This document shows positions 1 through 62,419 of a stretch of DNA of 62,419 nt, one piece after another. The stretch covers positions 1 to 62,419 of the forward strand of contig JALSIC010000056.1 in the NCBI GenBank assembly GCA_026981935.1. The letters are read 5' to 3'. How positions within the stretch are numbered: position 1 is the stretch's first letter; every line of letters starts with the position of its first letter. The stretch is from Gammaproteobacteria bacterium (GTDB lineage Bacteria; Pseudomonadota; Gammaproteobacteria; SZUA-140). Below the pieces are notes generated by a model. The model had not been told where the DNA came from. It searched no databases and saw nothing but the letters and a program-made list of their open reading frames with translations. A program made the position numbers and the translations under genes.

Positions 1-1773
1 AAAGGTACGAGCCGACGGACAGGAACTGGATACTGAGGCGCCAAGGCTGGACGAGTTAGCGTGAGATAACGAAGTCCATATCCACCAAGGGCCGGCAGCG
101 TAAATCCAGCGGTTGTGTACCGAAGGTCAGCAAGGGGAGTCGGCTTACCCCGGGAGGCCTGTAGGGTTGTCTCGGAATCGGGACTGGTGGTACCGCGAGG
201 TGCCATACCGCCATACAGGAGTCAGCAGAGGGCATAGTAGGTCATGGGACGATGGCCGAAGGCCCGAACGGCAGGGAAGGTGAGTAGGGACAGGAGACTT
301 GTGGATACTGATCAAGGCAGACAAGTCCGCGAGCGGACCTCGAACCGGGGAGCCGGGGTGAAGCCCGGGGACCGGGTGCGAAGGCTGAGGTAGACGTGGC
401 GTCTCGGGCATCCGAAAACCTGATGTTTGGCATGGAGCTGATGGAGGAAATCTGTGAGCGAAGCAACCTGAAAGCGGCGTTGCAGCGTGTCAGGCGCAAC
501 CGGGGGAGTCCGGGCGTGGACGGCATGACCGTTGACGAACTGCCGGCTTACCTGAGAGCGCACTGGCCGGTGATCAAGGCAAGTTTGCTGGCGGGATGCT
601 ACCAACCTCAACCTGTAAGACGGGTCGAGATCCCCAAGCCGGGGCGTACGGAGAAGCGCAAGCTGGGTATACCCTGTGTGCTGGATCGATTGATCCAGAA
701 GGCGATCTTGCAAGTCTTGCAGCGGGAGTGGGACCGGACCTTTTCCGAGAGCAATTCAATTATGGTTTTCGCCCGGGGCGCTCGGCGCACCAGGCGATCG
801 CCAAGGCCCAATCGCACATCCAGGCCGGGTACGGGTATGTGGCGGATATTGACCTGGAAAAATTCTTTGACCAAGTCAACCACGACCGACTGATGGCCCG
901 GCTGGCGTCCAGGATCGGCGACAAGCGGGTTTTGAAGCTGATCCGCGACTATTTGCGAGCGGGGGTACTGGAGAACGGGCTGGTCAGCGTCCCGACGGCG
1001 GGCACCCCCCAAGGTGGGCCCCTTGCGCCTTTTCTGTCCAATGTGGTACTGGACGAGTTGGACAAGGAGCTGGAGTCGCGTGGTCATTGTTACGTCCGCT
1101 ATGCCGATGACTGCAATATTTACGTCAGGAGTCGGCGTGCTGGCGAACGGGTGATGAGGAGCGTCAGCCGCTTCATTACCCAGCGGCTCAAGCTGAGGGT
1201 CAACGAGGGCAAAAGTGCGGTGGATATCCCGCAGAACAGGACGTTTCTGGGTTACACCTTTACCGGAGGCAAGCGCCCGAACCGGCGCAAGATTGCGCCG
1301 GCATCGATCCGGCGATTCAAGGCCCAGATACGCCGTCTGACGCGGCGTAATTGGAGCGTGAGTCTGGAGGAGCGGATCGACCGGCTGTCCAGGTACCTGA
1401 CGGGCTGGCGAGGTTATTATGGATTTTGTGAGACCGCGTCGGTACTTCGGGATCTGGACAGTTGGATCAGGCGCCGCCCGCGGTCGGTGGTATGGAAGCA
1501 GTGGAAGGTGTACCGCAAGCGCAAGCGTGAATTGATCAACTTGGGTGTCAGTGACCGGCTGGCCCATGCAACGGCGTGGAGTGCGAAAGGCCCTTGGCGC
1601 AGCAGTCATACACGGGGTATCTGTCTTGCACTCAACAAGGGCTATTTTGCCGCACTTGGCCTGCCAGAGTTGGTGCCATGTCGAAACATTTAACCTTGCC
1701 GAACCGCCTTGGTACGGACCCGTATGCCGGGTGGTGTGGGAGGGAAAGCCCGTGAGGGCCTCCCTATCCCGAT
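1..1773 (+). mobile_element. Group II intron, class C (IIC)-like; 5' end lies upstream of the window
   Basis: RT/maturase ORF followed by a DV/DVI-like sequence GAACCGCCTTGGTACGGACCCGTATGCCGGGTGGTGTGGGAGGG...TCCCTATCCCGAT (1701-1773) with the CGC triad and 3' AT end typical of IIC; no endonuclease domain. Confidence 0.9.
396..1693 (+). pseudogene. ltrA: Group II intron reverse transcriptase/maturase, frameshifted at about 752-761
   Basis: N-part in ORF 396..893 (NRGSPGVDGMT, VEIPKPG, LGIPCVLDRLIQ); C-part in ORF 596..1693 (YGFRPGRSAH, DLEKFFD, GTPQGGPL, RYADD, FLGYTF). Removing one copy of CAATT-CAATT restores FSESNYGFRP. Confidence 0.88.
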
Positions 1774-2030
1774 GGATAAAAACCCAACCCTTTTCATAAG
1801 CTTTATTGGTCGTGGGGATATCTGACAACCTGCGCTGGAATAATGCGCAGTGCCACTTTTAAAAAACAGCGTAAAGGGCGTTCGGGCGGGCTGAACTGCT
1901 GGTGGTATTGGGAGCGGGTTTCAATGCGCATGCCTGCTGGATGGTTGAGAGGTTCGTGGCCTAAGTTCGTGTGCAAATGTCCCATGTTCAAGACGCGGGC
2001 GAGCACTGTCCTGACAGGCGTGGGTATTTT

Positions 2031-4109
2031 TTAAGGCTGACGCATGAGCAGGAGCAGGCCTCGGCGGCCGGTGCCGGTCGCGGTCTCTTCAATGGGCAGA
2101 GCCATCAGTTCGCCGCCCCGCGCGGCAAAGCCCGCTGCCGTTCCCAGGCCGGTGAGGTTGAGGGTGAGGGCCCCATCCACCACGCTGACCGAGTAGGTTC
2201 CAGTGTAATTGTTGCTGCCGGTGGCCGTGGAGACGGCATTGGTGTTACCACCCGCTGCGGCGGCTGCATCCATGGTGGCGCGCTGGAAATAGAGATTGCT
2301 TCCAGAGACATTGCCCGCGCCATCGAAGGTAAAGGTACCGTAGGCCACTTCCGTCTCGATGAAGGCGGTACCCGTGCCTTCGGTCAAAGTCGTGATCAGG
2401 GCCACCGCATTATAGGTGCCGCTGATGGCGGCTTGATCAATGCCGACTTCCTGGAGTGCGGCAAGCGCGACACCGCGGCCTTCGCCGGCTGCGCCGCCCA
2501 TCATGCCGCCGCCACTGCCGCCCATCATGCCGCCGGCCCCGCTGTCACCGCATTGGGCGGTCATGCCCATGCCGCCGCCTCCGCTCATGCCCCCGCCGGC
2601 TATCCAGGAGGAGAAGGCCAGCAGGGATGAAACCTGGCCGTCGGGAACCTGGACGCGCATGCCTTGCAGGAAGTCACCACTTCCCATGCCGCCGCCCATC
2701 ATGACACCCGTGTCACCCAAGGGTGCGAGGACGTCATTGCCGGGCAATACTTCGTAGACGCCGGAGACGGTATCGGTGCCGCTGTTGCTGCTGACCGTAT
2801 AATTGCCCAGGTCCAAAGTGAGCGTGCTGACAGTGCCATTGCTGGAAGAGAGCGCGCTTTGTCCCTCGGTGTCCACGGTGCTGGGATCGAAGATGAGCGT
2901 GATACTGCCCGTGGCAGTGGAAAAGGCGTTGCCTCCGCCCATTCCTCCGCCATTGCTGAGATAGCTGGCTGACCAGACCATGTTGTAATTACCGTTGAGT
3001 TCGGGATTGAGGCTGACACCATCCCGGGGCATGGTGTTTTCAGTGAGAAAGCCGAAACGGATACCTCGCCCTATTCCCGTGGCGTTGCCGTCCACGCCGG
3101 CCACGGTATTGGTCCAGGGATAGATGAGCAGCTTGTTGTCTGCCGAAAACATGCCCATCACGGCGCCACCACCCTGGGCGGGTTTGACGGTCACCTGGCC
3201 GTTGCTGGCGGGTACGAAGCGGTCACCGATGAGCTGGCTGGCGTCGCAGAAATAAGAGGCGCTGGCGAAATCAGAGAGCACCAGCATGCCGAATTCCACG
3301 CCGCCGTCCGTTTCCGGTGTGGCCTGCTTGAAGCCCAGGGCGCCGTCGATGGCCCGGTGGTCTATGGCCGCAGAGGAACTGGGTGTAAATTGAGGTGGCG
3401 GTACCAGGGTGGTGGTCGCGCCGATCAGGGCGTAGTCGTTCTGGGACAGGGCCATGACACTGCCGGGGGTGCCATAGCCTGCGGTCATGTCCGTCAGAAT
3501 GGATCCTGCCTGGGTACGGACTATATTGACGGCATCATCGAAAGTGGCGGCGCCGCCGACATCGATATCCATGCCATTGACCAGGTCCACGAGGGCCTTT
3601 ACTTCGCTGACGGCATAGTTGCCCAGTACCGTGCCGGTATTGAGGATCTCGTCGATGATGCTGCGTACCACCGCTTCGCTCACCGGCGTGATGTCGATAT
3701 TGGTCTGGGTGACGATGGCCCGGGTGGGGGCGGGTTCGTTGGGCAGGCGCACGGCCAGGTCGCTGGAGGGCGGCTCGTTGGTGGTGAAACTGTAGTTGCC
3801 GCTGGCATCACTGGTGGTGGTGGCGATGACCGCAATGACATTGCCCTGGTTGTCCAGGCGCACCAGTTCCACAGTGGCGTTGGCCACGGGGGCGAGACCC
3901 ACGACATCGGCCTGGAGATCAGAGATGAAGAGTCCGCGCAGCCGCGCCAGGAGACCCGTGCGGGACACTTGTGCCACCTGCTGCGCCGGCAGCAGTACCG
4001 TGCCGCGGATGGTACTGCTGGAATTCCCGTCAACGCTGCATCCACTCTGAAGCCATGCGATGACCACGGCGAAAATGAGAAATAGCGGGATGACAACGAC
4101 TCTTTTCAT
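2031..4109 (-). CDS. Large predicted lipoprotein, beta-rich, with Gly/Met-rich insertions; function unknown
   Basis: 692-aa ORF, signal peptide with lipobox-like LQSGC, carboxypeptidase-regulatory-like N-domain (ATTTSDASGNYSF), GGGMSGGGGMGM and GGMMGGSGGGMMGG tracts. Confidence 0.8.
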   Translation of the reverse strand: MKRVVVIPLFLIFAVVIAWLQSGCSVDGNSSSTIRGTVLLPAQQVAQVSRTGLLARLRGLFISDLQADVVGLAPVANATVELVRLDNQGNVIAVIATTTSDASGNYSFTTNEPPSSDLAVRLPNEPAPTRAIVTQTNIDITPVSEAVVRSIIDEILNTGTVLGNYAVSEVKALVDLVNGMDIDVGGAATFDDAVNIVRTQAGSILTDMTAGYGTPGSVMALSQNDYALIGATTTLVPPPQFTPSSSAAIDHRAIDGALGFKQATPETDGGVEFGMLVLSDFASASYFCDASQLIGDRFVPASNGQVTVKPAQGGGAVMGMFSADNKLLIYPWTNTVAGVDGNATGIGRGIRFGFLTENTMPRDGVSLNPELNGNYNMVWSASYLSNGGGMGGGNAFSTATGSITLIFDPSTVDTEGQSALSSSNGTVSTLTLDLGNYTVSSNSGTDTVSGVYEVLPGNDVLAPLGDTGVMMGGGMGSGDFLQGMRVQVPDGQVSSLLAFSSWIAGGGMSGGGGMGMTAQCGDSGAGGMMGGSGGGMMGGAAGEGRGVALAALQEVGIDQAAISGTYNAVALITTLTEGTGTAFIETEVAYGTFTFDGAGNVSGSNLYFQRATMDAAAAAGGNTNAVSTATGSNNYTGTYSVSVVDGALTLNLTGLGTAAGFAARGGELMALPIEETATGTGRRGLLLLMRQP

Positions 4110-4349
4110 ATTTCTGCCTCATTTCAGCCGGTGGACGGCGGGTTTTCAGTACGGTCTGCAGAAGACGGCTTTTATGCCGTCTTGGTCATCGTCCCGTGAT
4201 AAGAGCTGAGAGGCACGCAGTCAGTGCCACGAGAGGGGCAGAGAACGCTGTCCCTGGTCTTCCGTGGAAACCTTCTTCTTCAAGAAAGAAGGGATGTGAA
4301 TTAGACGGTGGAGGTGTCTGTTTGGTTCCCCCGGCGTTTCTGATTTTCC

Positions 4350-4370
4350 GTTTTATGTCAGTTTTATGTC
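4350..4370. promoter_or_regulatory. 11-bp-period direct repeat GTTTTATGTCA-GTTTTATGTC, candidate OmpR/PhoB-family regulator box
   Basis: Tandem 11-bp-period repeat in the intergenic region upstream of the 692-aa lipoprotein; this spacing is typical of OmpR-family sites. Confidence 0.35.
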
Positions 4371-4437
4371 GCTGGGGATGACTGCCTTCCTTCGGATTTC
4401 AATGGCAATACATTTAGAGTGGTTTCTGGCGCCGCGG

Positions 4438-5319
4438 TCAACAGGCATCGAAGAGGGCGAGCAGGGCATCCAGCCCGCAATGGTCGAAACACAGGTCAGC
4501 GACGGCCTTGAGAGCCGGCTTGGCATGATAGGCCACGCCCAGGCCCGCGTGCTGCAGCATGGGCAGGTCATTGGCGCCGTCGCCTATGGCAATGGTGCGG
4601 TGGGGGGAGATGTCCAGCCGGGCACAGAGCTGTTCGAGGAAGTCGGCCTTGGCCTGTGCCCCCACGATTTTCCCCCTGACCCGCCCGGTGAGGCGGCCAT
4701 GCTCGATTTCCAGCTCGTTGGCCAGGGTGAAGTCCAGGCCATACCGCGCCTGCAGGCGCGTGGTGAAGAAGGTGAAGCCGCCGGAGACCAATGCAAAGGG
4801 AATACGGCGCGCATGCAGGCCCTCGACGAGTTCCTGCGCGCCGGGATTGAGCCGCAGGCGTCGTTCATAGACCTGTTCCAGCACGGTCTCGGGCAGGCCC
4901 GCCAGCAGACCCACGCGGCGCGTGAGCGAGGTCTCGAAATCGATCTCGCCGCGCATGGCGGCCGCCGTGATGGCGGCGACCTGGGGCTTCAGGCCGGCGT
5001 GATCGGCGATCTCGTCGATGCACTCGATGCCGATGAAAGTGGAGTCCATGTCGCTGATGACGAGCCCGACGGACCCGGGGTCGAACTCCCGTGGCAAGGA
5101 GTTGATGTCGCAGCGATGCTTGTCGCGCAAGGCTGCCAGGATCCCCGGGTCGGGCGGCGCCGGCATTTCGATGCGAAAGCCGTGGGGGCAGCCGCGCAGG
5201 CGTCCTCCCAGGCGCCGGGCGATGGTCTCGGCATCCGGGGTGCCCAGTCCGGGGCCCTGGAGCAGTAGCGTCGTGTTCATGGAGCCGGCATGTCCATATT
5301 GTCGTTCATCATTGCGCAA
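4438..5319 (-). CDS. serB: Phosphoserine phosphatase (HAD); start may be 5280
   Basis: DMDST, ECIDEIA, AMRGEIDF, VSGGF and GDGANDLPM motifs. Confidence 0.95.
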   Translation of the reverse strand: MRNDERQYGHAGSMNTTLLLQGPGLGTPDAETIARRLGGRLRGCPHGFRIEMPAPPDPGILAALRDKHRCDINSLPREFDPGSVGLVISDMDSTFIGIECIDEIADHAGLKPQVAAITAAAMRGEIDFETSLTRRVGLLAGLPETVLEQVYERRLRLNPGAQELVEGLHARRIPFALVSGGFTFFTTRLQARYGLDFTLANELEIEHGRLTGRVRGKIVGAQAKADFLEQLCARLDISPHRTIAIGDGANDLPMLQHAGLGVAYHAKPALKAVADLCFDHCGLDALLALFDAC

Positions 5320-5410
5320 AGGGGGCTATCATACCCGCCACCCTGCGTGATGGCCATCACGCAGGTACGGCACGCAGGCAGGGCACTGTGGCAGGCGAAT
5401 CCGCCATGTG

Positions 5411-6646
5411 TCAGGCAGGCACGAACAGGGCGACCAGATCGTCGAGGAAGCGTCGTCCGAGACCGGTGGGGCGAAAATGCGTGGGGTCGTCTTCAAGGAG
5501 GCCGCGCCGGATGCCTTCTTCCACGCCACGGCTTGCTGCCAGGGGCGGCAAACCGGTGTGGTCCTGGAACAGGGCCCGGGGGACGCCCTCCGTAAGGCGC
5601 AGGGCGTTCATCATGAATTCCAGCACCAGATCCGGGGGCGCCAGGTTCCGCGGATTGACCACGCCATCCGGTGTGCCCGCCCGGGCCAGGTAGGCGCGGG
5701 GATGGCGCGGCTTGCTGAAGCGCTTCACCGTATTCGTCGCGGCGTCGCTCAGCTTGGCATGGGCGCCGGCGCCGATGCCCAGGTAGTCGCCGAACTGCCA
5801 GTAGTTGAGGTTGTGCCGGCAGGCGCGGCCGGGCAGTGCGTGGGCCGAGACCTCGTAATGGACATAACCGGCCGTTGCGAGGCGCTCGGCGCAGCGGCGG
5901 TGCATGTGCCAGAGGACCTCTTCCGCCGGCAGGGGGGGTGGATGGCGGTAGAACGCGGTGTTGGGCTCCAGGGTGAGCTGGTAGTGGGAGAGATGGGGTG
6001 GCTTGCAGGCAAGGGCGGTATCGAGATCCGCCAGCGCGGCCTGTTCGTCCTGCCCCGGCAGGCCGTACATCAGGTCCAGGTTCCAGTTCTCGAAGCCGGC
6101 CGCGGTCACTGCCTCGATGGCGTCCCGCGCCGTTGCGGCATCGTGGATGCGGCCCAGGCGGCGCAGGCTGTCGTCGTTGAAACTCTGTACGCCCAGGGAG
6201 AGCCGGTTGATGCCCGCCGCGCGCAGCTCGGCAAGACGCGCCCGGTCCACGGTGCCCGGGTTGGCTTCCAGGGTGATTTCCGCGTCCGGTACCAGGCACA
6301 GGCGCGCGCGCAGATTCGATAGCAGCGCGTCCACCGTCTCGGGGGAGAGCAGGCTGGGTGTGCCCCCACCGATGAAGAGGCTGATGACGGGCCTTCCCCA
6401 CACGGCGGGGAGGTCCTGCTCCAGGTCGCGGACAAGGGCCGCCGTATATGCAGATTCCGGCAGCTCTTCGCCGACTTCATGGGAATTGAAGTCGCAATAG
6501 GGACACTTGCGCACGCACCAGGGCACGTGCACATAGAGGGACAGCGGCGGCAGGGCCGCAAAACGCGGCCCTGCGCCTTGCAGGGCCGTCACGATCCCGT
6601 TCGATGCACCGTCACTGGATGTCCGTGGCGATGAGACGCCCGCCAT
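5411..6646 (-). CDS. hemW: Radical SAM haem chaperone HemW (YggW); start uncertain
   Basis: YVHVPWCVRKCPYCDFNSH, GGGTPS, EANP, HNLNYWQFGDYLGIGAGAH; rph-rdgB-hemW synteny. Confidence 0.93.
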   Translation of the reverse strand: MAGVSSPRTSSDGASNGIVTALQGAGPRFAALPPLSLYVHVPWCVRKCPYCDFNSHEVGEELPESAYTAALVRDLEQDLPAVWGRPVISLFIGGGTPSLLSPETVDALLSNLRARLCLVPDAEITLEANPGTVDRARLAELRAAGINRLSLGVQSFNDDSLRRLGRIHDAATARDAIEAVTAAGFENWNLDLMYGLPGQDEQAALADLDTALACKPPHLSHYQLTLEPNTAFYRHPPPLPAEEVLWHMHRRCAERLATAGYVHYEVSAHALPGRACRHNLNYWQFGDYLGIGAGAHAKLSDAATNTVKRFSKPRHPRAYLARAGTPDGVVNPRNLAPPDLVLEFMMNALRLTEGVPRALFQDHTGLPPLAASRGVEEGIRRGLLEDDPTHFRPTGLGRRFLDDLVALFVPA

Positions 6647-6938
6647 CCTCGCCGTTGTAGTGGACGATCACCTGGCCCCGGGCGCTGGCCGCCTTGAGCA
6701 GCAGCTTGTCGTTGAGAACGAACGTGATGGGCTGCCGGGTCTCGGCATCACGGATGGTCAGGGTCCTGGCGTCACGATCCAGGGACAGGACCTGCCCGAT
6801 GTGCGTGTTGGGACCCATGGCGCTGCAGGCCAGGGCCGCGCCTGTCCCCCCGGTGAGAACGACGGTGAGAACGACGACCAGGGCGAGAACCTGGATGAAG
6901 AGGCGGGGTATGAAGGGTTCCTTTATGAAGCGTTTCAT
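6612..6938 (-). CDS. Small exported hypothetical protein (108 aa)
   Basis: GGAG RBS before ATG 6938; signal peptide ending AALA-C; compact beta-rich mature part (CSAMGPNTHIGQV...). Confidence 0.7.
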   Translation of the reverse strand: MKRFIKEPFIPRLFIQVLALVVVLTVVLTGGTGAALACSAMGPNTHIGQVLSLDRDARTLTIRDAETRQPITFVLNDKLLLKAASARGQVIVHYNGEDGGRLIATDIQ

Positions 6939-7140
6939 GGGTGACTCCTTCCAGCGTGTGGCTGTTGTGGCAAGAGAGGGGGCGTCTCGTCCGGAAGACC
7001 CGGCAAGCCATCCCCTCGCCATGCCCATACCTTAGCGCGTTGCCATGATATTGCCAATCCCACTTGGGATTCTGGTCGGGATTCTGGTCGGGGTATCGGT
7101 GGGATCCCAATCGGATCTGTCCCGGGATTCGATACAGTGC

Positions 7141-7755
7141 TCAGGCTTCGTCTCTTCCCAAGGCTTCCAGCAGCTTTCGCAGCGCCTGTCCCCGATGGCT
7201 GAGACGGTTTTTCAGTTCCGGTGGCAGTTCTGCCGAGGTGCATCCTCGCTCGGCGATATAGAAGACGGGATCGTAACCGAAGCCGCCGCTGCCCCGCGGG
7301 AAAGAGAGAATGCGCCCTTCCCAGGTGCCCTGGCAGATGAGGGGTGTGGGGTCTTCGGCATGGCGCATGTAGACCATGAGGCACTGGAACCGGGCACTGC
7401 GCGCCGCCTCCGGTACCTGGGCGAGCGCATCGAGGAGCTTCTCCACGTTGGCGAGGTCGTCCGCTTTCGGGCCGGCGTAGCGGGAGGAGCGGATACCGGG
7501 CGCGCCGTGCAGGGCGTCCACTTCCAGCCCCGAGTCGTCGGCGATGGCCGGCAGGCCGGTATGGCGGCAGGCATTGCGGGCCTTGAGAATGGCGTTTTCC
7601 ACGAAACTGAGTCCTGTCTCCCCGGCTTCCGGCACGTTGAACTCTGACTGGGGGAGGATGCGCCAGCCGAGGGGTGCCAGCAGGTCGGCCATCTCCCGCA
7701 CCTTGCCCGGGTTGCCGGTGGCCAGCACGATGGTCCGGCCGCGTTCAGCTTTCAT
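7141..7755 (-). CDS. rdgB: dITP/XTP pyrophosphatase
   Basis: [41 protein letters not shown]. Confidence 0.96.
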
Positions 7756-7814
7756 GGTGTGGCTGTGGGTAATGAGCAATGGCGCATGTCATGGCTCCTG
7801 TGTCTCGTGACGGT

Positions 7815-8540
7815 TCACCCCTCGCCCGTCCCGAGCGCCGCCTGCTGCGCCCTGATCAGCTCGCCGATGCCGCTCTTGGCCAGCTCGACCATGGCCAGAA
7901 GCTCGTCCATGCGGAAGGCGTGTCCCTCTGCCGTGCCCTGGATTTCCACGAAGGCCCCGGCATCGTTCATGACCACGTTCATGTCGGTCTCCGCGGTGGA
8001 GTCTTCTTCATAGTCCAGGTCCAGCACCGGCGTGCCCTGACAGATACCCACGGAGACCGAGGCGATGTAGCCGTGAAGGGGGTTCTTTTCGAGGGTCCCC
8101 GCCTGCATCAGGTGGGTGACGGCATCGTGCAGGGCGACGAAACCGCCGGTGATGGAGGCAGTACGGGTGCCGCCATCGGCCTGGATGACATCACAGTCGA
8201 TGGTGATGGTGTGCTCGCCCAGGGCTGCCAGATCCACGGCGGCGCGCAGGGAGCGGCCGATGAGGCGCTGGATTTCCAGGGTGCGCCCCCCCTGGCGGCC
8301 CCGGGCCGCCTCGCGGTCCATGCGCTGGCCGGTGGAACGCGGCAGCATGCCGTATTCGGCGGTGACCCAGCCCTGGCCGCTGCCCTTGAGGAACCGGGGC
8401 ACTTTTTCTTCCACGCTCGCCGTACACAGCACCCGGGTATCACCGAATTCCACCAGCACCGAGCCTTCGGCATGCTTCGTGTAACGGCGGGTCAGGCGGA
8501 TGGGGCGCAATTCGTCGGGTACACGGCCACTGGGTCGCAT
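7815..8540 (-). CDS. rph: Ribonuclease PH
   Basis: [52 protein letters not shown]. Confidence 0.98.
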
Positions 8541-8580
8541 GGCAAGTCCTCACGGTCGGGTCTGGGGGGAGGTGATTATA

Positions 8581-8842
8581 CTAAGACAATCGATAGCAAA
8601 GCGACCTTCAGAGCGACCCAGGCGTTCCGGATCAAGGTGTGGCCCGCAGGGAATGGCTGGCCCTTTCCAAGGGTCGCAACGCCGAGCCGGGACGCCTGGG
8701 CCGCTCCCTCCGGGCGGGCGGTCGGGCGGCCATTCGCGGTGTTGCGGCGGCTTGTCATGGGCGCGCCATGGCGGCGCCACCGCGCCTTGCGACTGACCGC
8801 CCAGCCGCCCGCTGAAGGTCGCTTTGCTATCGATTGTCTTAG
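8581..8842. mobile_element. MITE family A, copy 1 (262 bp)
   Basis: Perfect 31-bp TIR CTAAGACAATCGATAGCAAAGCGACCTTCAG, TA on both sides (8579-80, 8843-44), no coding capacity; near-identical copy at 21837. Confidence 0.9.
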
Positions 8843-8958
8843 TAGCATCGGTTTGCGCTGCCTTTTGCAGGCAGATATGATCCAAGGCTTGTGTGGCGGG
8901 GGATGAAGAGAATGAGACGCTCAGGCATCGAGACTGCGAGCACCGGGGGTAGCGGAAC

Positions 8959-10501
<1,543 letters not shown>

Positions 10502-10556
10502 TGAAAGATTGCCCGACCTGCCTTTTATTTCCAGTTTTTAACCGAAGGAGCAGTAT

Positions 10557-10901
10557 ATGGCACGCATTACCGTAGAGGACTGTCTGGAGCACATCGACAA
10601 CCGCTTCGATCTCATCCTGCTGGCTACCCGGCGGGCCCGCCAGCTCGCCAATGGCGCGGAGGCCACGGTGCCCTGGAACAACGACAAGCCCACCGTGGTG
10701 GCCCTGCGCGAGATCGCGGCCGGCACCATCGACCCCGGCATGCTGGAGGAGGGTGCGGGACGGGAGGCCGGCGACAGCGTGGTGAACGGGGAGAGCCTGG
10801 AAGAACAGCTTCAGGAAGAGCTGCAGAAGGCCGAGGCGGGCCAGGCCGCGTCTCCTGCGCCCTCCCAGGAAGCGCCTGATTTTTCCGGCGACGTCTCATG
10901 A
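10557..10901 (+). CDS. rpoZ: RNA polymerase omega subunit, with an acidic C-terminal extension
   Basis: [28 protein letters not shown]; gmk-rpoZ-spoT synteny. Confidence 0.97.
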
Positions 10902-10909
10902 GTTGAGCC

Positions 10910-13153
10910 TTGAGCGCCCCAGACCCGGCATCCAATCCGCCTGCCCTGCCCCTGCCACCCCGGGCAGGCGACCTGTTCGCAGCCAGCGGACTGGCGGAGG
11001 TGCTGGGCGAATACCTGGACGAGGCACAGGTCGCCGCCGTGCGGCGGGCCTATGAGTTCGGCGCCGAGGCACACAAGGGACAACGGCGCCGTTCCGGCGA
11101 ACCCTACATCACCCACCCCCTGGCGGTGGCGCGCATCCTGGCGGAGATGCGCATGAATACCGAGTGCATCCAGGCGGCCATCCTCCACGACGTGATCGAG
11201 GACACGCCCATTCCCAAGGAGGAGATCGAGGGGCGGTTCGGCGCCGAGGTGGCGGAGATGGTGGACGGCGTGAGCAAGCTCACCCAGATCCGCTTCGAGA
11301 GCCACATGGAGGAGCAGGCCGAGAATTTCCGCAAGATGCTGCTGGCCACGGTTCAGGACATCCGGGTCATCATCATCAAGCTGGCGGACCGTCTGCACAA
11401 CATGCGCACCCTGGGCGCCATGCCTGCCGCGGCACGCCGCCGCATCGCCCGCGAGACCCTGGAGATCTACGCGCCCATTGCCAACCGCCTCGGGATGAGT
11501 ACCCTGCGCACGGAACTCCAGGAGCTGGGTTTTGCCGAGTACTATCCCATGCGTTACCGCATTCTGGCGGAGGCGGTGCGCAAGGCCCGCGGCAATCGCA
11601 AGGAGGTCATCACCCGCATCCGCGAGACCATCGAGCAGCGCCTGGAAATGGAGGGGCTGCAGGGGCGGGTGGAAGGCCGGGAAAAACATCTCTACAGCAT
11701 CTATGAGAAGATGCGCAGCAAGCACCTCTCTTTTTCCGAGGTCTTCGATGTCTACGCCTTTCGCATCATCGTGGATTCCGTGGATGCCTGTTACCGCATG
11801 CTGGGCGTGATCCACAATCTCTACAAGCCGGTGCCGGGCAAGTTCAAGGACTATATCGCCATTCCCAAGGCCAACGGTTATCAATCCCTGCACACGGTGC
11901 TGTTCGGCCCCTATGGCCTGCCCATCGAGGTGCAGATCCGTTCCGAGGAGATGCAGAAGGTGGCCGAAGCGGGGGTGGCCGCCCACTGGCTGTACAAGCT
12001 GGGCGACAACGATTCGCCCCAGAGCACCACCCAGAAGCGCATCCGCGAGTGGATGCGGGGCCTGCTGGAACTGCAGAAGAATGCCGGCAATTCCCTGGAT
12101 TTCCTGGAAAACGTCAAGATCGACCTGTTTCCTGACGAGGTCTACGTGTTCACCCCCAAGGGGCGTATCATGGCGCTGCCCCGCGGCGCCACGGCGGTGG
12201 ACTTTGCCTATGCGGTGCATACGGACGTGGGCAACACCTGCGTGGCGGCGAAGATCGACCGGCAGCTGGCGCCCCTGAGTTCGCCCCTGCAGAACGGCCA
12301 GTCGGTGGAGATCATCACCGCCCCCGGGGCGCGGCCCAACCCCACCTGGCTCAATTTCGTGGTCACCGCCAAGGCCCGTTCCACCATCCGCAACTATCTG
12401 AAGAATCTCAAGCGCGAGGAATCCATCAGCCTGGGCCGGCGCCTCCTGGAACAGGCCCTGCGCACCCACGGCCTGAGTCTTGCGGAGCTGGAATCACGCA
12501 GCGCCTCCCTGCTGGCGGAATTCAGGTGCAAGCGGGTGGAGGACCTCTTCGAGGACATCGGCCTGGGCAACCGCCTGGCACCCCTGGTGGCGCAACGCCT
12601 GGAAGAACTGGTGGCCGACGGCGGGCAGACGCCGCGCCGGCCACGTGCCATCCGGGACGTGTTCGCGCGTTATGTGCCGGCCTGGCTGGGGGGGGCGCGC
12701 AGCAGTCCCCGGCCTCTCGTCATCAAGGGCACGGAGGGCATGGTGGTCACGTTCGCCAAGTGCTGTCATCCCATCCCCGGCGACCCCATCCAGGGTTTCG
12801 TGTCCGCCGGCCGTGGCATCGTGATCCATACCGAGTCCTGCAAGAACATCAAGGAATTCCGCAAGCACCCGGAGAAGTGGGTCAACGTCCAGTGGCAGAC
12901 CGACATCGAAGAGGAGTTCCCCGTGGAGATCCGGGTCTACGTGGTCAACCGCCGCGGCGTGCTGGCCACCGTGGCCGCCGCCATCTCGGAAATGGACATC
13001 AACATCAGTAACGTGGTCATCGAGGAGCACGACGGCAAGTACAGTTCCATCGTGTTCACCATTGCGGTGCGCGGACGCGTGCACCTCGCGCGGCTCATGC
13101 GCCATATCCGCACCATCGACATGGTGGTGAAGATTGCCCGGAAGAAGGGATGA
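10910..13153 (+). CDS. spoT: Bifunctional (p)ppGpp synthetase/hydrolase
   Basis: SGEPYITHP, LHDVIEDT (HD domain), KLADRLHNMRTL, NGYQSLHT, TGS and ACT domains. Confidence 0.97.
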   Translation: MSAPDPASNPPALPLPPRAGDLFAASGLAEVLGEYLDEAQVAAVRRAYEFGAEAHKGQRRRSGEPYITHPLAVARILAEMRMNTECIQAAILHDVIEDTPIPKEEIEGRFGAEVAEMVDGVSKLTQIRFESHMEEQAENFRKMLLATVQDIRVIIIKLADRLHNMRTLGAMPAAARRRIARETLEIYAPIANRLGMSTLRTELQELGFAEYYPMRYRILAEAVRKARGNRKEVITRIRETIEQRLEMEGLQGRVEGREKHLYSIYEKMRSKHLSFSEVFDVYAFRIIVDSVDACYRMLGVIHNLYKPVPGKFKDYIAIPKANGYQSLHTVLFGPYGLPIEVQIRSEEMQKVAEAGVAAHWLYKLGDNDSPQSTTQKRIREWMRGLLELQKNAGNSLDFLENVKIDLFPDEVYVFTPKGRIMALPRGATAVDFAYAVHTDVGNTCVAAKIDRQLAPLSSPLQNGQSVEIITAPGARPNPTWLNFVVTAKARSTIRNYLKNLKREESISLGRRLLEQALRTHGLSLAELESRSASLLAEFRCKRVEDLFEDIGLGNRLAPLVAQRLEELVADGGQTPRRPRAIRDVFARYVPAWLGGARSSPRPLVIKGTEGMVVTFAKCCHPIPGDPIQGFVSAGRGIVIHTESCKNIKEFRKHPEKWVNVQWQTDIEEEFPVEIRVYVVNRRGVLATVAAAISEMDINISNVVIEEHDGKYSSIVFTIAVRGRVHLARLMRHIRTIDMVVKIARKKG

Positions 13154-13155
13154 TA

Positions 13156-13436
13156 TTAACCCGGCAACAATATATGTCATGTTCAGCCGCCGCGTGCGGA
13201 CACGCAGCAAGGCGGCGGAGCGCCGCTGTAGCCATTCTACAGCAAGCTTCGCCAACACCGTCTGCGTGCGCGCACGCGGCGGCCTGCCATATGAATTTCA
13301 ACAAGTCAGGCGTTTCAGGCAGGCGCCGGCTCGGTGTTGCGGCACTTGGCAAGGGCCGGGCCATTCCCTGCGTGCCGCGCCTTGATCCAGCGCCTGCCTG
13401 AAACGCTGAACGCGATATATATTGTTGCCGGGTTAA
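13156..13436. mobile_element. MITE family B, full copy (281 bp)
   Basis: 20-bp perfect TIR TTAACCCGGCAACAATATAT (about 32 bp imperfect), flanked by TA (13154-55, 13437-38); second copy at 62297. Confidence 0.88.
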
Positions 13437-13468
13437 TAAATTGAGTCACGATTGATGAAGGGGGAGGC

Positions 13469-13852
13469 ATGAAGAGGGAGATCATCGACACCCGGGAGGC
13501 ACCCGACGCCATAGGCACGTATTCCCAGGCCGTGAAAGTGGGGCAGACCGTGTACCTGTCGGGCCAGATACCGCTGGATCCCGCCACCATGACGCTGGTG
13601 GCAGGAGACATGGAGGCACAGATCGTGCGGGTCTTCGAGAATCTGCGCGCCGTGGCCCGGGCCGCAGGCGGCGATCTGCAGGATGTCGTCAAGCTCAATG
13701 TCTATCTCACCGATCTGGCGCATTTCCCCCTCGTCAACGAGATCATGGCGCGTTATTTTCAGGCACCCTACCCGGCCCGGGCCGCGGTGCAGGTGGCCGC
13801 CCTGCCCAAGGGGGCTGCGGTGGAGATGGATGCTGTCATGCACCTGGCCTGA
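13469..13852 (+). CDS. RidA/YjgF family enamine deaminase
   Basis: [35 protein letters not shown]. Confidence 0.95.
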
Positions 13853-13882
13853 TGCCGCCCTCCCTCGTATCGCGGGGCATGC

Positions 13883-16018
13883 ATGGGACAATCGCTCACA
13901 AGGGTGCCGGGCAATGCCGTCCGTCTGACGGTGGACAGCCCGGTGACGGCCCTGCGGGGGGTCGGCGGACAGCTGGCTGCACGCCTGGCGCGCCTGGAAA
14001 TCCGGACCGTGGGCGACCTGCTGTTTCATCTGCCCCTGCGCTACCAGGATCGTACCCGTGTCCTGCCCATGGGCGCCTTGCGCCCCGGCATGGAGGCGCT
14101 GGTGTGCGGGCAGGTCCAGCTCACCCAGGTCAAGTATGGCCGGCGACGCATGCTGCTCTCGCGCCTGAACGACGGGACGGGAACGCTCACCCTGCGTTTT
14201 TTCCATTTCGGCGCCGCGCAGCAGCAGGCCCTGGAAAAGGGCGTGTGGCTGCAATGTTTCGGTGAGATCCGCAAGGGCCCGGCCACGCTGGAAATGGTCC
14301 ACCCCGAATACCGGCGCCTTGCCGGCGGGGTCCCCGAGCCTGCCACGACGCTGACACCGGTCTATCCCGCCACCGAGGGGGTGGGACAGCACACGCTGCG
14401 CAGGCTGGTGACCCAGGCCCTGGCATCGCTGTTGCCGGAACCGGCCGATGAGCACGGGCGGGGCGGGATTGCGGAGCTGGTGCCGGAGAGCCTGCTGGCG
14501 CGCTGGTCCCTGCCCTCGCTGCGCGAGGCCCTGGACTGGATCCACCGTCCGCCCGCGGACACGGATCTTCGCGGCCTGGAAGCGGGCACCCATCCCATGC
14601 GCCGGCGTCTTGCCTGGGAGGAGCTGCTGGCCCATCACCTGAGCCTGCGCCGCCTGCGTCATCAGCGGCGGTGTCACCGCGCGCCGGTCCTCGAGGGCGA
14701 CGGTGCCCTGGTGGCGGCCTTCCTGCGCGCACTGCCCTTCGAGCCCACCGGTGCCCAGCGCCGCGTCCTCGCCGAGATCCGCCGCGACCTGGCGCGGCCT
14801 GTGCCCATGCAGCGCCTGGTACAGGGGGATGTGGGATCCGGCAAGACCCTGGTGGCGGCCGGGGCGGTGCTGGCGGCGGTGGAGGCCGGCTGGCAGGCGG
14901 CGGTGATGGCCCCCACCGAGCTGCTGGCGGAGCAGCATTATCACAATTTCCGGAGCTGGCTGGCACCGCTGGGGGTACAGGTGGCCTGGTTGTCGGGAAG
15001 GAGCCGGGGCCAGGCGCGTGAGGAGGCCTTGCAGGCGATTGCCGCGGGGCGGACCGCCGTGGCGGTGGGAACCCATGCCCTGTTTCAGGACGCGGTGACC
15101 TTTGCCGCCCTGGGACTGGTGGTGGTGGACGAGCAGCATCGCTTCGGGGTGCATCAGCGCCTGGCGCTCCGGGAGAAGGGCCGGCAGGGGGACCGGAGGC
15201 CGCACCAGCTCATCATGACGGCCACGCCCATCCCGCGTACCCTCATGATGAGCGCCTATGCCGATCTGGACTGCTCGGTGATCGACGAGCTGCCACCCGG
15301 TCGTCAGACGGTGGATACCGTCATCGTCTCCGGCCGGCGTCGCGCCGAGGTGCTGGCGCGGGTGCGCCATGTCTGCCGGGCCGGCCGCCAGGCCTATTGG
15401 GTCTGTCCTCTCATCGAGGAATCGGAGCAGCTCCAGTGCCAGGCCGCCACGGAGACCGCGGCAATGCTCGCCGAGGCCCTGCCGGAGTTGCGCGTGGGGC
15501 TGGTCCACGGACGCCTTGCACCGGCGGAGAAGGAGGCGGTGATGGGCGACTTCAAATCCGGCGGGATTCATCTCCTGGTGGCCACTACCGTGATCGAGGT
15601 GGGGGTCGATGTGCCCAATGCCAGCCTCATGATCATCGAGAACGCCGAGCGCCTGGGGCTTGCCCAGCTTCACCAGCTGCGCGGCCGGGTGGGCCGGGGC
15701 AGTGAGAAAAGCGTCTGTGTTCTGATGTATCATGCCCCGCTGTCGGCCCGCGGGCGCGAGCGCCTCGCGGCCCTGCGCGACTGCAATGACGGTTTCGAGA
15801 TCGCGCGCCGCGACCTGGCGCTGCGGGGGCCGGGGGAGGTGCTGGGCACGCGCCAGGCGGGCCTGGCCCAGTTGCGGGTCGCCGATCTGTTGCGTGACCA
15901 GGACCTGCTCCCCCAGGTGAATGAAGCGGCCCGGATATTGTTGCAGGAATATCCGGAGCGGGTGCCGTCCCTGATCCGCCGCTGGCTGGGGGATGGCGCA
16001 AAGTATGCCGGCGTGTGA
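13883..16018 (+). CDS. recG: ATP-dependent DNA helicase RecG
   Basis: QGDVGSGKT, DEQHRFGV, MTATPIPRTL, QLRGRVGRG, RGPGEVLGTRQ. Confidence 0.98.
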   Translation: MGQSLTRVPGNAVRLTVDSPVTALRGVGGQLAARLARLEIRTVGDLLFHLPLRYQDRTRVLPMGALRPGMEALVCGQVQLTQVKYGRRRMLLSRLNDGTGTLTLRFFHFGAAQQQALEKGVWLQCFGEIRKGPATLEMVHPEYRRLAGGVPEPATTLTPVYPATEGVGQHTLRRLVTQALASLLPEPADEHGRGGIAELVPESLLARWSLPSLREALDWIHRPPADTDLRGLEAGTHPMRRRLAWEELLAHHLSLRRLRHQRRCHRAPVLEGDGALVAAFLRALPFEPTGAQRRVLAEIRRDLARPVPMQRLVQGDVGSGKTLVAAGAVLAAVEAGWQAAVMAPTELLAEQHYHNFRSWLAPLGVQVAWLSGRSRGQAREEALQAIAAGRTAVAVGTHALFQDAVTFAALGLVVVDEQHRFGVHQRLALREKGRQGDRRPHQLIMTATPIPRTLMMSAYADLDCSVIDELPPGRQTVDTVIVSGRRRAEVLARVRHVCRAGRQAYWVCPLIEESEQLQCQAATETAAMLAEALPELRVGLVHGRLAPAEKEAVMGDFKSGGIHLLVATTVIEVGVDVPNASLMIIENAERLGLAQLHQLRGRVGRGSEKSVCVLMYHAPLSARGRERLAALRDCNDGFEIARRDLALRGPGEVLGTRQAGLAQLRVADLLRDQDLLPQVNEAARILLQEYPERVPSLIRRWLGDGAKYAGV

Positions 16019-16068
16019 GACGCCCGGGATGGGCCGGGATGGAAAAGGGTTCGAGAGGAAAAAGAAGC

Positions 16069-16692
16069 ATGAACAGCGTGCAGGAGGCGGGGCATGGGTC
16101 CCGTCCGGAAGGCCTGGGATGGATGGCGGGCGGGCTGCGCTGGCGTCCGCCGGCGGTGCTGGGAAAGTACCGCCTGCCCCGGGGGCTCGCATCCTGGCTG
16201 CTGGACGACTCCTCGCTTACCCGCCGTCTGCAACGGCGTTGCCACGGCGCCTTCCGGGTGCGCATACTGGATCAGGGCTGGCGCCGGCCACTGGAGGATG
16301 AGCGGCGCGCCCTGGGGCTGCGTCCCCGGGCCAGGGCGTGGGTGCGCCAGGTCCATCTGCTCTGCGACGGGCGGCCCTGGGTGTATGCCCGCACCGTGAT
16401 TCCCGCCGCCACCCTCCACGGGGGGCAGCAGCGCTTGGCGCGCCTGGGCGAGCGCCCCCTGGGGGCCATGCTGTTCGCCGATTGCACCGTGCGCCGGGGT
16501 GGCCTGGAGATCGCGCGCATCGCGGCGGGGCATCCGCTTTTCCGTGCCGCCCTGGGAGAGGATGCGCCGGGGAGCGCCGCCGTGGCGGCGATCTGGGGGC
16601 GGCGTTCGCTGTTTTTTTTTGGCACGCGCCCCCTCCTGGTGAGCGAGATTTTTCTGCCCGCACTCGTTGGCACTTCGGAAGTGCCGCGGTGA
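16069..16692 (+). CDS. ubiC: Chorismate pyruvate-lyase
   Basis: [48 protein letters not shown]; upstream of ubiA. Confidence 0.92.
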
Positions 16693-16714
16693 CGGAAGGG
16701 GGAGAGGAGACAGG

Positions 16715-17704
16715 ATGCGTCTGCACATGAATCGGTCCGGCAGTCCAGCAGGTGGTTCCTCCGGCAGGATGACGGACAGATCCCGGAGCAGATCCCGGCG
16801 CGATGCCTCTGGAAATGCCCCTGGAAATGCCCCTGGGAATGCCTCTGTCCGTGCGCCGGGACTGGGGGCCTATCTGCGCCTCATGCGTTTCGACCGGCCC
16901 ATCGGCATCATGCTCCTGCTGTGGCCCACGCTCTGGGCGTTGTGGATGGCCGCCGGCGGTCTGCCCGACGGGCACGTGGCACTGGTGTTCGTGCTGGGGG
17001 TGGTGCTCATGCGCGCCGCCGGCTGCGTCATCAACGACTATGCCGACCGTGGCTTCGACCCCTTCGTGGCCCGCACCCGCAACCGTCCCCTGGCGCGCGG
17101 CGAGATCAGTCCCCGCGCGGCCCTGGTGCTGTTCGTGGTGCTGTGCCTGGCGGCCTTTGCCCTCGTATTGACCTTGAACACCCTGACCGTCCTGCTCTCC
17201 TTCGTGGGTGCCTTCCTCGCCGCCACCTACCCTTTCGTGAAACGCTATTCCCACCTGCCCCAGATCTATCTGGGCGCGGCCTTCGGCTGGGCGGTGCCCA
17301 TGGTCTTTGCGGCCCAGACCGGCGCGGTGCCCCGCGAGGCCTGGCTGCTGTTCCTGGCCACGGTGCTGTGGGCCACGGCCTATGACACCATGTATGCCAT
17401 GGTGGACCGGGAAGACGATCTCAAGATCGGGGTCAAGTCCACCGCGATCCTGTTCGGCGATGCCGACCGCCTCATCATCGGGCTCATCCAGGGCCTGTTC
17501 TTTCTCGTCATGTGGCTGCTGGGACGGCAACTGGAACTGGGTTTCTGGTATGATCTGGGGCTGGCCGCGGCCGGGGTGCTGGCGCTCTATCAGCAGTACC
17601 TGATACGCTACCGCGAGCCCCGCGCCTGTTTTCGCGCCTTTCTCAACAACAACTGGCTGGGTGCGGTGATTTTCGCCGGTGTCGCCATGGCGTATCTGGG
17701 ATGA
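16715..17704 (+). CDS. ubiA: 4-hydroxybenzoate octaprenyltransferase, with repetitive N-terminal extension; start uncertain
   Basis: [42 protein letters not shown]. Confidence 0.96.
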
Positions 17705-17743
17705 TCTTGTCCAACCTTGCGTTTTAGCCGCTGAGGAAGTTCA

Positions 17744-18712
17744 TTGCTGTTATCGATCGGTGCCGTCGTGGGCGGCTTTGTGCTCTTGGTCTGGGGCGCG
17801 GAACGCTTCGTCGTCGGCGCCTCCGCCACGGCGCGCAATCTCGGTGTTTCGCCGCTCATCATCGGGCTGACCATTGTCGCCCTGGGGACATCCGCGCCCG
17901 AGATGGTGGTCTCTGCCGTCGCCTCCTGGCAGGGCAGCACGGGCATCGCCTTCGGCAATGCCATCGGTTCCAATATCACCAACATCTCCCTGGTGCTGGG
18001 GGCCACGGCGCTCATCGTACCGCTCCAGGTCCGGTCGGACACCTTGCGCCGCGAGTTGCCCATTCTCCTGCTGATCATGTTCTTCGGCCTGTCCCTGATT
18101 CTCGATGGGGACATGAATCGTGGCGATGGTCTGCTCTTGTTCGCGGGACTGGCCATCATGATCTACTGGCTGGTGCGCCTGGGCTTGCGCAGCCGGGGCA
18201 CGGATCCCATCGTCAGCGAATTCGAGCACGAGATTCCGGAGCAGATGCCCCCCATCCGGGCCCTGGCGTGGCTGTTTCTGGGGATGGTGATCCTCTTCGT
18301 CAGTTCCCGCATCCTGGTGTGGGGGGCGGTGAACATCGCCCAGGCCCTGGGGGTGAGCGACCTGGTGATCGGCCTGACCATCATCGCCATCGGTACCAGC
18401 CTGCCGGAGCTGGCGGCCTGCATCATGAGTGCGCTCAAGAACGAGCCCGACATCGCGGTGGGCAACGTCATCGGTTCCAACATGTTCAATCTCCTGGGGG
18501 TGATGGCCATGCCGGGGCTGCTGGCGCCCGGACTGGTGAACGAAGGCGTGCTGGTGCGGGACTATCCGTGGATGCTGGTTCTGACCCTCGCCCTGTTCGT
18601 CATGGCCTATGGATTCCGCGGTCCCGGCCGTATCAACCGTCCGGAGGGGGGGCTGTTGCTGGCGGCCTATGCCGGCTACCTGTATGTGCTCTACCGGGCC
18701 CACGGCGCCTGA
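17744..18712 (+). CDS. yrbG: Ca2+/Na+ antiporter (YrbG family)
   Basis: Two alpha repeats GTSAPE/GTSLPE and GNAIGSNI/GNVIGSNM; position before kdsD. Confidence 0.92.
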   Translation: MLLSIGAVVGGFVLLVWGAERFVVGASATARNLGVSPLIIGLTIVALGTSAPEMVVSAVASWQGSTGIAFGNAIGSNITNISLVLGATALIVPLQVRSDTLRRELPILLLIMFFGLSLILDGDMNRGDGLLLFAGLAIMIYWLVRLGLRSRGTDPIVSEFEHEIPEQMPPIRALAWLFLGMVILFVSSRILVWGAVNIAQALGVSDLVIGLTIIAIGTSLPELAACIMSALKNEPDIAVGNVIGSNMFNLLGVMAMPGLLAPGLVNEGVLVRDYPWMLVLTLALFVMAYGFRGPGRINRPEGGLLLAAYAGYLYVLYRAHGA

Positions 18713-18885
18713 ACAGTGGCTGATGTGTGCCTTTGCAGTCCTGGATTGAGTACACTACGGGTGATGTGCGGAAAGACACCGCGCAGTGTTTCCGGGGCCT
18801 GAAGAGATCCTGAAGCGATCTGGGCAAGAGATTTGGGGAGATCCCATATTCAGGCGATGACACTGAGTTCGAAAGGAGTGCTGAC

Positions 18886-19914
18886 TTGAAAGAAAACACC
18901 CTGGCCGTGGAAACCCGCGAGCCTGCGCCGGCCCTGGCGCCCGGCGAGGCGGAGCGGCTGCGCGCGCTGGGTCTGGCGGTGATCCGCACCGAGGCCGAGG
19001 CAGTGGCCGCCCTGGCGGGGCGCATCGGCGATGCCTTCGTGCGTGCCTGCACCTACATGCTCCATTGCGAGGGCCGCATCGTGGTCCTGGGGATGGGCAA
19101 GTCGGGCCATATCGGGAGCAAGATTGCGGCCACCCTGGCCAGTACGGGCAGTCCGGCCTTTTTCGTCCACCCCGGCGAGGCGAGTCATGGCGATCTGGGC
19201 ATGATCACGGGCAGGGACGTGGTGCTGGCCATTTCCAACTCCGGTGAAACCGAGGAGATCCTCACCATCCTGCCGCTCATCAAGCGCCTGGGCGTGCCGC
19301 TCATCAGCCTCACGGGGCGGCCGCAGTCCACCCTGGCGCGGACCGCCGATGTCAACCTGGACGTCAGCGTGCAACAGGAGGCCTGCCCCCTGGGGCTCGC
19401 GCCCACCTCCAGCACCACTGCGACCCTGGTGATGGGGGATGCCCTGGCGGTGTCGCTGCTGGAGGCGCGGGGGTTCACCGCAGAGGATTTCGCCCGTTCC
19501 CATCCCGGCGGGCGCCTGGGCAGGCGCCTGCTGCTGCTGGTGAAGGACATCATGCATACCGGGGATGCCATTCCCATGGTGGATGTCTCGGCCCGCCTCG
19601 GTGAGGCCCTGGTGGAGATGACCAACAAGGGACTGGGCATGACCGCGGTGGTGGATGGCGATGCGCGCCTCGTGGGCATCTTCACCGACGGCGATCTGCG
19701 CCGCGCCCTGGATCATCGTATCGATGTGCACGAGGCGCGGGTGGCCGAGGTGATGACACCGCACGGCAAGACCGTCACGGCGGATATGCTGGCGGCGGAG
19801 GCCCTGCAGTTCATGGAGGCGAGCAAGATCAACGGCCTGTTCGTGGTGGACGAGGACGACCGCATCGTGGGGGCCTTCAACATGCACGACCTGTTGCGGG
19901 CCGGTGTGGTATGA
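18886..19914 (+). CDS. kdsD: Arabinose-5-phosphate isomerase (SIS + CBS)
   Basis: GMGKSGHIG, HPGEASHGDLG, LAPTSSTT, SHPGGRLG. Confidence 0.96.
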   Translation: MKENTLAVETREPAPALAPGEAERLRALGLAVIRTEAEAVAALAGRIGDAFVRACTYMLHCEGRIVVLGMGKSGHIGSKIAATLASTGSPAFFVHPGEASHGDLGMITGRDVVLAISNSGETEEILTILPLIKRLGVPLISLTGRPQSTLARTADVNLDVSVQQEACPLGLAPTSSTTATLVMGDALAVSLLEARGFTAEDFARSHPGGRLGRRLLLLVKDIMHTGDAIPMVDVSARLGEALVEMTNKGLGMTAVVDGDARLVGIFTDGDLRRALDHRIDVHEARVAEVMTPHGKTVTADMLAAEALQFMEASKINGLFVVDEDDRIVGAFNMHDLLRAGVV

Positions 19915-19957
19915 GGCGTGGTGTGAGCGGCCGTCACGCAGGGGCCGGGAGACCGGC

Positions 19958-20488
19958 ATGATGCAGGACGTGATGCAGCGTGCCGCGCGGGTGCGCCTGG
20001 TGGTCTTCGATGTGGACGGCGTGCTCACCGACGGCGGCCTGTTCATCGACACCGAGGGGCGGGAACACAAAGTGTTCCATTCCCGGGACGGTCACGGCAT
20101 GAAGATGCTGCAACAGAGCGGGGTGGCCATCGCCATCATCACCGGCCGTTCCTCGCCCGCCGTGGCGCACCGCATGGCGAGCCTGGGCATCGAGCATGTC
20201 TATCAGGGGCAGCAGGACAAGCTGCCGGCCTTTCGTGCCTTGCTGCAGTCCCTGTCGCTCTCCGAGGCGCAGACCGCCTACGTGGGTGACGATGTGGTGG
20301 ACCTGCCGGTGATGCGCCGGGCGGGTCTGGCCGTGGCGGTGCAGGACGCCCATGAGCTGGTGAAACGTCATGCCCACTGGATTACGGCGCACGAGGGGGG
20401 GCGCGGCGCCGCCCGTGACGTGTGCGAACTGATCATGGAGGCCCAGGGTCACCTGGAAGCCGCCCTGGGCGCCTATCTGGAGTCCTGA
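19958..20488 (+). CDS. kdsC: KDO-8-phosphate phosphatase
   Basis: FDVDGVLTDG, DGHG, YVGDDVVD, GGRGAARDVCE. Confidence 0.96.
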   Translation: MMQDVMQRAARVRLVVFDVDGVLTDGGLFIDTEGREHKVFHSRDGHGMKMLQQSGVAIAIITGRSSPAVAHRMASLGIEHVYQGQQDKLPAFRALLQSLSLSEAQTAYVGDDVVDLPVMRRAGLAVAVQDAHELVKRHAHWITAHEGGRGAARDVCELIMEAQGHLEAALGAYLES

Positions 20489-20507
20489 TGGCGGGCGCGT
20501 CGAGGCC

Positions 20508-21065
20508 ATGTGCATGAGGCGGAAGCGGCGTGCGCCCGGGCCATGGTGGGCCGTGGTGTTGCTGTGCCTGTCCGCGCAGGCTGCGGCATTGCCCTCTGAT
20601 CGTGAACAGCCCATTTTCATCGAGGCCGACAGCGTGGAGATCGATGATGCCCGGGGCATCAGTGTCTACCGTGGCAATGTCCACTATGTCCAGGGTACCA
20701 CCGAGCTGACCGCGGACGAGGCCACCGTCTATTCGGAAAAGCGCAGGCTCAAGAAACTGGTGGCCAAGGGCAGGCCGGCACGCTACAGCACGCTGCCCGA
20801 GGGGGAACAGGTCAAGATGACGGCCGAGGCGCTGACCATCATCTATTTTGCCGACCGGGAGGTCTACGAGTTTCACGAGAAGGCCCACCTGTGGCACAAG
20901 GGCAACGAGTTCTTCGGCGCCTTCATCTCCTATGACGCCCTGCGTGACCGGGTGAACGCGCGCAAGGGAGAGGACGGCGGGGACCGGGTCAGGGTCATCA
21001 TCATGCCGGAGAAAAAGAGCGAGGACGAAACGGCGCCCGCCGATGATGATGCGGCAGGGCGATGA
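20508..21065 (+). CDS. lptA: LPS transport periplasmic protein LptA
   Basis: Signal peptide, then ALPSDREQPIFIEADS, YRGNV, C-terminal RVRVII; directly before lptB. Confidence 0.88.
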   Translation: MCMRRKRRAPGPWWAVVLLCLSAQAAALPSDREQPIFIEADSVEIDDARGISVYRGNVHYVQGTTELTADEATVYSEKRRLKKLVAKGRPARYSTLPEGEQVKMTAEALTIIYFADREVYEFHEKAHLWHKGNEFFGAFISYDALRDRVNARKGEDGGDRVRVIIMPEKKSEDETAPADDDAAGR

Positions 21066-21091
21066 GCGGGCAGGTGGCCTGACGGGATTGC

Positions 21092-21817
21092 ATGGACACC
21101 CTGGCCGTCAGACAGATCGCCAAGCACTATCGCGCCCGCCAGGTGGTCTGCGACGTCTCGCTCACCGTGAAGAGCGGCGAGGTGGTGGGGCTGCTGGGAC
21201 CCAACGGTGCGGGCAAGACCACCACCTTCTACATGATCGTGGGGCTGGTCCCCTGTGATGCGGGTTCCATTCACCTCAACGACCAGGACATCACTGCCTA
21301 TCCCATCCATCGCCGGGCCCGCCTGGGGATCGCCTACCTGCCCCAGGAGGCCTCCGTGTTCCGCAAGCTGTCGGTGGCGGACAATATCCGCGCCATCATC
21401 GAGGCGCGCCCCGACATCGGAGAGGGCGAGGGGCAGCTGATTCTGGAAGAACTTCTGGAGGAACTGCATATCGGCCATCTGCGGGACAGCCTGGGCATGA
21501 GTCTCTCCGGCGGGGAGCGGCGGCGGGTGGAGATCGCGCGCACACTCGCGACGAAGCCCCGTTTCATCCTCCTCGATGAGCCCTTTGCCGGTGTCGATCC
21601 CATTTCGGTGCTGGATATCCAGCGCATCATCCGCCACCTCCAGGAGCGGGAGATCGGCGTGCTCATCACGGATCACAATGTGCGTGAGACATTGGGTATC
21701 TGCGAGCATGCCTATATCATGAACGAGGGCCAGGTGCTGGCGGCAGGCACCCCCGAAGAGATTTTGTCCGACCGCCGGGTGAGGGAGGTTTACCTGGGGC
21801 ACCATTTCCGCCTGTGA
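21092..21817 (+). CDS. lptB: LPS export ABC ATPase
   Basis: [45 protein letters not shown]. Confidence 0.98.
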
Positions 21818-21836
21818 AGCGAGAAATGGCGTTTTA

Positions 21837-22097
21837 CTAAGACAATCGATAGTAAAGCGACCTTCAGAGCGACCCAGGCGTTTCGGATCAAGGCGCGGCC
21901 CGCAGGGAATGGCTGGCCCTTTCCAAGGGTCGCAACGCCGGGCCGGGACGCCTGGGCCGCTCCCTCCGGGCGGGCGGTCGGCCGGCCATTCGCGGTGTTG
22001 CGGCGGCTTGTACAGGCGCGCTATGGCGCCGCCGCCGCGCCTTGCGACTGACCGCCCAGCCACCCGCTGAAGGTCGCTTTACTATCGATTGTCTTAG
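21837..22097. mobile_element. MITE family A, copy 2
   Basis: TIR CTAAGACAATCGATAGTAAAGCGACCTTCAG (perfectly inverted), TA flanks 21835-36 and 22098-99; inserted between lptB and rpoN. Confidence 0.9.
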
Positions 22098-22188
22098 TAT
22101 TTGCTTCAAAATCGAGTATGATCTATGGGTGAAGAGCAGACAACCGAACGCCGGCGAGAAGCGCCGTCCGCCGGCATGATATGAAGCG

Positions 22189-23760
22189 ATGAAGCAGAGC
22201 ATACAACTCCGTCTTGGTCAGCATCTGACCATGACGCCCCAGCTGCAGCAGGCCATCAGATTGCTGCAGCTTTCCACCCTCGATCTGCGCCAGGAAATCC
22301 AGCAGGTGCTGGAGAGCAATCCCATGCTGGAGCTGGCCGAGGATGAGATCTCCGCGGAAGGGGCAGCGGAAGACGAGCGTCTCGACGAATCCCTGTCAGA
22401 GGCGTCCCGGCAGGAATCCCCGGACGAAACCCTGGACGAATCCCGCACCGGCGAGACCGCGCCCGCGGGCGAGGCAGAAGAGGCCGATCCCCTGGCGCAG
22501 GAACTGGGTGCCCAGGAGCTGGGCGACCCCATGTCCACCCTGGAGATGACGGCCGACCCCGACGAGCTGCCCGTGGACAGTGCCTGGGAGGACGTCTACG
22601 ACAATATTGCCCTGCCTGCTTTTTCCGGCGCGGCGGAGGAAGGGCGCGAATTCGAGAATCCCGACAGTTCGCCGGAGAGCCTGCGCGAGCATCTGCTCTG
22701 GCAGATGCGTCTCACGCCCCTCAGTGACAAGGACCGGGTGATCGCCATGGCGATCATCGATGCCGTCAACGACCGGGGTTATCTCAGCGTGGGGCTGGAG
22801 GAGATCCACGAGTCCTTGCGCGAGGAACTGGACATCGAGCTCGACGAAGTGGAGGCGGTGCTGCACCAGGTCCAGAACTTCGATCCGGTGGGCGTGGCCG
22901 CCCGCGACCTGCGGGAGTGCATGCTGATCCAGCTCCAGCATTTCGATCCGGCCACGCCCTGGCTGGCGCAGGCCAGGCGCCTCGTGGACGAGCACCTCGA
23001 TCTGATGGCCGCGCGTGATTTCAACCAGCTTCAGCGCAGCATGAAATGCAGCCAGGAGGAGCTGAAAAAGATCATCGAGCTGATCCAGTCGCTCAATCCC
23101 CACCCCGGCAATCTCGTTACCGATCGCAAGACCGAATACATCATTCCCGATGTCATGGTGAGGAAGGAGAAGGGCGCCTGGAAGGTGGAGCTCAATCCCG
23201 ATGCCGTTCCCCGGGTGCGCATCAATCCCGGCTATGCGGGCCTGGTGCGACGTGCCGACAACAGTTCGGACAACGTCTATCTGCGCAATCACCTGCAGGA
23301 GGCGCGCTGGTTCATCAAGAGCCTGCAGAGCCGCAATGAGACCCTGCTCAAGGTGGCGACCTGCATCGTCGAACGTCAGCGCGATTTTCTCGAACACGGG
23401 GAGGAGGCCATGAAACCGCTGGTGCTGCACGACGTGGCCGAAGCCGTCAACATGCACGAGTCCACCATTTCCCGCGTGACCACCGAGAAGTACATGCATA
23501 CGCCCCGTGGCATTTTCGAACTCAAGTATTTCTTTTCCAGCCATGTCAGCACCGCCAGCGGCGGCGAGTGCTCGGCCACGGCGATCCGCGCCCTCATCCG
23601 GAAAATGGTGGCCGCGGAAGATGCCCGCAAGCCCCTCAGTGACAGCCGCATCGCCCAGCTCCTGGCAGAGAAGGGGATCAACGTCGCGCGCCGGACCATC
23701 GCCAAGTACCGGGAGTCCATGGGGATTCCCTCATCCAGCGAGCGCAAGCGCCTGGTCTGA
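22189..23760 (+). CDS. rpoN: RNA polymerase sigma-54 factor
   Basis: [24 protein letters not shown], RpoN box [10 protein letters not shown]. Confidence 0.98.
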
Positions 23761-23782
23761 TAAATCATTAAAGAGGTCTGCT

Positions 23783-24088
23783 ATGGAAATCGATCTTTCT
23801 GGTCATCATGTTGAAATCACACCCGCCTTGCGGGATTATGTGCTCGGCAAGTTTGAGCGTATCCGGCGCCACTTCGACAATATGGTGAATGCCCGGGTGG
23901 TGCTGGGGGTGGAGAAGGCGGTGCAGAAGGCGGAGGCCACCATCCATGTCCGCGGCAGCGACCTGCATGCCAATGCGGAGGCGGAGAGCATGTATGCCGC
24001 CATCGACGCCCTCATGGACAAGCTCGACCGTCAGGTCAAGAAATACAAGGAAAAACATACCGACTATCACCGCATGAACAATTCGTGA
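23783..24088 (+). CDS. hpf: Ribosome hibernation promoting factor
   Basis: MEIDLSGHHVEITPALRDYV, MYAAIDALMDKLDRQVKKYKEK; GAGG RBS. Confidence 0.95.
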   Translation: MEIDLSGHHVEITPALRDYVLGKFERIRRHFDNMVNARVVLGVEKAVQKAEATIHVRGSDLHANAEAESMYAAIDALMDKLDRQVKKYKEKHTDYHRMNNS

Positions 24089-24149
24089 GCGGGGCGCCTT
24101 TTCGGCGCAGCTGCTGGCCCGCAATTCTTTCCAGGGGCGAAGCGAAAAT

Positions 24150-24641
24150 ATGGAATTGACACAGTTTCTGACGGAAAACCGGGTGGCCTGCGTCAGCCAC
24201 GCCACCAGCAAGAAACGGGCGCTGGAATTGCTGAGCGAACTGCTGGTTGCCGATGTGACGGGGGTGAGCCAGGGCGAGGTGTTCGACAGCCTGTGTGAGC
24301 GCGAGCGCCTTGGCGGCACCGGGCTGGGCCAGGGGGTCGCCATACCCCATGGCCGGCTCGGAGGACTCGACCGGGCGGTCTGCGCCTTTCTCAAATTGCG
24401 TACCGGCGTCGATTACGACGCCATGGACGGTCGGCCGGTGGATCTCATCTGCGGTCTCCTGGTGCCCAGGGAGTCCACCCAGGAGCATCTGGAGATACTG
24501 GCCGCCCTGGCGGAGATGTTCAGCGACGAGACCTTCTGTGCCCGTATGCGCGCCGCCGGCACTCCCCACGAACTCTACCGGCTGCTGGTTTCCTGGCAGC
24601 CGCCCCAACCCCTCCCTGCTGGACGTGTGGCCGGCACTTAG
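24150..24641 (+). CDS. ptsN: PTS EIIA-Ntr
   Basis: SKKRALE, RERLGGTGLGQGVAIPHGR, DGRPVDL. Confidence 0.93.
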   Translation: MELTQFLTENRVACVSHATSKKRALELLSELLVADVTGVSQGEVFDSLCERERLGGTGLGQGVAIPHGRLGGLDRAVCAFLKLRTGVDYDAMDGRPVDLICGLLVPRESTQEHLEILAALAEMFSDETFCARMRAAGTPHELYRLLVSWQPPQPLPAGRVAGT

Positions 24642-24701
24642 CGACCGGGGCGCATTGGCAGGGCGACCACCGTCCCCGGAAACGCAACGCTGAATCCTGC
24701 C

Positions 24702-25667
24702 GTGGACAGCCGGCTGACAGCCCGTACCCTGTTCGAAGTCCACCGGGACAAGCTGGGGTTGCGCTGGGTGGCCGGGCGGCAGGGTGAACAGCGTCCTGTC
24801 CAGCTGCCGTTGCCGGCGCAGGACGCGGAGGGCGCGCCCTTCGGGGCCTGGGTGGGACATCTCAACCTCATCCATCCCAACCGGATCCAGGTGCTGGGCA
24901 CGGCAGAACTGCGTTACCTGGACGGCCTGGGCAAGAACTCCCACGCCGACGCCATCAAGCAGCTCTTTGCCAGCGCGCCCGCGGCCGTGGTCGTTGCCGA
25001 CGGAGAGGCCGTCAGCGAAGAGCTGGAAGAGACAGCCGAACGCACGGCGACGCCCTTGTTTGCCACGCCGCTGCCCTCCCACAAGATCATCAGTCACCTG
25101 CATTACCAGATCAGCAACGACCTGGCCGACAAGATCATCCTCCATGGCGTGTTCATGGAGATCCTGGGCATGGGGGTGCTGCTCACGGGCGAGAGCGGCA
25201 TTGGCAAGAGTGAACTGGCCCTGGAACTCATCACCCGCGGCCACCGCCTCATTGCCGACGATGCACCGGAATTCTCGCGCACGGCACCGGACAGGCTCAC
25301 GGGACGCTGTCCTTCTGCATTGCAGGAGTTCCTCGAAGTCCGCGGTCTCGGGGTGCTGAATATCCGGGCCATGTTCGGCGACAGCGCCATCAAGCCCAGC
25401 AACGACCTGCGGCTCATCATCCATCTGCAGCGCATGGACGACGATGCGTTGCGCCGCATCGACCGCCTCCAGGGGAGTCGCCAGACGCGCACCATCCTCG
25501 ACGTGGAGGTGCCCCAGGTAACGCTGCCGGTGGCGCCGGGGCACAATCTGGCGGTACTGGCCGAGGGCGCGGCCCGGAATCATATCCTGGCGCTGAGCGG
25601 CTATGATGCCGCGGAGGAGTTCATGGCGCGTCAGCGCCGCCTCATGATGGAGGAAGGCGGGGAATGA
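24702..25667 (+). CDS. hprK: HPr kinase/phosphorylase
   Basis: GESGIGKSELALEL, RLIADD, EVRGLGVLNI. Confidence 0.95.
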   Translation: MDSRLTARTLFEVHRDKLGLRWVAGRQGEQRPVQLPLPAQDAEGAPFGAWVGHLNLIHPNRIQVLGTAELRYLDGLGKNSHADAIKQLFASAPAAVVVADGEAVSEELEETAERTATPLFATPLPSHKIISHLHYQISNDLADKIILHGVFMEILGMGVLLTGESGIGKSELALELITRGHRLIADDAPEFSRTAPDRLTGRCPSALQEFLEVRGLGVLNIRAMFGDSAIKPSNDLRLIIHLQRMDDDALRRIDRLQGSRQTRTILDVEVPQVTLPVAPGHNLAVLAEGAARNHILALSGYDAAEEFMARQRRLMMEEGGE

Positions 25668-26527
25668 AGCTCCATATCATCAGCGGCCTGTCCGGCGCCG
25701 GCAAGAGTATCGCACTCCAGGCCCTGGAGGATCTGGATTACTATTGCGTGGACAACCTGCCGCTGGCACTGCTGCCGGAATTTGCCCGGCAGATGCTGGC
25801 GGGCAGTGGCCCCCGTCCCGAGGCCATTGCCGTGGGCATCGATGCCCGCACGCTGAGCGACGACCTGGATCACTTCGAGGATGCCCTCTCGGCTTTGCGC
25901 GGCCTGGGGGTGACGTACGAGATCGTCTATCTGGAGGCCGGCGAGGAGGTGTTGCTGCAGCGTTTCAGCGAGACCCGCCGCAAGCATCCCCTCACCGACA
26001 GCCATACGCCGCTCATCGACGCCATCCGCCAGGAAAGGCGCCTGCTGGAGGCGGTGTCCGCGGTGGCCGACCTGCGCCTCGATACCAGCCACAGTACCGT
26101 GCATCAGCTGCGTGACCTCATCGACCGCCGCGTCGCGCGCAAGGAATCGTCGCAGATGTCGATAATGTTTTTGTCTTTCGGCTATAAGTACGGGGTGCCG
26201 GTGGACGTGGACTATCTCTTCGATGTCCGCTGCCTGCCCAATCCCCACTGGGATCCCCGCTTGCGCCTCCACGACGGACGCCATCCGGCGGTGATCGCCT
26301 TTCTGGAGCAACAGGAGGACGTGGGGCGGATGTATGAGGACATCAAGTCTTTTCTGCAGCACTGGCTGCCCCGTTTCGCCGCTGAGCGACGCAGCTATCT
26401 GACCATCGGGGTGGGCTGCACGGGCGGGCAGCATCGCTCCGTGTATCTGGTGGAACGGCTGGCGGCCCATTTTCGTCAATGCGGAGAGCACATCCAGCTG
26501 CGCCACCGGGACGCGGGCGGAGCATGA
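25664..26527 (+). CDS. rapZ: RapZ/YhbJ P-loop protein
   Basis: SGLSGAGKS, VDNLP, RFSETRRKHPL, SFGYKYG, GCTGGQHRSV. Confidence 0.95.
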   Translation: MKLHIISGLSGAGKSIALQALEDLDYYCVDNLPLALLPEFARQMLAGSGPRPEAIAVGIDARTLSDDLDHFEDALSALRGLGVTYEIVYLEAGEEVLLQRFSETRRKHPLTDSHTPLIDAIRQERRLLEAVSAVADLRLDTSHSTVHQLRDLIDRRVARKESSQMSIMFLSFGYKYGVPVDVDYLFDVRCLPNPHWDPRLRLHDGRHPAVIAFLEQQEDVGRMYEDIKSFLQHWLPRFAAERRSYLTIGVGCTGGQHRSVYLVERLAAHFRQCGEHIQLRHRDAGGA

Positions 26528-26542
26528 GGAGCGGGCCGTGAT

Positions 26543-26953
26543 ATGAAAACCGGCCTGTTGATCATTACCCACAACCGCATCGGCGCCGAACTGCTGGCGA
26601 CCGCCACCGCCATGCTGGGCCAGTGCCCTCTGCCGGCCCGGGTGCTGCCGGTGACCACGGCCTGCGATCCGGAGACCCTGCAGCGGGATGCGGAGGCCCT
26701 CATCGCTGAACTGGAAGCAGGCCGTGGTGTGATCGTCCTCACCGACATGTACGGTTCCACGCCGGCCAATGTCGCACGCCGCCTGCAGCAGGCGCACGGC
26801 GAAGTGGATGTGGTGACCGGCGTCAATCTTCCCATGCTGGTGCGCCTGCTCAATTATCCCGAACTCGACCGCCATGGCCTGCTGGAAAAAGCCATCAGCG
26901 GTGGCCAGGACGGGATTTTCATCTGCCACGACGGCGAAGACGGTGATTCGTAA
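26543..26953 (+). CDS. PTS EIIA, mannose/fructose type
   Basis: LLIITHNRIG, LTDMYGSTPAN, TGVNLPMLVR. Confidence 0.92.
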   Translation: MKTGLLIITHNRIGAELLATATAMLGQCPLPARVLPVTTACDPETLQRDAEALIAELEAGRGVIVLTDMYGSTPANVARRLQQAHGEVDVVTGVNLPMLVRLLNYPELDRHGLLEKAISGGQDGIFICHDGEDGDS

Positions 26954-27212
26954 GGAGATTACCATCGTCAACAAACTGGGGCTGCATGCCCGCGCGGCTG
27001 CCAAGCTGGTGACGCTGGCATCCGAGTTCCGCAGCGACATCCAGCTGGTCCGCGGCAGGAAGGTCGTCAACGGCAAGAGCATCATGGGGGTGATGATGCT
27101 TGCCGCAGCGCAGGGCACCACCGTGGAGATCGTCGCCTGCGGGCCGGACGAGGCGGACGCGGTGGAGCGTCTGGCGGAACTCATTGGCCAGCGTTTCGGT
27201 GAGGAAGCCTGA
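26943..27212 (+). CDS. ptsH: HPr family phosphocarrier
   Basis: GTG start 26943; NKLGLHARAAAK (His15) and NGKSIMGVMML (Ser46). Confidence 0.93.
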   Translation: MIRKEITIVNKLGLHARAAAKLVTLASEFRSDIQLVRGRKVVNGKSIMGVMMLAAAQGTTVEIVACGPDEADAVERLAELIGQRFGEEA

Positions 27213-27363
27213 CCCTGCTTGCCGGCCAGCTTATTCCTGGCCCTCACCTGTTCGGTTCGTGCCTCATTCTGCGCCGGCGCCCGTCGCCTGATACAATGAT
27301 CCACCAGGGTATTTCGACCGGACTGTTCGTCAAGCGCGCACCTGCGAGGGGGGGAGCGTCCCT

Positions 27364-29103
27364 ATGGGGCTGGTACTCAGCGGCATCAGTGTGTCCCGCG
27401 GCGTGGCCATCGGCAAGGCCCACCTGCTGCAGCATGATTTTCCCGAGGTCGGCGAATACACGGTACCCAAGCCGCTGCTCACGGAGGAGATCACGCGTTT
27501 CCGGCTCGCTGTCAAGAAGGCCCGTCAGCAGCTCAAGGCGATCCGCCAGCGCATCCCCGCCCACACCCCTGCCGATATCGCGGACTTCATCGATGCTCAC
27601 CTGCTGATGCTTGGTGACGCGGCGCTGGCCGAGGTGCCGGTGGCCATCATCAAGGAGCGGCGTTGCAATGCCGAGTGGGCATTGAAGCTGCAGCGCGATG
27701 CCCTGGTGGGTGTCTTCGAGGAGATGGACGACCCCTACCTGCGTACCCGCCAGGATGACGTCAATCATGTGGTGAACCGCATCCTGCGCAATCTTCTGTA
27801 TCAGGGCGGGCATCCCAAGGAGGCGGAGCCGCAGTTGAAGGGGCGCCTGGCCATCGCCGAGGATATTTCTCCCGCGGAAATGTTGATGATGCATTACCAG
27901 GGGGTGGCGGCCATCGCCAGCCAGTACGGGGGGGCCAATTCACACACCGCCATCCTGGCGCGCAGCCTGGGGGTGCCCGCGGTGGTGGGCGTGCCCCGCC
28001 TGCTGGACTATATCCGGCACGGTGAAGCGCTGGTGATCGACGGGCGCCAGGGCGTGGTGCTGGCGGGGCCGGACCCTGCCGAGCTGGAATATTTCCGCCG
28101 CCGACAGCGGGAGGAGAGGCGCCATCTGACGGCACTGCGCAAGATCCGCGAACTGCCGGCGGTGTCCCGCGATGGCCATGCAGTGCAACTGCTCGCCAAC
28201 GTGGAGATCCCCGAGGATATTCCTGCGACCCGCCGGGCGGCGGCCGCGGGAATCGGGCTCTATCGCACGGAGATGCTGTTCATCAACCGTGATCAGCCCC
28301 CTGACGAGGAAGAGCAGTATCGGGTGTATCGCAAGATCGTGCGTGCCATGAAGGGGCGCCCCGTGACGATACGGACCCTGGACCTGGGCGCCGACAAGAC
28401 GCCGGGGCTTGCCGAACGGCGTCCCGCCGCGGCCAACAACCCTGCCATGGGGCTGCGGGCCATCCGCTGCTGCCTGCGTGAACCGGAACTGTTCTGTGCC
28501 CAGATTCGCGCCATCCTGCGGGCATCCGCCCTGGGACCGGTGCGCATGATGATTCCCATGCTCTCCACCGTCCAAGAGCTGCAGCAGGTGCTGCGCCTGG
28601 TGGAAGAGGAAAAGCAGCACTTGCGCCGGCGTCGCCAGCGTTTCGACGAGAATCTCCCGGTAGGCGGCATGATCGAGGTCCCGGCCGCCGCCGTGGCGGC
28701 ACCGGCCTTTGCCCGGCGGCTCGACTTTCTATCCATCGGCACCAATGACCTGATCCAGTACACGCTCGCGGTGGATCGCCTCGACGAGCAGGTGAATTAT
28801 CTCTACGATCCGCTGCATCCCGCCATTCTGAAACTGATCCAGCTCGTCATCGGCGCCGGCCGGCGTGCGGGCATACCCGTGGCCATGTGCGGCGAGATGG
28901 CTGGTGATACCCGTTACACGCGCCTGCTGCTGGGCATGGGGCTGCGGGAATTCAGCATGTACCCGGCCACCCTGCTGGAGGTCAAGCGCATCGTCATCGA
29001 CGCCGAGATAGGCCGCCTCAGCCGGACCGTGAAGCGTATCCTGCGTGCCGAGAGCCGGGAAGAGATCCTGACGCTGGTGGAGAAACTCAATCATCTGGAG
29101 TAG
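27364..29103 (+). CDS. ptsI: PTS enzyme I (no GAF domain)
   Basis: GGANSHTAILARS, GLYRTE, SIGTNDLIQY, MCGEMAG; 579 aa. Confidence 0.95.
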   Translation: MGLVLSGISVSRGVAIGKAHLLQHDFPEVGEYTVPKPLLTEEITRFRLAVKKARQQLKAIRQRIPAHTPADIADFIDAHLLMLGDAALAEVPVAIIKERRCNAEWALKLQRDALVGVFEEMDDPYLRTRQDDVNHVVNRILRNLLYQGGHPKEAEPQLKGRLAIAEDISPAEMLMMHYQGVAAIASQYGGANSHTAILARSLGVPAVVGVPRLLDYIRHGEALVIDGRQGVVLAGPDPAELEYFRRRQREERRHLTALRKIRELPAVSRDGHAVQLLANVEIPEDIPATRRAAAAGIGLYRTEMLFINRDQPPDEEEQYRVYRKIVRAMKGRPVTIRTLDLGADKTPGLAERRPAAANNPAMGLRAIRCCLREPELFCAQIRAILRASALGPVRMMIPMLSTVQELQQVLRLVEEEKQHLRRRRQRFDENLPVGGMIEVPAAAVAAPAFARRLDFLSIGTNDLIQYTLAVDRLDEQVNYLYDPLHPAILKLIQLVIGAGRRAGIPVAMCGEMAGDTRYTRLLLGMGLREFSMYPATLLEVKRIVIDAEIGRLSRTVKRILRAESREEILTLVEKLNHLE

Positions 29104-29247
29104 GTAAAGCGTCTGCTGTTCACTGTCAGTTAGGCTGCCGGTCTCCTGACGGCCACGCAAGCGGATGGCTTTGCGGTTTCCTTTCCTCTGCGCTTTTGCA
29201 TACACTTCTACCCTTTCAGCAAGTATTCCAGCAGGACACCTCCCGCC

Positions 29248-30606
29248 ATGCAGAGCATCGCCGACCAGGAAAAGCATCAGAGACGACTGCGCACTTTCAC
29301 CCGCGCCCTGGAGAGCGGAACGCTCGCCAGCGTGCGCAAGATGCTCAACGCCCTGCAGCCGGCCGAGATCGCCCATTTGCTGGAGTCCCTGCCGCCCCGC
29401 GAGCGCGAACTGCTCTGGGAACTGGTGGACGAGAAGGTCGGCGGCGATGTCCTGCTCTATGTCAACGACGAATTGCGCGCCAGCCTCATCCGGGAGATGG
29501 AACCCGAGGAGCTGGTGGCCGCCGCCGAGGGACTGGAAACCGACGACCTGGCGGACTTTCTGCACGACCTGCCGGACGTCGTGATCCAGGAGGTCCTGCA
29601 GTCCATGGACGAGCAGGACCGCCAGCGCCTGGAGTCGGTGCTTTCCTACCCGGAGGACACCGCCGGCGGTCTGATGAACACCGACACCATCACGGTGCGT
29701 CCCGATGTCACCCTCGACGTGGTGTTGCGGTATCTGCGCCTGCGCGGGGAACTGCCGCCCATGACCGATACGCTGTTCGTGGTGGACCGGGAGGATCACT
29801 ACCTGGGCAACCTGCCCCTCACTGCGCTGCTGACCCGGCCGCCGAGCCTCACCGTCGCCGAGGTCATGACCACGGGGGCGGAGACCATCACCGCCACCCT
29901 GTCCGCCAGCGAGGTGGCCAGCCTGTTCGAGCATCACGACCTGGTGTCGGCGCCGGTGGTGGACGAGGAAGGCAGGCTGCTGGGGCGTATCACCATCGAC
30001 GACGTGGTGGACGTGATCCGCGACGAGGGGGAGCATTCCCTGCTGAGCATGACCGGGCTGGACGAAGAAGAGGACATGTTCGCGCCCGTCACCGTCAGCG
30101 CCCGTCACCGCGGGGTGTGGCTGGGCATCAACCTCCTGACGGCCTTCATCGCCTCGTGGGTCATCGGTCTCTTCCAGGACACCATCGACAAGGTGGTGGC
30201 CCTGGCGGTGCTCATGCCCATCGTCGCCAGCATGGGCGGCATCGCCGGCAGCCAGACCCTGACCCTGGTGATTCGCGGCATTGCCGTGGGCAAGATCGGC
30301 GACAGCAACGCCCGCAAGCTGCTCTACAAGGAACTGGCGGTGGGACTGCTCAACGGCGTGGCCTGGTCGCTGGTGGTGGCGGCCATCACCATGCTCTGGT
30401 TCGGTGATTACCGCATTGCCGGGGTGATCGCCGTGGCCATTGTCGTCAACCTGGTCTTCGCCGCCCTGGCAGGGGCTACCATTCCCATGCTCCTGCGCAA
30501 GCTGGGCGCCGATCCTGCGCTGGGCGGGAGCGTGCTGCTCACCACCGTGACCGACGTGGTGGGTTTCATGGCCTTTCTCGGTCTTGCCTCTTTTTTCCTC
30601 TTGTAG
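29248..30606 (+). CDS. mgtE: Magnesium transporter MgtE
   Basis: YPEDTAGGLM, CBS pair, PIVASMGGIAGSQ, DPALGGSVLLTTVTDVVG. Confidence 0.96.
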   Translation: MQSIADQEKHQRRLRTFTRALESGTLASVRKMLNALQPAEIAHLLESLPPRERELLWELVDEKVGGDVLLYVNDELRASLIREMEPEELVAAAEGLETDDLADFLHDLPDVVIQEVLQSMDEQDRQRLESVLSYPEDTAGGLMNTDTITVRPDVTLDVVLRYLRLRGELPPMTDTLFVVDREDHYLGNLPLTALLTRPPSLTVAEVMTTGAETITATLSASEVASLFEHHDLVSAPVVDEEGRLLGRITIDDVVDVIRDEGEHSLLSMTGLDEEEDMFAPVTVSARHRGVWLGINLLTAFIASWVIGLFQDTIDKVVALAVLMPIVASMGGIAGSQTLTLVIRGIAVGKIGDSNARKLLYKELAVGLLNGVAWSLVVAAITMLWFGDYRIAGVIAVAIVVNLVFAALAGATIPMLLRKLGADPALGGSVLLTTVTDVVGFMAFLGLASFFLL

Positions 30607-32605
30607 CGGTTCCTGCAGCGGCTCCGGACGAGCGGGTGAGCAGCAGGTTGCCCGTCTCGTCCACCGTGCAGCGCCAGCCCGGGGCGATGTAGGTGGTGGC
30701 CACCTGTTCGGTGACCAGGGCCGGCCCGGTGATGCATTGGCCGGCGCCCAGTTCCTCCCGGCGCCAGACCGGTGCCGCCCTGTCGCTGACATGGTCGGTG
30801 CCGTGGAGGTGTACACTGCCCACCGGTGTTGCGGCGGTTTTTGGGGGTGTGACGGGCAGGGAGAGCGCGGGGGTGGGGCCGTGCAGTGTGACCCGCAGGT
30901 TGACCAGTTCCACGGGGAGATCGAGGCGGTGGCCGTAGCGTCGTTCGTGGCGGTGGTGGAAATGCTCCGCCGCCGTCCGGGGATCCGTCCAGGGAACGCC
31001 GAGTGTGAAAGTCTGGCCGGCATAGCGCAGATCGACGCTGCGCCGGGAAGCGATGGCCCCGACAGGCACACCCTCCTTCGCCAGATCCGTCCTGCCCTGC
31101 GATTCCAGGGCCTGGAAATGGTGTTCCAGTGTCTCTGCCGGAAAGGATGCCAGGATGCCGGCGCAGGTGCGCGACAGCTGGCGTTCCCTGGGTGCTGCCA
31201 GCATGCCCAGCGCGGAGAGCACGCCGCCGTGGATCGGGACCAGGGCGGTGGGCATGTCCAATGCTTCCGCCAGGGCGCAGACATGCAGCCCTCCGGCCCC
31301 CCCGAAGGACACCAGGGTGAAATCGCGGGGATCGTGGCCGCGCTGGACCGAGATCACCCGCAGGGCATTGGCCATGTGCTGGTTGGCGAGATCGATGACA
31401 CCCTGCGCGGCGCTTTCCACGCTCATGCCCAGGGGGTCGGCAATGCGCTGCAGGGCCTGGCGGGCAGCGGCCGTGTCCAGTGGCATCTGCCCGCCGAGAA
31501 AATCGTCTGGGCGCAGTCTGCCCAGTACCAGGTTGGCGTCCGTTACGGTGGGCTGCCTGCCGCCGCGGCCATAGCAGGCCGGCCCGGGGTCGGCCCCTGC
31601 CGACTGGGGCCCCACCTGGAGCATGCCGCCTGCATCCAGCGAGGCGATGGAGCCGCCGCCGGCGCCGATGGTATGCATGTCCACCATGGGTATGGCCACG
31701 GGCCAGGGACCGATGTGTCCCTCAGTGGTGAGCTGCAGTTCGCCGTCGATGAGGGCGACGTCGGTGGAGGTGCCGCCCATGTCGAAGGTCATGAGGCGCC
31801 GCCGGCCCGAGGCGGCCGCAACGAAGCGGGCGCCTGCAAGGCCGCCTGCCGGTCCCGAAAGCAGCATGTGTACTGCCTGGCGGCCCGCCTCGGCGGCGGC
31901 CATGGTGCCGCCGCTGCTCTGCATCACGGCAAGGCGGCTGTCCTGCAGGGCGGCAGACAGGCGTGCCAGATAATCTGCCACGATGGGTCCCACCCAGGCA
32001 TTGAGCCAGGTGGCGATGCCCCGTTCGTATTCCTTGTATTCGGGCAGCACCACGGAGGAGCGGGAGACGAACAGGCCTGCCGGCAGGGCCTGCTCGATGG
32101 CGCGCTCAAAACGGTCGTCGAGAAAGGAGAAGAGCAGGTTGATGGCGACGGCGCGGGGGACCAGGTGTTTCACCGTATCGTGGAGGCGGCGCAGTTCCGC
32201 CTCGCCCAGATCCTCGACAACCTCGCCCCGGCTGCCCAGACGTCCCCCTGTTTCCAGGCACAGCGCTTCGGGGACCGGCGGCGCGACGGGGGGCGGTTGC
32301 AGGTCGTAGAGCCGGGCGCGAGCCTGGCGGCCGATGGTGAGCAGGTCGCCGAGGCCGCGATTGGTGATGAAGACGGTACGCACACCCTTGCCTTCAAGGG
32401 CCGCGTTGGTGGCCACGGTGGAGCCATGGACCACGTCCAGGCTGGCGGGGTCCAGGCCCAGTTCCCGGATGCCCTGCAGGATGGCGCGTTCCGGCGCCTC
32501 CGGTGTGGAGAGGACCTTGTGGATGCGCAGGGCATGCCCGTCGTAGAGGACGAAATCGGTGAAGGTGCCGCCGGTATCGACGCCCAGCATGAGCGTATCG
32601 TTCAT
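30566..32605 (-). CDS. Hydantoinase/oxoprolinase subunit A family
   Basis: GVDTGGTFTD, HGSTVATNA, LSGPAGG, DMGGTSTD, IGAGGGS, GADPGPACYG; 3' end overlaps mgtE. Confidence 0.93.
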   Translation of the reverse strand: MNDTLMLGVDTGGTFTDFVLYDGHALRIHKVLSTPEAPERAILQGIRELGLDPASLDVVHGSTVATNAALEGKGVRTVFITNRGLGDLLTIGRQARARLYDLQPPPVAPPVPEALCLETGGRLGSRGEVVEDLGEAELRRLHDTVKHLVPRAVAINLLFSFLDDRFERAIEQALPAGLFVSRSSVVLPEYKEYERGIATWLNAWVGPIVADYLARLSAALQDSRLAVMQSSGGTMAAAEAGRQAVHMLLSGPAGGLAGARFVAAASGRRRLMTFDMGGTSTDVALIDGELQLTTEGHIGPWPVAIPMVDMHTIGAGGGSIASLDAGGMLQVGPQSAGADPGPACYGRGGRQPTVTDANLVLGRLRPDDFLGGQMPLDTAAARQALQRIADPLGMSVESAAQGVIDLANQHMANALRVISVQRGHDPRDFTLVSFGGAGGLHVCALAEALDMPTALVPIHGGVLSALGMLAAPRERQLSRTCAGILASFPAETLEHHFQALESQGRTDLAKEGVPVGAIASRRSVDLRYAGQTFTLGVPWTDPRTAAEHFHHRHERRYGHRLDLPVELVNLRVTLHGPTPALSLPVTPPKTAATPVGSVHLHGTDHVSDRAAPVWRREELGAGQCITGPALVTEQVATTYIAPGWRCTVDETGNLLLTRSSGAAAGTATRGKKRQDRERP

Positions 32606-32625
32606 GGGAGCAACCGGGGGACGTT

Positions 32626-32745
32626 CAGGCGTCCCGGCTCGGCGTTGCGACCCTTGGAAAGGGCCAGCCATTCCCTGCGGGCCGCGCCTTGATCCGGAAC
32701 GCCTGGGTCGCTCTGAGTGCCGCTTTACTATCGATTGTCTTAGTA
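32626..32745 (-). mobile_element. MITE family A, truncated half copy (one TIR + one module)
   Basis: Reverse complement of the left ~120 bp of copies 1/2, ending ...ACTATCGATTGTCTTAG-TA; lies in the divergent hydantoinase/mutM region. Confidence 0.85.
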
Positions 32746-32853
32746 TGGTGTCCGTGCATGATCATCTGTCGAGCGTGGAGTATGGAAAGAAAATGTTAGC
32801 AGCTTGGCCGTGTTTGTGCAGGGGGGCCGTTTTCGGGATCGCCCGGGGGGCGC

Positions 32854-33669
32854 ATGCCTGAGCTGCCGGAAGTCGAGACCACCCGCCGCGGCATCGCCCC
32901 CCATGTGAGAGGGCGGCGGGTGCGGGCCGTGGTGGTGCGCAACGGTCACCTGCGCCGGCCGGTGCCTGCCGCCCTGGCCCGGGAACTTCCGGGGCAGGTC
33001 ATCGAGAATGTGAGACGCCGGGGGAAGTATCTGCTCCTGGACACGCGGCATGGCAGCGTGATCGTGCATCTGGGCATGTCCGGCAGCCTGCGCCTGGTTT
33101 CCTGTGGCGCGCCGATGGAGACCCATGAGCATGTGGAGATACGCCTCACCGGTGATCAGTGTCTGCGCCTGCGCGATCCGCGCCGTTTCGGCCTGATGTT
33201 GTGGACCCGCCGCGATCCCCTGCAGCATCCCCTGTTGCGGCGGCTGGGTATCGAGCCGATGGCGCGTGATTTCAGCGGCGATTACCTCTACGAACGGGCC
33301 CGCCACCGCCGGGTGGCGGTGAAGCAGTTCCTTATGGACGGCAAGGTGGTGGTGGGCGTGGGGAACATCTATGCCAGCGAGGCCCTGTTCCGGGCCGGCA
33401 TCCATCCCTGTCGTGCGGCGGGCCGCATTTCCCTGTGTCGCTACCGGCGCCTGGCGGCTGCAATCAAGGCCGTGTTGCGCGAGGCCATTACGGCCGGGGG
33501 GACGACCTTGCGGGATTTCACCGATGGCGCAGGGCGTCCCGGTTATTTTGTCCGGCGCCTGCAGGTCTATGGTCGTGACGGCCTGCCTTGTCCCCGTTGC
33601 GGGGTTTGCCTGCGCCGGATCATCCTGGGGCAACGGGCGACCTATTACTGCGCCCGCTGCCAGCATTGA
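32854..33669 (+). CDS. mutM: Formamidopyrimidine-DNA glycosylase
   Basis: [32 protein letters not shown]4 zinc finger. Confidence 0.98.
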
Positions 33670-33716
33670 CTGCAGGCCAGGAGACTGAGACCATGGGCGC
33701 TGGTTTCACCACATTG

Positions 33717-33734
33717 ATTGTTGCCGGGTTAATA
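33717..33734. repeat. Solo right TIR remnant of MITE family B
   Basis: ATTGTTGCCGGGTTAA-TA, identical to 13421-13438. Confidence 0.7.
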
Positions 33735-33748
33735 ATAAGGAAGCAGGC

Positions 33749-34210
33749 ATGAAAAACATCGATTTCCGCAAGTACTTCGATCGCATCATTGCCGTGGTAT
33801 TCAGTGTGATCCTGGTCATTATCACCCTGGGTATCATCATCGGCGTGGTGCAGCTGCTCTATACTCTCGGCGACATGGTGATGAAGGAAGAGCTGGGGCG
33901 TGATTATCTGAAACTGATTTCCGAGGTGTTGACACTGTTCATTCTCATCGAGCTGTCGCGTTCCCTGGTGGAGTATTTCAATACCCGCCGTCTGCGCATG
34001 ACTTTCATCGTAGATGCTGCCATCGTATTCGTTCTGCGGGAGATCATGATCAAGCTGTTTGAGCACAAGATCACCCCCGAGGAGTTGTATGCTCTCAGTG
34101 CTCTGTTGCTGGTGATGTCCTTGCTGCGCATCGGTTCTTTCTGGATCTACCAGCGGGAGCAGGATACCCTGCGCCTGCATGGTGACAAGAAGGGGCAGGC
34201 TTCACAGTAA
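33749..34210 (+). CDS. PsiE family membrane protein
   Basis: 4 TM; LTLFILIELSRSLVEYF and IVDAAIVFVLREIMI patterns. Confidence 0.8.
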   Translation: MKNIDFRKYFDRIIAVVFSVILVIITLGIIIGVVQLLYTLGDMVMKEELGRDYLKLISEVLTLFILIELSRSLVEYFNTRRLRMTFIVDAAIVFVLREIMIKLFEHKITPEELYALSALLLVMSLLRIGSFWIYQREQDTLRLHGDKKGQASQ

Positions 34211-34223
34211 GGTTGCAGCTTTC

Positions 34224-35723
34224 TCAGCTGCCGCTTCCGGTGTCTCCAGGCGGGCCGGCCTTGTCCTCTTTATCCTCTGATCCCTCCGGCTCGAGAACGG
34301 CGATGACGACGCCGCCGCTGTTGAGCAGCACGGTCTTGGTTCGATGGGTGAGATTGGCGAGCTGCTGCGCCAGTGCCTGGTTGGCCGGGTCGCCAGGATC
34401 GAAGACCAGGTGGGTGATATTCTTGATGGAGGCCAGGAATGCCTCGCTGTCCTTGCCTGCGGCTGGAGGCAGGGGGAATGTGTCCTGGCGGGTGGCCAGC
34501 ATGGTGCGCCCCGGCCACTGGCTGGCGACACTCAGAACCAGGTCGTTGTCGGCCGCGTCCTGGGCCAGGGCGCGGATCAAGAGATCCTGCTGGCTCAGCT
34601 GGTTCTCCCTGATGGCCAGATATCGGGCCTTGTCACTGAGCATGGCCGTGGTGGCCACCAGGAAGAGCATGGCCAGCAGCAGGCCACGCTTGCGCAGCAG
34701 CCCGTAGCCGCCCCAGGCCTCGTTGATCCTGATCAGGTAGTAGGTGCCGCGTGTGAACACCAGCGTGACGACCAGCAGGGCCCACGCACCATCGGCAGCC
34801 AGCAGGCCGAGGAGGATGGCGCCGAGGAGGACCGAGCCCAGAAAATCGTTCAACAGGAAACGCCTGTCGAACAGGAGCAGCGCCCCGGCGGTGATCGCAA
34901 AGAGCGTGGCCACCAGCCAGTTGGGTTCGCCGGTGACGTGGGTCACGGCCTGATAGGCCTGGGCGAGGGGCAGCAGGGGATTGCCGAGCCAAGTGGCAAA
35001 TTCCCAGCCGCCACGGATGCCCAGGACCACCACGACGACCAGGGCAAGACCGACGTACATGTAGGTTTGCTGTTTGCGGTCCAGGGGTGATTTGTTCCAG
35101 TGCCAGGCCAGCGCCAGGGGATAGGCCAGGCCCATGGGATGAATGGTGATGACGATGGCCGTCCAGAGGAGCTGCATGAAGAACCAGCCGCCCAGGGGAC
35201 GCTGGATCTTACGGTAACGGCGGTCCAGCCATTCGGCCACGGTAAACATCAGCAGCAGATAGATGCCTGCGCCAATGGCATCGATCTGGTTCAGGAACAG
35301 GGGGAAGATCAGCAACAGGGCGCAGGCGATCTGGGCGGTTTCACTGTCCGTGGTTCTTCTGCACCAGCGATAGAGCAGCGTGACTGCCGCAAAGGCCAGC
35401 AGCATGGTGAACACCTTGGCTGCAACAATGCTGCCCGGCCAGTAGAAACCCAGGGGCAGGAACAGAAGAATACGAAAATCCGGGATGCCCAGGGTCACGA
35501 GGGGATTGAGGACTCTGTCGCCAATGGCCCATACGAGAATGAGCCCCCGCGCGGCTGCTTCGTCGATGCCATAAGGATCGAGCCTGACCAGATTCAGAGC
35601 GAGAATGGCACTGCCCCACAGGAGCAGTACGATAAGGCCCCAGTAGCGCATCAGATAGTGCCTGGCAAGCGCACTTATGTTCGTTTTGCCGTTAGCCGTC
35701 CCATTCGGAGTTTCAGAGTCCAT
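34224..35723 (-). CDS. Polytopic membrane protein, possibly GT-C (ArnT/PMT-like) fold
   Basis: 499 aa, many TM helices, acidic YGIDE motif after TM1, soluble C-terminal domain. Confidence 0.6.
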   Translation of the reverse strand: MDSETPNGTANGKTNISALARHYLMRYWGLIVLLLWGSAILALNLVRLDPYGIDEAAARGLILVWAIGDRVLNPLVTLGIPDFRILLFLPLGFYWPGSIVAAKVFTMLLAFAAVTLLYRWCRRTTDSETAQIACALLLIFPLFLNQIDAIGAGIYLLLMFTVAEWLDRRYRKIQRPLGGWFFMQLLWTAIVITIHPMGLAYPLALAWHWNKSPLDRKQQTYMYVGLALVVVVVLGIRGGWEFATWLGNPLLPLAQAYQAVTHVTGEPNWLVATLFAITAGALLLFDRRFLLNDFLGSVLLGAILLGLLAADGAWALLVVTLVFTRGTYYLIRINEAWGGYGLLRKRGLLLAMLFLVATTAMLSDKARYLAIRENQLSQQDLLIRALAQDAADNDLVLSVASQWPGRTMLATRQDTFPLPPAAGKDSEAFLASIKNITHLVFDPGDPANQALAQQLANLTHRTKTVLLNSGGVVIAVLEPEGSEDKEDKAGPPGDTGSGS

Positions 35724-36091
35724 TGTTAACTTCCGTATGTGTTTTTGAAGGTGTCATGAGAACTTTCCCGCCTTCCGGCGAGACATAAGAAGCAGCCACG
35801 GAAGGATCCGGGGGCAATCCGGGAGGCAGTCCCCGAGCTGAGTCTCGGCGGTCGCCGCGGATTATAACGGAGGGGATCGTGTTTTGTCATGAAAGCGGGC
35901 TCGCAAGGCTTAAAAGGCTTAAGGTTTGTTGATGGAATATGAGAATGGATTATAAGATATTGATAATAATTATTTTTTCCATTCCCCAGAGTTTATGAGA
36001 AAGATTTCATTGTCAAAATGCCGGCGCAAAGTAGGTTTGATTGACAATTGACAGCCTGGTCGGTCTGCGTACACGAAGACGACATGGGTGC

Positions 36092-36120
36092 TTGCATTGT
36101 GATTTTGAGTCATGTTAAAT
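36092..36120 (+). promoter_or_regulatory. Candidate sigma70 promoter TTGCAT-N17-TTAAAT
   Basis: In the AT-rich intergenic region upstream of the 36307 microprotein and the dihaem cytochrome. Confidence 0.35.
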
Positions 36121-36306
36121 AGCGATAGCACCATGTTTTTGTGGTTTTTACAAGAATCTCTTTTGATCCGTGACGGAGGGAGTTGACGGTAAACGGACGG
36201 GCGAGGAGATGGGGTATTCTCTTTCGTGTCCCGATCAGGTAAGATTGGCGCTGACGTTTACACTACAAACATCAACAAAACCAAAAAATAAGGACGGAGG
36301 TGTGGC

Positions 36307-36402
36307 ATGTTATTAGATACGACGGGGGTCATCATCATCTACGCGTTGTGGTTCGTGTTTGCTTTTACTTTGGCAGTCATCCTGCTGAAGATCAATTCCT
36401 GA
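36307..36402 (+). CDS. Unannotated 31-aa single-TM microprotein (MLLDTTGVIIIYALWFVFAFTLAVILLKINS)
   Basis: Strong GGAGG RBS 6 nt before ATG; one hydrophobic helix; below the ORF-track cutoff. Confidence 0.6.
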   Translation: MLLDTTGVIIIYALWFVFAFTLAVILLKINS

Positions 36403-36552
36403 TGCTGAAGAACATTTGAATGTCGAAAACCTGAAAGCGAGTGCAGTGTGAGGAAATGTGCTGTACCCAGGTCGCAGGTTTTGCGGCTGTTGTTCGGGTT
36501 TTTGGAAGTGGGAAATAATAAATTTTTGGAAGATATCGGGAGGGGGCTGCAA

Positions 36553-37329
36553 ATGCAACAATCAAAGAGGTTCGTACTGGCGATTGCTATGCTGGGCGGT
36601 GTTGCGTTTTCCGCGACTGCAATCGCCGCGGAAGGCATGTTTTCCAAGGGTACGGGAAACAAGGCCAACGGTGAAAATATTTTCAAGAACGGCAAGGGCA
36701 ATGTGCCGGCATGTGCCAGCTGCCATGGTGAGGATGGTACGGGTAACGACATGTTGGGCACTCCGTTGATTGCTGGCCAGTTTTTTACTTTTCTCTTCAA
36801 GCAGCTGGAGGACTATGCGTCCGATAAGCGCATCGATACCACCATGAATGTCATGAATGACAATGCGAAGGGGCTGACTAGGCAGGATCGGATTGATGTG
36901 GCAACCTATCTCGCTAGTCTCAGACCCGAATTCAACGGATCTGACCTGGATGCCCTGAAAGAATCTGGCACGCCTGTGGGCCTGCCCTACAAGGGTCGGG
37001 CGATTGCCGAATATGGCAGTCCCGTACGTGATGATGGTTATCCCAAGGATTTGGGGAGCAAGGGCGCGGGCGTGCCCGCTTGCAAGTCCTGCCACGGGTA
37101 TGCTGGTCGTGGTGCCCCGCCCATGTATCCCAAGATCGGTCTGCAGCGATATACCTATCTGGTCAATCAGCTGAAGAAGTGGCGCGATGGCAGCCGGGCG
37201 AATGACCCCATGGGGCAGATGCGCGCTGTTGCAAGAAAACTGTCAGATGAGGACATCCACAATGTGGCCGCCTATCTGACCAACGCCAGCCCGTACACGC
37301 TCGGTAACTTCCGTCAGCCATACGAATAA
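36553..37329 (+). CDS. Periplasmic dihaem cytochrome c4-like protein
   Basis: Signal peptide (ATAIA-AE), CASCH and CKSCH, c4-type P-x-I-x-x-Q...L-x-x-QL repeats with Met ligands. Confidence 0.92.
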   Translation: MQQSKRFVLAIAMLGGVAFSATAIAAEGMFSKGTGNKANGENIFKNGKGNVPACASCHGEDGTGNDMLGTPLIAGQFFTFLFKQLEDYASDKRIDTTMNVMNDNAKGLTRQDRIDVATYLASLRPEFNGSDLDALKESGTPVGLPYKGRAIAEYGSPVRDDGYPKDLGSKGAGVPACKSCHGYAGRGAPPMYPKIGLQRYTYLVNQLKKWRDGSRANDPMGQMRAVARKLSDEDIHNVAAYLTNASPYTLGNFRQPYE

Positions 37330-37392
37330 TCTGTTGGTTTTGTTCGGAAAGGTTATGGCTGTGTGAGGTAAGGAAGCTGTCAGCCACGTGGG

Positions 37393-37427
37393 AGAGTGAG
37401 GGCGGTTTACGCCCTCACTCTTTCTTG
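37393..37427 (+). terminator. Intrinsic terminator after the dihaem cytochrome gene
   Basis: 12-bp stem AGAGTGAGGGCG/CGCCCTCACTCT followed by TTCTTG. Confidence 0.75.
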
Positions 37428-37602
37428 TATAAACGCTTTTTGCTATCCTGTCTTCTGCCCGTGGTGCCCTTGTTGTTTGTAATTACCCCACCATGGGAGA
37501 GGTGACGTCTGCCATCCTCCGCTTATTCTCGGTCCTTGTTACGAGGCAAGGGTTCGGGGACAGGCCTAATATCACATCATTTGCCAGCAGGACGAGCGTG
37601 TC

Positions 37603-38199
37603 ATGAGCAGCAAAACCCCACTCAAGTCAGGTGAGAAGATACTGTTTACGATCTTTGGCGTATTCTTCGTGCTCGCCATGATCGGTTATGGCGTTTTGGA
37701 ATACATCCGCCTCAATTCTGAGGAGCCCATTTTCGTGCAGCGAACGTTCTTCGACTTTTCCGAGAAAGGCTTGCGTGGTTCGGAGCTGTATCGCAAGGCC
37801 AACTGCAATGCCTGTCATCGTGCCCTGCGTGCGGGCACCAGCATGGGGCTTTCCCTGGACGGATTGGGTTCAAAGCGCTCCCTGGAATGGATAGAAGCCT
37901 TTCTGCGCAATCCAGAGGAAGTCTATGGAGCGCCCACCATTGACCATGGCCGGCCCCCCAAGGAGGCCGCCTACGTGTCAGAGCTGCCGGAAGAGACACG
38001 CCATCTGATCGCGGTCTTCATCTCGGAATTGCGGGCCGATCCTGGTTCATCGGTGGCCAAGGCGCCGCCGCCAGGACGCTCGGAATTCATCGACAGGATG
38101 GTGGGGGCCTGGGCGCCGGAAGAATGGAAGGAGAAATACCAGGACATTAGGGAAAAACAACAACAACAGGAGCAAGCCTTGGAGAAAATCGATGAGTGA
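37603..38199 (+). CDS. Membrane-anchored monohaem cytochrome c (NorC/CcoO-like fold)
   Basis: N-terminal TM, CNACH, SLDGLGSKRSLEWIEAFLRNP. Confidence 0.88.
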   Translation: MSSKTPLKSGEKILFTIFGVFFVLAMIGYGVLEYIRLNSEEPIFVQRTFFDFSEKGLRGSELYRKANCNACHRALRAGTSMGLSLDGLGSKRSLEWIEAFLRNPEEVYGAPTIDHGRPPKEAAYVSELPEETRHLIAVFISELRADPGSSVAKAPPPGRSEFIDRMVGAWAPEEWKEKYQDIREKQQQQEQALEKIDE

Positions 38200-38722
38200 A
38201 CCCTGGGAGCACGAGGATGAGGTCAATTACCGACGTTACACACTGTGGTTCGTCTATGCCTGTATCATATACAGCCTGATTGGCTTTACCTGGGGCGTGT
38301 TGATGGGCGGCATCGCGGAGTTCCGTTATTTCGTTGATCATCGCCTTCACGGCAATCTGATCGTCAGGGCGCATACCCACATCAATCTGCTGGGATGGGT
38401 GGAAATGGCCATCTTCGCGTCCATATACTACATCGTGCCGCGCCTGATCAAGCGGCCCATCTATAGCCTGCGCTTGGTCAAGGTGCATTTCTGGATTCAC
38501 AATGTCGGTCTCGTGGGGATGGTGCTCTTCTTCACCATTGCGGGCGTGGCTGGCGGTATCATGAGTCAGACCAGCACCCTGGACGAGGTGGAAAGCGTTG
38601 TTAAACCTCTATTGGCCATTATGGGTTTTTTTGGCAGCTTGGTTTTGTTAGCCAACATCATTTGGGCCTATAATCTGTTCAGGACCTGTTCCGGTTGGGA
38701 AAAACGCTATGCAAGCGCTTAA
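38192..38722 (+). CDS. Stand-alone 4-TM haem-copper oxidase subunit I-like protein (helices IX-XII type)
   Basis: RAHTHINLLGW, YYIVPRLIKRPIYSLRLVKVHFW, YNLFRT; parallels the C-terminal third of the ccoN at 43592. Confidence 0.8.
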   Translation: MSEPWEHEDEVNYRRYTLWFVYACIIYSLIGFTWGVLMGGIAEFRYFVDHRLHGNLIVRAHTHINLLGWVEMAIFASIYYIVPRLIKRPIYSLRLVKVHFWIHNVGLVGMVLFFTIAGVAGGIMSQTSTLDEVESVVKPLLAIMGFFGSLVLLANIIWAYNLFRTCSGWEKRYASA

Positions 38723-39224
38723 GATATGGTTAACAGCCGCTTTGTTGTGGGCGTTACTGACTGGTTGTATGGAGCCGCCTGAAGGGACTCTGAAGGTGGG
38801 TGCCAAGGCGCCCAGTCTCAGGACTGTCAAACTGGCCGATGTGGGTGGAGACTTCAGCCGTATTACGACTTATCGCTATCCAGATGAACGAATGTATCAG
38901 TATTCTCTCGATGAGGCTCTGCAGCTGGGCAAGCCCATTGTGTTGGAGTTTGCGACACCTGGACATTGTACGGTATGCGACAAGCAGCTCCAGATGCTGA
39001 AGGCCATGCTGGCCAAATACGGTGACCAAGTGATTTTTCTCCATATGGATCAGTACCAGAATCCAGGAGCCTTCATTGCCTATCGTGTCAAGGGGGATCC
39101 CTGGACATTCGTGATTGATGAGGAGGGAATTGTACGTTTCAAACGCCCGGGGCGGATGTTGTATCAGGAGCTGGATCAAGTACTATCCAAAATAGTGACT
39201 GCTTCCGAAGAAACAGCAGGATGA
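38709..39224 (+). CDS. Thioredoxin-fold lipoprotein (CTVC)
   Basis: Lipobox LLTGC, GAKAP, LEFATPGHCTVC, cis-Pro DPWTFVIDEEG. Confidence 0.85.
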   Translation: MQALKIWLTAALLWALLTGCMEPPEGTLKVGAKAPSLRTVKLADVGGDFSRITTYRYPDERMYQYSLDEALQLGKPIVLEFATPGHCTVCDKQLQMLKAMLAKYGDQVIFLHMDQYQNPGAFIAYRVKGDPWTFVIDEEGIVRFKRPGRMLYQELDQVLSKIVTASEETAG

Positions 39225-39228
39225 ACAA

Positions 39229-39687
39229 GTGGCTAACAAGAAAAATCAATTTGATCTTGTCCCGGACAAGAAAGGCCTGATATGGGATCTGTTGCTGTAT
39301 GTCACTACCGTCTTTGCACTGTTGTCCATCGGCATCAAGCTGTGGTTCAGCCCTGACCAGGGGTGGGCATATCTTCTGATCTTTCTTGCCAGCTTGTTCT
39401 TTTTCATCGGTGCGAACCGCATTCTCAAGACACGCCTCATGGTGTTGCCCTCTGCGCCTGTCTCTCTGGTCATTGAGCCGAGCCGGATACTCGTCAGGCT
39501 CAAGGACGGTACGGAGCAGGTTCTGGTCAAGGACCTGAAATTCTACTCGGAGATCGGCGGCAAGACATTTGCCCTGACCGGAATGGACCTGACGGGCAAG
39601 AAACAGCAATACATCTTTCATCGCGGCCAGTTCGTCGACGAAGGCGCCTACAATGACGCCAGGGCCTTGCTGGAAGTCTATCGCTGA
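39229..39687 (+). CDS. Hypothetical 2-TM membrane protein with soluble C-domain
   Basis: 152-aa ORF, 4 nt after the upstream stop; two hydrophobic helices. Confidence 0.75.
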   Translation: MANKKNQFDLVPDKKGLIWDLLLYVTTVFALLSIGIKLWFSPDQGWAYLLIFLASLFFFIGANRILKTRLMVLPSAPVSLVIEPSRILVRLKDGTEQVLVKDLKFYSEIGGKTFALTGMDLTGKKQQYIFHRGQFVDEGAYNDARALLEVYR

Positions 39688-39963
39688 TGCTCCACGGTAA
39701 GGGTTTTCATTGCGGCTGTTTTGCTTGTGATATCCCGGCGGGCGCGCCCCCGCCGCGAAGGGGACAGCTTTTCCAGCAAGCCCTGAAGATTTGAGGGATA
39801 GAAATGATGCCGGAACAATTTGAGGTTTACATTAACCATCGTGTAGCCTGCAGGCCCTCAAGGCCGGTATCCAGGGGAAGGCACCACTCATCCTGACAGC
39901 TTCGTGTAGCATGAATGCGGGCTCCCGCAGCCGGGATACAGACCCCGAGCCCCGGCATCCTCT

Positions 39964-40136
39964 TGTCATTGCCACCACACCTTTGTCATTTCGGCCATGC
40001 TTCTTTGTCATTTCTCGATACGCTCGAAATGACAGGGATAGTGTCATTCCCACCGTGCCTCCTTGCCATTGCCGCCACGCTGCCTTGTCATTGCGACCTC
40101 ACTTTCTTGTCATTTCCCGCTACGCTCGAAATGACA
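39964..40136. repeat. Array of seven TGTCATT-initiated units, including two TGTCATTTC-N11-GAAATGACA hairpins (GTCATT-type REP-like)
   Basis: TGTCATT/TGCCATT at 39964, 39984, 40006, 40042, 40064, 40086, 40108; hairpins 40006-40034 and 40108-40136. Confidence 0.75.
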
Positions 40137-40272
40137 GGCGTCACCTGGAACGACAACCGTCAACTGAAAACAATGAATCTCAACTATTGAAACTGACACG
40201 AGTGACCGATGGTCGTCATACAGACTGGATGCAGGGCACGAGGGCCGGAAGCGTGGGAAAGGTGGCTTTCAT

Positions 40273-40463
40273 CCCGGATTCCGTTTCGCTTCATCAGGCT
40301 ATGTATGTCAGGTATTTACTGAGGGTCTCGTAGTTGAATGGACAGGGTCCGGCTGTAAGTGCGCCGGTTTGGTAGCCTGTATGAAGCGCTGCAAGAGCGC
40401 AATCCAGGAAACCAGACGGCAAAACCCCCACACCCGGATTACGTTTCACTCCATCCGGGCTGC
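40273..40463. repeat. GTAG-type REP-like elements (one single plus an inverted doublet)
   Basis: GTAGCCTGTATGAAGCG...AATCCAGG (40372) with inverted CCCGGATTACG...CATCCGGGCTGC (40433-40463), and CCCGGATTCCG...CATCAGGCTAT (40273-40302). Confidence 0.7.
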
Positions 40464-40538
40464 ACATTTTGATGTGGACAATTATGAGACCATTAATCAA
40501 GTAATGCTCAATAGGCAATCGTGTGGTGGAACAGGCCT

Positions 40539-41129
40539 TCAGCTGACGATCACACGTTCCAGTTCCATGAAAGTCTTGGCGATATCTGCCGGTTCTATGG
40601 GAACGCCCATTTGACGGCCGATCTGGGTGGCCGAGAAGATACCACAGACTTCCATGACTTTCGTTGACTCGTTGCGGTTCACCACGATGGCGTGGTGGCG
40701 GCCGTTCTTGAGGAGGGTTTCGATGATGTCGCCGACCCGCGCCTCCTCGACGTCCCTGAGCATCAATACCTCGAGACGGTGGGCAGGCGTCATGATGTCA
40801 CCCACCCGGACTTCGTCGCGCGAGCAGTGCATCTTCTGCATGTGCAACATGGGTTTCTCGCCGAGAATATCGGCGGCCGTGATGATACCGCAGATGGCAT
40901 CGTCGTCATCGGTCACCAGCAGGAGCCGTACATTATTGAGGATCATTTGCTGGTTGCATTCATCCAGTGAAACCTGCGGCCGTGTGGTATGGGTTCTGGT
41001 GCGGCGCAGATCGGTCATGACATTGATGGCAGGGTCGTCCGATGTGACATGCAACAAGCTCGGCTTGGACAGATAGCAGATGTCTCCCATGCCCAGCAAA
41101 GTCGTGCGGAGTGCGCGGTACGGCTTCAT
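40539..41129 (-). CDS. CBS-domain protein
   Basis: PAINVMTDL, VRLLLVTD..ICGIITAADILGEKP, VGDIMTP, GRHHAIVV. Confidence 0.88.
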   Translation of the reverse strand: MKPYRALRTTLLGMGDICYLSKPSLLHVTSDDPAINVMTDLRRTRTHTTRPQVSLDECNQQMILNNVRLLLVTDDDDAICGIITAADILGEKPMLHMQKMHCSRDEVRVGDIMTPAHRLEVLMLRDVEEARVGDIIETLLKNGRHHAIVVNRNESTKVMEVCGIFSATQIGRQMGVPIEPADIAKTFMELERVIVS

Positions 41130-41385
41130 GATGGAGTGCCCTCCTCTTGGTAATTGTCAGGCCAGCTGTGGACCTTGCAATGGGATTATACGCATCGTCA
41201 ATACAACGGTTGAGTGCCAGGATCAGGATTGCCATGCCCCCGATGATTTTGTAGACTAAAATGGTCGGTTATTGCCATGCACTTAGTGTGCCTTTAAGGG
41301 ATCACACAACCCGGTTCTGAGGGGGATCGTGGGGGAGCATGGAGACCAGGCGAGTATTGATAATAAAACCCAAGGAGATCTCAAA

Positions 41386-41463
41386 ATGAAACTGAATGTT
41401 CTGGTGTTGCTCTTCATTCTCGCTTTCTTCATCTTCGTTATCCTTCCTGCCACTACCATCTAA
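41386..41463 (+). CDS. Unannotated 25-aa hydrophobic microprotein (MKLNVLVLLFILAFFIFVILPATTI)
   Basis: AAGGAG RBS 8 nt upstream; followed by a GC hairpin at 41480-41515. Confidence 0.55.
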   Translation: MKLNVLVLLFILAFFIFVILPATTI

Positions 41464-41585
41464 TTAAGTGCAATAAGGGCCCTCGGTCTGGGCAGCGCCA
41501 TGCCCAGGTCGAGGGACTGCGTTCTAAGGATTGCTGCTTTCAACGACCATCCGCGGCCATTTCTCTCGCGCGTTTGCGTTTCAGA

Positions 41586-42011
41586 TTAGGCTTCCCAGTC
41601 GGACTCGTCGGGATAGATCATGGGATTCTGATTGATGCGCCACATTTTGTGATGCGGCGGCTCCATGCCTTCGTCGTGGCAGGATTCCAGGCTGTGTTCC
41701 TCAGAGATGTCACAGACCAGAGGCGCATCTCCCATCGTGGCCTTGAACTGATACGGGAGGGTGCCGCATTGGTTCTTCCCCGTCGGAGAGCAGCTCTTGA
41801 CGCGGAACATGCCATAGAATGGATCTCAGCCTATGGCGCCTGTCAGTATCGGGTACACTGGCAGCAGCAGGGCATAGGTATCCCAGAAAGCGGCCTTGCT
41901 GACAGTGGCAACGATGAAGTAATAGGCACCCGCCACCAGGATGATACCAAGTACCAGGCGAAACAGCCTGTCAGCCAGGCCGATATTCTGAAACGGCTCA
42001 TGGTGAGTCAT
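41586..42011 (-). pseudogene. DUF2892/YgaP-like membrane protein interrupted by an in-frame TGA at 41826-41828
   Basis: QNIGLADRLFRLVLG...LTGAIG*DPFYGMFRVKSC...NQCGTLPYQ reads continuously in one frame across the stop. Confidence 0.75.
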
Positions 42012-42203
42012 ACTTGATGTGTTCAAGGCGATCACCTTCTTTACTGTGGTGATATGACACATCAGCTATTGGAACATGAGACGGCACGCCCTTCAGTAAC
42101 ATCGCTACATTGGGAAAACATGTTTTGATGCCTGCACGCGAGCGCAACAGCAGGTCCCGGTCAAGGGAGGGACAATGCCGCTTCTCAGCGATGAGCAAAG
42201 TGA

Positions 42204-42458
42204 TCAAGACTCATCCTGTCTCGATGGCTCCTTGTTCTGCAGGCTCTGCATATACAGGGCGTGCAGGCGGCGGCGGCGTACGATATTGCGGGCCATAAAT
42301 CCCATGGCGATGGCGCCGATGACAACGACAATGAACATGACGGTATTTTCCGTGCGTTCGCTGACCAGCCCGCCGATGAACATATGAACCGTGTAGGCAA
42401 GCAGTGTCAGTGAGCTGATGCCCACAATGCTGTAAATGATGATTTCCTTCTTGTCCAT
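42204..42458 (-). CDS. Small 2-TM membrane protein (84 aa)
   Basis: MDKKEIIIYSIVG...YTVHMFIGGLV...; two hydrophobic helices and a basic C-tail. Confidence 0.7.
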   Translation of the reverse strand: MDKKEIIIYSIVGISSLTLLAYTVHMFIGGLVSERTENTVMFIVVVIGAIAMGFMARNIVRRRRLHALYMQSLQNKEPSRQDES

Positions 42459-42899
42459 GATTCTAAGGTGTTTCCTTAAGCAGGTTAGGTGGGCCTTCGT
42501 AACCGGACAGTAAATGGTTGGCGCTCGTTTTTCCCTGGGTTGGACGATGGCCCTGTAATGAATGATAGACGTCAAGGTATAAGATTGCTGTGTCAGGATC
42601 GCAATGGCAAGGGGTTATTCATCGACACAGGTGGTCGTGAAGACGTGACAGTCGGCTAAAGGGTGCTTGAGCCAGTCATCAAGCTGAGATGTATCAGGTG
42701 CAGTCTAAGGCAAGGGGCGGCAAATTTATGACGCACAGTACGCTGTCCCGATTTCAATATGATACATGAGTAAAATGATCATATTCAATATCTGTTTGAT
42801 TACAAAGATGTATTTTTGTTTGAGTCAAGACAGGCAATGAGCCTGCCCGGGTGGATGGGGTAACCGGGAAACGGGCGCAAAACAGGCCTGGACGGGAGC

Positions 42900-42927
42900 T
42901 TGCAAAATCCGGAATTAGGTCTATAAT
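42900..42927 (+). promoter_or_regulatory. Candidate sigma70 promoter TTGCAA-N16-TATAAT for the oxidase operon
   Basis: Consensus -10 and near-consensus -35, about 140 bp upstream of ORF 43068. Confidence 0.5.
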
Positions 42928-43067
42928 CCAATGTCATGCGGGGAGTCTAAGTCTGACTGTTTGCGCACGGAAAGCATCCGCTGAGCAGGGTTGAACCAGC
43001 GACCTGGCTTGGCATTCAGCTGCTTTCACTCAACAACTTACAACGTAGCAAAAAATAAGGGGGGAGT

Positions 43068-43358
43068 ATGGAAAACAAGCTCACTGTAGGTAAGATCTTC
43101 TGGGTTCTCCTGATACCCGCATTCACCGTCGGCATGGGCAACGGCAGTGTGTTTGGTGCGGCGGTGATGTGTGCTGTAGGTCGCGGGCCTTACGAGAGCT
43201 GGGGCGGCTGGGGTGCCGAAGGCTACGATCCCACCACTTTCAGTGGATTCATCAACTGGATGATGATTCTCTTTGGCGTGGCCTTTTCAATCATACTTGC
43301 GCTGGCCTTGAAGAAGCACGGCGAAATCGAAATGCAGCGTGATAACACAGGTTGGTGA
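43068..43358 (+). CDS. Small membrane protein preceding ccoN (96 aa)
   Basis: GGGGAG RBS; 2 TM segments, GMGNGSVFGAAVMC and GGWG. Confidence 0.8.
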   Translation: MENKLTVGKIFWVLLIPAFTVGMGNGSVFGAAVMCAVGRGPYESWGGWGAEGYDPTTFSGFINWMMILFGVAFSIILALALKKHGEIEMQRDNTGW

Positions 43359-43591
43359 ATGTTGCGCGCAAACAGGCAAACAGGCTTGAATATAGCTGAA
43401 CTGGTAACGAAATCTAGGGGAGGGTAAAAATTATGTTGGCAGCGTTTGCAGGAGCATGTGGCGTGATTCTCGCTTTTTCCAGCATGTGGTTTTCCTGGTA
43501 CTTGCTGAACAAGATGTCCGAGTGAGCGCATAGAGTGAAAGGGAATCATTCGACTATAACAAAATCGATTTAGTGTAGGAGGGCTGGAAGG

Positions 43592-45001
43592 ATGCTGTTA
43601 AAATACCTTTTTGCAAAGAACGAAGATATCCCGCCAGGGACAGCAACGATCTTCTTTGGGTATTCTTCGATTTTTTGGTTCGTTATCGGAACCGGTATCG
43701 GCTCATTTAACGCTGCAAAGCTCGCGTTTCCAGATTTTGTGACGGGAACCGAGCTTTTTGCGTTTGGGCACATGCGCCAGGTGCATGTGCTGGCAGTGAT
43801 TCTGGGCTGGATCTCCATGGCCTTTGCCATGACCATGATGTACATGACGCCTGCCCTGGGCAACACGAAACTGTGGTCGGAAAAGCTGGGCTTGTGGACG
43901 GCGATGAACTGGAACATCGGTCTGTCGCTGGGTCTGTTTCTCCTCTGGATGGGATTTACCTCCGGCCGCGAGTATTCTGACCTCATCTGGCCCATCGACC
44001 TGGTGGTGATCTTCGGTGTGCTGTTGCCTCTGGGTATCAATGTCTGGATGACAATTGCCCACCGAAGGACTCAGGGTATCTACATCACCAACTGGTTCTT
44101 TGGCGCCTGTATCTTCTTTGTTATCGTGGTCTTTGTCGTTGGCCAGTCCGCCGAGCTGTTCAACCTCACGGGGCTGACGGAGGGCTATCTCACCTTCTGG
44201 TTCGCTCACAACGTGTTGGGGTTGTGGATCACGCCGGTAGCGGCGGCCATCGCTTACTACACGATTCCGAAATTGACGGGTAACCCGCTGTACTCGCACC
44301 GGATCGGTCACCTCCACTTCTGGGCGATCATCGCCTTCTATTCCACACCGGCTTCGCATCACCTGCTTGCGGCTCCGCTGCCCGAGTGGTTGAAGTCCTT
44401 TGCCTCAGTGGAAGGCGTGCTGATCCTGATCCCGGCCGTTGCCTTCGTGGCCAACATCCTGCTGACCATGAAGGGCCGCTGGAGCATGTTCGTGGAGAAT
44501 GTGGAGATCAAGTTCTCGGTGACGGGCGTGCTGCTCGCCATTCCCCTGAACATGCAGGGTGGCTTCCAACAGACCCGCGCCATCAACTGGTATGTTCATG
44601 GCACGGGATGGATCGTGGCGCACGCGCACCTGGCCTTGCTGGGCATGTCCAGCTTCCTTGAGATTGCGGCAGTCTACTTCGGCCTGCAGCAGATGCTGCG
44701 CAGGAAGCTGTATTCGCTGGCCCTGGCCAATTTCCACTACTGGTTCGTGATCATCGGTTTCTGCATCTACTGGATCTCCATGACCATCGCCGGTCTGATC
44801 CAGGGCGCAGGGAAGATCTACGAAGTACCGTATATCGACGTGGTTATCGCCGAGCACCCGTACATGATCGCCCGCTGGGTGGGTGGCACCATGGTCTTTA
44901 CGGGTAACCTCGTCTGGCTCTACAACATGTACATGACGGCAGTCGAAGGCACCGTGGTGCCCAAGGGCCGCTATGCACATGAGCTGGCCTACGAGAGATA
45001 A
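43592..45001 (+). CDS. ccoN: C-family (cbb3-like, divergent/distal type) haem-copper oxidase subunit I
   Basis: All six His ligands: RQVH (II), WFAHN (VI), FYSTPASHH (VII; Tyr six residues before HH as in C-family), WIVAHAH (X); GREYSD Ca-loop. Confidence 0.9.
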   Translation: MLLKYLFAKNEDIPPGTATIFFGYSSIFWFVIGTGIGSFNAAKLAFPDFVTGTELFAFGHMRQVHVLAVILGWISMAFAMTMMYMTPALGNTKLWSEKLGLWTAMNWNIGLSLGLFLLWMGFTSGREYSDLIWPIDLVVIFGVLLPLGINVWMTIAHRRTQGIYITNWFFGACIFFVIVVFVVGQSAELFNLTGLTEGYLTFWFAHNVLGLWITPVAAAIAYYTIPKLTGNPLYSHRIGHLHFWAIIAFYSTPASHHLLAAPLPEWLKSFASVEGVLILIPAVAFVANILLTMKGRWSMFVENVEIKFSVTGVLLAIPLNMQGGFQQTRAINWYVHGTGWIVAHAHLALLGMSSFLEIAAVYFGLQQMLRRKLYSLALANFHYWFVIIGFCIYWISMTIAGLIQGAGKIYEVPYIDVVIAEHPYMIARWVGGTMVFTGNLVWLYNMYMTAVEGTVVPKGRYAHELAYER

Positions 45002-45064
45002 TCGCAACGATAAATTGCGAGTGGAAACAGGCAGGAGACATAAGTTATCCAGCCCTTTATAAAT

Positions 45065-45086
45065 CCCCCCGGCGCAAGCCGGGGGG
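45065..45086 (+). other. Strong intercistronic hairpin between ccoN and ccoO
   Basis: CCCCCCGGC-GCAA-GCCGGGGGG: 9-bp stem, GNRA loop, no U tract. Confidence 0.6.
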
Positions 45087-45116
45087 TGACTAAAAATAAC
45101 AGGGGAGGAATGAGAA

Positions 45117-46073
45117 GTGGCATTTCAACAATATAAGCTAGGAACAGCAGGGATCGGGGCAATGCTCGGGCTGTCTATGTCCATCACGCTGTTTTTCCCG
45201 AGCTGGGACTTCAGGTCTGCAGAATCGACCTGGGTGGGTCTGGACAAGTCCCTCTCCAATGGGCGCGTGATCGGATGGTCGTATGAGGATCCCCTGGTGC
45301 GTGGTGATGGTAAGCCGATTACGGTGATATTAAACAAGGATCCAAAAACCGGTGAAGAATTCGACCCAGCGATTCGCGCTTATGTTTATAAGCCAGGTAC
45401 TCCCTTTGCTGCGGTGGTGAATCACCCTGACAACCTGGGTCCGACGGTGAAGAGCCTCAGCATCAGCAAGGGTAAAATTGATCAGGCTGAGAAAAGCGCT
45501 GGTGCTGTGTTCATCATCAGCTATGCCGATGTGAACGGTGAGGAGTGGGCCTATGTTGAAAACGCAACTGCAACAAGAGGATGGACGCCGAGCCAAGTGC
45601 TGAACTCCACCGATGAAAGTCAGCATAAATATGTGGGTAAAGGAAAGACCGTTTATATCACTGAGGGTTGCTGGTGGTGTCACACCCTGCTGCCCGAGCA
45701 TACCCAGGACTGGCAGGTCTTCGGGTGGCCTCCCTACGTGGGTGACATGAACGGTGAGATGCCCACGGCATTTGGCTCTGACCGCAAGGCACCGGATTTG
45801 TTGCACGTAGCCTCTCGCAACTCGTCCCGTGAATGGATGATGCTGCACTTCTTCAACCCACGTTTGGTTCAGCCCAACTCCATCATGCCTCGTTTTGATT
45901 ATCTGTGGGGCAAGACAGACGCCAACGGCAATCCCATCGATTTTGCAAAATGGCGTAAGGAGTACGATGAATATCGTAAAGGGCTGCGAGCATATCCACC
46001 AGAGGTGCCTGAATATGCGCCTGACACCGAGATCAGGGCCTTGATCGATTGGATTTTGACCAGCTTAAAATAA
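45117..46073 (+). CDS. ccoO: cbb3 subunit II-like monohaem cytochrome with a large extra periplasmic insertion
   Basis: N-terminal TM; GKTVYITEGCWWCHT, GSDRKAPDL, HFFNPRLVQPNSIMPRF match the CcoO pattern; 318 aa. Confidence 0.85.
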   Translation: MAFQQYKLGTAGIGAMLGLSMSITLFFPSWDFRSAESTWVGLDKSLSNGRVIGWSYEDPLVRGDGKPITVILNKDPKTGEEFDPAIRAYVYKPGTPFAAVVNHPDNLGPTVKSLSISKGKIDQAEKSAGAVFIISYADVNGEEWAYVENATATRGWTPSQVLNSTDESQHKYVGKGKTVYITEGCWWCHTLLPEHTQDWQVFGWPPYVGDMNGEMPTAFGSDRKAPDLLHVASRNSSREWMMLHFFNPRLVQPNSIMPRFDYLWGKTDANGNPIDFAKWRKEYDEYRKGLRAYPPEVPEYAPDTEIRALIDWILTSLK

Positions 46074-46092
46074 TAAAGCGGAGGGCAGTATA

Positions 46093-46740
46093 ATGGGATG
46101 GAAATTTGACAATCCTCTTTATACCCTGGCGGATGAAGAGGAAGTGAACAGGATGATCCAGCTGTGGGAGGCCGAGAAGCCGGGTGGCATGTGGGAAGGC
46201 AACAACCGCCTGCCCTACCCCATCACCTACCTGCTGGCGCTGATCATTCTTACGGCCTTTTTGATCACCATGCCGATCTGGGGGCAGCGTCCCACGGCAG
46301 AGTTGTATGCACCTATGGTGGAGCTGATGGACTCGCCGGAGGTGCAAAACATGGCCACCGACGAGGAGAAGATCGCATACCTGACAAAGCGAGCCATGGA
46401 GGTGCTCGAGACGTCAGATGATTCCAGGCTGCCAGGGCTCTTGGAAAGGCATCCGATCTCATGGCTTGACCTGCAGCTGATTGCGCCTGCAATCCGCGAA
46501 ATCGCATCATCTGGTGGACCCTACGGCCTGGAAAGCTATAACGTGATCGGCGACCAGGTTGTGCTGGCCAACTTCGAAGGCAACTGGCGCGAAGACGGTC
46601 TGCGTGAGCGCGTTCAGCCATGGTGGGACAAGGGTTTCACCATTGATGTCTTCTATGTGACCTATTTTATTATTGCCATGGTCATTGTCTGCAAGCGCTT
46701 GCCGCCTTACCAGCGCAAGCCTGACATGTCCAAGGTCTGA
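46093..46740 (+). CDS. 2-TM protein with a CcoP/FixP-N-like N-terminus but no haem motif
   Basis: GGMWEGNNRLP + TM resembles the FixP N-terminal G-I-x-E-x-x-N-P-L-P; no CxxCH. Confidence 0.7.
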   Translation: MGWKFDNPLYTLADEEEVNRMIQLWEAEKPGGMWEGNNRLPYPITYLLALIILTAFLITMPIWGQRPTAELYAPMVELMDSPEVQNMATDEEKIAYLTKRAMEVLETSDDSRLPGLLERHPISWLDLQLIAPAIREIASSGGPYGLESYNVIGDQVVLANFEGNWREDGLRERVQPWWDKGFTIDVFYVTYFIIAMVIVCKRLPPYQRKPDMSKV

Positions 46741-46770
46741 GCTGGGTGTATATGAGAGGAGAGAATAATC

Positions 46771-46920
46771 ATGATTGATATCGATTTCGCACCCACTGTA
46801 TTTGCATTTATCATACTTGGCGTTTTGATCCTGCCGGCATGGTACGGCTTTGCGATGGTCGATAAATACTGGCAGAAGCATAAAGCCGAGGACTCAGATG
46901 ATGTGGATGCTTTCAACTGA
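46771..46920 (+). CDS. Unannotated 49-aa single-TM protein (CcoQ-like size and position)
   Basis: GAGGAG RBS; MIDIDFAPTVFAFIILGVLILPAWYGFAMVDKYWQKHKAEDSDDVDAFN; directly before a terminator. Confidence 0.7.
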   Translation: MIDIDFAPTVFAFIILGVLILPAWYGFAMVDKYWQKHKAEDSDDVDAFN

Positions 46921-46955
46921 GATCTAACGGTCTCGCAACAGGGGACCGTCTGTCG

Positions 46956-46995
46956 AAATGCCGCTGGCCAGTTTCTGGTCAGCGGCATTTTCTTT
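46956..46995 (+). terminator. Intrinsic terminator closing the ccoNO operon
   Basis: AAATGCCGCTGGCCAG-TTT-CTGGTCAGCGGCATTT then TCTTT. Confidence 0.8.
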
Positions 46996-47286
46996 GTGAC
47001 CACTATAGTTTCAGGTCTGAAAAGTTACCGTTAATGAAATCAATATGTTAACAGTTTATTGTGTGAGATACAGAAATGAAGGCCCAGGTTGATAATCCTG
47101 CAGGGATAGCTGCTTTACATTCAGAAGGTATGCGCATATAGTAAGCAGTACCCCATAACTTGTTGGTTTGCTGTCACTTCCGGGCAACACTGTCCTGAAT
47201 TTTCAGTATGAAAAAACGGTGGATCCATTTGGAAGCTCATCCGGGTCTTGCGATGTCTGACCGCACAGAATCATGGTAAGGGATAA

Positions 47287-47625
47287 ATGCTGGAACTGAT
47301 GCTTGACAGCATGATACAGCTGAGCAGTTTACTCGATCCAGGTCTGCTTTTTTCAGTTGCGGTGCAGACGGCACAAAATACAACCATCTGGGGTGTTGAT
47401 CTTAGCATCGAAAGCTTGAGATCCCGGAAGTACAGTATTGGGATATTTGTATTCCTTGTCATTTCCCTGATCATTTTTGCCTTTATCATTTACATGTACT
47501 GGCCACAGAAAGGCAAAGAAAGGCTGAAGCGGGGAGAGAAAATCATGCTGGGTGCCATCATCATGGGAATGGTGTTTGCGGTCCTGTTTGGATGGCTCCA
47601 GCTAATCGAGGGTTACCTTGTGTAG
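47287..47625 (+). CDS. Small membrane protein (2 TM); start uncertain
   Basis: Two strong helices separated by GKERLKRGEK; head of a tightly packed operon. Confidence 0.7.
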   Translation: MLELMLDSMIQLSSLLDPGLLFSVAVQTAQNTTIWGVDLSIESLRSRKYSIGIFVFLVISLIIFAFIIYMYWPQKGKERLKRGEKIMLGAIIMGMVFAVLFGWLQLIEGYLV

Positions 47626-47637
47626 GAGGCGGATCAG

Positions 47638-47928
47638 ATGAGACAGTTCATAGAATCACTGCCGGATGGCTGGACGATTTATGTCTGGATGATTGCGGCC
47701 GCCGGCATCCTGGTCGGCGCTGTATTCATGTTGCGCTGGGCAGCCAAGAACAAGCAGTTCGATGAAGATATCAAATATGTGGTATTCGATGAAAAGGACA
47801 AGGACAAGATGGAACCTGAGGAATATGAAAAGAGCCGGGAGGTCATTGCGCATCAGGAAGAACTGCGCAAGGAATACCTGAGGAAGAAAGCAGATCGCTA
47901 TGCACAGCAACGTCAGCACAAGCAATGA
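47638..47928 (+). CDS. ccoS: CcoS/FixS-like cbb3 maturation protein
   Basis: TM followed by WAAKNKQFDE, matching the FixS W-A-x-x-x-G-Q-F-D-D pattern; AGGAGG RBS. Confidence 0.7.
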   Translation: MRQFIESLPDGWTIYVWMIAAAGILVGAVFMLRWAAKNKQFDEDIKYVVFDEKDKDKMEPEEYEKSREVIAHQEELRKEYLRKKADRYAQQRQHKQ

Positions 47929-48434
47929 AAAAGGGTGAGAAATACACCTACATATTCATAGCCGTTCTCGTCATCGTAATGGCAACATACCGAGGCTATC
48001 ACGAGATAACAGATCCCGATCCAGGAATACCGTTCTATACGACGGCTGCACCGGAGCTGAAACGTGAAGCAGAGCTGATCTACAAGAAATATGAATGCTC
48101 CGATTGTCACGCCTTATGGATGGTGAGAAACATGATGCAGAATGTACCCGCGCCTGCCCTGGATGGCATCGGGTCTTTGAAGACCGAGGACTGGTTTTAC
48201 AAGTACTTGTCTGCTGAGAATCCCCAGTCCATATTGCCAACCCGTCTGAAGGATGAATACAAGATGCCATCCTACGCTCATATACCTGAAGAGGAGCGGC
48301 GTCTCCTGGCAGCGTATCTTGCCAGCCTGAAGGTCGAGGACTGGTTCCTGGAGGAAACCAGGCGGATGGAATACGAAAAACTCACTGGGAAAAAGTATCA
48401 AGCGTCAGTAGCAGGTAATGAACAGGCGCGTTAA
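47925..48434 (+). CDS. Membrane-anchored monohaem cytochrome c
   Basis: TM, CSDCH, PALDGIGS, KMPSY (Met ligand). Confidence 0.88.
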   Translation: MKKGEKYTYIFIAVLVIVMATYRGYHEITDPDPGIPFYTTAAPELKREAELIYKKYECSDCHALWMVRNMMQNVPAPALDGIGSLKTEDWFYKYLSAENPQSILPTRLKDEYKMPSYAHIPEEERRLLAAYLASLKVEDWFLEETRRMEYEKLTGKKYQASVAGNEQAR

Positions 48435-48909
48435 GCAACGTCTCATGGATGCTTTGGTCGCATTAATCGCGGTCAGCGCTGGTGCGATTGTAATTTATGT
48501 GGGCGATATGCTACTGGGTGTGAGGCTGGAGCTGTTTTACGGCCTTTCGACCTTTACCCCCCTTTGGGCCATAGACCTGTTCCTGGTACCGTTTATCGGT
48601 GGATTTGTTGTCTCTCTCATCTATGGCCTGGGCGGGAAGATCCTGGCACATTTTTCACCACTGATCGTGCGGCTGATCAGTTATTACCAGCTGCACATAG
48701 CCTCAGAGGTTCCGCCACAGGGCGCTGAACTGTTGCCCATGAGTTACTGGATCCTGGTGGTTATCGTGGCGGTTGAGTTTGCAGCTATTGGAGGTGTTGT
48801 CGGCGAGGTGGTAGTAAAAAAGACATATGGTCGTGAGGGAACACCACGCCAACAACGGCAAAAGCGGAGACACCGAAGATCAGGTGGGTCTGAAGTTCAG
48901 AAGATCTAA
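48418..48909 (+). CDS. Hypothetical 4-TM membrane protein
   Basis: Hydrophobic 163-aa ORF overlapping the upstream gene. Confidence 0.75.
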   Translation: MNRRVKQRLMDALVALIAVSAGAIVIYVGDMLLGVRLELFYGLSTFTPLWAIDLFLVPFIGGFVVSLIYGLGGKILAHFSPLIVRLISYYQLHIASEVPPQGAELLPMSYWILVVIVAVEFAAIGGVVGEVVVKKTYGREGTPRQQRQKRRHRRSGGSEVQKI

Positions 48910-48913
48910 AGTC

Positions 48914-49981
48914 ATGGAACTGAATTACGTCAAGCGCAAGATTGAAATCGACGGAGAGCAGGTCGAACAGAGAAAGCGTTTTCTTGGTGCCACGTTCGTT
49001 ACGGCTATTGTTCTGGCCTTGATTGGTGGCACGGTTCATGTGCTGACGCTGGGCTCCAACAGGATGCATGACATGCGCAGCAAGGTGTCCTATGACATTG
49101 AGGAGCTTGAGTCAAAGTTGAGGGCGGCAGGCGAGGAGCGCTTCAGGCAGACCGAGCACGAGTTCAAGGTTAATCAGGCGCGGAGCTATACGGTTGCCGA
49201 GGCCGAGGCCCTGCTGACGCCTGAACAGTGGGCCGAGCTGGAGACGATGATCGAGATTCCCGGTGGAACATTTCTCATGGGTACGAACTATCGTCGTGCG
49301 GACCCTCAGGACCAGCCCCAGCGGCTGATTGAAGTCGCTCCTTTCAAGATAGACAAATATGAGGTGACTAATGCCCAATACGCACGGTTCGTTGCCGCCA
49401 CTGGCCACCGCCCTCCCTTGCATTGGGAGAACGGGCGGATACCCGATGGGCTCGAGCTGCATCCTGTCACCATGGTCTCTTGGTTCGATGCGCTCAAATA
49501 TGCGCAGTGGGCAGGCAAGCGCCTGCCTTCTGAGGCGGAATGGGAGCGGGCCGCCCGGGGTACCGATGGCCGGCGCTGGCCGTGGGGGAACAGCATGGAT
49601 CCCAATCGCCTGAACACCTATTATCAAGTTGGATCAACGACTGTCGTCGGCTCCTATCCTGGTGGGGCAAGTCCCGAAGGGGTGTTGGACATGGCGGGTA
49701 ACGTGAGTGAATGGGTGGCAGATGATTTTCTGCCGTATCCTGGGTCCAGTGCGCCCCAGCACATGTTTCAGGCCAAGGTGCCGGTTTTGCCCGAGTCTGC
49801 CGCAGAGCGTTCACTGAAGGTCGTCGATTTTATCAACACCAAGGAGCGCTACAAGGTGATACGGGGAGGCTCGTGGAAGAGCGATCCTTTCTCTACCTCC
49901 GCTTATCACCGTAACTTTTCATGGCCGAATTTTGCCTCCAATTTCTTTGGATTCAGGTGTGCAAAGGATGTTGACTCTTAA
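48914..49981 (+). CDS. Membrane-anchored FGE-sulfatase (SUMF1/NirV-like) domain protein
   Basis: IPGGTFLMG, YEVTNAQY, HPVTMVSW, RLPSEAEWE, DMAGNVSEW, RGGSW, GFRC. Confidence 0.9.
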   Translation: MELNYVKRKIEIDGEQVEQRKRFLGATFVTAIVLALIGGTVHVLTLGSNRMHDMRSKVSYDIEELESKLRAAGEERFRQTEHEFKVNQARSYTVAEAEALLTPEQWAELETMIEIPGGTFLMGTNYRRADPQDQPQRLIEVAPFKIDKYEVTNAQYARFVAATGHRPPLHWENGRIPDGLELHPVTMVSWFDALKYAQWAGKRLPSEAEWERAARGTDGRRWPWGNSMDPNRLNTYYQVGSTTVVGSYPGGASPEGVLDMAGNVSEWVADDFLPYPGSSAPQHMFQAKVPVLPESAAERSLKVVDFINTKERYKVIRGGSWKSDPFSTSAYHRNFSWPNFASNFFGFRCAKDVDS

Positions 49982-50225
49982 ATGGATTGCCAGGCGCGCA
50001 GCCTGGATTGCAGGCCTCTTTGGCATGGGAGTTTCCAGTGCCCATGCCGTGGACAGCTACCGCTGGCTGCACGTGACCATTGATACCCCGTGGGCGATCT
50101 TTCTCTTTCTTCTCCCCATGGTACTGGTGCCCGTGGTGCTGATGGCCATCCTCTACTGGCGTTTTGCCATTCAAAAACCAGCGAAAAAGGGCAGCCAGCC
50201 CGAGGGTGAGGAACCACAAGAATAA
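49968..50225 (+). CDS. Small membrane protein with signal peptide + one TM
   Basis: SAHA-VDSYRWLHVTIDTPW followed by a hydrophobic helix; overlaps the upstream gene. Confidence 0.7.
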   Translation: MLTLKWIARRAAWIAGLFGMGVSSAHAVDSYRWLHVTIDTPWAIFLFLLPMVLVPVVLMAILYWRFAIQKPAKKGSQPEGEEPQE

Positions 50226-50259
50226 TCTCCGCCAGTTGTAAAGGAGGAAACAGGCAATC

Positions 50260-50652
50260 ATGGTGGCAGGGTTTGCGAGACAGGCAGGGAGAGCGATTTT
50301 CGCCGGGCTGGGTTTTGTTCTCATCGCGGGTACCGTCATGCTTATAGATAGGGTGCCTGCCTATGCCGCGGCAGCCCAGGGGGATCAGAGCCTGGAAGTC
50401 ATGAAGGGATTCACGGAGCAGGAGAAGGTCGAAAGCGACATCGTCAAGATATCGACCAAGAGAAAACACCAGATCATGTTTTTCATGGGCTTCGTGTTGC
50501 TCATCGGCATTATTGCAACCGCGGGGCTGGGTGTGGCCATGGTGCTGTTTGGCAAGGAAGTTTTTGTCGCACATATGGTTTGTGCCATTTTCAGTGTTTT
50601 CTTGTCGATCGCCCATGCGGTGGTCGCCATCGTCTGGTTTTTCCCTTTCTGA
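50260..50652 (+). CDS. Small membrane protein with His residues in TM helices
   Basis: GGAGG RBS; KHQIMF, FVAHMVC, SIAHAVV suggest possible haem b binding. Confidence 0.75.
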   Translation: MVAGFARQAGRAIFAGLGFVLIAGTVMLIDRVPAYAAAAQGDQSLEVMKGFTEQEKVESDIVKISTKRKHQIMFFMGFVLLIGIIATAGLGVAMVLFGKEVFVAHMVCAIFSVFLSIAHAVVAIVWFFPF

Positions 50653-50667
50653 ACTTAATCGATTCCC

Positions 50668-53307
50668 ATGCATTCCGGCTCCACGCTCGGCGCCTCCGTG
50701 AGCCATAGCGCGTGTGCGCGAAAATACGGCCTCTGGTTGCTGCTTGGCGTCTATTTCCTGTCCGGAGTGACCGGCGTGGCCTATGAGGTCCTCTGGGTCC
50801 GCATGCTGTCCATCCAGTTTGGGGTGAGCAGTTTCGGCGTCATCATGACCATTGCGGTTTTCATGGCCGGCCTGGGGCTGGGCAGTCTTGTGGGGACTCA
50901 TATATCGACGCGAGTGGCCAGGCCGTTATTGTTGCTGGCGGGGCTGGAGGCCAGTGTAGCCCTGTTCGCATTGTCCATGCCGTGGTTGTTTGGCGTGATT
51001 GACGGGATGCTGGGAGAAGTCGCCGCCTCCTGGCCGTTGTCACTGTGGTATCTCGTCCAGGCTGGCATTGCCTTTCTGCTTCTCTTTGTTCCTTGTCTTG
51101 CCCTTGGGATTGGTTTTCCGCTGGTACTCAGAATCGTGAGGGGGAGCGGGACGAGCCTGGCCGCGGTCTACGGTATCAATACCGTGGGGGGTGCCGTCGG
51201 TGCGCTGGCCCCCCTGGCCCTCCTGCCCCTGCTCGGCTGGTCCTATGCCATGCAGGCGGTGGCTGTGTTGGGCCTGCTGGTCGCAGGGGCTTTCGGCCTT
51301 CTTGCGCAGTTTAAGGTTCTGCCCCATGCAGCCCCACCCTCGCATGCGACGCAGCGACCTGGCTGGACTGTCCTGTTGGTCTACGGGGCCATAGGTGCGG
51401 CTGCCCTGATGGTGGAAATCGGCTGGACCCGCCTCTATGGTATGATTCTTTTGCGCACGGAATATGTGCTGGCCATTATTCTGTTCATATTTCTCGCAGG
51501 TATCGGCTTGGGAAGTCTGCTGGCGCGCTGGTTGCCCCCGCGCCTGGGATTGCAGTGGTTTCCCCTCTTCGCCGCCCTTGCGGGGCTGTACAGTCTCTGG
51601 GGGCTCACCGCCCTGGCAGCCTGGGCCGGTAACGCACATTTCGACTCCCTCTTTCAGGCCATGCTCATGCAGGGACTGGCCCTTGCCTTGTTGACCTTGC
51701 CCCTTACCCTGATCCTCGGTGCCTGGCTGCCCTTGCTGGTACGCCGACTCGCGGGTGGAGAGCCGCTGAGCGGCGCCTGGCTGTATGGCGCCAATGCCGT
51801 GGGTGCTGCCCTGGGGGCAGTGGCCTGTGGTTTTCTTCTCGTACCTGCCGTGGGGACGGCGGCCACGATTGCCCTGGCGTCGATTCTGTTGTTTACGTTT
51901 GGCATGCGCTGGTCGCAGCAGCGCTGGTTGTGGCTGGCAATGCCCTTGCTCATCGTCGCTGCCTGGCCGCTGCAGCGTCTGCCCCCGGTGAAGGCGCTTC
52001 TGCCCAAGCATGCCGAAAGCCGGCAGCTCATGCTCTATGAAGATGCGATTTCCATCACCCACGTTATTGAAGAGCCGGACGGCCAACGCATCCTCCTTTC
52101 TGATCTGCGCAGAATGGACGCCTCCACTGAACCGACCGCGGTCGTGGTGCAGAAAAATCAGGCCCGCCTGCCGCTGTTGCTGCATGGCAGCCCTCGCACG
52201 GTCTTGTTTCTGGGGCTGGGGACCGGCATCAGCGCCTCAGCGGTTCTCGCCTTGCCGGGCACGGAGACCACAGCGGTGGAACTGTCCTCGGGGGCTATCA
52301 GCGCGGCACGGTCTTTTTTTGCGCCGGTCAACGGCGGGGTCGTGGAACGAATCAGGGTGGTGCACGATGACGCACGGCGTTATTTGCGCGCCGGCGAGGC
52401 GCGCTACGATGTCATTGTCGGTGATCTGTTTCATCCGGATATGGTGGGGCGCAGCAATCTGCTCTCGGTCCAGCAGTTCCGCCGGGTGCGGGAGCGGCTC
52501 GCCGATGGTGGCGTGTATGTGCAATGGCTGGCCTTGAACCAGTTCGACCGGGAGACAGTGGCGACGGTCATGCGCAGCTTCCAGCAGGTTTTTCCCCATG
52601 GTGCGCTCTATCTGGACGGCTTTCGCCTGGCGCTGGTGGGCCCGTCAGAGCGCATGGCCTCTTTGCTGGCCCGGGCCCAATCCGCCTGGCAACAACGACT
52701 CTCGGAGGCGCAGAGAGAACGTCTCACGGGAGGGGAGGGAATCTGGACCTGGCTGGGGAGATATTGGGGGCCCATCCGCATGCTGCCGGGGCCGCTCCAG
52801 GATGAATGGGCGCCGCAGATCGAATTCAGACTGCCGGCCCTGCGTTACGGGAACGGCATGGAGCTGGCCGCCACCCTCGAATGGCTGCTGGGCCTGCGGC
52901 CTTCCCCGGAAGAGGCGGGTCGTCAGCTTGGTCTGAATTCGGGGCCAGACCATGAATCCTTTGAGAGAGCCTATATTGCCACGGAACTTGCTGCAAGAAG
53001 CTGGCTTGCGGCATTTCGAGGCCACGCGGGAGAGGCGCAACGCCTCATCCGGTTTGCCTACGAGGCCAATCCCGATGATCGCTGGGTGGGGTACGATCTG
53101 GCGGACAGGATCTATGCCTCTCTTTCACAGTTGGCAGAAGACGACCGGTATGCCGTTCTGGACAGGATCCTGACGATTCGTCCTGACCATGTCCAGGCCT
53201 TGAAGGCTATGCTCAGGCTGGAACTGGCACGCAATCCTGATTCTCCCGCCATCGAACGTTACCGGGAAAGGTTGCGAAAAATCAGTCCCCTTGGGCATCT
53301 TCCCTGA
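50668..53307 (+). CDS. Fused MFS-like membrane domain / spermidine-synthase-like SAM-binding domain protein
   Basis: SGVTGVAYEVLWVR and a duplicated TM block; FLGLGTGIS, VELS, DDARRYL, YDVIVGDLFHP; helical C-tail. Confidence 0.88.
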   Translation: MHSGSTLGASVSHSACARKYGLWLLLGVYFLSGVTGVAYEVLWVRMLSIQFGVSSFGVIMTIAVFMAGLGLGSLVGTHISTRVARPLLLLAGLEASVALFALSMPWLFGVIDGMLGEVAASWPLSLWYLVQAGIAFLLLFVPCLALGIGFPLVLRIVRGSGTSLAAVYGINTVGGAVGALAPLALLPLLGWSYAMQAVAVLGLLVAGAFGLLAQFKVLPHAAPPSHATQRPGWTVLLVYGAIGAAALMVEIGWTRLYGMILLRTEYVLAIILFIFLAGIGLGSLLARWLPPRLGLQWFPLFAALAGLYSLWGLTALAAWAGNAHFDSLFQAMLMQGLALALLTLPLTLILGAWLPLLVRRLAGGEPLSGAWLYGANAVGAALGAVACGFLLVPAVGTAATIALASILLFTFGMRWSQQRWLWLAMPLLIVAAWPLQRLPPVKALLPKHAESRQLMLYEDAISITHVIEEPDGQRILLSDLRRMDASTEPTAVVVQKNQARLPLLLHGSPRTVLFLGLGTGISASAVLALPGTETTAVELSSGAISAARSFFAPVNGGVVERIRVVHDDARRYLRAGEARYDVIVGDLFHPDMVGRSNLLSVQQFRRVRERLADGGVYVQWLALNQFDRETVATVMRSFQQVFPHGALYLDGFRLALVGPSERMASLLARAQSAWQQRLSEAQRERLTGGEGIWTWLGRYWGPIRMLPGPLQDEWAPQIEFRLPALRYGNGMELAATLEWLLGLRPSPEEAGRQLGLNSGPDHESFERAYIATELAARSWLAAFRGHAGEAQRLIRFAYEANPDDRWVGYDLADRIYASLSQLAEDDRYAVLDRILTIRPDHVQALKAMLRLELARNPDSPAIERYRERLRKISPLGHLP

Positions 53308-53339
53308 TCATTTTCCATAATCGTCATAAAGGGAAATCG

Positions 53340-53368
53340 AAAAAAGGCCCGCGTATTGCGGGCCTTTT
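53340..53368. terminator. Bidirectional intrinsic terminator
   Basis: AAAAAAGGCCCGC-GTATT-GCGGGCCTTTT between convergent genes. Confidence 0.85.
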
Positions 53369-53394
53369 CACATCCACAGCGGCGCCTTATGACA

Positions 53395-53526
53395 TCAATA
53401 CTCCCCGCTGCTGCGGCGTCGATTCACGTCCTGGATTGCAAGATCAGAGATCTTGTAGGCGCCAAAAATAAGAATCCCAAAAACCAATAACGGTACCAGA
53501 ATATTCAGCCCCAGATCTTCTACCAT
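53395..53526 (-). CDS. Unannotated 43-aa single-TM microprotein (MVEDLGLNILVPLLVFGILIFGAYKISDLAIQDVNRRRSSGEY)
   Basis: GAGGAGG RBS, TM helix, terminator directly downstream. Confidence 0.7.
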   Translation of the reverse strand: MVEDLGLNILVPLLVFGILIFGAYKISDLAIQDVNRRRSSGEY

Positions 53527-53661
53527 TTTTCTCCTCCTCGTTTATTGTTGTCCAGGAACTTTCTTCCAGGATTTCCCCGGCCGGGATTTCCCATGCATCT
53601 ATTCTAAATCATCCCGCTCAACAATTGCAATGGGAGCCGCTGACGTGACCTCGCTGGGGGG

Positions 53662-54429
53662 TCAGCGGAAACTCAGGTGCAGCATCCGTCCCCCGGTTTT
53701 CTGGGCCAGGGTCCTGTATTCGAGCTCCGTATCGGGATCGGAGCGCCCCATGGGCAGGGTGAAAACGGGGCTGGGTATCTCGCTGTAGTGAATGGTGTCA
53801 TCCGAGGGCTCATCTCCGATGAGCATGTAGACCCCGGGGACCGGTGCATCCCGTGCTGCCACCCGGAAGGCACGACCGATGGTTTCCCGGTTTCCCACGA
53901 AGGGTGCTTCGCTCATCAGATTGTCGAACATCTCGCCCATGGTGCCCTGGTAAGTGACGGCCCTTTTGTCCGAGAACCAAGTGATGGCGTTGAGTTCCTT
54001 GTCCGCGCGCGTGACGATGAGGCGCAGGATGGGAACGAGGAACATGGAGGCGCCATGCATGGATCCCGATGCATCGACGATCAGGTGGATGTCCCTGCCA
54101 GGCATCTTCTTGAGCCCCTCGATGAACATCTCGAAGTCTTTCTTCCCCACCTGGGCGGCCTCCAGGATGGTTTCCACCTGGGTCTCGGGATCGGTGAGCA
54201 CCACCCTCTGGAAGTTTTTCTTCAGGCGCTCGCGATCCGACTCGGCGAGCTGCAGCTGTTCCTGGAGCATTTCCACCTGTTTTTGCAGTTTGGGAAGTTC
54301 GTTCTCCTCGGCGAGCCGGCTGGTGATCAGGATGGTGACCAGGAGAAAGACGAAAGTCGCCAGCATCAGCAGCGCGACGTCGGAGAAGCTTTCATGGACG
54401 TTGCTGGTGGTCTTGCGGATCTTGGCCAT
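53662..54429 (-). CDS. MotB/ExbD-like TM helix + coiled coil + vWA domain protein
   Basis: ESFSDVALLMLATFVFLL (Asp at the helix start), coiled coil, MIDAS IVDASGSM...ETIG...IGDEPS. Confidence 0.8.
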   Translation of the reverse strand: MAKIRKTTSNVHESFSDVALLMLATFVFLLVTILITSRLAEENELPKLQKQVEMLQEQLQLAESDRERLKKNFQRVVLTDPETQVETILEAAQVGKKDFEMFIEGLKKMPGRDIHLIVDASGSMHGASMFLVPILRLIVTRADKELNAITWFSDKRAVTYQGTMGEMFDNLMSEAPFVGNRETIGRAFRVAARDAPVPGVYMLIGDEPSDDTIHYSEIPSPVFTLPMGRSDPDTELEYRTLAQKTGGRMLHLSFR

Positions 54430-54466
54430 GACAGCCGGCTCCCGGGTCGTAAGGCGGTGGAGCGGG

Positions 54467-55477
54467 CTAGCCACCCCGCAGGGCACGTCGCAGCCTGCCC
54501 CACCATGAGCGGTTGATGCGGTTGATCATCTGGATCTCCTTCTTCAGAAGATCAGTATAATACATTTGCAACACAACGGAATCGCGCAGCGTCTTGTTCC
54601 GGTCTTCCGTGTCATTGAGTTGGTTGAGATGGGTGGCCTCCTCGCGGAACTGCTGCATGGCGATCTTGGTGTCGTGCAGGGCGTTACGCAGCGTCTGAAC
54701 ATTGACACCCAGGTGTTCGATTTCCGCATTGAGCGCCCGGATATCCCGTTCCATGGTGGGCTTGCAGTCGGAGGCGCAATAGACCATGCAGATCTTTTTC
54801 AGGGTATCGGAAAGATTGTGGATACCGCCATCCGTGATGAGGGCGAATACCCGCAGGATCACCCCGCCCAGCACCGAACCCAGGAGGGTGGTATAAAAAG
54901 CGGTGCCCATCCCTCCCATGGCCTTGCGCAGGCCCGAGAGCAGGCGCTGCTGATCTTCTCCCAGCGCCTCCAGGGAGGAGGTCAGTCCGGCCAGCGTCAG
55001 GGTGAGTCCGATGACCGTCCCGATGAGGCCCAGGGTGATGAGAAGATTGCCGATAACCTCCACCACGTGGCTCTTGCGATGGTAATCGGCGAGTTCCACA
55101 TCGATGAGGGCCTCGATGTCGGGCTGGGCGTTCTTTGACAGCACCTCCTTGAGCGCCAGGAAAAAACGCTGTACCGCATGCTCGTTGTCGTCGGGATTGA
55201 TGCCGGGGAGACTGTCCTTCTTGGCGATATTGCCCAGCCTGACAGCCTCGCTGGCCTCGTTCGTAATGGAAATGGTCAGGGCAAAGCTGACGGCCACCCC
55301 CATGCCGAACAGGCCCATGATGACCCAGGTGATCCGGCTTTGGTCCTGGCGTATGAAGTCCCACAGGTTGGTATCCAGGTACAGGAGAAAATAGACGGCG
55401 ATTGCCGTGCCGGCCCATCCCAGCCAGAGTATCAGGGCGCGGTAGGATTGCTCGTGAACCAGCCGTTTGCTAGCCAT
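54467..55477 (-). CDS. MotA/TolQ/ExbB proton-channel family protein with C-terminal coiled coil
   Basis: LITLGLIGTVIGL and GMGTAFYTTLLG signatures. Confidence 0.88.
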   Translation of the reverse strand: MASKRLVHEQSYRALILWLGWAGTAIAVYFLLYLDTNLWDFIRQDQSRITWVIMGLFGMGVAVSFALTISITNEASEAVRLGNIAKKDSLPGINPDDNEHAVQRFFLALKEVLSKNAQPDIEALIDVELADYHRKSHVVEVIGNLLITLGLIGTVIGLTLTLAGLTSSLEALGEDQQRLLSGLRKAMGGMGTAFYTTLLGSVLGGVILRVFALITDGGIHNLSDTLKKICMVYCASDCKPTMERDIRALNAEIEHLGVNVQTLRNALHDTKIAMQQFREEATHLNQLNDTEDRNKTLRDSVVLQMYYTDLLKKEIQMINRINRSWWGRLRRALRGG

Positions 55478-55675
55478 GTATGACTTCGTCTTTCAAGATA
55501 ACAGGCAAGATAACGTGCAAGATCACGGATACGAGGCGGTGCAGAGAATCTTCCATGTGCCATTGCCACGGGGCAAGGTGAATCCAACGATGCATGACAT
55601 GCCTCGGACACATCCTCCTGCCGGTTGATCCGGCTTGGTTTCAGGCAGCTTTGTCTGCTTCGGGCCGCAAAAACG

Positions 55676-55710
55676 AAAAAAGACCAGAAAATACTGCCCT
55701 GGCCTTTTTT
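55676..55710. terminator. Probable intrinsic terminator
   Basis: AAAAAAGACCAG...CTGGCCTTTTTT hairpin downstream of the 55766-55879 microprotein. Confidence 0.65.
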
Positions 55711-55765
55711 CATGTTGTTTGGGGTTTGATTATTGTTCTGAACGAAAACCCTGGTAGCCTCCCCC

Positions 55766-55879
55766 TTACAAAGCCAGGACAGATGAGGCCAGATAGAGCA
55801 GGAAAAACCAGATAACTGCGATCGAAATAACGATAAACCCATCCATATTGTTGATATTGGTGCTGTTTCCTCCGCTCAT
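55766..55879 (-). CDS. Unannotated 37-aa single-TM microprotein (MSGGNSTNINNMDGFIVISIAVIWFFLLYLASSVLAL)
   Basis: AGGAGG RBS, hydrophobic C-half, downstream terminator. Confidence 0.6.
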   Translation of the reverse strand: MSGGNSTNINNMDGFIVISIAVIWFFLLYLASSVLAL

Positions 55880-56335
55880 TTCTCCCTCCTAAACGTTATT
55901 ATGATAATGAATCAGGTGACCAGAAACCACAACCAATCACGGGAAACTATTACATAAGACAAAGGGGCAGGTCAAGCCGCGGGCGGGGTTTTTGTGGGCC
56001 AAGCTTATGATTTAGAGGGTGACAGGTTATCTCCCCCTGTCACGCAGGTTTTTCCATGTTGTTCCTCCCTTGCAGTTTGATTAGAATTGATTGATTAAGT
56101 AAATAACACATGAAGTTTCGGGGAAATTTTCTTTCTGGGGGTTAGAGAATTGCCTGGCGGTCGGGACGGGGAGGGAGGCGTGCCACTGTCGGCCGTGGGA
56201 TCTGTGTTTCATATCTCATTCATTTCCTTCATATTCTCCTCCCCATGGCAAGGTTGGCTGGGCAAGTTGGGGCATCCCTGGGCCACAGCCTGAAATGGCA
56301 AAGATGTCAAATATTGTAAAGAGCAGGGTCTGAGT

Positions 56336-56851
56336 GTGCTGGTACAACGAGAATTATTGAAGTATCTGATCGCTTCGGCATTTTTCTTTTTCGTGGGGAC
56401 GGTCCATGGTGTCATTCAGGTGATACCGCCGGTGCGGGCCTGGCTGGATTCCATCGGCAGTCCCTATGGTGGCCCCGGCCATATGATCGATCCCCTGGCC
56501 CATGCCCACATCAACGTGGTGGGCGGCGTGGTTCTGCTGTGCATGGCGGTCACCTATTACCTGTTTCAGGCCATTACCGGCAAACCGGTTTATTCCGTAC
56601 GCCTGGTCAATCATTCCTTCTGGTGGACGGCATTGGGCATAACCGGTTTCTATTCCACACTGATGATTTTCGGGATCCTGGAGGGCAGGGCCCTGCTGGC
56701 AGATGACGTCGCTACCATGGAGTCGTTGAAAAGCATCTACGGCCCTCTCATCGCAGTTGTTGCCACCGGCATGGGGATCGGTTTCTGGGTGTTTTTTGCC
56801 AACGTCTTTCTCACCGTCAAAAAGGTGATGTTTCCGCGCCATGATGCTTGA
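56336..56851 (+). CDS. Second stand-alone 4-TM HCO subunit I-like protein
   Basis: TVHG, GHMIDPLAHAHINVVGG, YYLF..ITGKPVYSVRL, FFANVFLT; paralogue of 38192..38722. Confidence 0.8.
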   Translation: MLVQRELLKYLIASAFFFFVGTVHGVIQVIPPVRAWLDSIGSPYGGPGHMIDPLAHAHINVVGGVVLLCMAVTYYLFQAITGKPVYSVRLVNHSFWWTALGITGFYSTLMIFGILEGRALLADDVATMESLKSIYGPLIAVVATGMGIGFWVFFANVFLTVKKVMFPRHDA

Positions 56852-57374
56852 GTGCGGCTGCCCTTCCGAATATCCGGACTGGCACGATACGGATGTGGAT
56901 CTGGGCGGCATGCCCATTCATGTGCTCCCGGTTCCCATGCTGGTGCATATGCCCCTTGCTTACGAGACTTATCTCAAGAAGCAGCAGCAGGCCATCTTCA
57001 GGCTGGAGCTGAAGGAGCGCTGGCCTGGACTGGTTCTTCTGCGTACCGGGATGCTGCGCGGGCGCATTGTCCGCCTGCTGGTGGATGAGACCCATTCCCT
57101 GTCCAGCCAGGTGGGACACTTTCCCATCCCCTATCAGGTCAGGGCATGGCTGCATCATGGCAACGTCAGCACCATCCGCACGGTCGTGCGGGAGATGCAG
57201 ATGGCACTCATCGACAGCGGACGCATGCCCAAGGCGCTGCATCTGTGCTACCTCACCTGTCCCCGCTGCAGTGAGGACCGGGGTGGGGAAAAGCTTCTGC
57301 TGCTCAGGCACTGGCAGGAGAGCGCCATGTTGCGCAGCCGGCAACACAAGCGCACGATGGATCAGTCCCGATAG
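56841..57374 (+). CDS. Cys-motif hypothetical protein (possibly GyrI-like fold)
   Basis: ECGCP at the N-terminus and CYLTCPRC near the C-terminus; overlaps the upstream gene. Confidence 0.75.
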   Translation: MMLECGCPSEYPDWHDTDVDLGGMPIHVLPVPMLVHMPLAYETYLKKQQQAIFRLELKERWPGLVLLRTGMLRGRIVRLLVDETHSLSSQVGHFPIPYQVRAWLHHGNVSTIRTVVREMQMALIDSGRMPKALHLCYLTCPRCSEDRGGEKLLLLRHWQESAMLRSRQHKRTMDQSR

Positions 57375-57380
57375 GCCCGG

Positions 57381-59402
57381 TCAGGCCCGGCCGGCCTTTA
57401 CCTTTTTCTTTGTCGCGGACTGCGGGGCAGCCTCGGGCGGTGCCTTGCTGCGCAGTGACTCCCTGATCTGCTGCAGGCTCTCGATCTGTTGTTGCAGTGC
57501 CTGCTGCCGGCTGCGCAGATCCCCCAGCTGTCCTTCCAGGTTTTTCTTCGACGCCCGGATCTTGCTCAGGGTTTTCATGTGCTGCTCGATGCCGCGGCGC
57601 TTGTCCTGGATCTGGCTGACCAGGGGGGTGATGAGTTCCTTGAGCCAGGTGTCGGCTTCCTTGTGGGTTTCGAGGAAGATGTTGCGCGCGTGACTGACCA
57701 GGGAAATGAAAAACTTCTTCACCACGAAGCGTTGTTCGCTCATGGTGGCGAAGGTGCTGTTGCGGAATTCCTCGGATTTGAGATAGAGCTGGTCCAGCTC
57801 GTCGCTGTATTTTTTGAGGGGAAACGGGCGCGGCGCGGCGACATGGAGACCGTATTCCTCGTGGAATTTCTGGTAGATGGTCTGAACGAGCTTATGGGTC
57901 TCGTCGGCCTGGCGGCTGACGATCTGCATGGCGTCGCGCATGCTGTCGAAGAAGACGGTCATGCCGTTTTTCATGCCCACCGTGGTCCAGCTGCCCGACA
58001 TTTCCTGGCGGGTCTTCTCAATGAGATTGTCGATGGATTCGATGTCCAGGGTGTTGAACATGGTCTTGGCCTGCAGGGCCAGCTTGCGCCGGCTGAGCTG
58101 GAAAGTCTTGACGCATTCATAATAGGCAGCCTTTTTTTCCTTGGCTTTCTGCAACAGTTGCTGAACGACTTCTTCGTTGCTGCCGCGCAGGGATGACAGT
58201 TCCTTGACCTGGGCCTTGAGTTCCTCCAGCTTGCTGTTGAGCGGCTGGAGGGTATCGTCGATGATGTGACTGAAACCGGCGACGATGTTGTCCCACACGA
58301 TGTGCTGCTTGGTAGGCAGGATTTCGTTGGCCAGTAACGCCTCCAGGGCCAGCAGATTGCTCTTTTCCAGGAGTTCCCGGTTGTTGCGGGTCTTGGCCAC
58401 CAGTGCCTTCTGGGCCGAGACGGGAAAGACGCTGGCCTCGTCGATGCCCAGCAGATTGGCAGTGGCACGGCACTGTTCCGTGATGCCGGCATTCACCTCG
58501 GCTGCTTCCTTCATTTCGTCCCACAGGGTGTCGATCTTGTTGAGCACCGCTACCAGGCCTTTCTGCTGGCCGCTGCGGAAGGCGAGGATGTGGTTCTGCC
58601 ACATGTCGAGATCGCTGCGCGTCACCCCCGTGTCAGCGGACAGGACGAACAGGACGGCCTGTGCGCTGGGCAGCATGTTGAGCGTGAGTTCGGGCTCGCT
58701 GCCCAGGGCATTGAGACCGGGCGTGTCCAGAATGACCAGGCCCTGTTGCAACAAGGGATGGGGGAAGCTGATGAGGGCGTGACGCCAGACCGGGATCTCC
58801 ACCTGGCGGGTTTCATCGCCTCCTCCACTCTCGCCGTTGCCCATGTCGGTGTTGAAGAGCCCCAGGTTCTCGGCCTCTTCCCGCGATACCTGCTTGGTCC
58901 TGACGATTTCGCGGAAGGTCTCCGCCATCTGCTGGGGGGCTTCCACGTTGAGGGGGAGGGTGGTCCAGTAGCTGTCCTCGTTTTTCAGTTCACTGAGACT
59001 GATGTCGCTGAGACGGGTCTCGATGGGCAGCAGCTTGATGTAGGATTCCCCGCTCTCGTGGTCATAGAACAACTCGGTGGGACACATGGTGGTGCGCCCG
59101 GCCTCCGACGGCAGGAGACGGCGACCATAGTCGGCGAAAAAAATGGCATTGATGAGTTCCGTCTTGCCGCGGGAGAACTCGGCGACGAAGGCGATGCGCA
59201 ACTGTTCTGAATCGAGCGCCTTGAGGGCATCGTAGAGGCGCAGCTCGATCTCCGGATTGACCAGCCCGTAATGGTTCAGCCATTGGTGGAATGACTGGAT
59301 CGTCTGCGTCAGCTCGGCCTTCCATTGGGCGAAGGCCTGCATCTCATGTCTGAACCGGTCCTGTTGCAATGCCGTATTTATATCCAGAACATTGGTTGCC
59401 AT
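57381..59402 (-). CDS. Bacterial dynamin-like GTPase
   Basis: AEFSRGKTELINA (G1), RTTMCPT (G2), DTPG (G3), NKID (G4), long helical stalk. Confidence 0.9.
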   Translation of the reverse strand: MATNVLDINTALQQDRFRHEMQAFAQWKAELTQTIQSFHQWLNHYGLVNPEIELRLYDALKALDSEQLRIAFVAEFSRGKTELINAIFFADYGRRLLPSEAGRTTMCPTELFYDHESGESYIKLLPIETRLSDISLSELKNEDSYWTTLPLNVEAPQQMAETFREIVRTKQVSREEAENLGLFNTDMGNGESGGGDETRQVEIPVWRHALISFPHPLLQQGLVILDTPGLNALGSEPELTLNMLPSAQAVLFVLSADTGVTRSDLDMWQNHILAFRSGQQKGLVAVLNKIDTLWDEMKEAAEVNAGITEQCRATANLLGIDEASVFPVSAQKALVAKTRNNRELLEKSNLLALEALLANEILPTKQHIVWDNIVAGFSHIIDDTLQPLNSKLEELKAQVKELSSLRGSNEEVVQQLLQKAKEKKAAYYECVKTFQLSRRKLALQAKTMFNTLDIESIDNLIEKTRQEMSGSWTTVGMKNGMTVFFDSMRDAMQIVSRQADETHKLVQTIYQKFHEEYGLHVAAPRPFPLKKYSDELDQLYLKSEEFRNSTFATMSEQRFVVKKFFISLVSHARNIFLETHKEADTWLKELITPLVSQIQDKRRGIEQHMKTLSKIRASKKNLEGQLGDLRSRQQALQQQIESLQQIRESLRSKAPPEAAPQSATKKKVKAGRA

Positions 59403-59548
59403 AGTTTCCTTTCCATCAGCGAGTGCCCGGCTGGGACCAACCCACCCTCATCAATCCCATATATCGGAATCCTGAAGGGATTTATGAATTTTTTCTCATT
59501 TTTTGTGGACTTGGCCCGGTTTTTCCCTGTCGTGGCCTGTTTTTACTA

Positions 59549-59881
59549 TTAGGATATCGACTCCCGCCCGGCAAAGATTAGCGGGGGAATGCGGCGGGGT
59601 TGCAGGATGGACACCCGTTTGTCCCGGCTGCTCGCCCCCGAGAGCAGGGTGACGGCCCGGCGGCTCACGCCGAATTCGCGGGCGAGGTAACGCAGGAGAT
59701 GGGCATTGGCCTTGCCGTCCACGGGTGGGGCGGTGATCCGGATACAAAGGCGGCCCTGCCGGATGGCGGTGATCTCGTCACGGCTGGCGCGGGGTTGCAG
59801 GCGGATGCGCAGCACGAGCACGTCGCCCTGCCATTCACAGGGTGAGATGTCCTCTGGGATGTTCTCTGGGCCGTCAGGCAT
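59549..59881 (-). CDS. DUF167/YggU family protein
   Basis: LQPRASRDEI, ITAPPVDGKANAHL, SGASSRDK. Confidence 0.9.
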   Translation of the reverse strand: MPDGPENIPEDISPCEWQGDVLVLRIRLQPRASRDEITAIRQGRLCIRITAPPVDGKANAHLLRYLAREFGVSRRAVTLLSGASSRDKRVSILQPRRIPPLIFAGRESIS

Positions 59882-62240
59882 GCCGCCGCCGGACAAGCCA
59901 CGGCACCAGCAACATCAACAGCGCCGGGCCGGCCGCGCCCAGGCTGCTGCCGGTGTTCTCCCTGTCAGGATTCTCCAGGACCACCCGGGCTTCCACCACG
60001 GTGCTGGCGGCGGAGGCGCTGTTGTTGGCGTTGTTGATGTCGCTGGTGCTGCTGATGCGGGTGGTGCTGGTGAGGGTGCCGGTGAGCGCCGGAACCACCT
60101 TGGCGATCACGGAGACACTGTCCGCGCCGGGGTCGATGGCACCCAGGTCGCAGTTTACGGCGTTGGCGGCCAGGGTGCAGCTTCCCTGGGAGGGTGAGGC
60201 GGAGTCGAAGCTGACGCCGCTGGGAAGAAAATATTCCCAGGTGACATTGGCGGCGTACAGACCGCTCGTGTTGGAGATCTGGCTGGCAACGCTCAGGACC
60301 GTGTTTTCAGTGACGGGCTCGGGGGTGGCCGCGACACGGATGGCGAGGTCTGGACGGCCGCTGGCCAGTATGGCGCCGCCGTCACCGACGGCCACGAACT
60401 GGCTGCCGTTCCAGGCGGCGGCATTGAGCCGGAGATCGGCCACCTGGGGGTTGGGCAGCCACCTGGCGCCGCCCAGGCTGGACAGTATGAGTCCGCCGTC
60501 GCCCACGGCCAGGAACTGGATTCCGTTCCAGGCCACGTCGCGCAGGGGGGTGTTGGTGCCGGCTGCGACGGGACTCCAGTTCACCGCATCGGTACTGGAA
60601 AGCATCGTGCCGCCATCGCCCACGGCCAGGAGCCGGCTGCCTCCCTGGATCACGCCGTCGAGGCGCCGGGGGGTACCGGCATTGCGGGCGGTCCAGGTCA
60701 CACCGTCGGGGCTGGTGAGCACCGTACCGCCCTCCCCCACGGCCACGAACAGCATGGCGCCGTTGTCCCAGGTCACGTCGTGGAGGGCGCTGGTGGTGCC
60801 GCTGGACTGGAGGGTCCAGGCCATGCCGTCGGGGCTGGTGATCACCGTGCCGCTGTCACCCACGGCGACGAAACGGCTGCTGGCCCGGGTAATGGCGCGC
60901 AGGGTCTGGGTGGTCGGCGAGGCGCCACTTTGGTCGGTCCAGGTCACACCGTCGGGGCTGGTGAGCACCGTCCCGCCATCGCCTACCGCCACGAAGGCGG
61001 CATTCCCGTAGGCGACGCCATGGAGTGTCGCTGTCGTGGCGCCGCTGCGGTCTGTCCAGCGCAAGCCGTCGGGGCTGGTAAGGACCCGACCGTTTTCGCC
61101 CACCGCGGCGAACTGGCTGCCGCTCCACACCAGGTCCTTGAGCGCCGCGCCTGCCGTGAGATCGCCACTGGCGGTCGTCCAGTTGGCGCCGTCGGGGCTG
61201 GTGAGCAGTATTTCCTTGCCCGCTGCCACCAGCCGGGCATTGACGTCGTCCCAGGCCACACCCTGGAGCTGTTTGTCGGTGCCGGAGAGCTGGCTTGTCC
61301 ACGTGCTGCCGTCAGGGCTGGTGAAAAGGGCGCCGCTGGTGCCCACGGCGACGAACTGGCTGCCGTCCCAGGTGACGTCGTACAGGGTCTGGGGGGTGAT
61401 GGCGTCCTGCTTGGTCCAGCCGAAGCCGTCGGAGCTGGTGAGCACCATGCCACCGCTGCCCACCACCACATACCGGCTGCCGTTCCAGGCCAGGCCGCGC
61501 AAGATGAGGCTGATCTCCAGGTTGCGGATGCCCCAGTCGATGCCGTCGGGGCTGGTGAGGATATGACCGGAGCTGCCCACAGCGATGAAGTGGCCGAGAT
61601 CGTTGTTCCAGAAGATCTTTTGCAGGGAGGCGCCCACGCCGGAATCCTGGACGGTCCAGGTACTGCCGTCGGCGCTGGTGATAAGCCTGCCGTTGGCGCC
61701 TCCCGCGACGTAGAGGCCCAGGGTGGGACTCCAGGCGACGTCGAACAGGGCGGTGGTGAGACCGGTGGCGTGAAAGGACCAGCTCACGCCATCGGTGCTC
61801 GAGGCCAGGAGGCCGCTGGCGCCCACCACCACATAGCGCGAGCCGGTCCACAGGATGCTGTAGAGCTGGTGGATCACATTGAGGCTGCCCGCCGTCCAGT
61901 TGCTGCCATCGGTGCTGGTGGCGATGACCCCGCTTGCGCCTGGAGCGAGAAAGCGGCTGCCGTCCCAGATGACATCCTTGAAATCGCTGTAGGCGGGCAG
62001 GGGATTGATGATGCTCCACTTGGTGTTGGCTGCCTGGGCCGGTACAGCGGCGAGGAGCAGCAGGACGAGCACGAATGCGAAACAGCCCGGAGAAAACGGG
62101 CGCAGGCGGGTCCACCCCAACGTGAAGGGGATTTGAGGCCCGGGAGCCGTTCCTGCCGGAGAATGCGGGTGCAGCGCCGCCGTCTCCGGCGCGAAAGGGT
62201 AACCCACCGTCGTTCCGCTTGTGCTGCGAGGATGGATCAC
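59874..62240 (-). CDS. Secreted multi-bladed beta-propeller (BNR/Asp-box repeats) + DUF11 domain + GlyGly-CTERM-like anchor; true start probably downstream of 62240
   Basis: Over a dozen FVAVG..G.ILTSPDGxxW repeats, PDLAI...NNSAS DUF11-like domain, C-terminus GSSLGAAGPALLMLLVPWLVRRRHA. Confidence 0.85.
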   Translation of the reverse strand: MIHPRSTSGTTVGYPFAPETAALHPHSPAGTAPGPQIPFTLGWTRLRPFSPGCFAFVLVLLLLAAVPAQAANTKWSIINPLPAYSDFKDVIWDGSRFLAPGASGVIATSTDGSNWTAGSLNVIHQLYSILWTGSRYVVVGASGLLASSTDGVSWSFHATGLTTALFDVAWSPTLGLYVAGGANGRLITSADGSTWTVQDSGVGASLQKIFWNNDLGHFIAVGSSGHILTSPDGIDWGIRNLEISLILRGLAWNGSRYVVVGSGGMVLTSSDGFGWTKQDAITPQTLYDVTWDGSQFVAVGTSGALFTSPDGSTWTSQLSGTDKQLQGVAWDDVNARLVAAGKEILLTSPDGANWTTASGDLTAGAALKDLVWSGSQFAAVGENGRVLTSPDGLRWTDRSGATTATLHGVAYGNAAFVAVGDGGTVLTSPDGVTWTDQSGASPTTQTLRAITRASSRFVAVGDSGTVITSPDGMAWTLQSSGTTSALHDVTWDNGAMLFVAVGEGGTVLTSPDGVTWTARNAGTPRRLDGVIQGGSRLLAVGDGGTMLSSTDAVNWSPVAAGTNTPLRDVAWNGIQFLAVGDGGLILSSLGGARWLPNPQVADLRLNAAAWNGSQFVAVGDGGAILASGRPDLAIRVAATPEPVTENTVLSVASQISNTSGLYAANVTWEYFLPSGVSFDSASPSQGSCTLAANAVNCDLGAIDPGADSVSVIAKVVPALTGTLTSTTRISSTSDINNANNSASAASTVVEARVVLENPDRENTGSSLGAAGPALLMLLVPWLVRRRHA

Positions 62241-62296
62241 GGCTTTCTCCCATAGAGAGGAAGGGTATGTGGGTCAGCGAAGGCCACAACCCATTA

Positions 62297-62419
62297 TTAA
62301 CCCGGCAACAATATATGTCATGTTCAGCCGCCGCGTGCGGACACGCAGCAAGGCGGCGGAGCGCCGCTGTAGTCATTCTACAGCAAGCTTCGCCAACACC
62401 GTCTGCGTGCGCGCACGCG
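62297..62419. mobile_element. MITE family B, copy 2 (runs off the window end)
   Basis: TA + TTAACCCGGCAACAATATAT..., near-identical to the first 123 bp of the 13156 copy. Confidence 0.88.

Follow-up and report, generated by a model that had tools for sequence, protein, structure and literature searches.

A probable copy of the 'distal' cbb3-type oxidase supercluster in a gammaproteobacterial MAG

The region from 36.5 to 57.4 kb of the window (the whole 62,419-nt stretch of DNA that was analysed) is likely to represent, in this MAG, the conserved cbb3 oxidase supercluster of the 'distal' (iron-oxidiser/Tenderiales) type. Open reading frames, profile matches and a comparison of loci showed a cluster of about 25 genes around an unusual cbb3-type oxidase, a type known from bacteria that oxidise iron or feed on electrodes, to be intact and strongly conserved, with the gene order shared by 55-79 of 80 related loci, including those of Ca. 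Tenderia, Sideroxydans and Gallionella, and retained in four loci of another class; the synteny of the accessory genes with this CcoN clade, which an earlier sequence-only reading had proposed as a check, was thereby borne out. Seventeen cluster genes had orthologues in 50-79 of 54-80 eligible loci, where a locus was eligible if long enough to show the given gene and the denominators (54-80) differ by gene. One locus (L057) carried a distal-type CcoN without any partner gene. The conserved block begins further upstream than position 36307, where the sequence-only reading had started it, with the following gene, an orthologue of which was found in 40 of 54 eligible loci.

34224-35723, minus strand: PMT_2-like multi-pass membrane protein, 499 aa (PF13231, weak, E 8.6e-4); first gene of the conserved block

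The novelty implied by that reading did not hold, as the cluster, of the 'distal' cbb3 type, is already in print with a gene-level map from Ca. Tenderia electrophaga (bioRxiv 10.1101/2022.05.06.490989). Our analysis makes three additions: the enzyme as the sole haem-copper oxidase found in the MAG, a 215-aa protein as a probable CcoP-anchor derivative, and the separability of an upstream module.

The oxidase subunits and their genomic setting

43592-45001, plus strand: CcoN, divergent ('distal') cbb3-type catalytic subunit (COX1 E 1e-72)
45117-46073, plus strand: enlarged CcoO-like monohaem subunit, 318 aa (FixO 55.7 bits, cut-off 29.6)
46093-46740, plus strand: 215-aa 2-TM protein, no CXXCH (FixP_N sub-threshold in orthologues)

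CcoN scored 225.9 bits against TIGR00780 (cut-off 583.15), with 3mk7_A as its best PDB match (E 5.5e-62), and its residues H65, H206, Y250, H256, H257, H344 and H346 aligned to the P. stutzeri ligands, giving a complete haem and copper set. These seven active-site residues were invariant in 81 distal sequences and common to 7-9 of 9 canonical CcoN. The distal clade differs at canonical channel residues, with A316 for Y, G239 for S and Q322 for E (the last a difference from 7 of the 9 canonical CcoN), which suggests that proton handling may differ. Across 401 sampled genomes CcoN identity was bimodal, at either 64-77% or at most 33%, and by this gap in sequence identity the protein falls into a distinct clade. 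Sequence and structure model together suggest that, with a complete haem b / haem b3-CuB site and a cross-link tyrosine, CcoN would reduce O2. That it reduces nitric oxide or another substrate instead might be argued from the kinship of C-family oxidases and NO reductases and from the loss of some canonical cbb3 channel residues in the clade, but we hold this to be very improbable, given that neither the cross-link tyrosine nor any of the three CuB histidines varies, that PDB sequence matches at E<=0.001 were to cbb3 and ba3 oxidases only, with no NOR among them, and that an invariant glycine occupies position +4 after the first CuB histidine, where cNOR has its iron-binding glutamate.

The match of the CcoO-like subunit to FixO covered only profile positions 52-143 of 219 (residues 175-266), with about 140 extra residues separating the membrane anchor from the haem domain. 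Its CWWCH motif and M257 were invariant in 76 sequences, and this enlarged monohaem CcoO would pass electrons to the O2-reducing CcoN.

The window's own copy of the 215-aa ORF gave no Pfam match, FixP_N included; 11 of 36 orthologues did match FixP_N around residues 31-64, each below the Pfam cut-off of 24.9 bits. A predicted complex of the protein on CcoN/CcoO reached an ipSAE of 0.86 (best control 0.01), with at least 77% of contacts agreeing between runs and a partner pLDDT of at least 79. In the tool's calibration 58 of 80 solved complexes passed the ipSAE mark, as did 2 of 110 mismatched pairs; our model differed from that calibration in using its own alignments and three chains. CcoN-CcoO resembles solved cbb3 structures, so the confidence may come in part from structures that the predictor had already seen. 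From the sub-threshold FixP_N matches and the predicted CcoN/CcoO fit, the 215-aa protein is probably a haem-less derivative of the CcoP N-terminal membrane anchor. In the structure model it would pack on CcoN helices near the active-site tyrosine and histidines, and this two-helix protein, retaining the anchor motif, would stand in for dihaem CcoP. Of the 61 sampled genomes for which a distal CcoN was listed, 60 had the 215-aa protein, and among the genomes whose only listed CcoN was canonical it occurred solely in seven fragmented f41-family assemblies. The earlier claim that canonical CcoP is absent stands for the dihaem protein, but a remnant of its N-terminal domain is likely to be encoded here.

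Whole-genome absences rest on a MAG completeness of 96% (96.15%), and on this basis neither cytochrome bd, nor an intact cytochrome b (a fragment only), nor FixH was found, nor any CcoP above cut-off (best 47.6 against 179.95 bits). There were three COX1 matches in the genome, all within the window, and one FixO match. The distal cbb3 is the only haem-copper oxidase, and the only terminal oxidase, found in the MAG. The canonical ccoP, ccoG and ccoH noted as missing beside ccoN and ccoO were found nowhere else in the genome either; a CcoG-like polyferredoxin occurred on contig C2 only, below cut-off (120.9 against 316.7 bits). Two copper P1B-ATPases were encoded elsewhere, so a CcoI equivalent is possible.

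On contig C25 the MAG also carries an 11-haem (undecahaem) ORF alongside three trihaem ORFs and a tetrahaem one; together with its ACIII-like genes and two RuBisCO large subunits, these fit the lithotroph or electrotroph previously suggested. As the sole terminal oxidase found, the distal cbb3 should receive the electrons that run downhill from donors outside the cell or in the periplasm, and the ACIII-like genes would serve the uphill branch. Electrons would come from the c-type cytochromes of the cluster, a periplasmic dihaem c4 and two anchored monohaem proteins.

The upstream module and the stretch before ccoN

36553-37329, plus strand: periplasmic dihaem cytochrome c4-type protein with signal peptide (two CXXCH; Cytochrom_C twice, E 1e-17)
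37603-38199, plus strand: membrane-anchored monohaem cytochrome c, 198 aa (one CXXCH, N-terminal TM; Cytochrom_C E 2.2e-6)
38192-38722, plus strand: separately encoded 4-helix copy of TM9-12, the final third of CcoN (COX1 positions 304-433, E 2.2e-19)
38709-39224, plus strand: TlpA/ResA-like thioredoxin-fold lipoprotein, H-C-x-x-C (weak AhpC-TSA, Redoxin, Thioredoxin and DsbE/ResA matches; lipobox Cys20)
39229-39687, plus strand: 152-aa 2-TM protein with soluble C-terminal domain (orthologue in 59 of 73 eligible loci)
39962-40138, strand not assigned: short direct repeats (families D1 and D2) at the edge of a lineage-specific insert
40539-41129, minus strand: CBS-domain protein (PF00571 E 7.2e-9; in 2 of 80 loci only)
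41826-42062, minus strand: YgaP-like small membrane protein (PF11127 E 5.1e-6; in 2 of 80 loci)
42204-42575, minus strand: small 2-TM protein between the two modules, on the opposite strand (tblastn matches in 59 of 80 loci)
43068-43358, plus strand: glycine-rich 2-TM protein, 96 aa, just 5' of ccoN (orthologue in 79 of 80 loci)

Open reading frames and profiles confirmed the dihaem c4, two 4-TM HCO-like proteins and the CxxC lipoprotein at the places given by the sequence-only reading. The c4 had an orthologue in 51 of 63 eligible loci and is a probable electron donor, a candidate Cyc1-like carrier. In the 198-aa cytochrome, C68, C71, H72 and M81 were invariant in 52 sequences, and its stop codon overlaps the start of the 4-helix gene (38192), as neighbouring genes do elsewhere in the module. 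The 4-helix protein retains the HxH haem-ligand motif, with H61, H63, H99 and H103 at least 95% conserved in 57 sequences, and its AF2 model (pLDDT 88.7) placed cbb3 CcoN chains on top in Foldseek (TMq 0.77-0.79, rmsd 1.7-2.3 A), with the superposition on CcoN at TMq 0.79 and 1.7 A. C20, H86, C87 and C90 of the TlpA-like lipoprotein were invariant in 60 sequences, and the 152-aa protein had no Pfam or NCBIfam match.

The upstream module is genetically separable from the oxidase genes. Of the 63 loci whose upstream sequence extends for 4.4 kb or more, 12 lacked it within 10 kb. In the Sideroxydans-type loci it was inverted, L079 and L083 have it inverted and divergent, and in L074 it was relocated. 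A dedicated assembly line, high affinity and a supercomplex are what we infer at most for the distal cbb3, and the idea of one supercomplex was not supported in view of the absent and inverted modules. The module may be a small haem-binding unit for electron entry or maturation. An alternative reading makes the module a haem-binding membrane complex in its own right, separate from the oxidase and without a part in its assembly, whose job could be electron entry or a relay from cytochrome c to the membrane. The missing, inverted and relocated copies, the overlaps among its own genes, the conserved HxH and two further histidines of the 4-helix protein and a separate name ('cbb3-1') in the Tenderiales preprint all favour such independence, but in 55 of 68 eligible loci, as in three of the four loci from the other class, the module stands beside the oxidase genes, and we regard this independence as conceivable though rather doubtful.

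Between the two modules, the CBS and YgaP-like genes belong to an insert of ~2.5 kb outside the conserved block. The tblastn matches of the small 2-TM protein that follows span about half of its ORF, and its true start is probably an internal Met. The GMGNGSVFG motif of the glycine-rich protein was invariant.

Downstream genes and the variable right end

46771-46920, plus strand: 49-aa peptide with one TM helix (tblastn match in 28 of 80 loci; query short)
47287-47625, plus strand: FixQ-like 2-TM protein, 112 aa (PF05545 E 7.5e-4, below cut-off; orthologue in 62 of 70 eligible loci)
47638-47928, plus strand: CcoS/FixS-like single-TM protein, 96 aa (PF03597 20.9-21.5 bits, below the 23.1 cut-off)
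47925-48434, plus strand: membrane-anchored monohaem cytochrome c, 169 aa, weakly CcoO-like (one CXXCH; Cytochrom_C E 1.6e-4, FixO E 3.1e-3)
48418-48909, plus strand: 3-4-TM protein, 163 aa (orthologue in 62 of 67 eligible loci)
48914-49981, plus strand: membrane-anchored FGE-sulfatase-fold protein (PF03781 E 2e-59; orthologue in 60 of 62 eligible loci)
49932-50225, plus strand: small single-TM protein, DSYR...TPW motif conserved (orthologue in 38 of 60 eligible loci)
50260-50652, plus strand: 3-TM protein, 130 aa (orthologue in 57 of 60 eligible loci; scattered weak Pfam matches only)
50668-53307, plus strand: fused MFS-like and spermidine-synthase-fold protein, 879 aa (NF037959 101.6 bits, cut-off 40; PF01564 E 1.2e-11)
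53662-54486, minus strand: 274-aa membrane-anchored protein, 'vWA' of the sequence-only reading, variable neighbour (D-A-S-G-S motif by eye only)
54467-55477, minus strand: MotA/ExbB-family protein paired with it, variable neighbour (PF01618 E 1.1e-10)
56336-56851, plus strand: second stand-alone 4-helix CcoN-C-terminal paralogue, HxH retained (COX1 positions 309-413, E 9.8e-11)
56841-57374, plus strand: 177-aa soluble protein overlapping the end of the second 4-helix gene (PF20603 25.8 bits, cut-off 27)

Profile matches upheld the FGE-like and MFS/spermidine-synthase-like proteins (PF03781, NF037959), and 11 small membrane ORFs were counted in the cluster where more than 10 had been claimed. 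The CcoS-like assignment has the sole PF03597 match in the genome in its favour, though this falls under the cut-off; the DGWTIY and QFDEDIKY motifs were invariant in 70 sequences. Both monohaem cytochromes are present and anchored as described, but with generic Cytochrom_C and weak FixO-like matches their label 'NorC-like' could not be told from 'CcoO-like'; the 169-aa protein had an orthologue in 67 of 68 eligible loci. The 163-aa protein had no Pfam match, the FGE-like protein had no invariant Cys among the 65 sequences compared, the conserved portion of the small single-TM protein begins at about residue 38, and membrane-embedded M94, H105, M106 and H119 were invariant in the 130-aa protein. 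The fusion protein had an orthologue in 55 of 57 eligible loci.

The small membrane peptides of 96, 49 and 112 aa probably complete the oxidase complex. From family resemblance and tight packing, the CcoS-like gene included, we read the run from the FixQ-like gene to the fusion mainly as putative cofactor insertion and maturation genes. The FGE-like, small membrane and MFS/spermidine-synthase genes could instead have an envelope or polyamine role that is unrelated to the oxidase, whose genes they would simply accompany: no family that includes any of them has a shown role in cbb3 biogenesis, conserved cysteines are missing from the FGE-like protein, and the small proteins give no consistent Pfam signal. 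We think this unlikely, since these genes trail the CcoS-like and cytochrome genes with overlaps or gaps of at most 34 nt, in an order kept in 55-68 of 57-69 eligible loci from three lineages.

In the comparison of 80 loci, the MotA/vWA pair and the CBS/YgaP insert lay outside the core of the cluster. MotA was confirmed by its profile, but the 'vWA' protein had no profile match at E<=0.01; tblastn matched the MotA-like gene in 13 of 80 loci (orthologues in 10) and the 'vWA' gene in 11 (orthologues in 9, at three different positions). The second 4-helix copy, 31% identical to the first, had orthologues in 8 loci, all close relatives, and the 177-aa protein had tblastn matches in 9 loci, adjoining the 4-helix paralogue.

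Comparison with known systems

For Ca. Tenderia electrophaga, the preprint (bioRxiv 10.1101/2022.05.06.490989) lists the same order in its cbb3-1/cbb3-2 region: an unlabelled first gene, dihaem cytochrome, monohaem cytochrome, truncated CcoN, thioredoxin and small proteins, then CcoN, CcoO, small proteins, monohaem cytochrome, a 'serine threonine protein kinase' that corresponds to our FGE-fold gene, a single-TM protein and, further on, a second truncated CcoN. The same neighbours surround a CcoN that is 81% identical in a Ca. Tenderia sp. MAG locus (L060). In contrast to the Tenderia region as there described, the CcoG-like gene here lies outside the block on another contig, the CBS/YgaP insert divides the two modules, the MotA-like pair precedes the second truncated CcoN, and the canonical CcoNOQP that stands beside the Tenderia cluster was not found in this MAG. 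The two Tenderia papers name different oxidases as the principal one.

The link that the sequence-only reading drew to Zetaproteobacteria and Gallionellaceae that oxidise iron is borne out by both the papers and the names of relatives, CcoN sharing 72-82% identity with proteins named Mariprofundaceae, Zetaproteobacteria, Sideroxydans and Gallionella. The term 'distal' goes back to Ducluzeau et al. 2008, according to PMC7029218, PMC10734462 and PMC8788666; these three papers cover only ccoN and ccoO of this type and describe a subunit set unlike the proximal one, as we found here. Most Fe-oxidising Gallionellaceae and Zetaproteobacteria also hold a proximal cbb3 or bd oxidase, neither of which was found in the MAG, and in S. 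lithotrophicus ES-1 distal ccoNO was expressed ~3-fold above the proximal form, with distal genes rising on thiosulfate and not on Fe(II).

Against the canonical CcoNOQP and CcoGHIS systems (P. stutzeri 3MK7/5DJQ, P. aeruginosa 8SMR, R. capsulatus 6XKW), CcoN here is 29-33% identical, the NCBIfam ccoN and ccoO cut-offs are not reached, dihaem CcoP and FixH are lacking, CcoO is ~140 residues longer, and Y, S and E are replaced at positions 316, 239 and 322. Common to both are the CcoN fold, the seven metal and cross-link residues, the monohaem CcoO core, a CcoS-like gene and a CcoP-N-terminal-like motif, carried here by the 215-aa protein.

The distal cbb3 oxidase and its gene block

Mapping from a six-frame ORF listing, codon-position GC, motif scans and Pfam and NCBIfam profiles placed the following genes in and around the oxidase block, in which many adjacent genes overlap or lie less than 35 nt apart.

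Genes of the cluster: window coordinates, strand and product; a closing fraction gives loci with an orthologue (identity of 35% or more, coverage of 60% or more, intact ORF) over related loci long enough to show that gene
36553-37329, +, dihaem cytochrome c4 (two CXXCH; Cytochrom_C E 1e-17); 51/63
37603-38199, +, 198-aa anchored monohaem cytochrome; 50/66
38192-38722, +, 176-aa four-helix protein, first copy (COX1 profile positions 304-433, E 2.2e-19); 55/68
38709-39224, +, TlpA/ResA-like lipoprotein, HCxxC; 56/69
39229-39687, +, 152-aa protein with two transmembrane (TM) helices; 59/73
40.5-42.1 kb, -, CBS protein and YgaP-like protein
42204-42575, -, small 2-TM protein
43068-43358, +, 96-aa 2-TM protein; 79/80
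43592-45001, +, CcoN (COX1 E 1e-72)
45117-46073, +, 318-aa CcoO-like protein (FixO 55.7 bits, cut-off 29.6; residues 175-266 only, profile positions 52-143 of 219 only); 73/75
46093-46740, +, 215-aa 2-TM protein, no haem motif; 72/73
46771-46920, +, 49-aa peptide
47287-47625, +, FixQ-like protein; 62/70
47638-47928, +, CcoS-like protein; 68/69
47925-48434, +, 169-aa anchored monohaem cytochrome; 67/68
48418-48909, +, 163-aa membrane protein; 62/67
48914-49981, +, anchored FGE-fold protein (PF03781 E 2e-59); 60/62
49932-50225, +, small membrane protein, 97 aa; 38/60
50260-50652, +, small membrane protein, 130 aa; 57/60
50668-53307, +, 879-aa MFS/spermidine-synthase fusion (NF037959 101.6 bits, cut-off 40); 55/57
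53662-54486, -, 274-aa partner of the MotA-family protein
54467-55477, -, MotA-family protein
56336-56851, +, second four-helix protein (COX1 C-terminal)
56841-57374, +, 177-aa protein

The gene inventory of the sequence-only reading, which had described a ccoN and ccoO cassette lacking canonical ccoP, ccoG, ccoH and ccoI and carrying a large accessory set, was borne out by the ORF, motif and profile map with four corrections. The ccoO gene is present and is the 318-aa gene adjoining ccoN, with a CWWCH motif and Met257. For the 274-aa protein, the vWA member of the proposed MotA/vWA pair, a DxSxS-like motif is visible in the sequence and no Pfam or NCBIfam match was obtained at E ≤ 0.01, and the cytochromes called NorC-like are anchored monohaem cytochromes c, with nothing more specific supported. 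The CcoS-like label fits a single TM helix and a QFDED motif, which we take to be in keeping with CcoS/FixS, but the PF03597 score of 20.9-21.5 bits falls just below the 23.1 cut-off.

Alignment of CcoN with that of P. stutzeri (3mk7_A; phmmer, E 5.5e-62) placed H65, H206, H256, H257, H344 and H346 at the positions of the haem b, CuB and haem b3 ligands, and Y250 opposite Y251, the helix VII cross-link tyrosine that precedes the HH pair by six residues. Y250 was found in 81/81 distal sequences and in 8/9 canonical ones, and the ligand and tyrosine set as a whole is invariant in the 81 clade members and common to 7-9 of 9 canonical CcoN from other genomes. A nitric oxide reductase was considered for this protein; cNOR and qNOR are not known to have a cross-link tyrosine and use a glutamate ligand for FeB, and the reading was rejected as Y250 is present and G210 stands at +4 from H206. 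No such reductase was found among the PDB sequence matches of CcoN at E ≤ 0.001.

Both subunits missed the NCBIfam equivalog cut-offs (ccoN, 225.9 against 583.15 bits; ccoO, 57.2 against 200.65 bits), and CcoN identity across 401 sampled genomes of the phylum was bimodal, at either 64-77% or at most 33% with nothing between. CcoN belongs to the distal clade, far from canonical ('proximal') CcoN, with 78-96% identity to the 80 related loci fetched by CcoN similarity; the terms proximal and distal reportedly go back to Ducluzeau et al. 2008. Clade-specific replacements include A316 for a canonical Y, G239 for S, H236 for Y and L319 for S, and Q322 replaces the E of 7/9 canonical sequences; some of these are presumably proton-pathway residues or partners of the haem b3 ligand in cbb3. 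Judged from its sequence, this is a genuine O2-reducing type of oxidase, far from the canonical form.

The GC content of the region is 0.49-0.55 against 0.633 genome-wide. In 56 other loci the cluster GC follows that of the host, with flanks a median of 0.031 above the cluster, and third-position GC is high in several cluster genes (0.77 in CcoN), and therefore membrane-protein composition explains part of the dip. Recent horizontal transfer was not shown by composition, given this tracking of host GC elsewhere and the third-position value of CcoN. Promoter-like sites numbered 21 against 13.5 ± 2.9 in shuffles and terminator-like sites 21 against 18.5 ± 4.8; two of the promoter-like sites lie at 42900, before the 96-aa gene, and at 47114, before the FixQ-like gene (weak).

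Conservation of the accessory set

By scanning one genome per species, we identified 333 relatives and used the best 80 loci (78-96% CcoN identity), 43 of which span the full 21 kb, so that each gene was counted only in loci long enough to show it. The loci came from MAGs labelled Gammaproteobacteria, Chromatiales, Ectothiorhodospiraceae, 'Biocath_Gamma', Candidatus Tenderia sp., Sideroxydans sp. and Candidatus Gallionella acididurans. Gene order was the same across them, and it was kept in four loci of family f41, a bacterial family of another class which we take to be Zetaproteobacteria because named homologues at 72-74% identity are Mariprofundaceae. The accessory genes thus stay syntenic with this CcoN clade, as the counts in the table and the shared order attest, and the kinship with iron-oxidising lineages named in the sequence-only reading is upheld by the Sideroxydans and Gallionella loci and the Mariprofundaceae homologues.

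Of the 63 loci with 4.4 kb or more of sequence upstream, 12 lack the upstream module (c4 to the 152-aa protein); the module is inverted in L079 and L083 and rearranged in L074. One distal-type CcoN of 80% identity (L057; CAWJPQ010000003.1, 10001-11404) stands without the usual neighbours for 10 kb in both directions and is either an orphan copy or part of a rearranged genome. Further upstream in the window, 33749-35723 holds two more genes: one of the PsiE family, syntenic in 6/80 loci, and one for a PMT_2-like membrane protein, syntenic in 40/54 eligible loci.

An insert of ~2.5 kb (39700-42100) separates the two conserved modules; it holds the genes of the CBS-domain and YgaP-like proteins and, at 39962-40138, short direct repeats, and was found in 2/80 loci, the close relatives L025 and L030. 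For the MotA/ExbB-like protein and the 274-aa membrane protein paired with it, tblastn gave matches in 11-13/80 loci, with orthologues in 9-10; in relatives the two genes occupy three different positions near the cluster, always on the opposite strand. Being rare, and in the case of the pair variable in position, these genes are lineage-specific or loose neighbours and not core. Zorya-type defence was rejected for the MotA-like gene, whose ZorA scores (17.6-19 bits) fall below the cut-offs (100-500). Directly after the cluster lies a 673-aa dynamin-family GTPase gene (57381-59402, -; Dynamin_N E 4.9e-16). No counterpart turned up in the related loci, whose 10-kb flanks stop short of this position.

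The 215-aa protein and the four-helix proteins

The 215-aa protein occupies the position of CcoP with no CXXCH and no Pfam match of its own. No PDB structure was matched by Foldseek at E ≤ 0.001, VIA-align wide gave generic helical hairpins (best Z 6.3), and the matches of a profile to sequences in the PDB were all at chance level. All 120 listed homologues, the best of 1815 found, were unnamed or 'hypothetical', and in the ESM Atlas the protein sits only among unnamed clusters. When orthologues were scanned singly, FixP_N, the N-terminal domain of CcoP, was matched in 11/36 (best E 2.5e-5), every score being under the 24.9-bit cut-off; in 5/10 rescanned members the match fell at residues ~31-64 (profile positions 10-45 of 48), a stretch comprising the conserved GG..E.NNRLP motif and the first helix.

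A three-chain model of CcoN (1-460), CcoO and the 215-aa partner gave ipSAE values of 0.86, 0.86 and 0.87 (best of three controls 0.01); the mark set for the tool is reached by 58/80 solved complexes and 2/110 mismatched pairs. The result supports binding and does not show it, and self-made alignments and the use of three chains depart from the tool's calibration. The runs agreed in at least 77% of contacts, with a pLDDT of at least 79 for the 215-aa partner. Its two helices and residues 24-41 contact CcoN 223-291 in the model, the helices carrying Y250 and H256/H257, together with CcoN 88-91, 160-167 and 325-333 and CcoO 16-31 and 196-208, and 5 of the 17 clade-specific CcoN positions (88, 162, 236, 239 and 275) fall in this modelled interface. 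The protein was found in 67 of 400 sampled genomes, including 60 of the 61 with a listed distal CcoN (the single miss has a CcoN fragment only) and seven further carriers that are fragmented assemblies of family f41, counts that come from close kin and are not independent. In our reading, the 215-aa protein probably descends from the membrane anchor of CcoP, lacks haem and has been kept as a structural subunit.

The first four-helix protein, whose gene overlaps that of the 198-aa cytochrome, gave an AF2 model (pLDDT 88.7) that can be laid over the C-terminal portion of the CcoN chain in cbb3 structures such as 8smr_E and 3mk7_A (TMq 0.77-0.79, rmsd 1.7-2.3 Å over ~160 columns, E ~2e-5), and in the ESM Atlas its neighbours are clusters named 'putative CcoN'/DUF2871. 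Conserved in the family are the HxH pair, whose counterpart in CcoN ligates haem b3 and haem b, as well as H99 and H103, and the family is therefore a plausible, putative haem binder.

Formylglycine-generating enzymes have a catalytic cysteine pair, and in 65 sequences of the FGE-fold protein no cysteine was at least 95% conserved, so it is no ordinary formylglycine enzyme. In the 130-aa protein the membrane-embedded M94, H105, M106 and H119 are invariant and could form a metal or haem site. No consistent family signal emerged when 144 orthologues of six small membrane families were scanned against Pfam, the same scan giving scattered weak matches to FixQ (5 members), DUF4233 (8) and DUF4079 (4). 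The CcoS-like and thioredoxin-like members and the tight linkage are what suggests that the downstream run, from the FixQ-like gene to the fusion gene, may serve maturation.

Genome context and described relatives

The assembly that holds the window (2.52 Mb, 111 contigs, 96.15% complete) has all three of its COX1 matches and its single FixO match inside the window, and its only FixS-like match is the cluster copy. The proposal that canonical ccoP, ccoG, ccoH and ccoI elsewhere in the genome could serve this CcoN found little in its favour, as the genome has no CcoP above cut-off (best ccoP match 47.6 against 179.95 bits) and no FixH was found in it, and a CcoG-like polyferredoxin near the end of contig C2 (1704-3029, -) scored 120.9 bits against a cut-off of 316.7; two copper P1B-ATPases are encoded outside the cluster, so that one of them could act as a CcoI-like copper pump. 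No cytochrome bd was found in the genome, and the sole cytochrome b match is a 51-position fragment (contig C52, 46473-46625). The genome appears to rely on the distal cbb3 oxidase alone.

On contig C25 (2131-14605), an 893-aa ORF with 11 CXXCH follows three trihaem ORFs and one tetrahaem ORF, a set that, going by the published description, resembles the Tenderiales uetA-J extracellular electron-uptake cluster (bioRxiv 10.1101/2022.05.06.490989). Contig C51 carries a pentahaem ORF and an NrfD-family gene 3.4 kb apart, a pair that looks like ACIII, and two RuBisCO large subunits are encoded in the genome. A crude Cyc2 filter, set to ORFs of 330-650 aa with one CXXCH among their first 110 residues, returned two implausible ORFs only, which is not evidence of absence. 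This gene content fits an autotroph passing electrons from outside the cell straight to the distal oxidase.

One joint reading of these data seems to us possible though doubtful: distal cbb3 would be a structurally distinct subtype in which the dihaem CcoP has been cut down to a haem-less two-helix subunit keeping only the CcoN-docking/channel-mouth motif, while anchored monohaem cytochromes, as separate proteins, have taken over electron entry; a haem-binding 'one-third CcoN' standing by itself would form, with its own cytochrome c, a new minimal membrane electron-transfer unit; and, in organisms that like this one have lost bc1 and have no other oxidase, extracellular electron uptake would be coupled to O2 by this machinery alone.

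Distal cbb3 oxidases, with which ~15 accessory genes are co-inherited, presumably serve as terminal oxidases in neutrophilic iron oxidisers and in cathode-feeding electroautotrophs, organisms that matter for iron cycling, corrosion and bioelectrochemistry. Our literature search on distal cbb3 and truncated CcoN found no biochemical study of any member. Proximal and distal forms are named in PMC7029218, PMC10734462 and PMC8788666, the last reporting for S. lithotrophicus ES-1 a normalised expression of distal ccoNO ~3-fold above the proximal form, and an increase on thiosulfate and not on Fe(II)-citrate. The accessible passages of PMC4643136 and PMC3770913 state that iron oxidisers have cbb3 oxidases and say no more on them. 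A non-canonical 'complex IV-2', which may or may not be this cluster, is placed among the most highly expressed gene sets of Ca. Tenderia in PMC5371394, whereas the later preprint (10.1101/2022.05.06.490989) identifies the main oxidase as the canonical one.

The cluster in the window is authentic and intact, belongs to a type described before and is no new kind of system; this copy contributes its apparent sole-oxidase context and two leads, the probable haem-less CcoP-derived subunit and the separable module with a stand-alone CcoN fragment. The same preprint lists the genes of the region in the same order, calls it 'a sort of alternative complex IV' and notes that it was seen earlier in freshwater iron oxidisers. 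The gene order of the cbb3-1/cbb3-2 region of Ca. Tenderia electrophaga in its Fig. 2B legend, including two truncated CcoN copies, matches that of the window, as does the order in the related locus L060, with the difference that the CcoG-like gene lies inside the block in Ca. Tenderia and is displaced to contig C2 here.

Follow-up and report, generated by a model that had tools for sequence, protein, structure and literature searches.

A MotA-like subunit and a vWA-headed partner: a candidate ion-driven motor of Gammaproteobacteria and its association with a divergent cbb3-like oxidase cluster

Introduction

Ion-driven 5:2 motors power flagella, TonB-dependent import, Tol-Pal envelope upkeep, gliding and Zorya defence. 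Two adjoining genes on contig JALSIC010000056.1 of a gammaproteobacterium (assembly GCA_026981935.1, GTDB lineage SZUA-140) raise the question of whether a motor of this kind can carry a vWA domain as its output and, if so, on what it would act. The window analysed here is the whole stretch of 62,419 nucleotides. Its initial annotation read the pair as a stator-like ion motor with a vWA domain in place of a peptidoglycan-binding one, and proposed that it is a periplasmic chaperone, comparable to NorQ/NorD, that remodels or metal-loads the neighbouring oxidase. We examined both proteins by profile search, homologue alignment, structure prediction and structure comparison, and the distribution and gene neighbourhood of the pair in 81 loci and in a class sample of 401 genomes. 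The features of the locus are collected in Table 1.

Table 1. Features of the pair and of the neighbouring oxidase genes, in positions of the window
Feature	Position	Strand	Basis
Divergent cbb3-like oxidase supercluster, converging on the pair	36448..53307	+	Pfam and NCBIfam hits
Two cytochromes c, truncated CcoN-like protein, thioredoxin-like protein	within 36448..53307	+	
CcoN-like gene	43592-45001	+	in supercluster
CcoO-like gene	45117-46073	+	in supercluster
Small FixQ/FixS-like ORFs, a cytochrome c, FGE-sulfatase-like protein	within 36448..53307	+	
Fused MFS/spermidine synthase	50668-53307	+	in supercluster
B subunit, transpore-helix / stalk / vWA protein, 255 aa and stop codon	53662..54429	-	ORF, homologues, AF2, Foldseek
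vWA-fold head of B subunit (residues 108-255)	53665..54108	-	AF2, Foldseek, ESM Atlas
MIDAS-like loop D119-A-S/T-G-S123, followed by invariant M124-H125-G126	54061..54075	-	column counts, 30 sequences
Helical stalk of B subunit (residues 38-107): the membrane helix runs on to about residue 78 and two short helices follow	54109..54318	-	AF2
Membrane helix of B subunit (residues 17-37), opening with invariant Asp17 (codon 54379-54381) and preceded by ESFS	54319..54381	-	alignment
GGGAG, likely ribosome-binding site, 9 nt before the B-subunit ATG	54439..54443	-	read from sequence
A subunit, MotA/TolQ/ExbB-family protein, 336 aa, four predicted membrane helices	54467..55477	-	PF01618, AF2 model, Foldseek
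Cytoplasmic C-terminal extension of A subunit (residues 216-336): TM4 extension and helical hairpin	54470..54832	-	AF2
TM3-loop-TM4 core of A subunit (residues 138-215), its best-conserved part	54833..55066	-	alignment of 30 homologues
Second truncated CcoN-like gene, divergent from the pair	56336-56851	+	Pfam COX1 E 9.8e-11, profile positions 309-413
PF20603-like gene, divergent from the pair	56841-57374	+	25.8 bits, under the cut-off of 27

Results

The A subunit

Both open reading frames of the pair were confirmed on the minus strand at the positions of Table 1. The A subunit matches Pfam MotA_ExbB (PF01618) with an E-value of 1.1e-10 and 41.7 bits, against a cut-off of 22.9, and the alignment corresponds to its TM3-loop-TM4 core. 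This core carries the motifs GNLLITLGLIGTVxGL and GMGTAFYTTLLG; GLIGTVIG and GMGTAFYTTLLG, from which a MotA/ExbB-type subunit had originally been recognised, are present and occupy invariant or near-invariant columns among 30 homologues. The invariant residues include G153, T154, G157, G191, T192 and T197, the three threonines falling in TM3/TM4, where they are candidates for a Thr ring lining the pore around the Asp. In a Foldseek search with the AF2 model (pLDDT 81.7) the best rows are ExbB, TolQ, MotA, ZorA and PomA chains, at weak E-values (best 1.9e-3, none at 0.001 or better). The source genome encodes five further MotA_ExbB proteins, which score far above this one.

The C-terminal half of the model consists of helices H176-233, H242-287 and H293-334. 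The coiled-coil tail described in the initial annotation is therefore helical, as supposed, but in the model TM4 is prolonged and followed by a hairpin (H242-287 and H293-334), in place of a single long coiled coil. This cytoplasmic extension of about 120 residues is conserved among the 30 homologues.

The B subunit: membrane helix and stalk

The B subunit most likely starts at ATG 54429, giving 255 aa, rather than at GTG 54486, because GGGAG precedes the ATG by 9 nt and the homologues begin at the same point. It has 484 homologues at 90% clustering. The aspartate helix ESFSDVALLML, on which its assignment to the MotB/ExbD type had rested, is found as described: F15 and D17 are conserved in 30/30 homologues, E13 and S16 in 29/30. 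On the N-terminal side of the membrane helix K+R average 3.8 vs 1.2 for D+E (30 sequences). Pfam ExbD reaches an E-value of 0.042 only, and direct reading of the N-terminal 40 residues finds no SHLS motif.

In the AF2 model the helices H11-78, H81-91 and H96-107 lead from the membrane to the head, the stalk having a pLDDT of 49-75. A profile search of PDB sequences returns weak matches to GCN4/tropomyosin coiled coils (E 0.012-0.44) and no vWA chain. Among 1.84 billion representatives a profile search gave 36 hits, essentially one 50% cluster with fragments and a few distant vWA proteins, and no informative named relative. No longer or fused form of the B subunit occurs among 2396 candidates, which is weak evidence.

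The vWA head

A vWA domain had first been proposed on the basis of its motif alone. The head is assigned to the vWA fold on the strength of the AF2 model and Foldseek, and sequence models do not reveal it. In fact, no vWA family in Pfam matches the B subunit even at E 10, NCBIfam up to E 1 offers no vWA model besides a 22-residue patch, and PADLOC assigns 0 families. The model has a pLDDT of 79.7 overall and of 83-94 over most of residues 101-250, with the strands and helices of the head spanning E113 to H244. Against the PDB it gives 103 Foldseek matches with an E-value no higher than 0.001; the list is headed by vWA domains, among them VWF A2, CLCA1, TFIIH p44, integrin I domains and ANTXR2. 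The ESM Atlas structure rows bear PF00092/PF13768, in agreement with a vWA fold.

The intact MIDAS (DASGS) reported at the outset is likewise present as a motif, within what the model predicts to be a vWA fold. In 30 sequences D119, S123 and D206 are invariant (30/30 each), position 121 is Ser in 15 and Thr in 15, and a candidate Thr loop has T183 in 22/30 and E182 in 30/30. By the secondary-structure positions of the model, the loop lies between strand E113-119 and helix H122-141, which is the canonical site, and D206 comes straight after strand E200-205. His115 and His125, on either side of the loop, are invariant, and residues 38-255 contain no Cys in any of the 30 sequences.

We predict with high confidence that the head lies in the periplasm, because of the MotB-like orientation of the protein and of its charge bias; this prediction agrees with the periplasmic placement given in the initial annotation. 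The stator-like reading of the pair is supported as well: a stator-like A subunit is paired with a single-helix, Asp-bearing partner which ends in a vWA fold.

Pairing, distribution and conserved neighbours

The genes of the A and B subunits adjoin and are co-oriented in 80/81 loci, and the sole exception (L018) has ~30-46 bases of upstream flank. Exactly one vWA gene is found per locus, in 81/81. The pair occurs in about 200 species genomes, all labelled Gammaproteobacteria or similar, and with this number and the 484 homologues it is not a chance pattern. It is near-core in the order of the window (32/36 genomes, and 24/25 high-quality ones), single-copy in most genomes, and 53-85% identical between loci.

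The conserved neighbours of the pair include no ExbD/MotB-type gene and no MoxR- or NorQ-type AAA+ gene, and no flagellar context was seen around it. The statement that the window holds no AAA+ gene agrees with the domain searches, in which PF07726/PF07728 have no match on the contig of the window and match only on other contigs of the genome. A MoxR-type partner was rejected on these two results. A small lipoprotein ORF is convergent to the vWA gene in 20/81 loci, some of them with no cluster gene in range, and in 21/81 the pair is flanked on its own strand by a polytopic membrane protein.

The oxidase cluster and its linkage to the pair

The supercluster which converges on the pair matches a conserved 'cbb3-1/cbb3-2' region described for Ca. 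Tenderia electrophaga (10.1101/2022.05.06.490989). This unusual oxidase cluster has already been put forward as a possible 'alternative complex IV' of electroautotrophs. Cluster genes lie within 10 kb of the pair in 39/81 loci, and in 22 of the 35 loci having at least 9 kb on both sides. The other 42 loci have no cluster gene within the flanking sequence at hand, and 28 of these sit amid housekeeping genes, for example GltBD, HemE, NUDIX, fructosamine kinase and Mpl. The association with the oxidase that had been claimed from the window is therefore supported in part: it is found at about half of the loci, and genomes with the oxidase and without the pair (below) also count against a strict link.

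Linked loci show one of two arrangements: the pair either converges on the cluster at its 3' end or diverges from it at its 5' end. In a quick IQ-TREE of the B subunit rooted at its midpoint, each arrangement is found on both sides of the root, and each label needs at least 4-5 changes; the linkage spans B subunits which are only 53-60% identical. In every linked locus the pair and the main cluster occupy different strands, and the pair is therefore not co-transcribed with it. In 12/81 loci a CcoG-like gene, which scores 102.6 bits against TIGR02745 (cut-off 316.7), lies 1.2-1.5 kb downstream of the pair on the same strand. It was dropped as an operon partner of the vWA gene, given the opposite-strand lipoprotein ORF between them. 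In genome G109 the truncated CcoN-like and PF20603-like genes stand beside the CcoG-like end of the oxidase cluster.

Co-occurrence of the pair and the oxidase

The sample of 401 genomes contains 25 with both the pair and this CcoN clade, 3 with the pair only, 2 with the oxidase only and 371 with neither. Hence 25/28 pair-bearing genomes also hold the CcoN clade. Physical distance may be large: the pair is 418 kb from CcoN in G006 and 102 kb from it in G002.

Several apparent exceptions turned out to be uninformative. G120, one of the genomes with the pair only, was dropped as a counter-example because its contig breaks off within the cluster's first cytochrome gene, immediately next to the pair; G300, another of them, retains fragments of the fused MFS/spermidine synthase as a trace of the cluster. 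G005 was set aside as a CcoN-less case since one of its two truncated-CcoN-like matches is 1.9 kb from a contig end, and G259 since its pair is on a 3.3-kb contig. In the opposite direction, the pair is missing from G109 and G304, both of which retain the oxidase together with the fused MFS/spermidine-synthase gene; the cluster seen in G109 is complete.

The pair and the oxidase are each near-core in a single set of related families, 13 of which have both, so that the 2x2 table may reflect very few evolutionary events and shared ancestry could explain much of the co-occurrence. The oxidase link is not obligatory, and it is confounded by shared ancestry.

A related locus with two vWA genes

In a paired-vWA locus, L111, a MotA_ExbB gene is followed by two vWA genes that encode the ESFSD helix motif as well. 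The A subunit of L111 has 264 aa and no C-terminal extension; its vWA proteins have 335 and 349 aa, and one passes the VWA_2 cut-off while the other scores below. By hhalign the two A subunits align in the TM3-loop-TM4 core with a probability of 98.8 (37% identity over 126 columns) and the B-subunit helix aligns with the L111 helix with a probability of 95; the vWA domains give no alignment. The L111-type locus is a distant relative of this pair, and no oxidase gene is seen in its neighbourhood.

Discussion

The two genes very probably encode a two-component ion-driven motor complex of the MotAB/ExbBD/TolQR kind. For the locus as a whole, the best explanation is an ion-driven vWA motor acting as an accessory of the oxidase supercluster, to which we give a probability of about 0.5. 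In such a motor a MotA-like ring, a pentamer by analogy, would surround two copies of the B subunit (a 5:2 stoichiometry), and the single vWA gene per locus implies a homodimeric axle. The N-terminal helix of the B subunit would put the ion-binding Asp17 inside the ring, from which a helical stalk of ~6 nm and a compact vWA head would extend into the periplasm. Proton (or sodium) flow would turn the ring against the axle, and the MIDAS-like site (D119, S/T121, S123 and D206, with E182/T183) would hold an acidic residue of a client protein; membrane potential would thereby become torque or pull on that client. Because the stalk is too short for the outer membrane, the client would be found on the periplasmic side of the inner membrane, at its surface or close to it.

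The best candidate context for the client is the divergent cbb3-like oxidase supercluster, co-inherited and often syntenic with the pair, and we tentatively place the client among its products. The pair would then be an accessory of a respiratory module, serving its assembly, repair, positioning or regulation. A bolder form of this proposal, which is speculative and on balance unlikely, makes the pair a dedicated mechanical accessory of the 'alternative complex IV' (cbb3-1/cbb3-2) in electro- and lithoautotrophic Gammaproteobacteria, powered by membrane potential, whose head grips a periplasmic subunit or an assembly intermediate to assemble, repair, metal-load or gate the enzyme. If true, it would be the first 5:2 motor acting on a respiratory enzyme and the first client for any transpore-helix vWA motor.

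Common descent offers a rival to the accessory reading. The same motor could be a general envelope force transducer or tether, as in Tol-Pal and TonB, working on peptidoglycan-level or periplasmic partners unrelated to respiration, with the oxidase association a leftover of shared history in one group of chemolithoautotrophic Gammaproteobacteria. The unlinked loci, many of them with housekeeping neighbours, fit such a transducer, as do the opposite strand of the pair in every linked locus, the oxidase of G109 and G304, which lack the pair, and the oxidase-free surroundings of the related L111; the convergent lipoprotein or the same-strand polytopic membrane protein could then be the true partner. 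However, linkage in two arrangements across B subunits so far diverged is unusual for unselected synteny, and nearly all pair-bearing genomes of the sample hold the CcoN clade, two others showing traces of the cluster. We regard a client outside respiration as somewhat unlikely. The proposal from the initial annotation, a pmf-driven periplasmic chaperone which, like the AAA+/vWA system NorQ/NorD, inserts metal into the haem-copper oxidase or remodels it, can draw on everything that speaks for the oxidase link. For cbb3 oxidases CcoG serves as a cupric reductase, and a CcoG-like gene is near the pair in some loci; moreover, the invariant His115 and His125 flanking the MIDAS loop could shift its metal preference. 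The lipoprotein ORF parts the CcoG-like gene from the vWA gene, though, and in G109 the CcoG-like gene is on the cluster's own strand, so it is not the operon partner of the pair. NorQ/NorD, CbbQ/CbbO and CoxD/CoxE work in the cytoplasm with an ATPase, the resemblance to such systems is limited to the vWA fold, and G109 and G304 have the oxidase without the pair. A metal-loading chaperone, drawn by analogy, thus seems improbable.

The output might also be at the other end of the complex. MotB and ZorB anchor to peptidoglycan, and the vWA head could merely anchor the axle to a fixed periplasmic partner, leaving the cytoplasmic hairpin of the rotating ring as the working part, possibly in a Zorya-like sensor or defence module with a dynamin-like GTPase. 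The A subunit has weak PADLOC matches to ZorA (best E 2.7e-9, residues 132-291), its cytoplasmic extension is conserved here and missing in the paired-vWA relative, and a dynamin-like gene with a LeoBC match lies upstream in the window, on the same strand as the pair in 8/81 loci. That gene is nevertheless absent from the remaining 73/81, PADLOC finds no ZorB match on the B subunit, and no ZorC/D/E-like genes are among the conserved neighbours. Defence systems are patchily distributed, and the near-core, mostly single-copy pair is not. We therefore rejected the Zorya-like defence reading and consider an anchored head with a cytoplasmic output very improbable, and retain the motor acting on a periplasmic client of the oxidase supercluster as the preferred explanation.

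Comparison with known systems

ExbB-ExbD-TonB and TolQ-TolR-TolA use membrane potential for periplasmic work, and they share with the pair the family and fold of the A subunit and an Asp-bearing partner helix. In those systems force goes to a third protein (TonB, TolA) which reaches the outer membrane, whereas here the Asp-bearing partner itself bears the predicted output domain on a short stalk; in addition, the prediction for the A subunit is of four helices, the number found in MotA, and not three as in ExbB and TolQ. MotA-MotB and PomA-PomB likewise have a four-helix A subunit with a cytoplasmic domain. Their partner starts in the cytoplasm, bears its Asp at the cytoplasmic end of the helix and finishes with a domain in the periplasm, the topology which we predict for the B subunit. 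They differ in that a vWA fold replaces the OmpA-like peptidoglycan-binding domain in the pair, around which no flagellar context was seen.

With Zorya ZorA-ZorB the pair has in common the weak ZorA profile matches and a C-terminal helical extension on the A subunit, but at ~120 residues this extension is far shorter than the ZorA tail, and the lack of a ZorB match and of effector genes, together with a core-gene distribution, sets the pair apart. NorQ/NorD, CbbQ/CbbO, CoxD/CoxE and MoxR systems likewise show a vWA domain with a MIDAS-like site near metalloenzyme genes. Unlike these AAA+/vWA chaperone pairs, the pair has no adjacent AAA+ gene, its head, tethered to an ion channel, is predicted to face the periplasm, and its energy source would be membrane potential, not ATP.

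The vWA-headed motor architecture as such is not new. PMC12204202 (2025) predicts 'transpore-helix vWA' (TPH-vWA) partners of TolQ-like pentamers, so the earlier view of OmpA-like and ExbD domains as the only ones on known 5:2 motors is outdated. Beyond a guess at gliding, no function or client is known to have been proposed for motors with a vWA-ended axle. In both cases, by the description in that paper, a MotA/TolQ/ExbB gene adjoins a vWA gene with no separate tolR, exbD or motB, the helix has a conserved Asp and lacks SHLS, and the range is proteobacterial. TPH-vWA genes are, however, described in PMC12204202 as predominantly heterologous pairs, against the single vWA gene in every locus here. 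Compared with L111, the pair has a compact head of ~150 residues in a 255-aa protein, invisible to Pfam, and an extra C-terminal hairpin of ~120 residues on the A subunit. As judged from the paper's text and from L111, it is these three features, namely the single vWA gene, the compact head and the A-subunit hairpin, that distinguish the pair from the motors of PMC12204202. It may thus be taken as a compact version of the vWA motor, with two genes, one axle protein and ~590 residues in all, and its conservation in ~200 species, with a concrete candidate context, makes directly testable what vWA motors would pull on; should the oxidase link reflect only shared ancestry, the pair would still be a useful minimal model of the motor class.

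Predicted structure of the MotA-like and vWA subunits

The initial annotation described a stator-like A subunit followed by a partner with an Asp helix, a stalk and a vWA domain, and this anatomy is right: two minus-strand ORFs together fill the interval assigned to the pair. The A subunit matches Pfam MotA_ExbB (PF01618; E 1.1e-10, 41.7 bits, cut-off 22.9) and, weakly, the ZorA profiles of PADLOC (best E 2.7e-9) and the MotA, MotP and ZorA models of NCBIfam, every one of these last far under its cut-off. Because five other MotA_ExbB genes in the genome score much higher, it represents a sixth, divergent paralogue. Its AlphaFold2 model, built from 30 homologues (mean pLDDT 81.7), contains four long membrane-type helices, the fourth of which continues into a C-terminal helical hairpin (H242-287 and H293-334). 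Comparison of this model with the PDB by Foldseek returned no chain at E 0.001; the first-ranked chains were ExbB, TolQ, MotA, ZorA and PomA (best E 1.9e-3). Across the 30 homologues a basic N-terminus is combined with net acidic short loops (36-48 and 166-186), a pattern that fits a MotA topology with a cytoplasmic C-terminal hairpin.

The partner most likely starts at the ATG with GGGAG nine bases upstream, with whose Met the homologue starts coincide in the alignment. It matches no vWA model in Pfam, even at E 10, nor in NCBIfam or PADLOC, and a profile search of PDB sequences returned no vWA chain. The vWA domain, previously called from the DASGS motif alone, proved correct at the level of the fold: the AlphaFold2 model (mean pLDDT 79.7; 83-94 across most of residues 101-250) shows a single long helix (11-78), two short helices and an alpha/beta domain, which has 103 Foldseek matches at E <= 0.001. 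The top rows are filled by vWA domains, those matched including VWF A2, CLCA1, TFIIH p44, integrin I domains, ANTXR2 and a Bacteroides aerotolerance protein, and the ESM Atlas is consistent with the same fold.

Residue conservation was counted over 30 homologues. In the long helix E13 and S16 are each present in 29/30, and F15 and D17 are also conserved. The MIDAS loop comprises D119 (30/30), A, S/T (15/15), G and S123 (30/30) and is directly followed by the invariant M124-H125-G126; D206 (30/30) comes immediately after the fourth strand, and E182 (30/30) and T183 (22/30) lie in the loop ahead of helix 184-194. Judged from the secondary structure of the model, D119, S/T, S123, D206 and E182/T183 would occupy the canonical MIDAS positions. 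The 16 residues before Asp17 hold on average 3.8 Lys+Arg versus 1.2 Asp+Glu, and residues 38-53 hold 3.4 versus 3.2. This charge bias, taken with the MotB-like placement of the Asp where the helix begins on its N-terminal side, predicts that the N-terminus is inside and the vWA head outside.

Features of the window considered in the analysis
Feature	Position	Strand	Basis
MotA-like A-subunit ORF, 336 aa	54467-55477	-	Pfam MotA_ExbB match
Partner ORF, 255 aa from probable start ATG 54429 (listed from GTG 54486)	53662-54429	-	GGGAG and homologue Met
Divergent cbb3-like oxidase supercluster (36.4-53.3 kb), with 56336-57374	36448-53307	+	Pfam / NCBIfam matches
First genes: two cytochromes c, truncated CcoN-like protein (176 aa, 38192-38722), thioredoxin-like protein		+	
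CcoN-like protein, after thioredoxin-like gene		+	TIGR00780, 226 bits, cut-off 583
CcoO-like protein, after CcoN-like gene		+	57 bits, cut-off 201
3' part: small FixQ/FixS-like ORFs, cytochrome c, FGE-sulfatase-like protein, fused MFS/spermidine synthase		+	
Second truncated CcoN-like gene (171 aa, 56336-56851) and PF20603-like gene, beyond the pair	56336-57374	+	Pfam
Dynamin-family GTPase, 673 aa, upstream of the pair	57381-59402	-	Dynamin_N E 4.9e-16; PADLOC LeoBC E 5.1e-16
788-aa protein with BNR/Ycf48-like repeats and DUF11 domain	59874-62240	-	

Distribution of the pair

At E <= 0.001 we found 484 partner homologues (90% clusters), and the 120 listed are all 235-278 aa long, every named one being a 'hypothetical protein'. 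Searched with a profile, 1.84 billion 50% representatives yielded 36 matches, essentially one full-length cluster together with fragments and a few distant vWA proteins; no longer or fused form was found, which by the search's own note is weak evidence. Relatives are encoded by 200 stretches in a species-level genome collection, and 80 loci (53-85% identical) were retained, giving 81 with the window. In 80 of these 81 the MotA-like gene immediately precedes the partner in the same orientation, the sole exception (L018) having an upstream flank of about 30-46 bases. The pair is real and well conserved.

Nearly all carriers are MAGs labelled Gammaproteobacteria, Chromatiales, Chromatiaceae, Ectothiorhodospiraceae, Thiotrichaceae or Ca. 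Tenderia. The partner is present in 32 of the 36 genomes of the window's order (24/25 high-quality ones). Among 401 evenly sampled genomes of the class, 28 gave a strong match (E 2e-93 or better) and seven gave marginal matches only (E 0.002-0.01), so the family is sharply bounded. Family, fold, Asp, gene pairing and distribution are established by these analyses.

Association with the oxidase supercluster

The supercluster matches a conserved region of about 30 genes in Ca. Tenderia electrophaga 'containing cbb3-1 and cbb3-2', discussed as 'a sort of alternative complex IV' (10.1101/2022.05.06.490989), in the available text of which the words MotA, ExbB and TolQ do not occur. The CcoN-like protein of the window is about 30% identical to ordinary CcoN. 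The two truncated CcoN proteins match only positions of about 300-433 of the COX1 profile, and an AHAH stretch in the product of 56336-56851 resembles that of the full CcoN-like protein, presumably the helix with two haem ligands. G+C is 0.49-0.60 over the cluster and the pair (36000-60000), versus 0.59-0.70 in the first 34 kb (1-34000) and 0.68 at 60-62 kb.

At least one supercluster gene occurs within the flanks in 39 of the 81 loci, and in 22 of the 35 with at least 9 kb on both sides. Nineteen loci have the pair facing the 3' end of the cluster in convergent orientation (fused MFS/spermidine synthase, CcoG-like gene, truncated CcoN and hydrolase-like gene); in 18, with 3 more likely, the pair diverges from the 5' end, where the cytochromes c lie; in 28 it is surrounded by housekeeping genes (GltBD, HemE, NUDIX, fructosamine kinase, Mpl), and 13 loci are too short for placing it. 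In a maximum-likelihood tree of the partner, built by a quick search and rooted at midpoint, no arrangement requires fewer than four to five changes, and both cluster-linked arrangements are found on either side of the root. The pair is always opposite in strand to the cluster, and it can lie 102 kb (G002) or 418 kb (G006) from CcoN on one contig.

Other genes accompany the pair in part of the loci. A convergent ORF for a predicted lipoprotein of about 135-150 aa directly follows the vWA gene in 20/81 (e.g. L001:10775-11221, -); it is absent from the window, occurs also where no oxidase gene is in range, and its product could be one to which the vWA head binds. In 21/81 the gene for a polytopic membrane protein (about 500 aa, unmatched in Pfam and NCBIfam) is co-oriented with the pair and immediately precedes the MotA-like gene or follows the vWA gene (e.g. 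L039:10876-12510, +). The dynamin-family gene shares the strand of the pair in 8/81, and a relative of the 788-aa protein lies upstream in 7/80.

In the 401-genome sample, the identities of CcoN to that of the window are bimodally distributed: 27 genomes reach 77-100% and 2 reach 56-57%, whereas the others, with ordinary CcoN, stay at about 30%. Both the pair and this oxidase clade are present in 25 genomes, the pair only in 3, the oxidase only in 2 and neither in 371. Among the pair-only genomes, one has a contig that stops inside the first cytochrome gene right beside the pair (G120), one retains fragments of the fused MFS/spermidine synthase (G300) and in one the pair sits on a contig of 3.3 kb (G259). 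The oxidase-only genomes, G109 and G304, belong to the same family, are 99-100% complete (1.4-2.1 Mb) and lack both the partner and the MotA-like gene; CcoN and the fused MFS/spermidine synthase are retained in both, and in G109 the complete cluster lies on a single stretch. A gene missing from a MAG is no reliable sign of its absence: G005 'lacks' CcoN, though one of its two truncated-CcoN-like matches is 1.9 kb from a contig end. Moreover, the carriers fall in 14 family codes that are possibly one lineage, so the table may record few events.

Proposed mechanism and client

A 5:2-type motor is the best-supported reading of the pair. Its stoichiometry, rotation, topology and gripping role are inferred from the families named: ions passing Asp17 within the MotA-like ring would rotate the ring against the axle. 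The stalk, one helix from about residue 38 to 78 and roughly 6 nm long, would present the vWA head near the inner membrane rather than the outer one, and the MIDAS-like site may grip a client.

We tentatively propose, with a probability of about 0.45, that this client is a component of the oxidase supercluster. The link with the oxidase, already drawn in the initial annotation, gains real support from synteny and from co-occurrence (25/28 genomes with the pair have the CcoN clade); it is confounded by shared ancestry, and the opposite strand, the distances of 102 and 418 kb in G002 and G006 and the oxidase without the pair in G109 and G304 stand against it. These same points leave room for an envelope partner unrelated to the oxidase, a reading that we consider rather unlikely. 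As for the metal-loading or remodelling role that had been suggested for the pair, the accompanying remark that the window has no AAA+ gene holds for MoxR- or NorQ-type ATPases, which are absent from the window's contig and present elsewhere in the genome; we regard this role as improbable, and an anchor-and-tail or defence-like one, for all the weak ZorA matches, as more improbable still.

Comparison with previously predicted vWA motors

The pair had been put forward as a new class of motor, a claim overtaken by a 2025 study (PMC12204202; Mol Biol Evol 2025;42(6):msaf138) that already predicts such motors, with TolQ-like pentamers partnered by transpore-helix vWA (TPH-vWA) proteins. It describes TPH-vWA genes, mainly from Proteobacteria and Verrucomicrobia, as 'predominantly found in heterologous pairs', with AF3 models putting the Asp within a Thr ring. 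One of our marginal class-level matches, L111, is a locus of this kind as described there: behind the gene for a 264-aa MotA_ExbB protein it encodes two vWA proteins, of 335 and 349 aa, whose helices read FETVSD and YESFSD. Its A subunit aligns with that of the window family (hhalign probability 98.8, 37% identity, 126 columns) and its helices with the partner's (probability 95); the vWA domains gave no hhalign alignment with the partner head. The window family is therefore a distant branch of the TPH-vWA kind, and the supplements of that study may list it. In the text available for two other papers on stator diversity (PMC12505986, PMC9389320), 'vWA' does not occur. At a further locus, L112 (G136:C13, 4046-6011, +), which adjoins an RmuC gene, a 330-aa MotA_ExbB-like gene (E 0.0016, under cut-off) precedes the gene for a coiled-coil partner of 321 aa that gave no vWA match.

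Three features distinguish the window family from the TPH-vWA motors. Whereas the latter occur predominantly in pairs, it has one vWA gene per locus (81/81), so that its axle would be homodimeric; its head is smaller and missed by sequence models; and its A subunit has an extra, probably cytoplasmic hairpin of about 120 residues.
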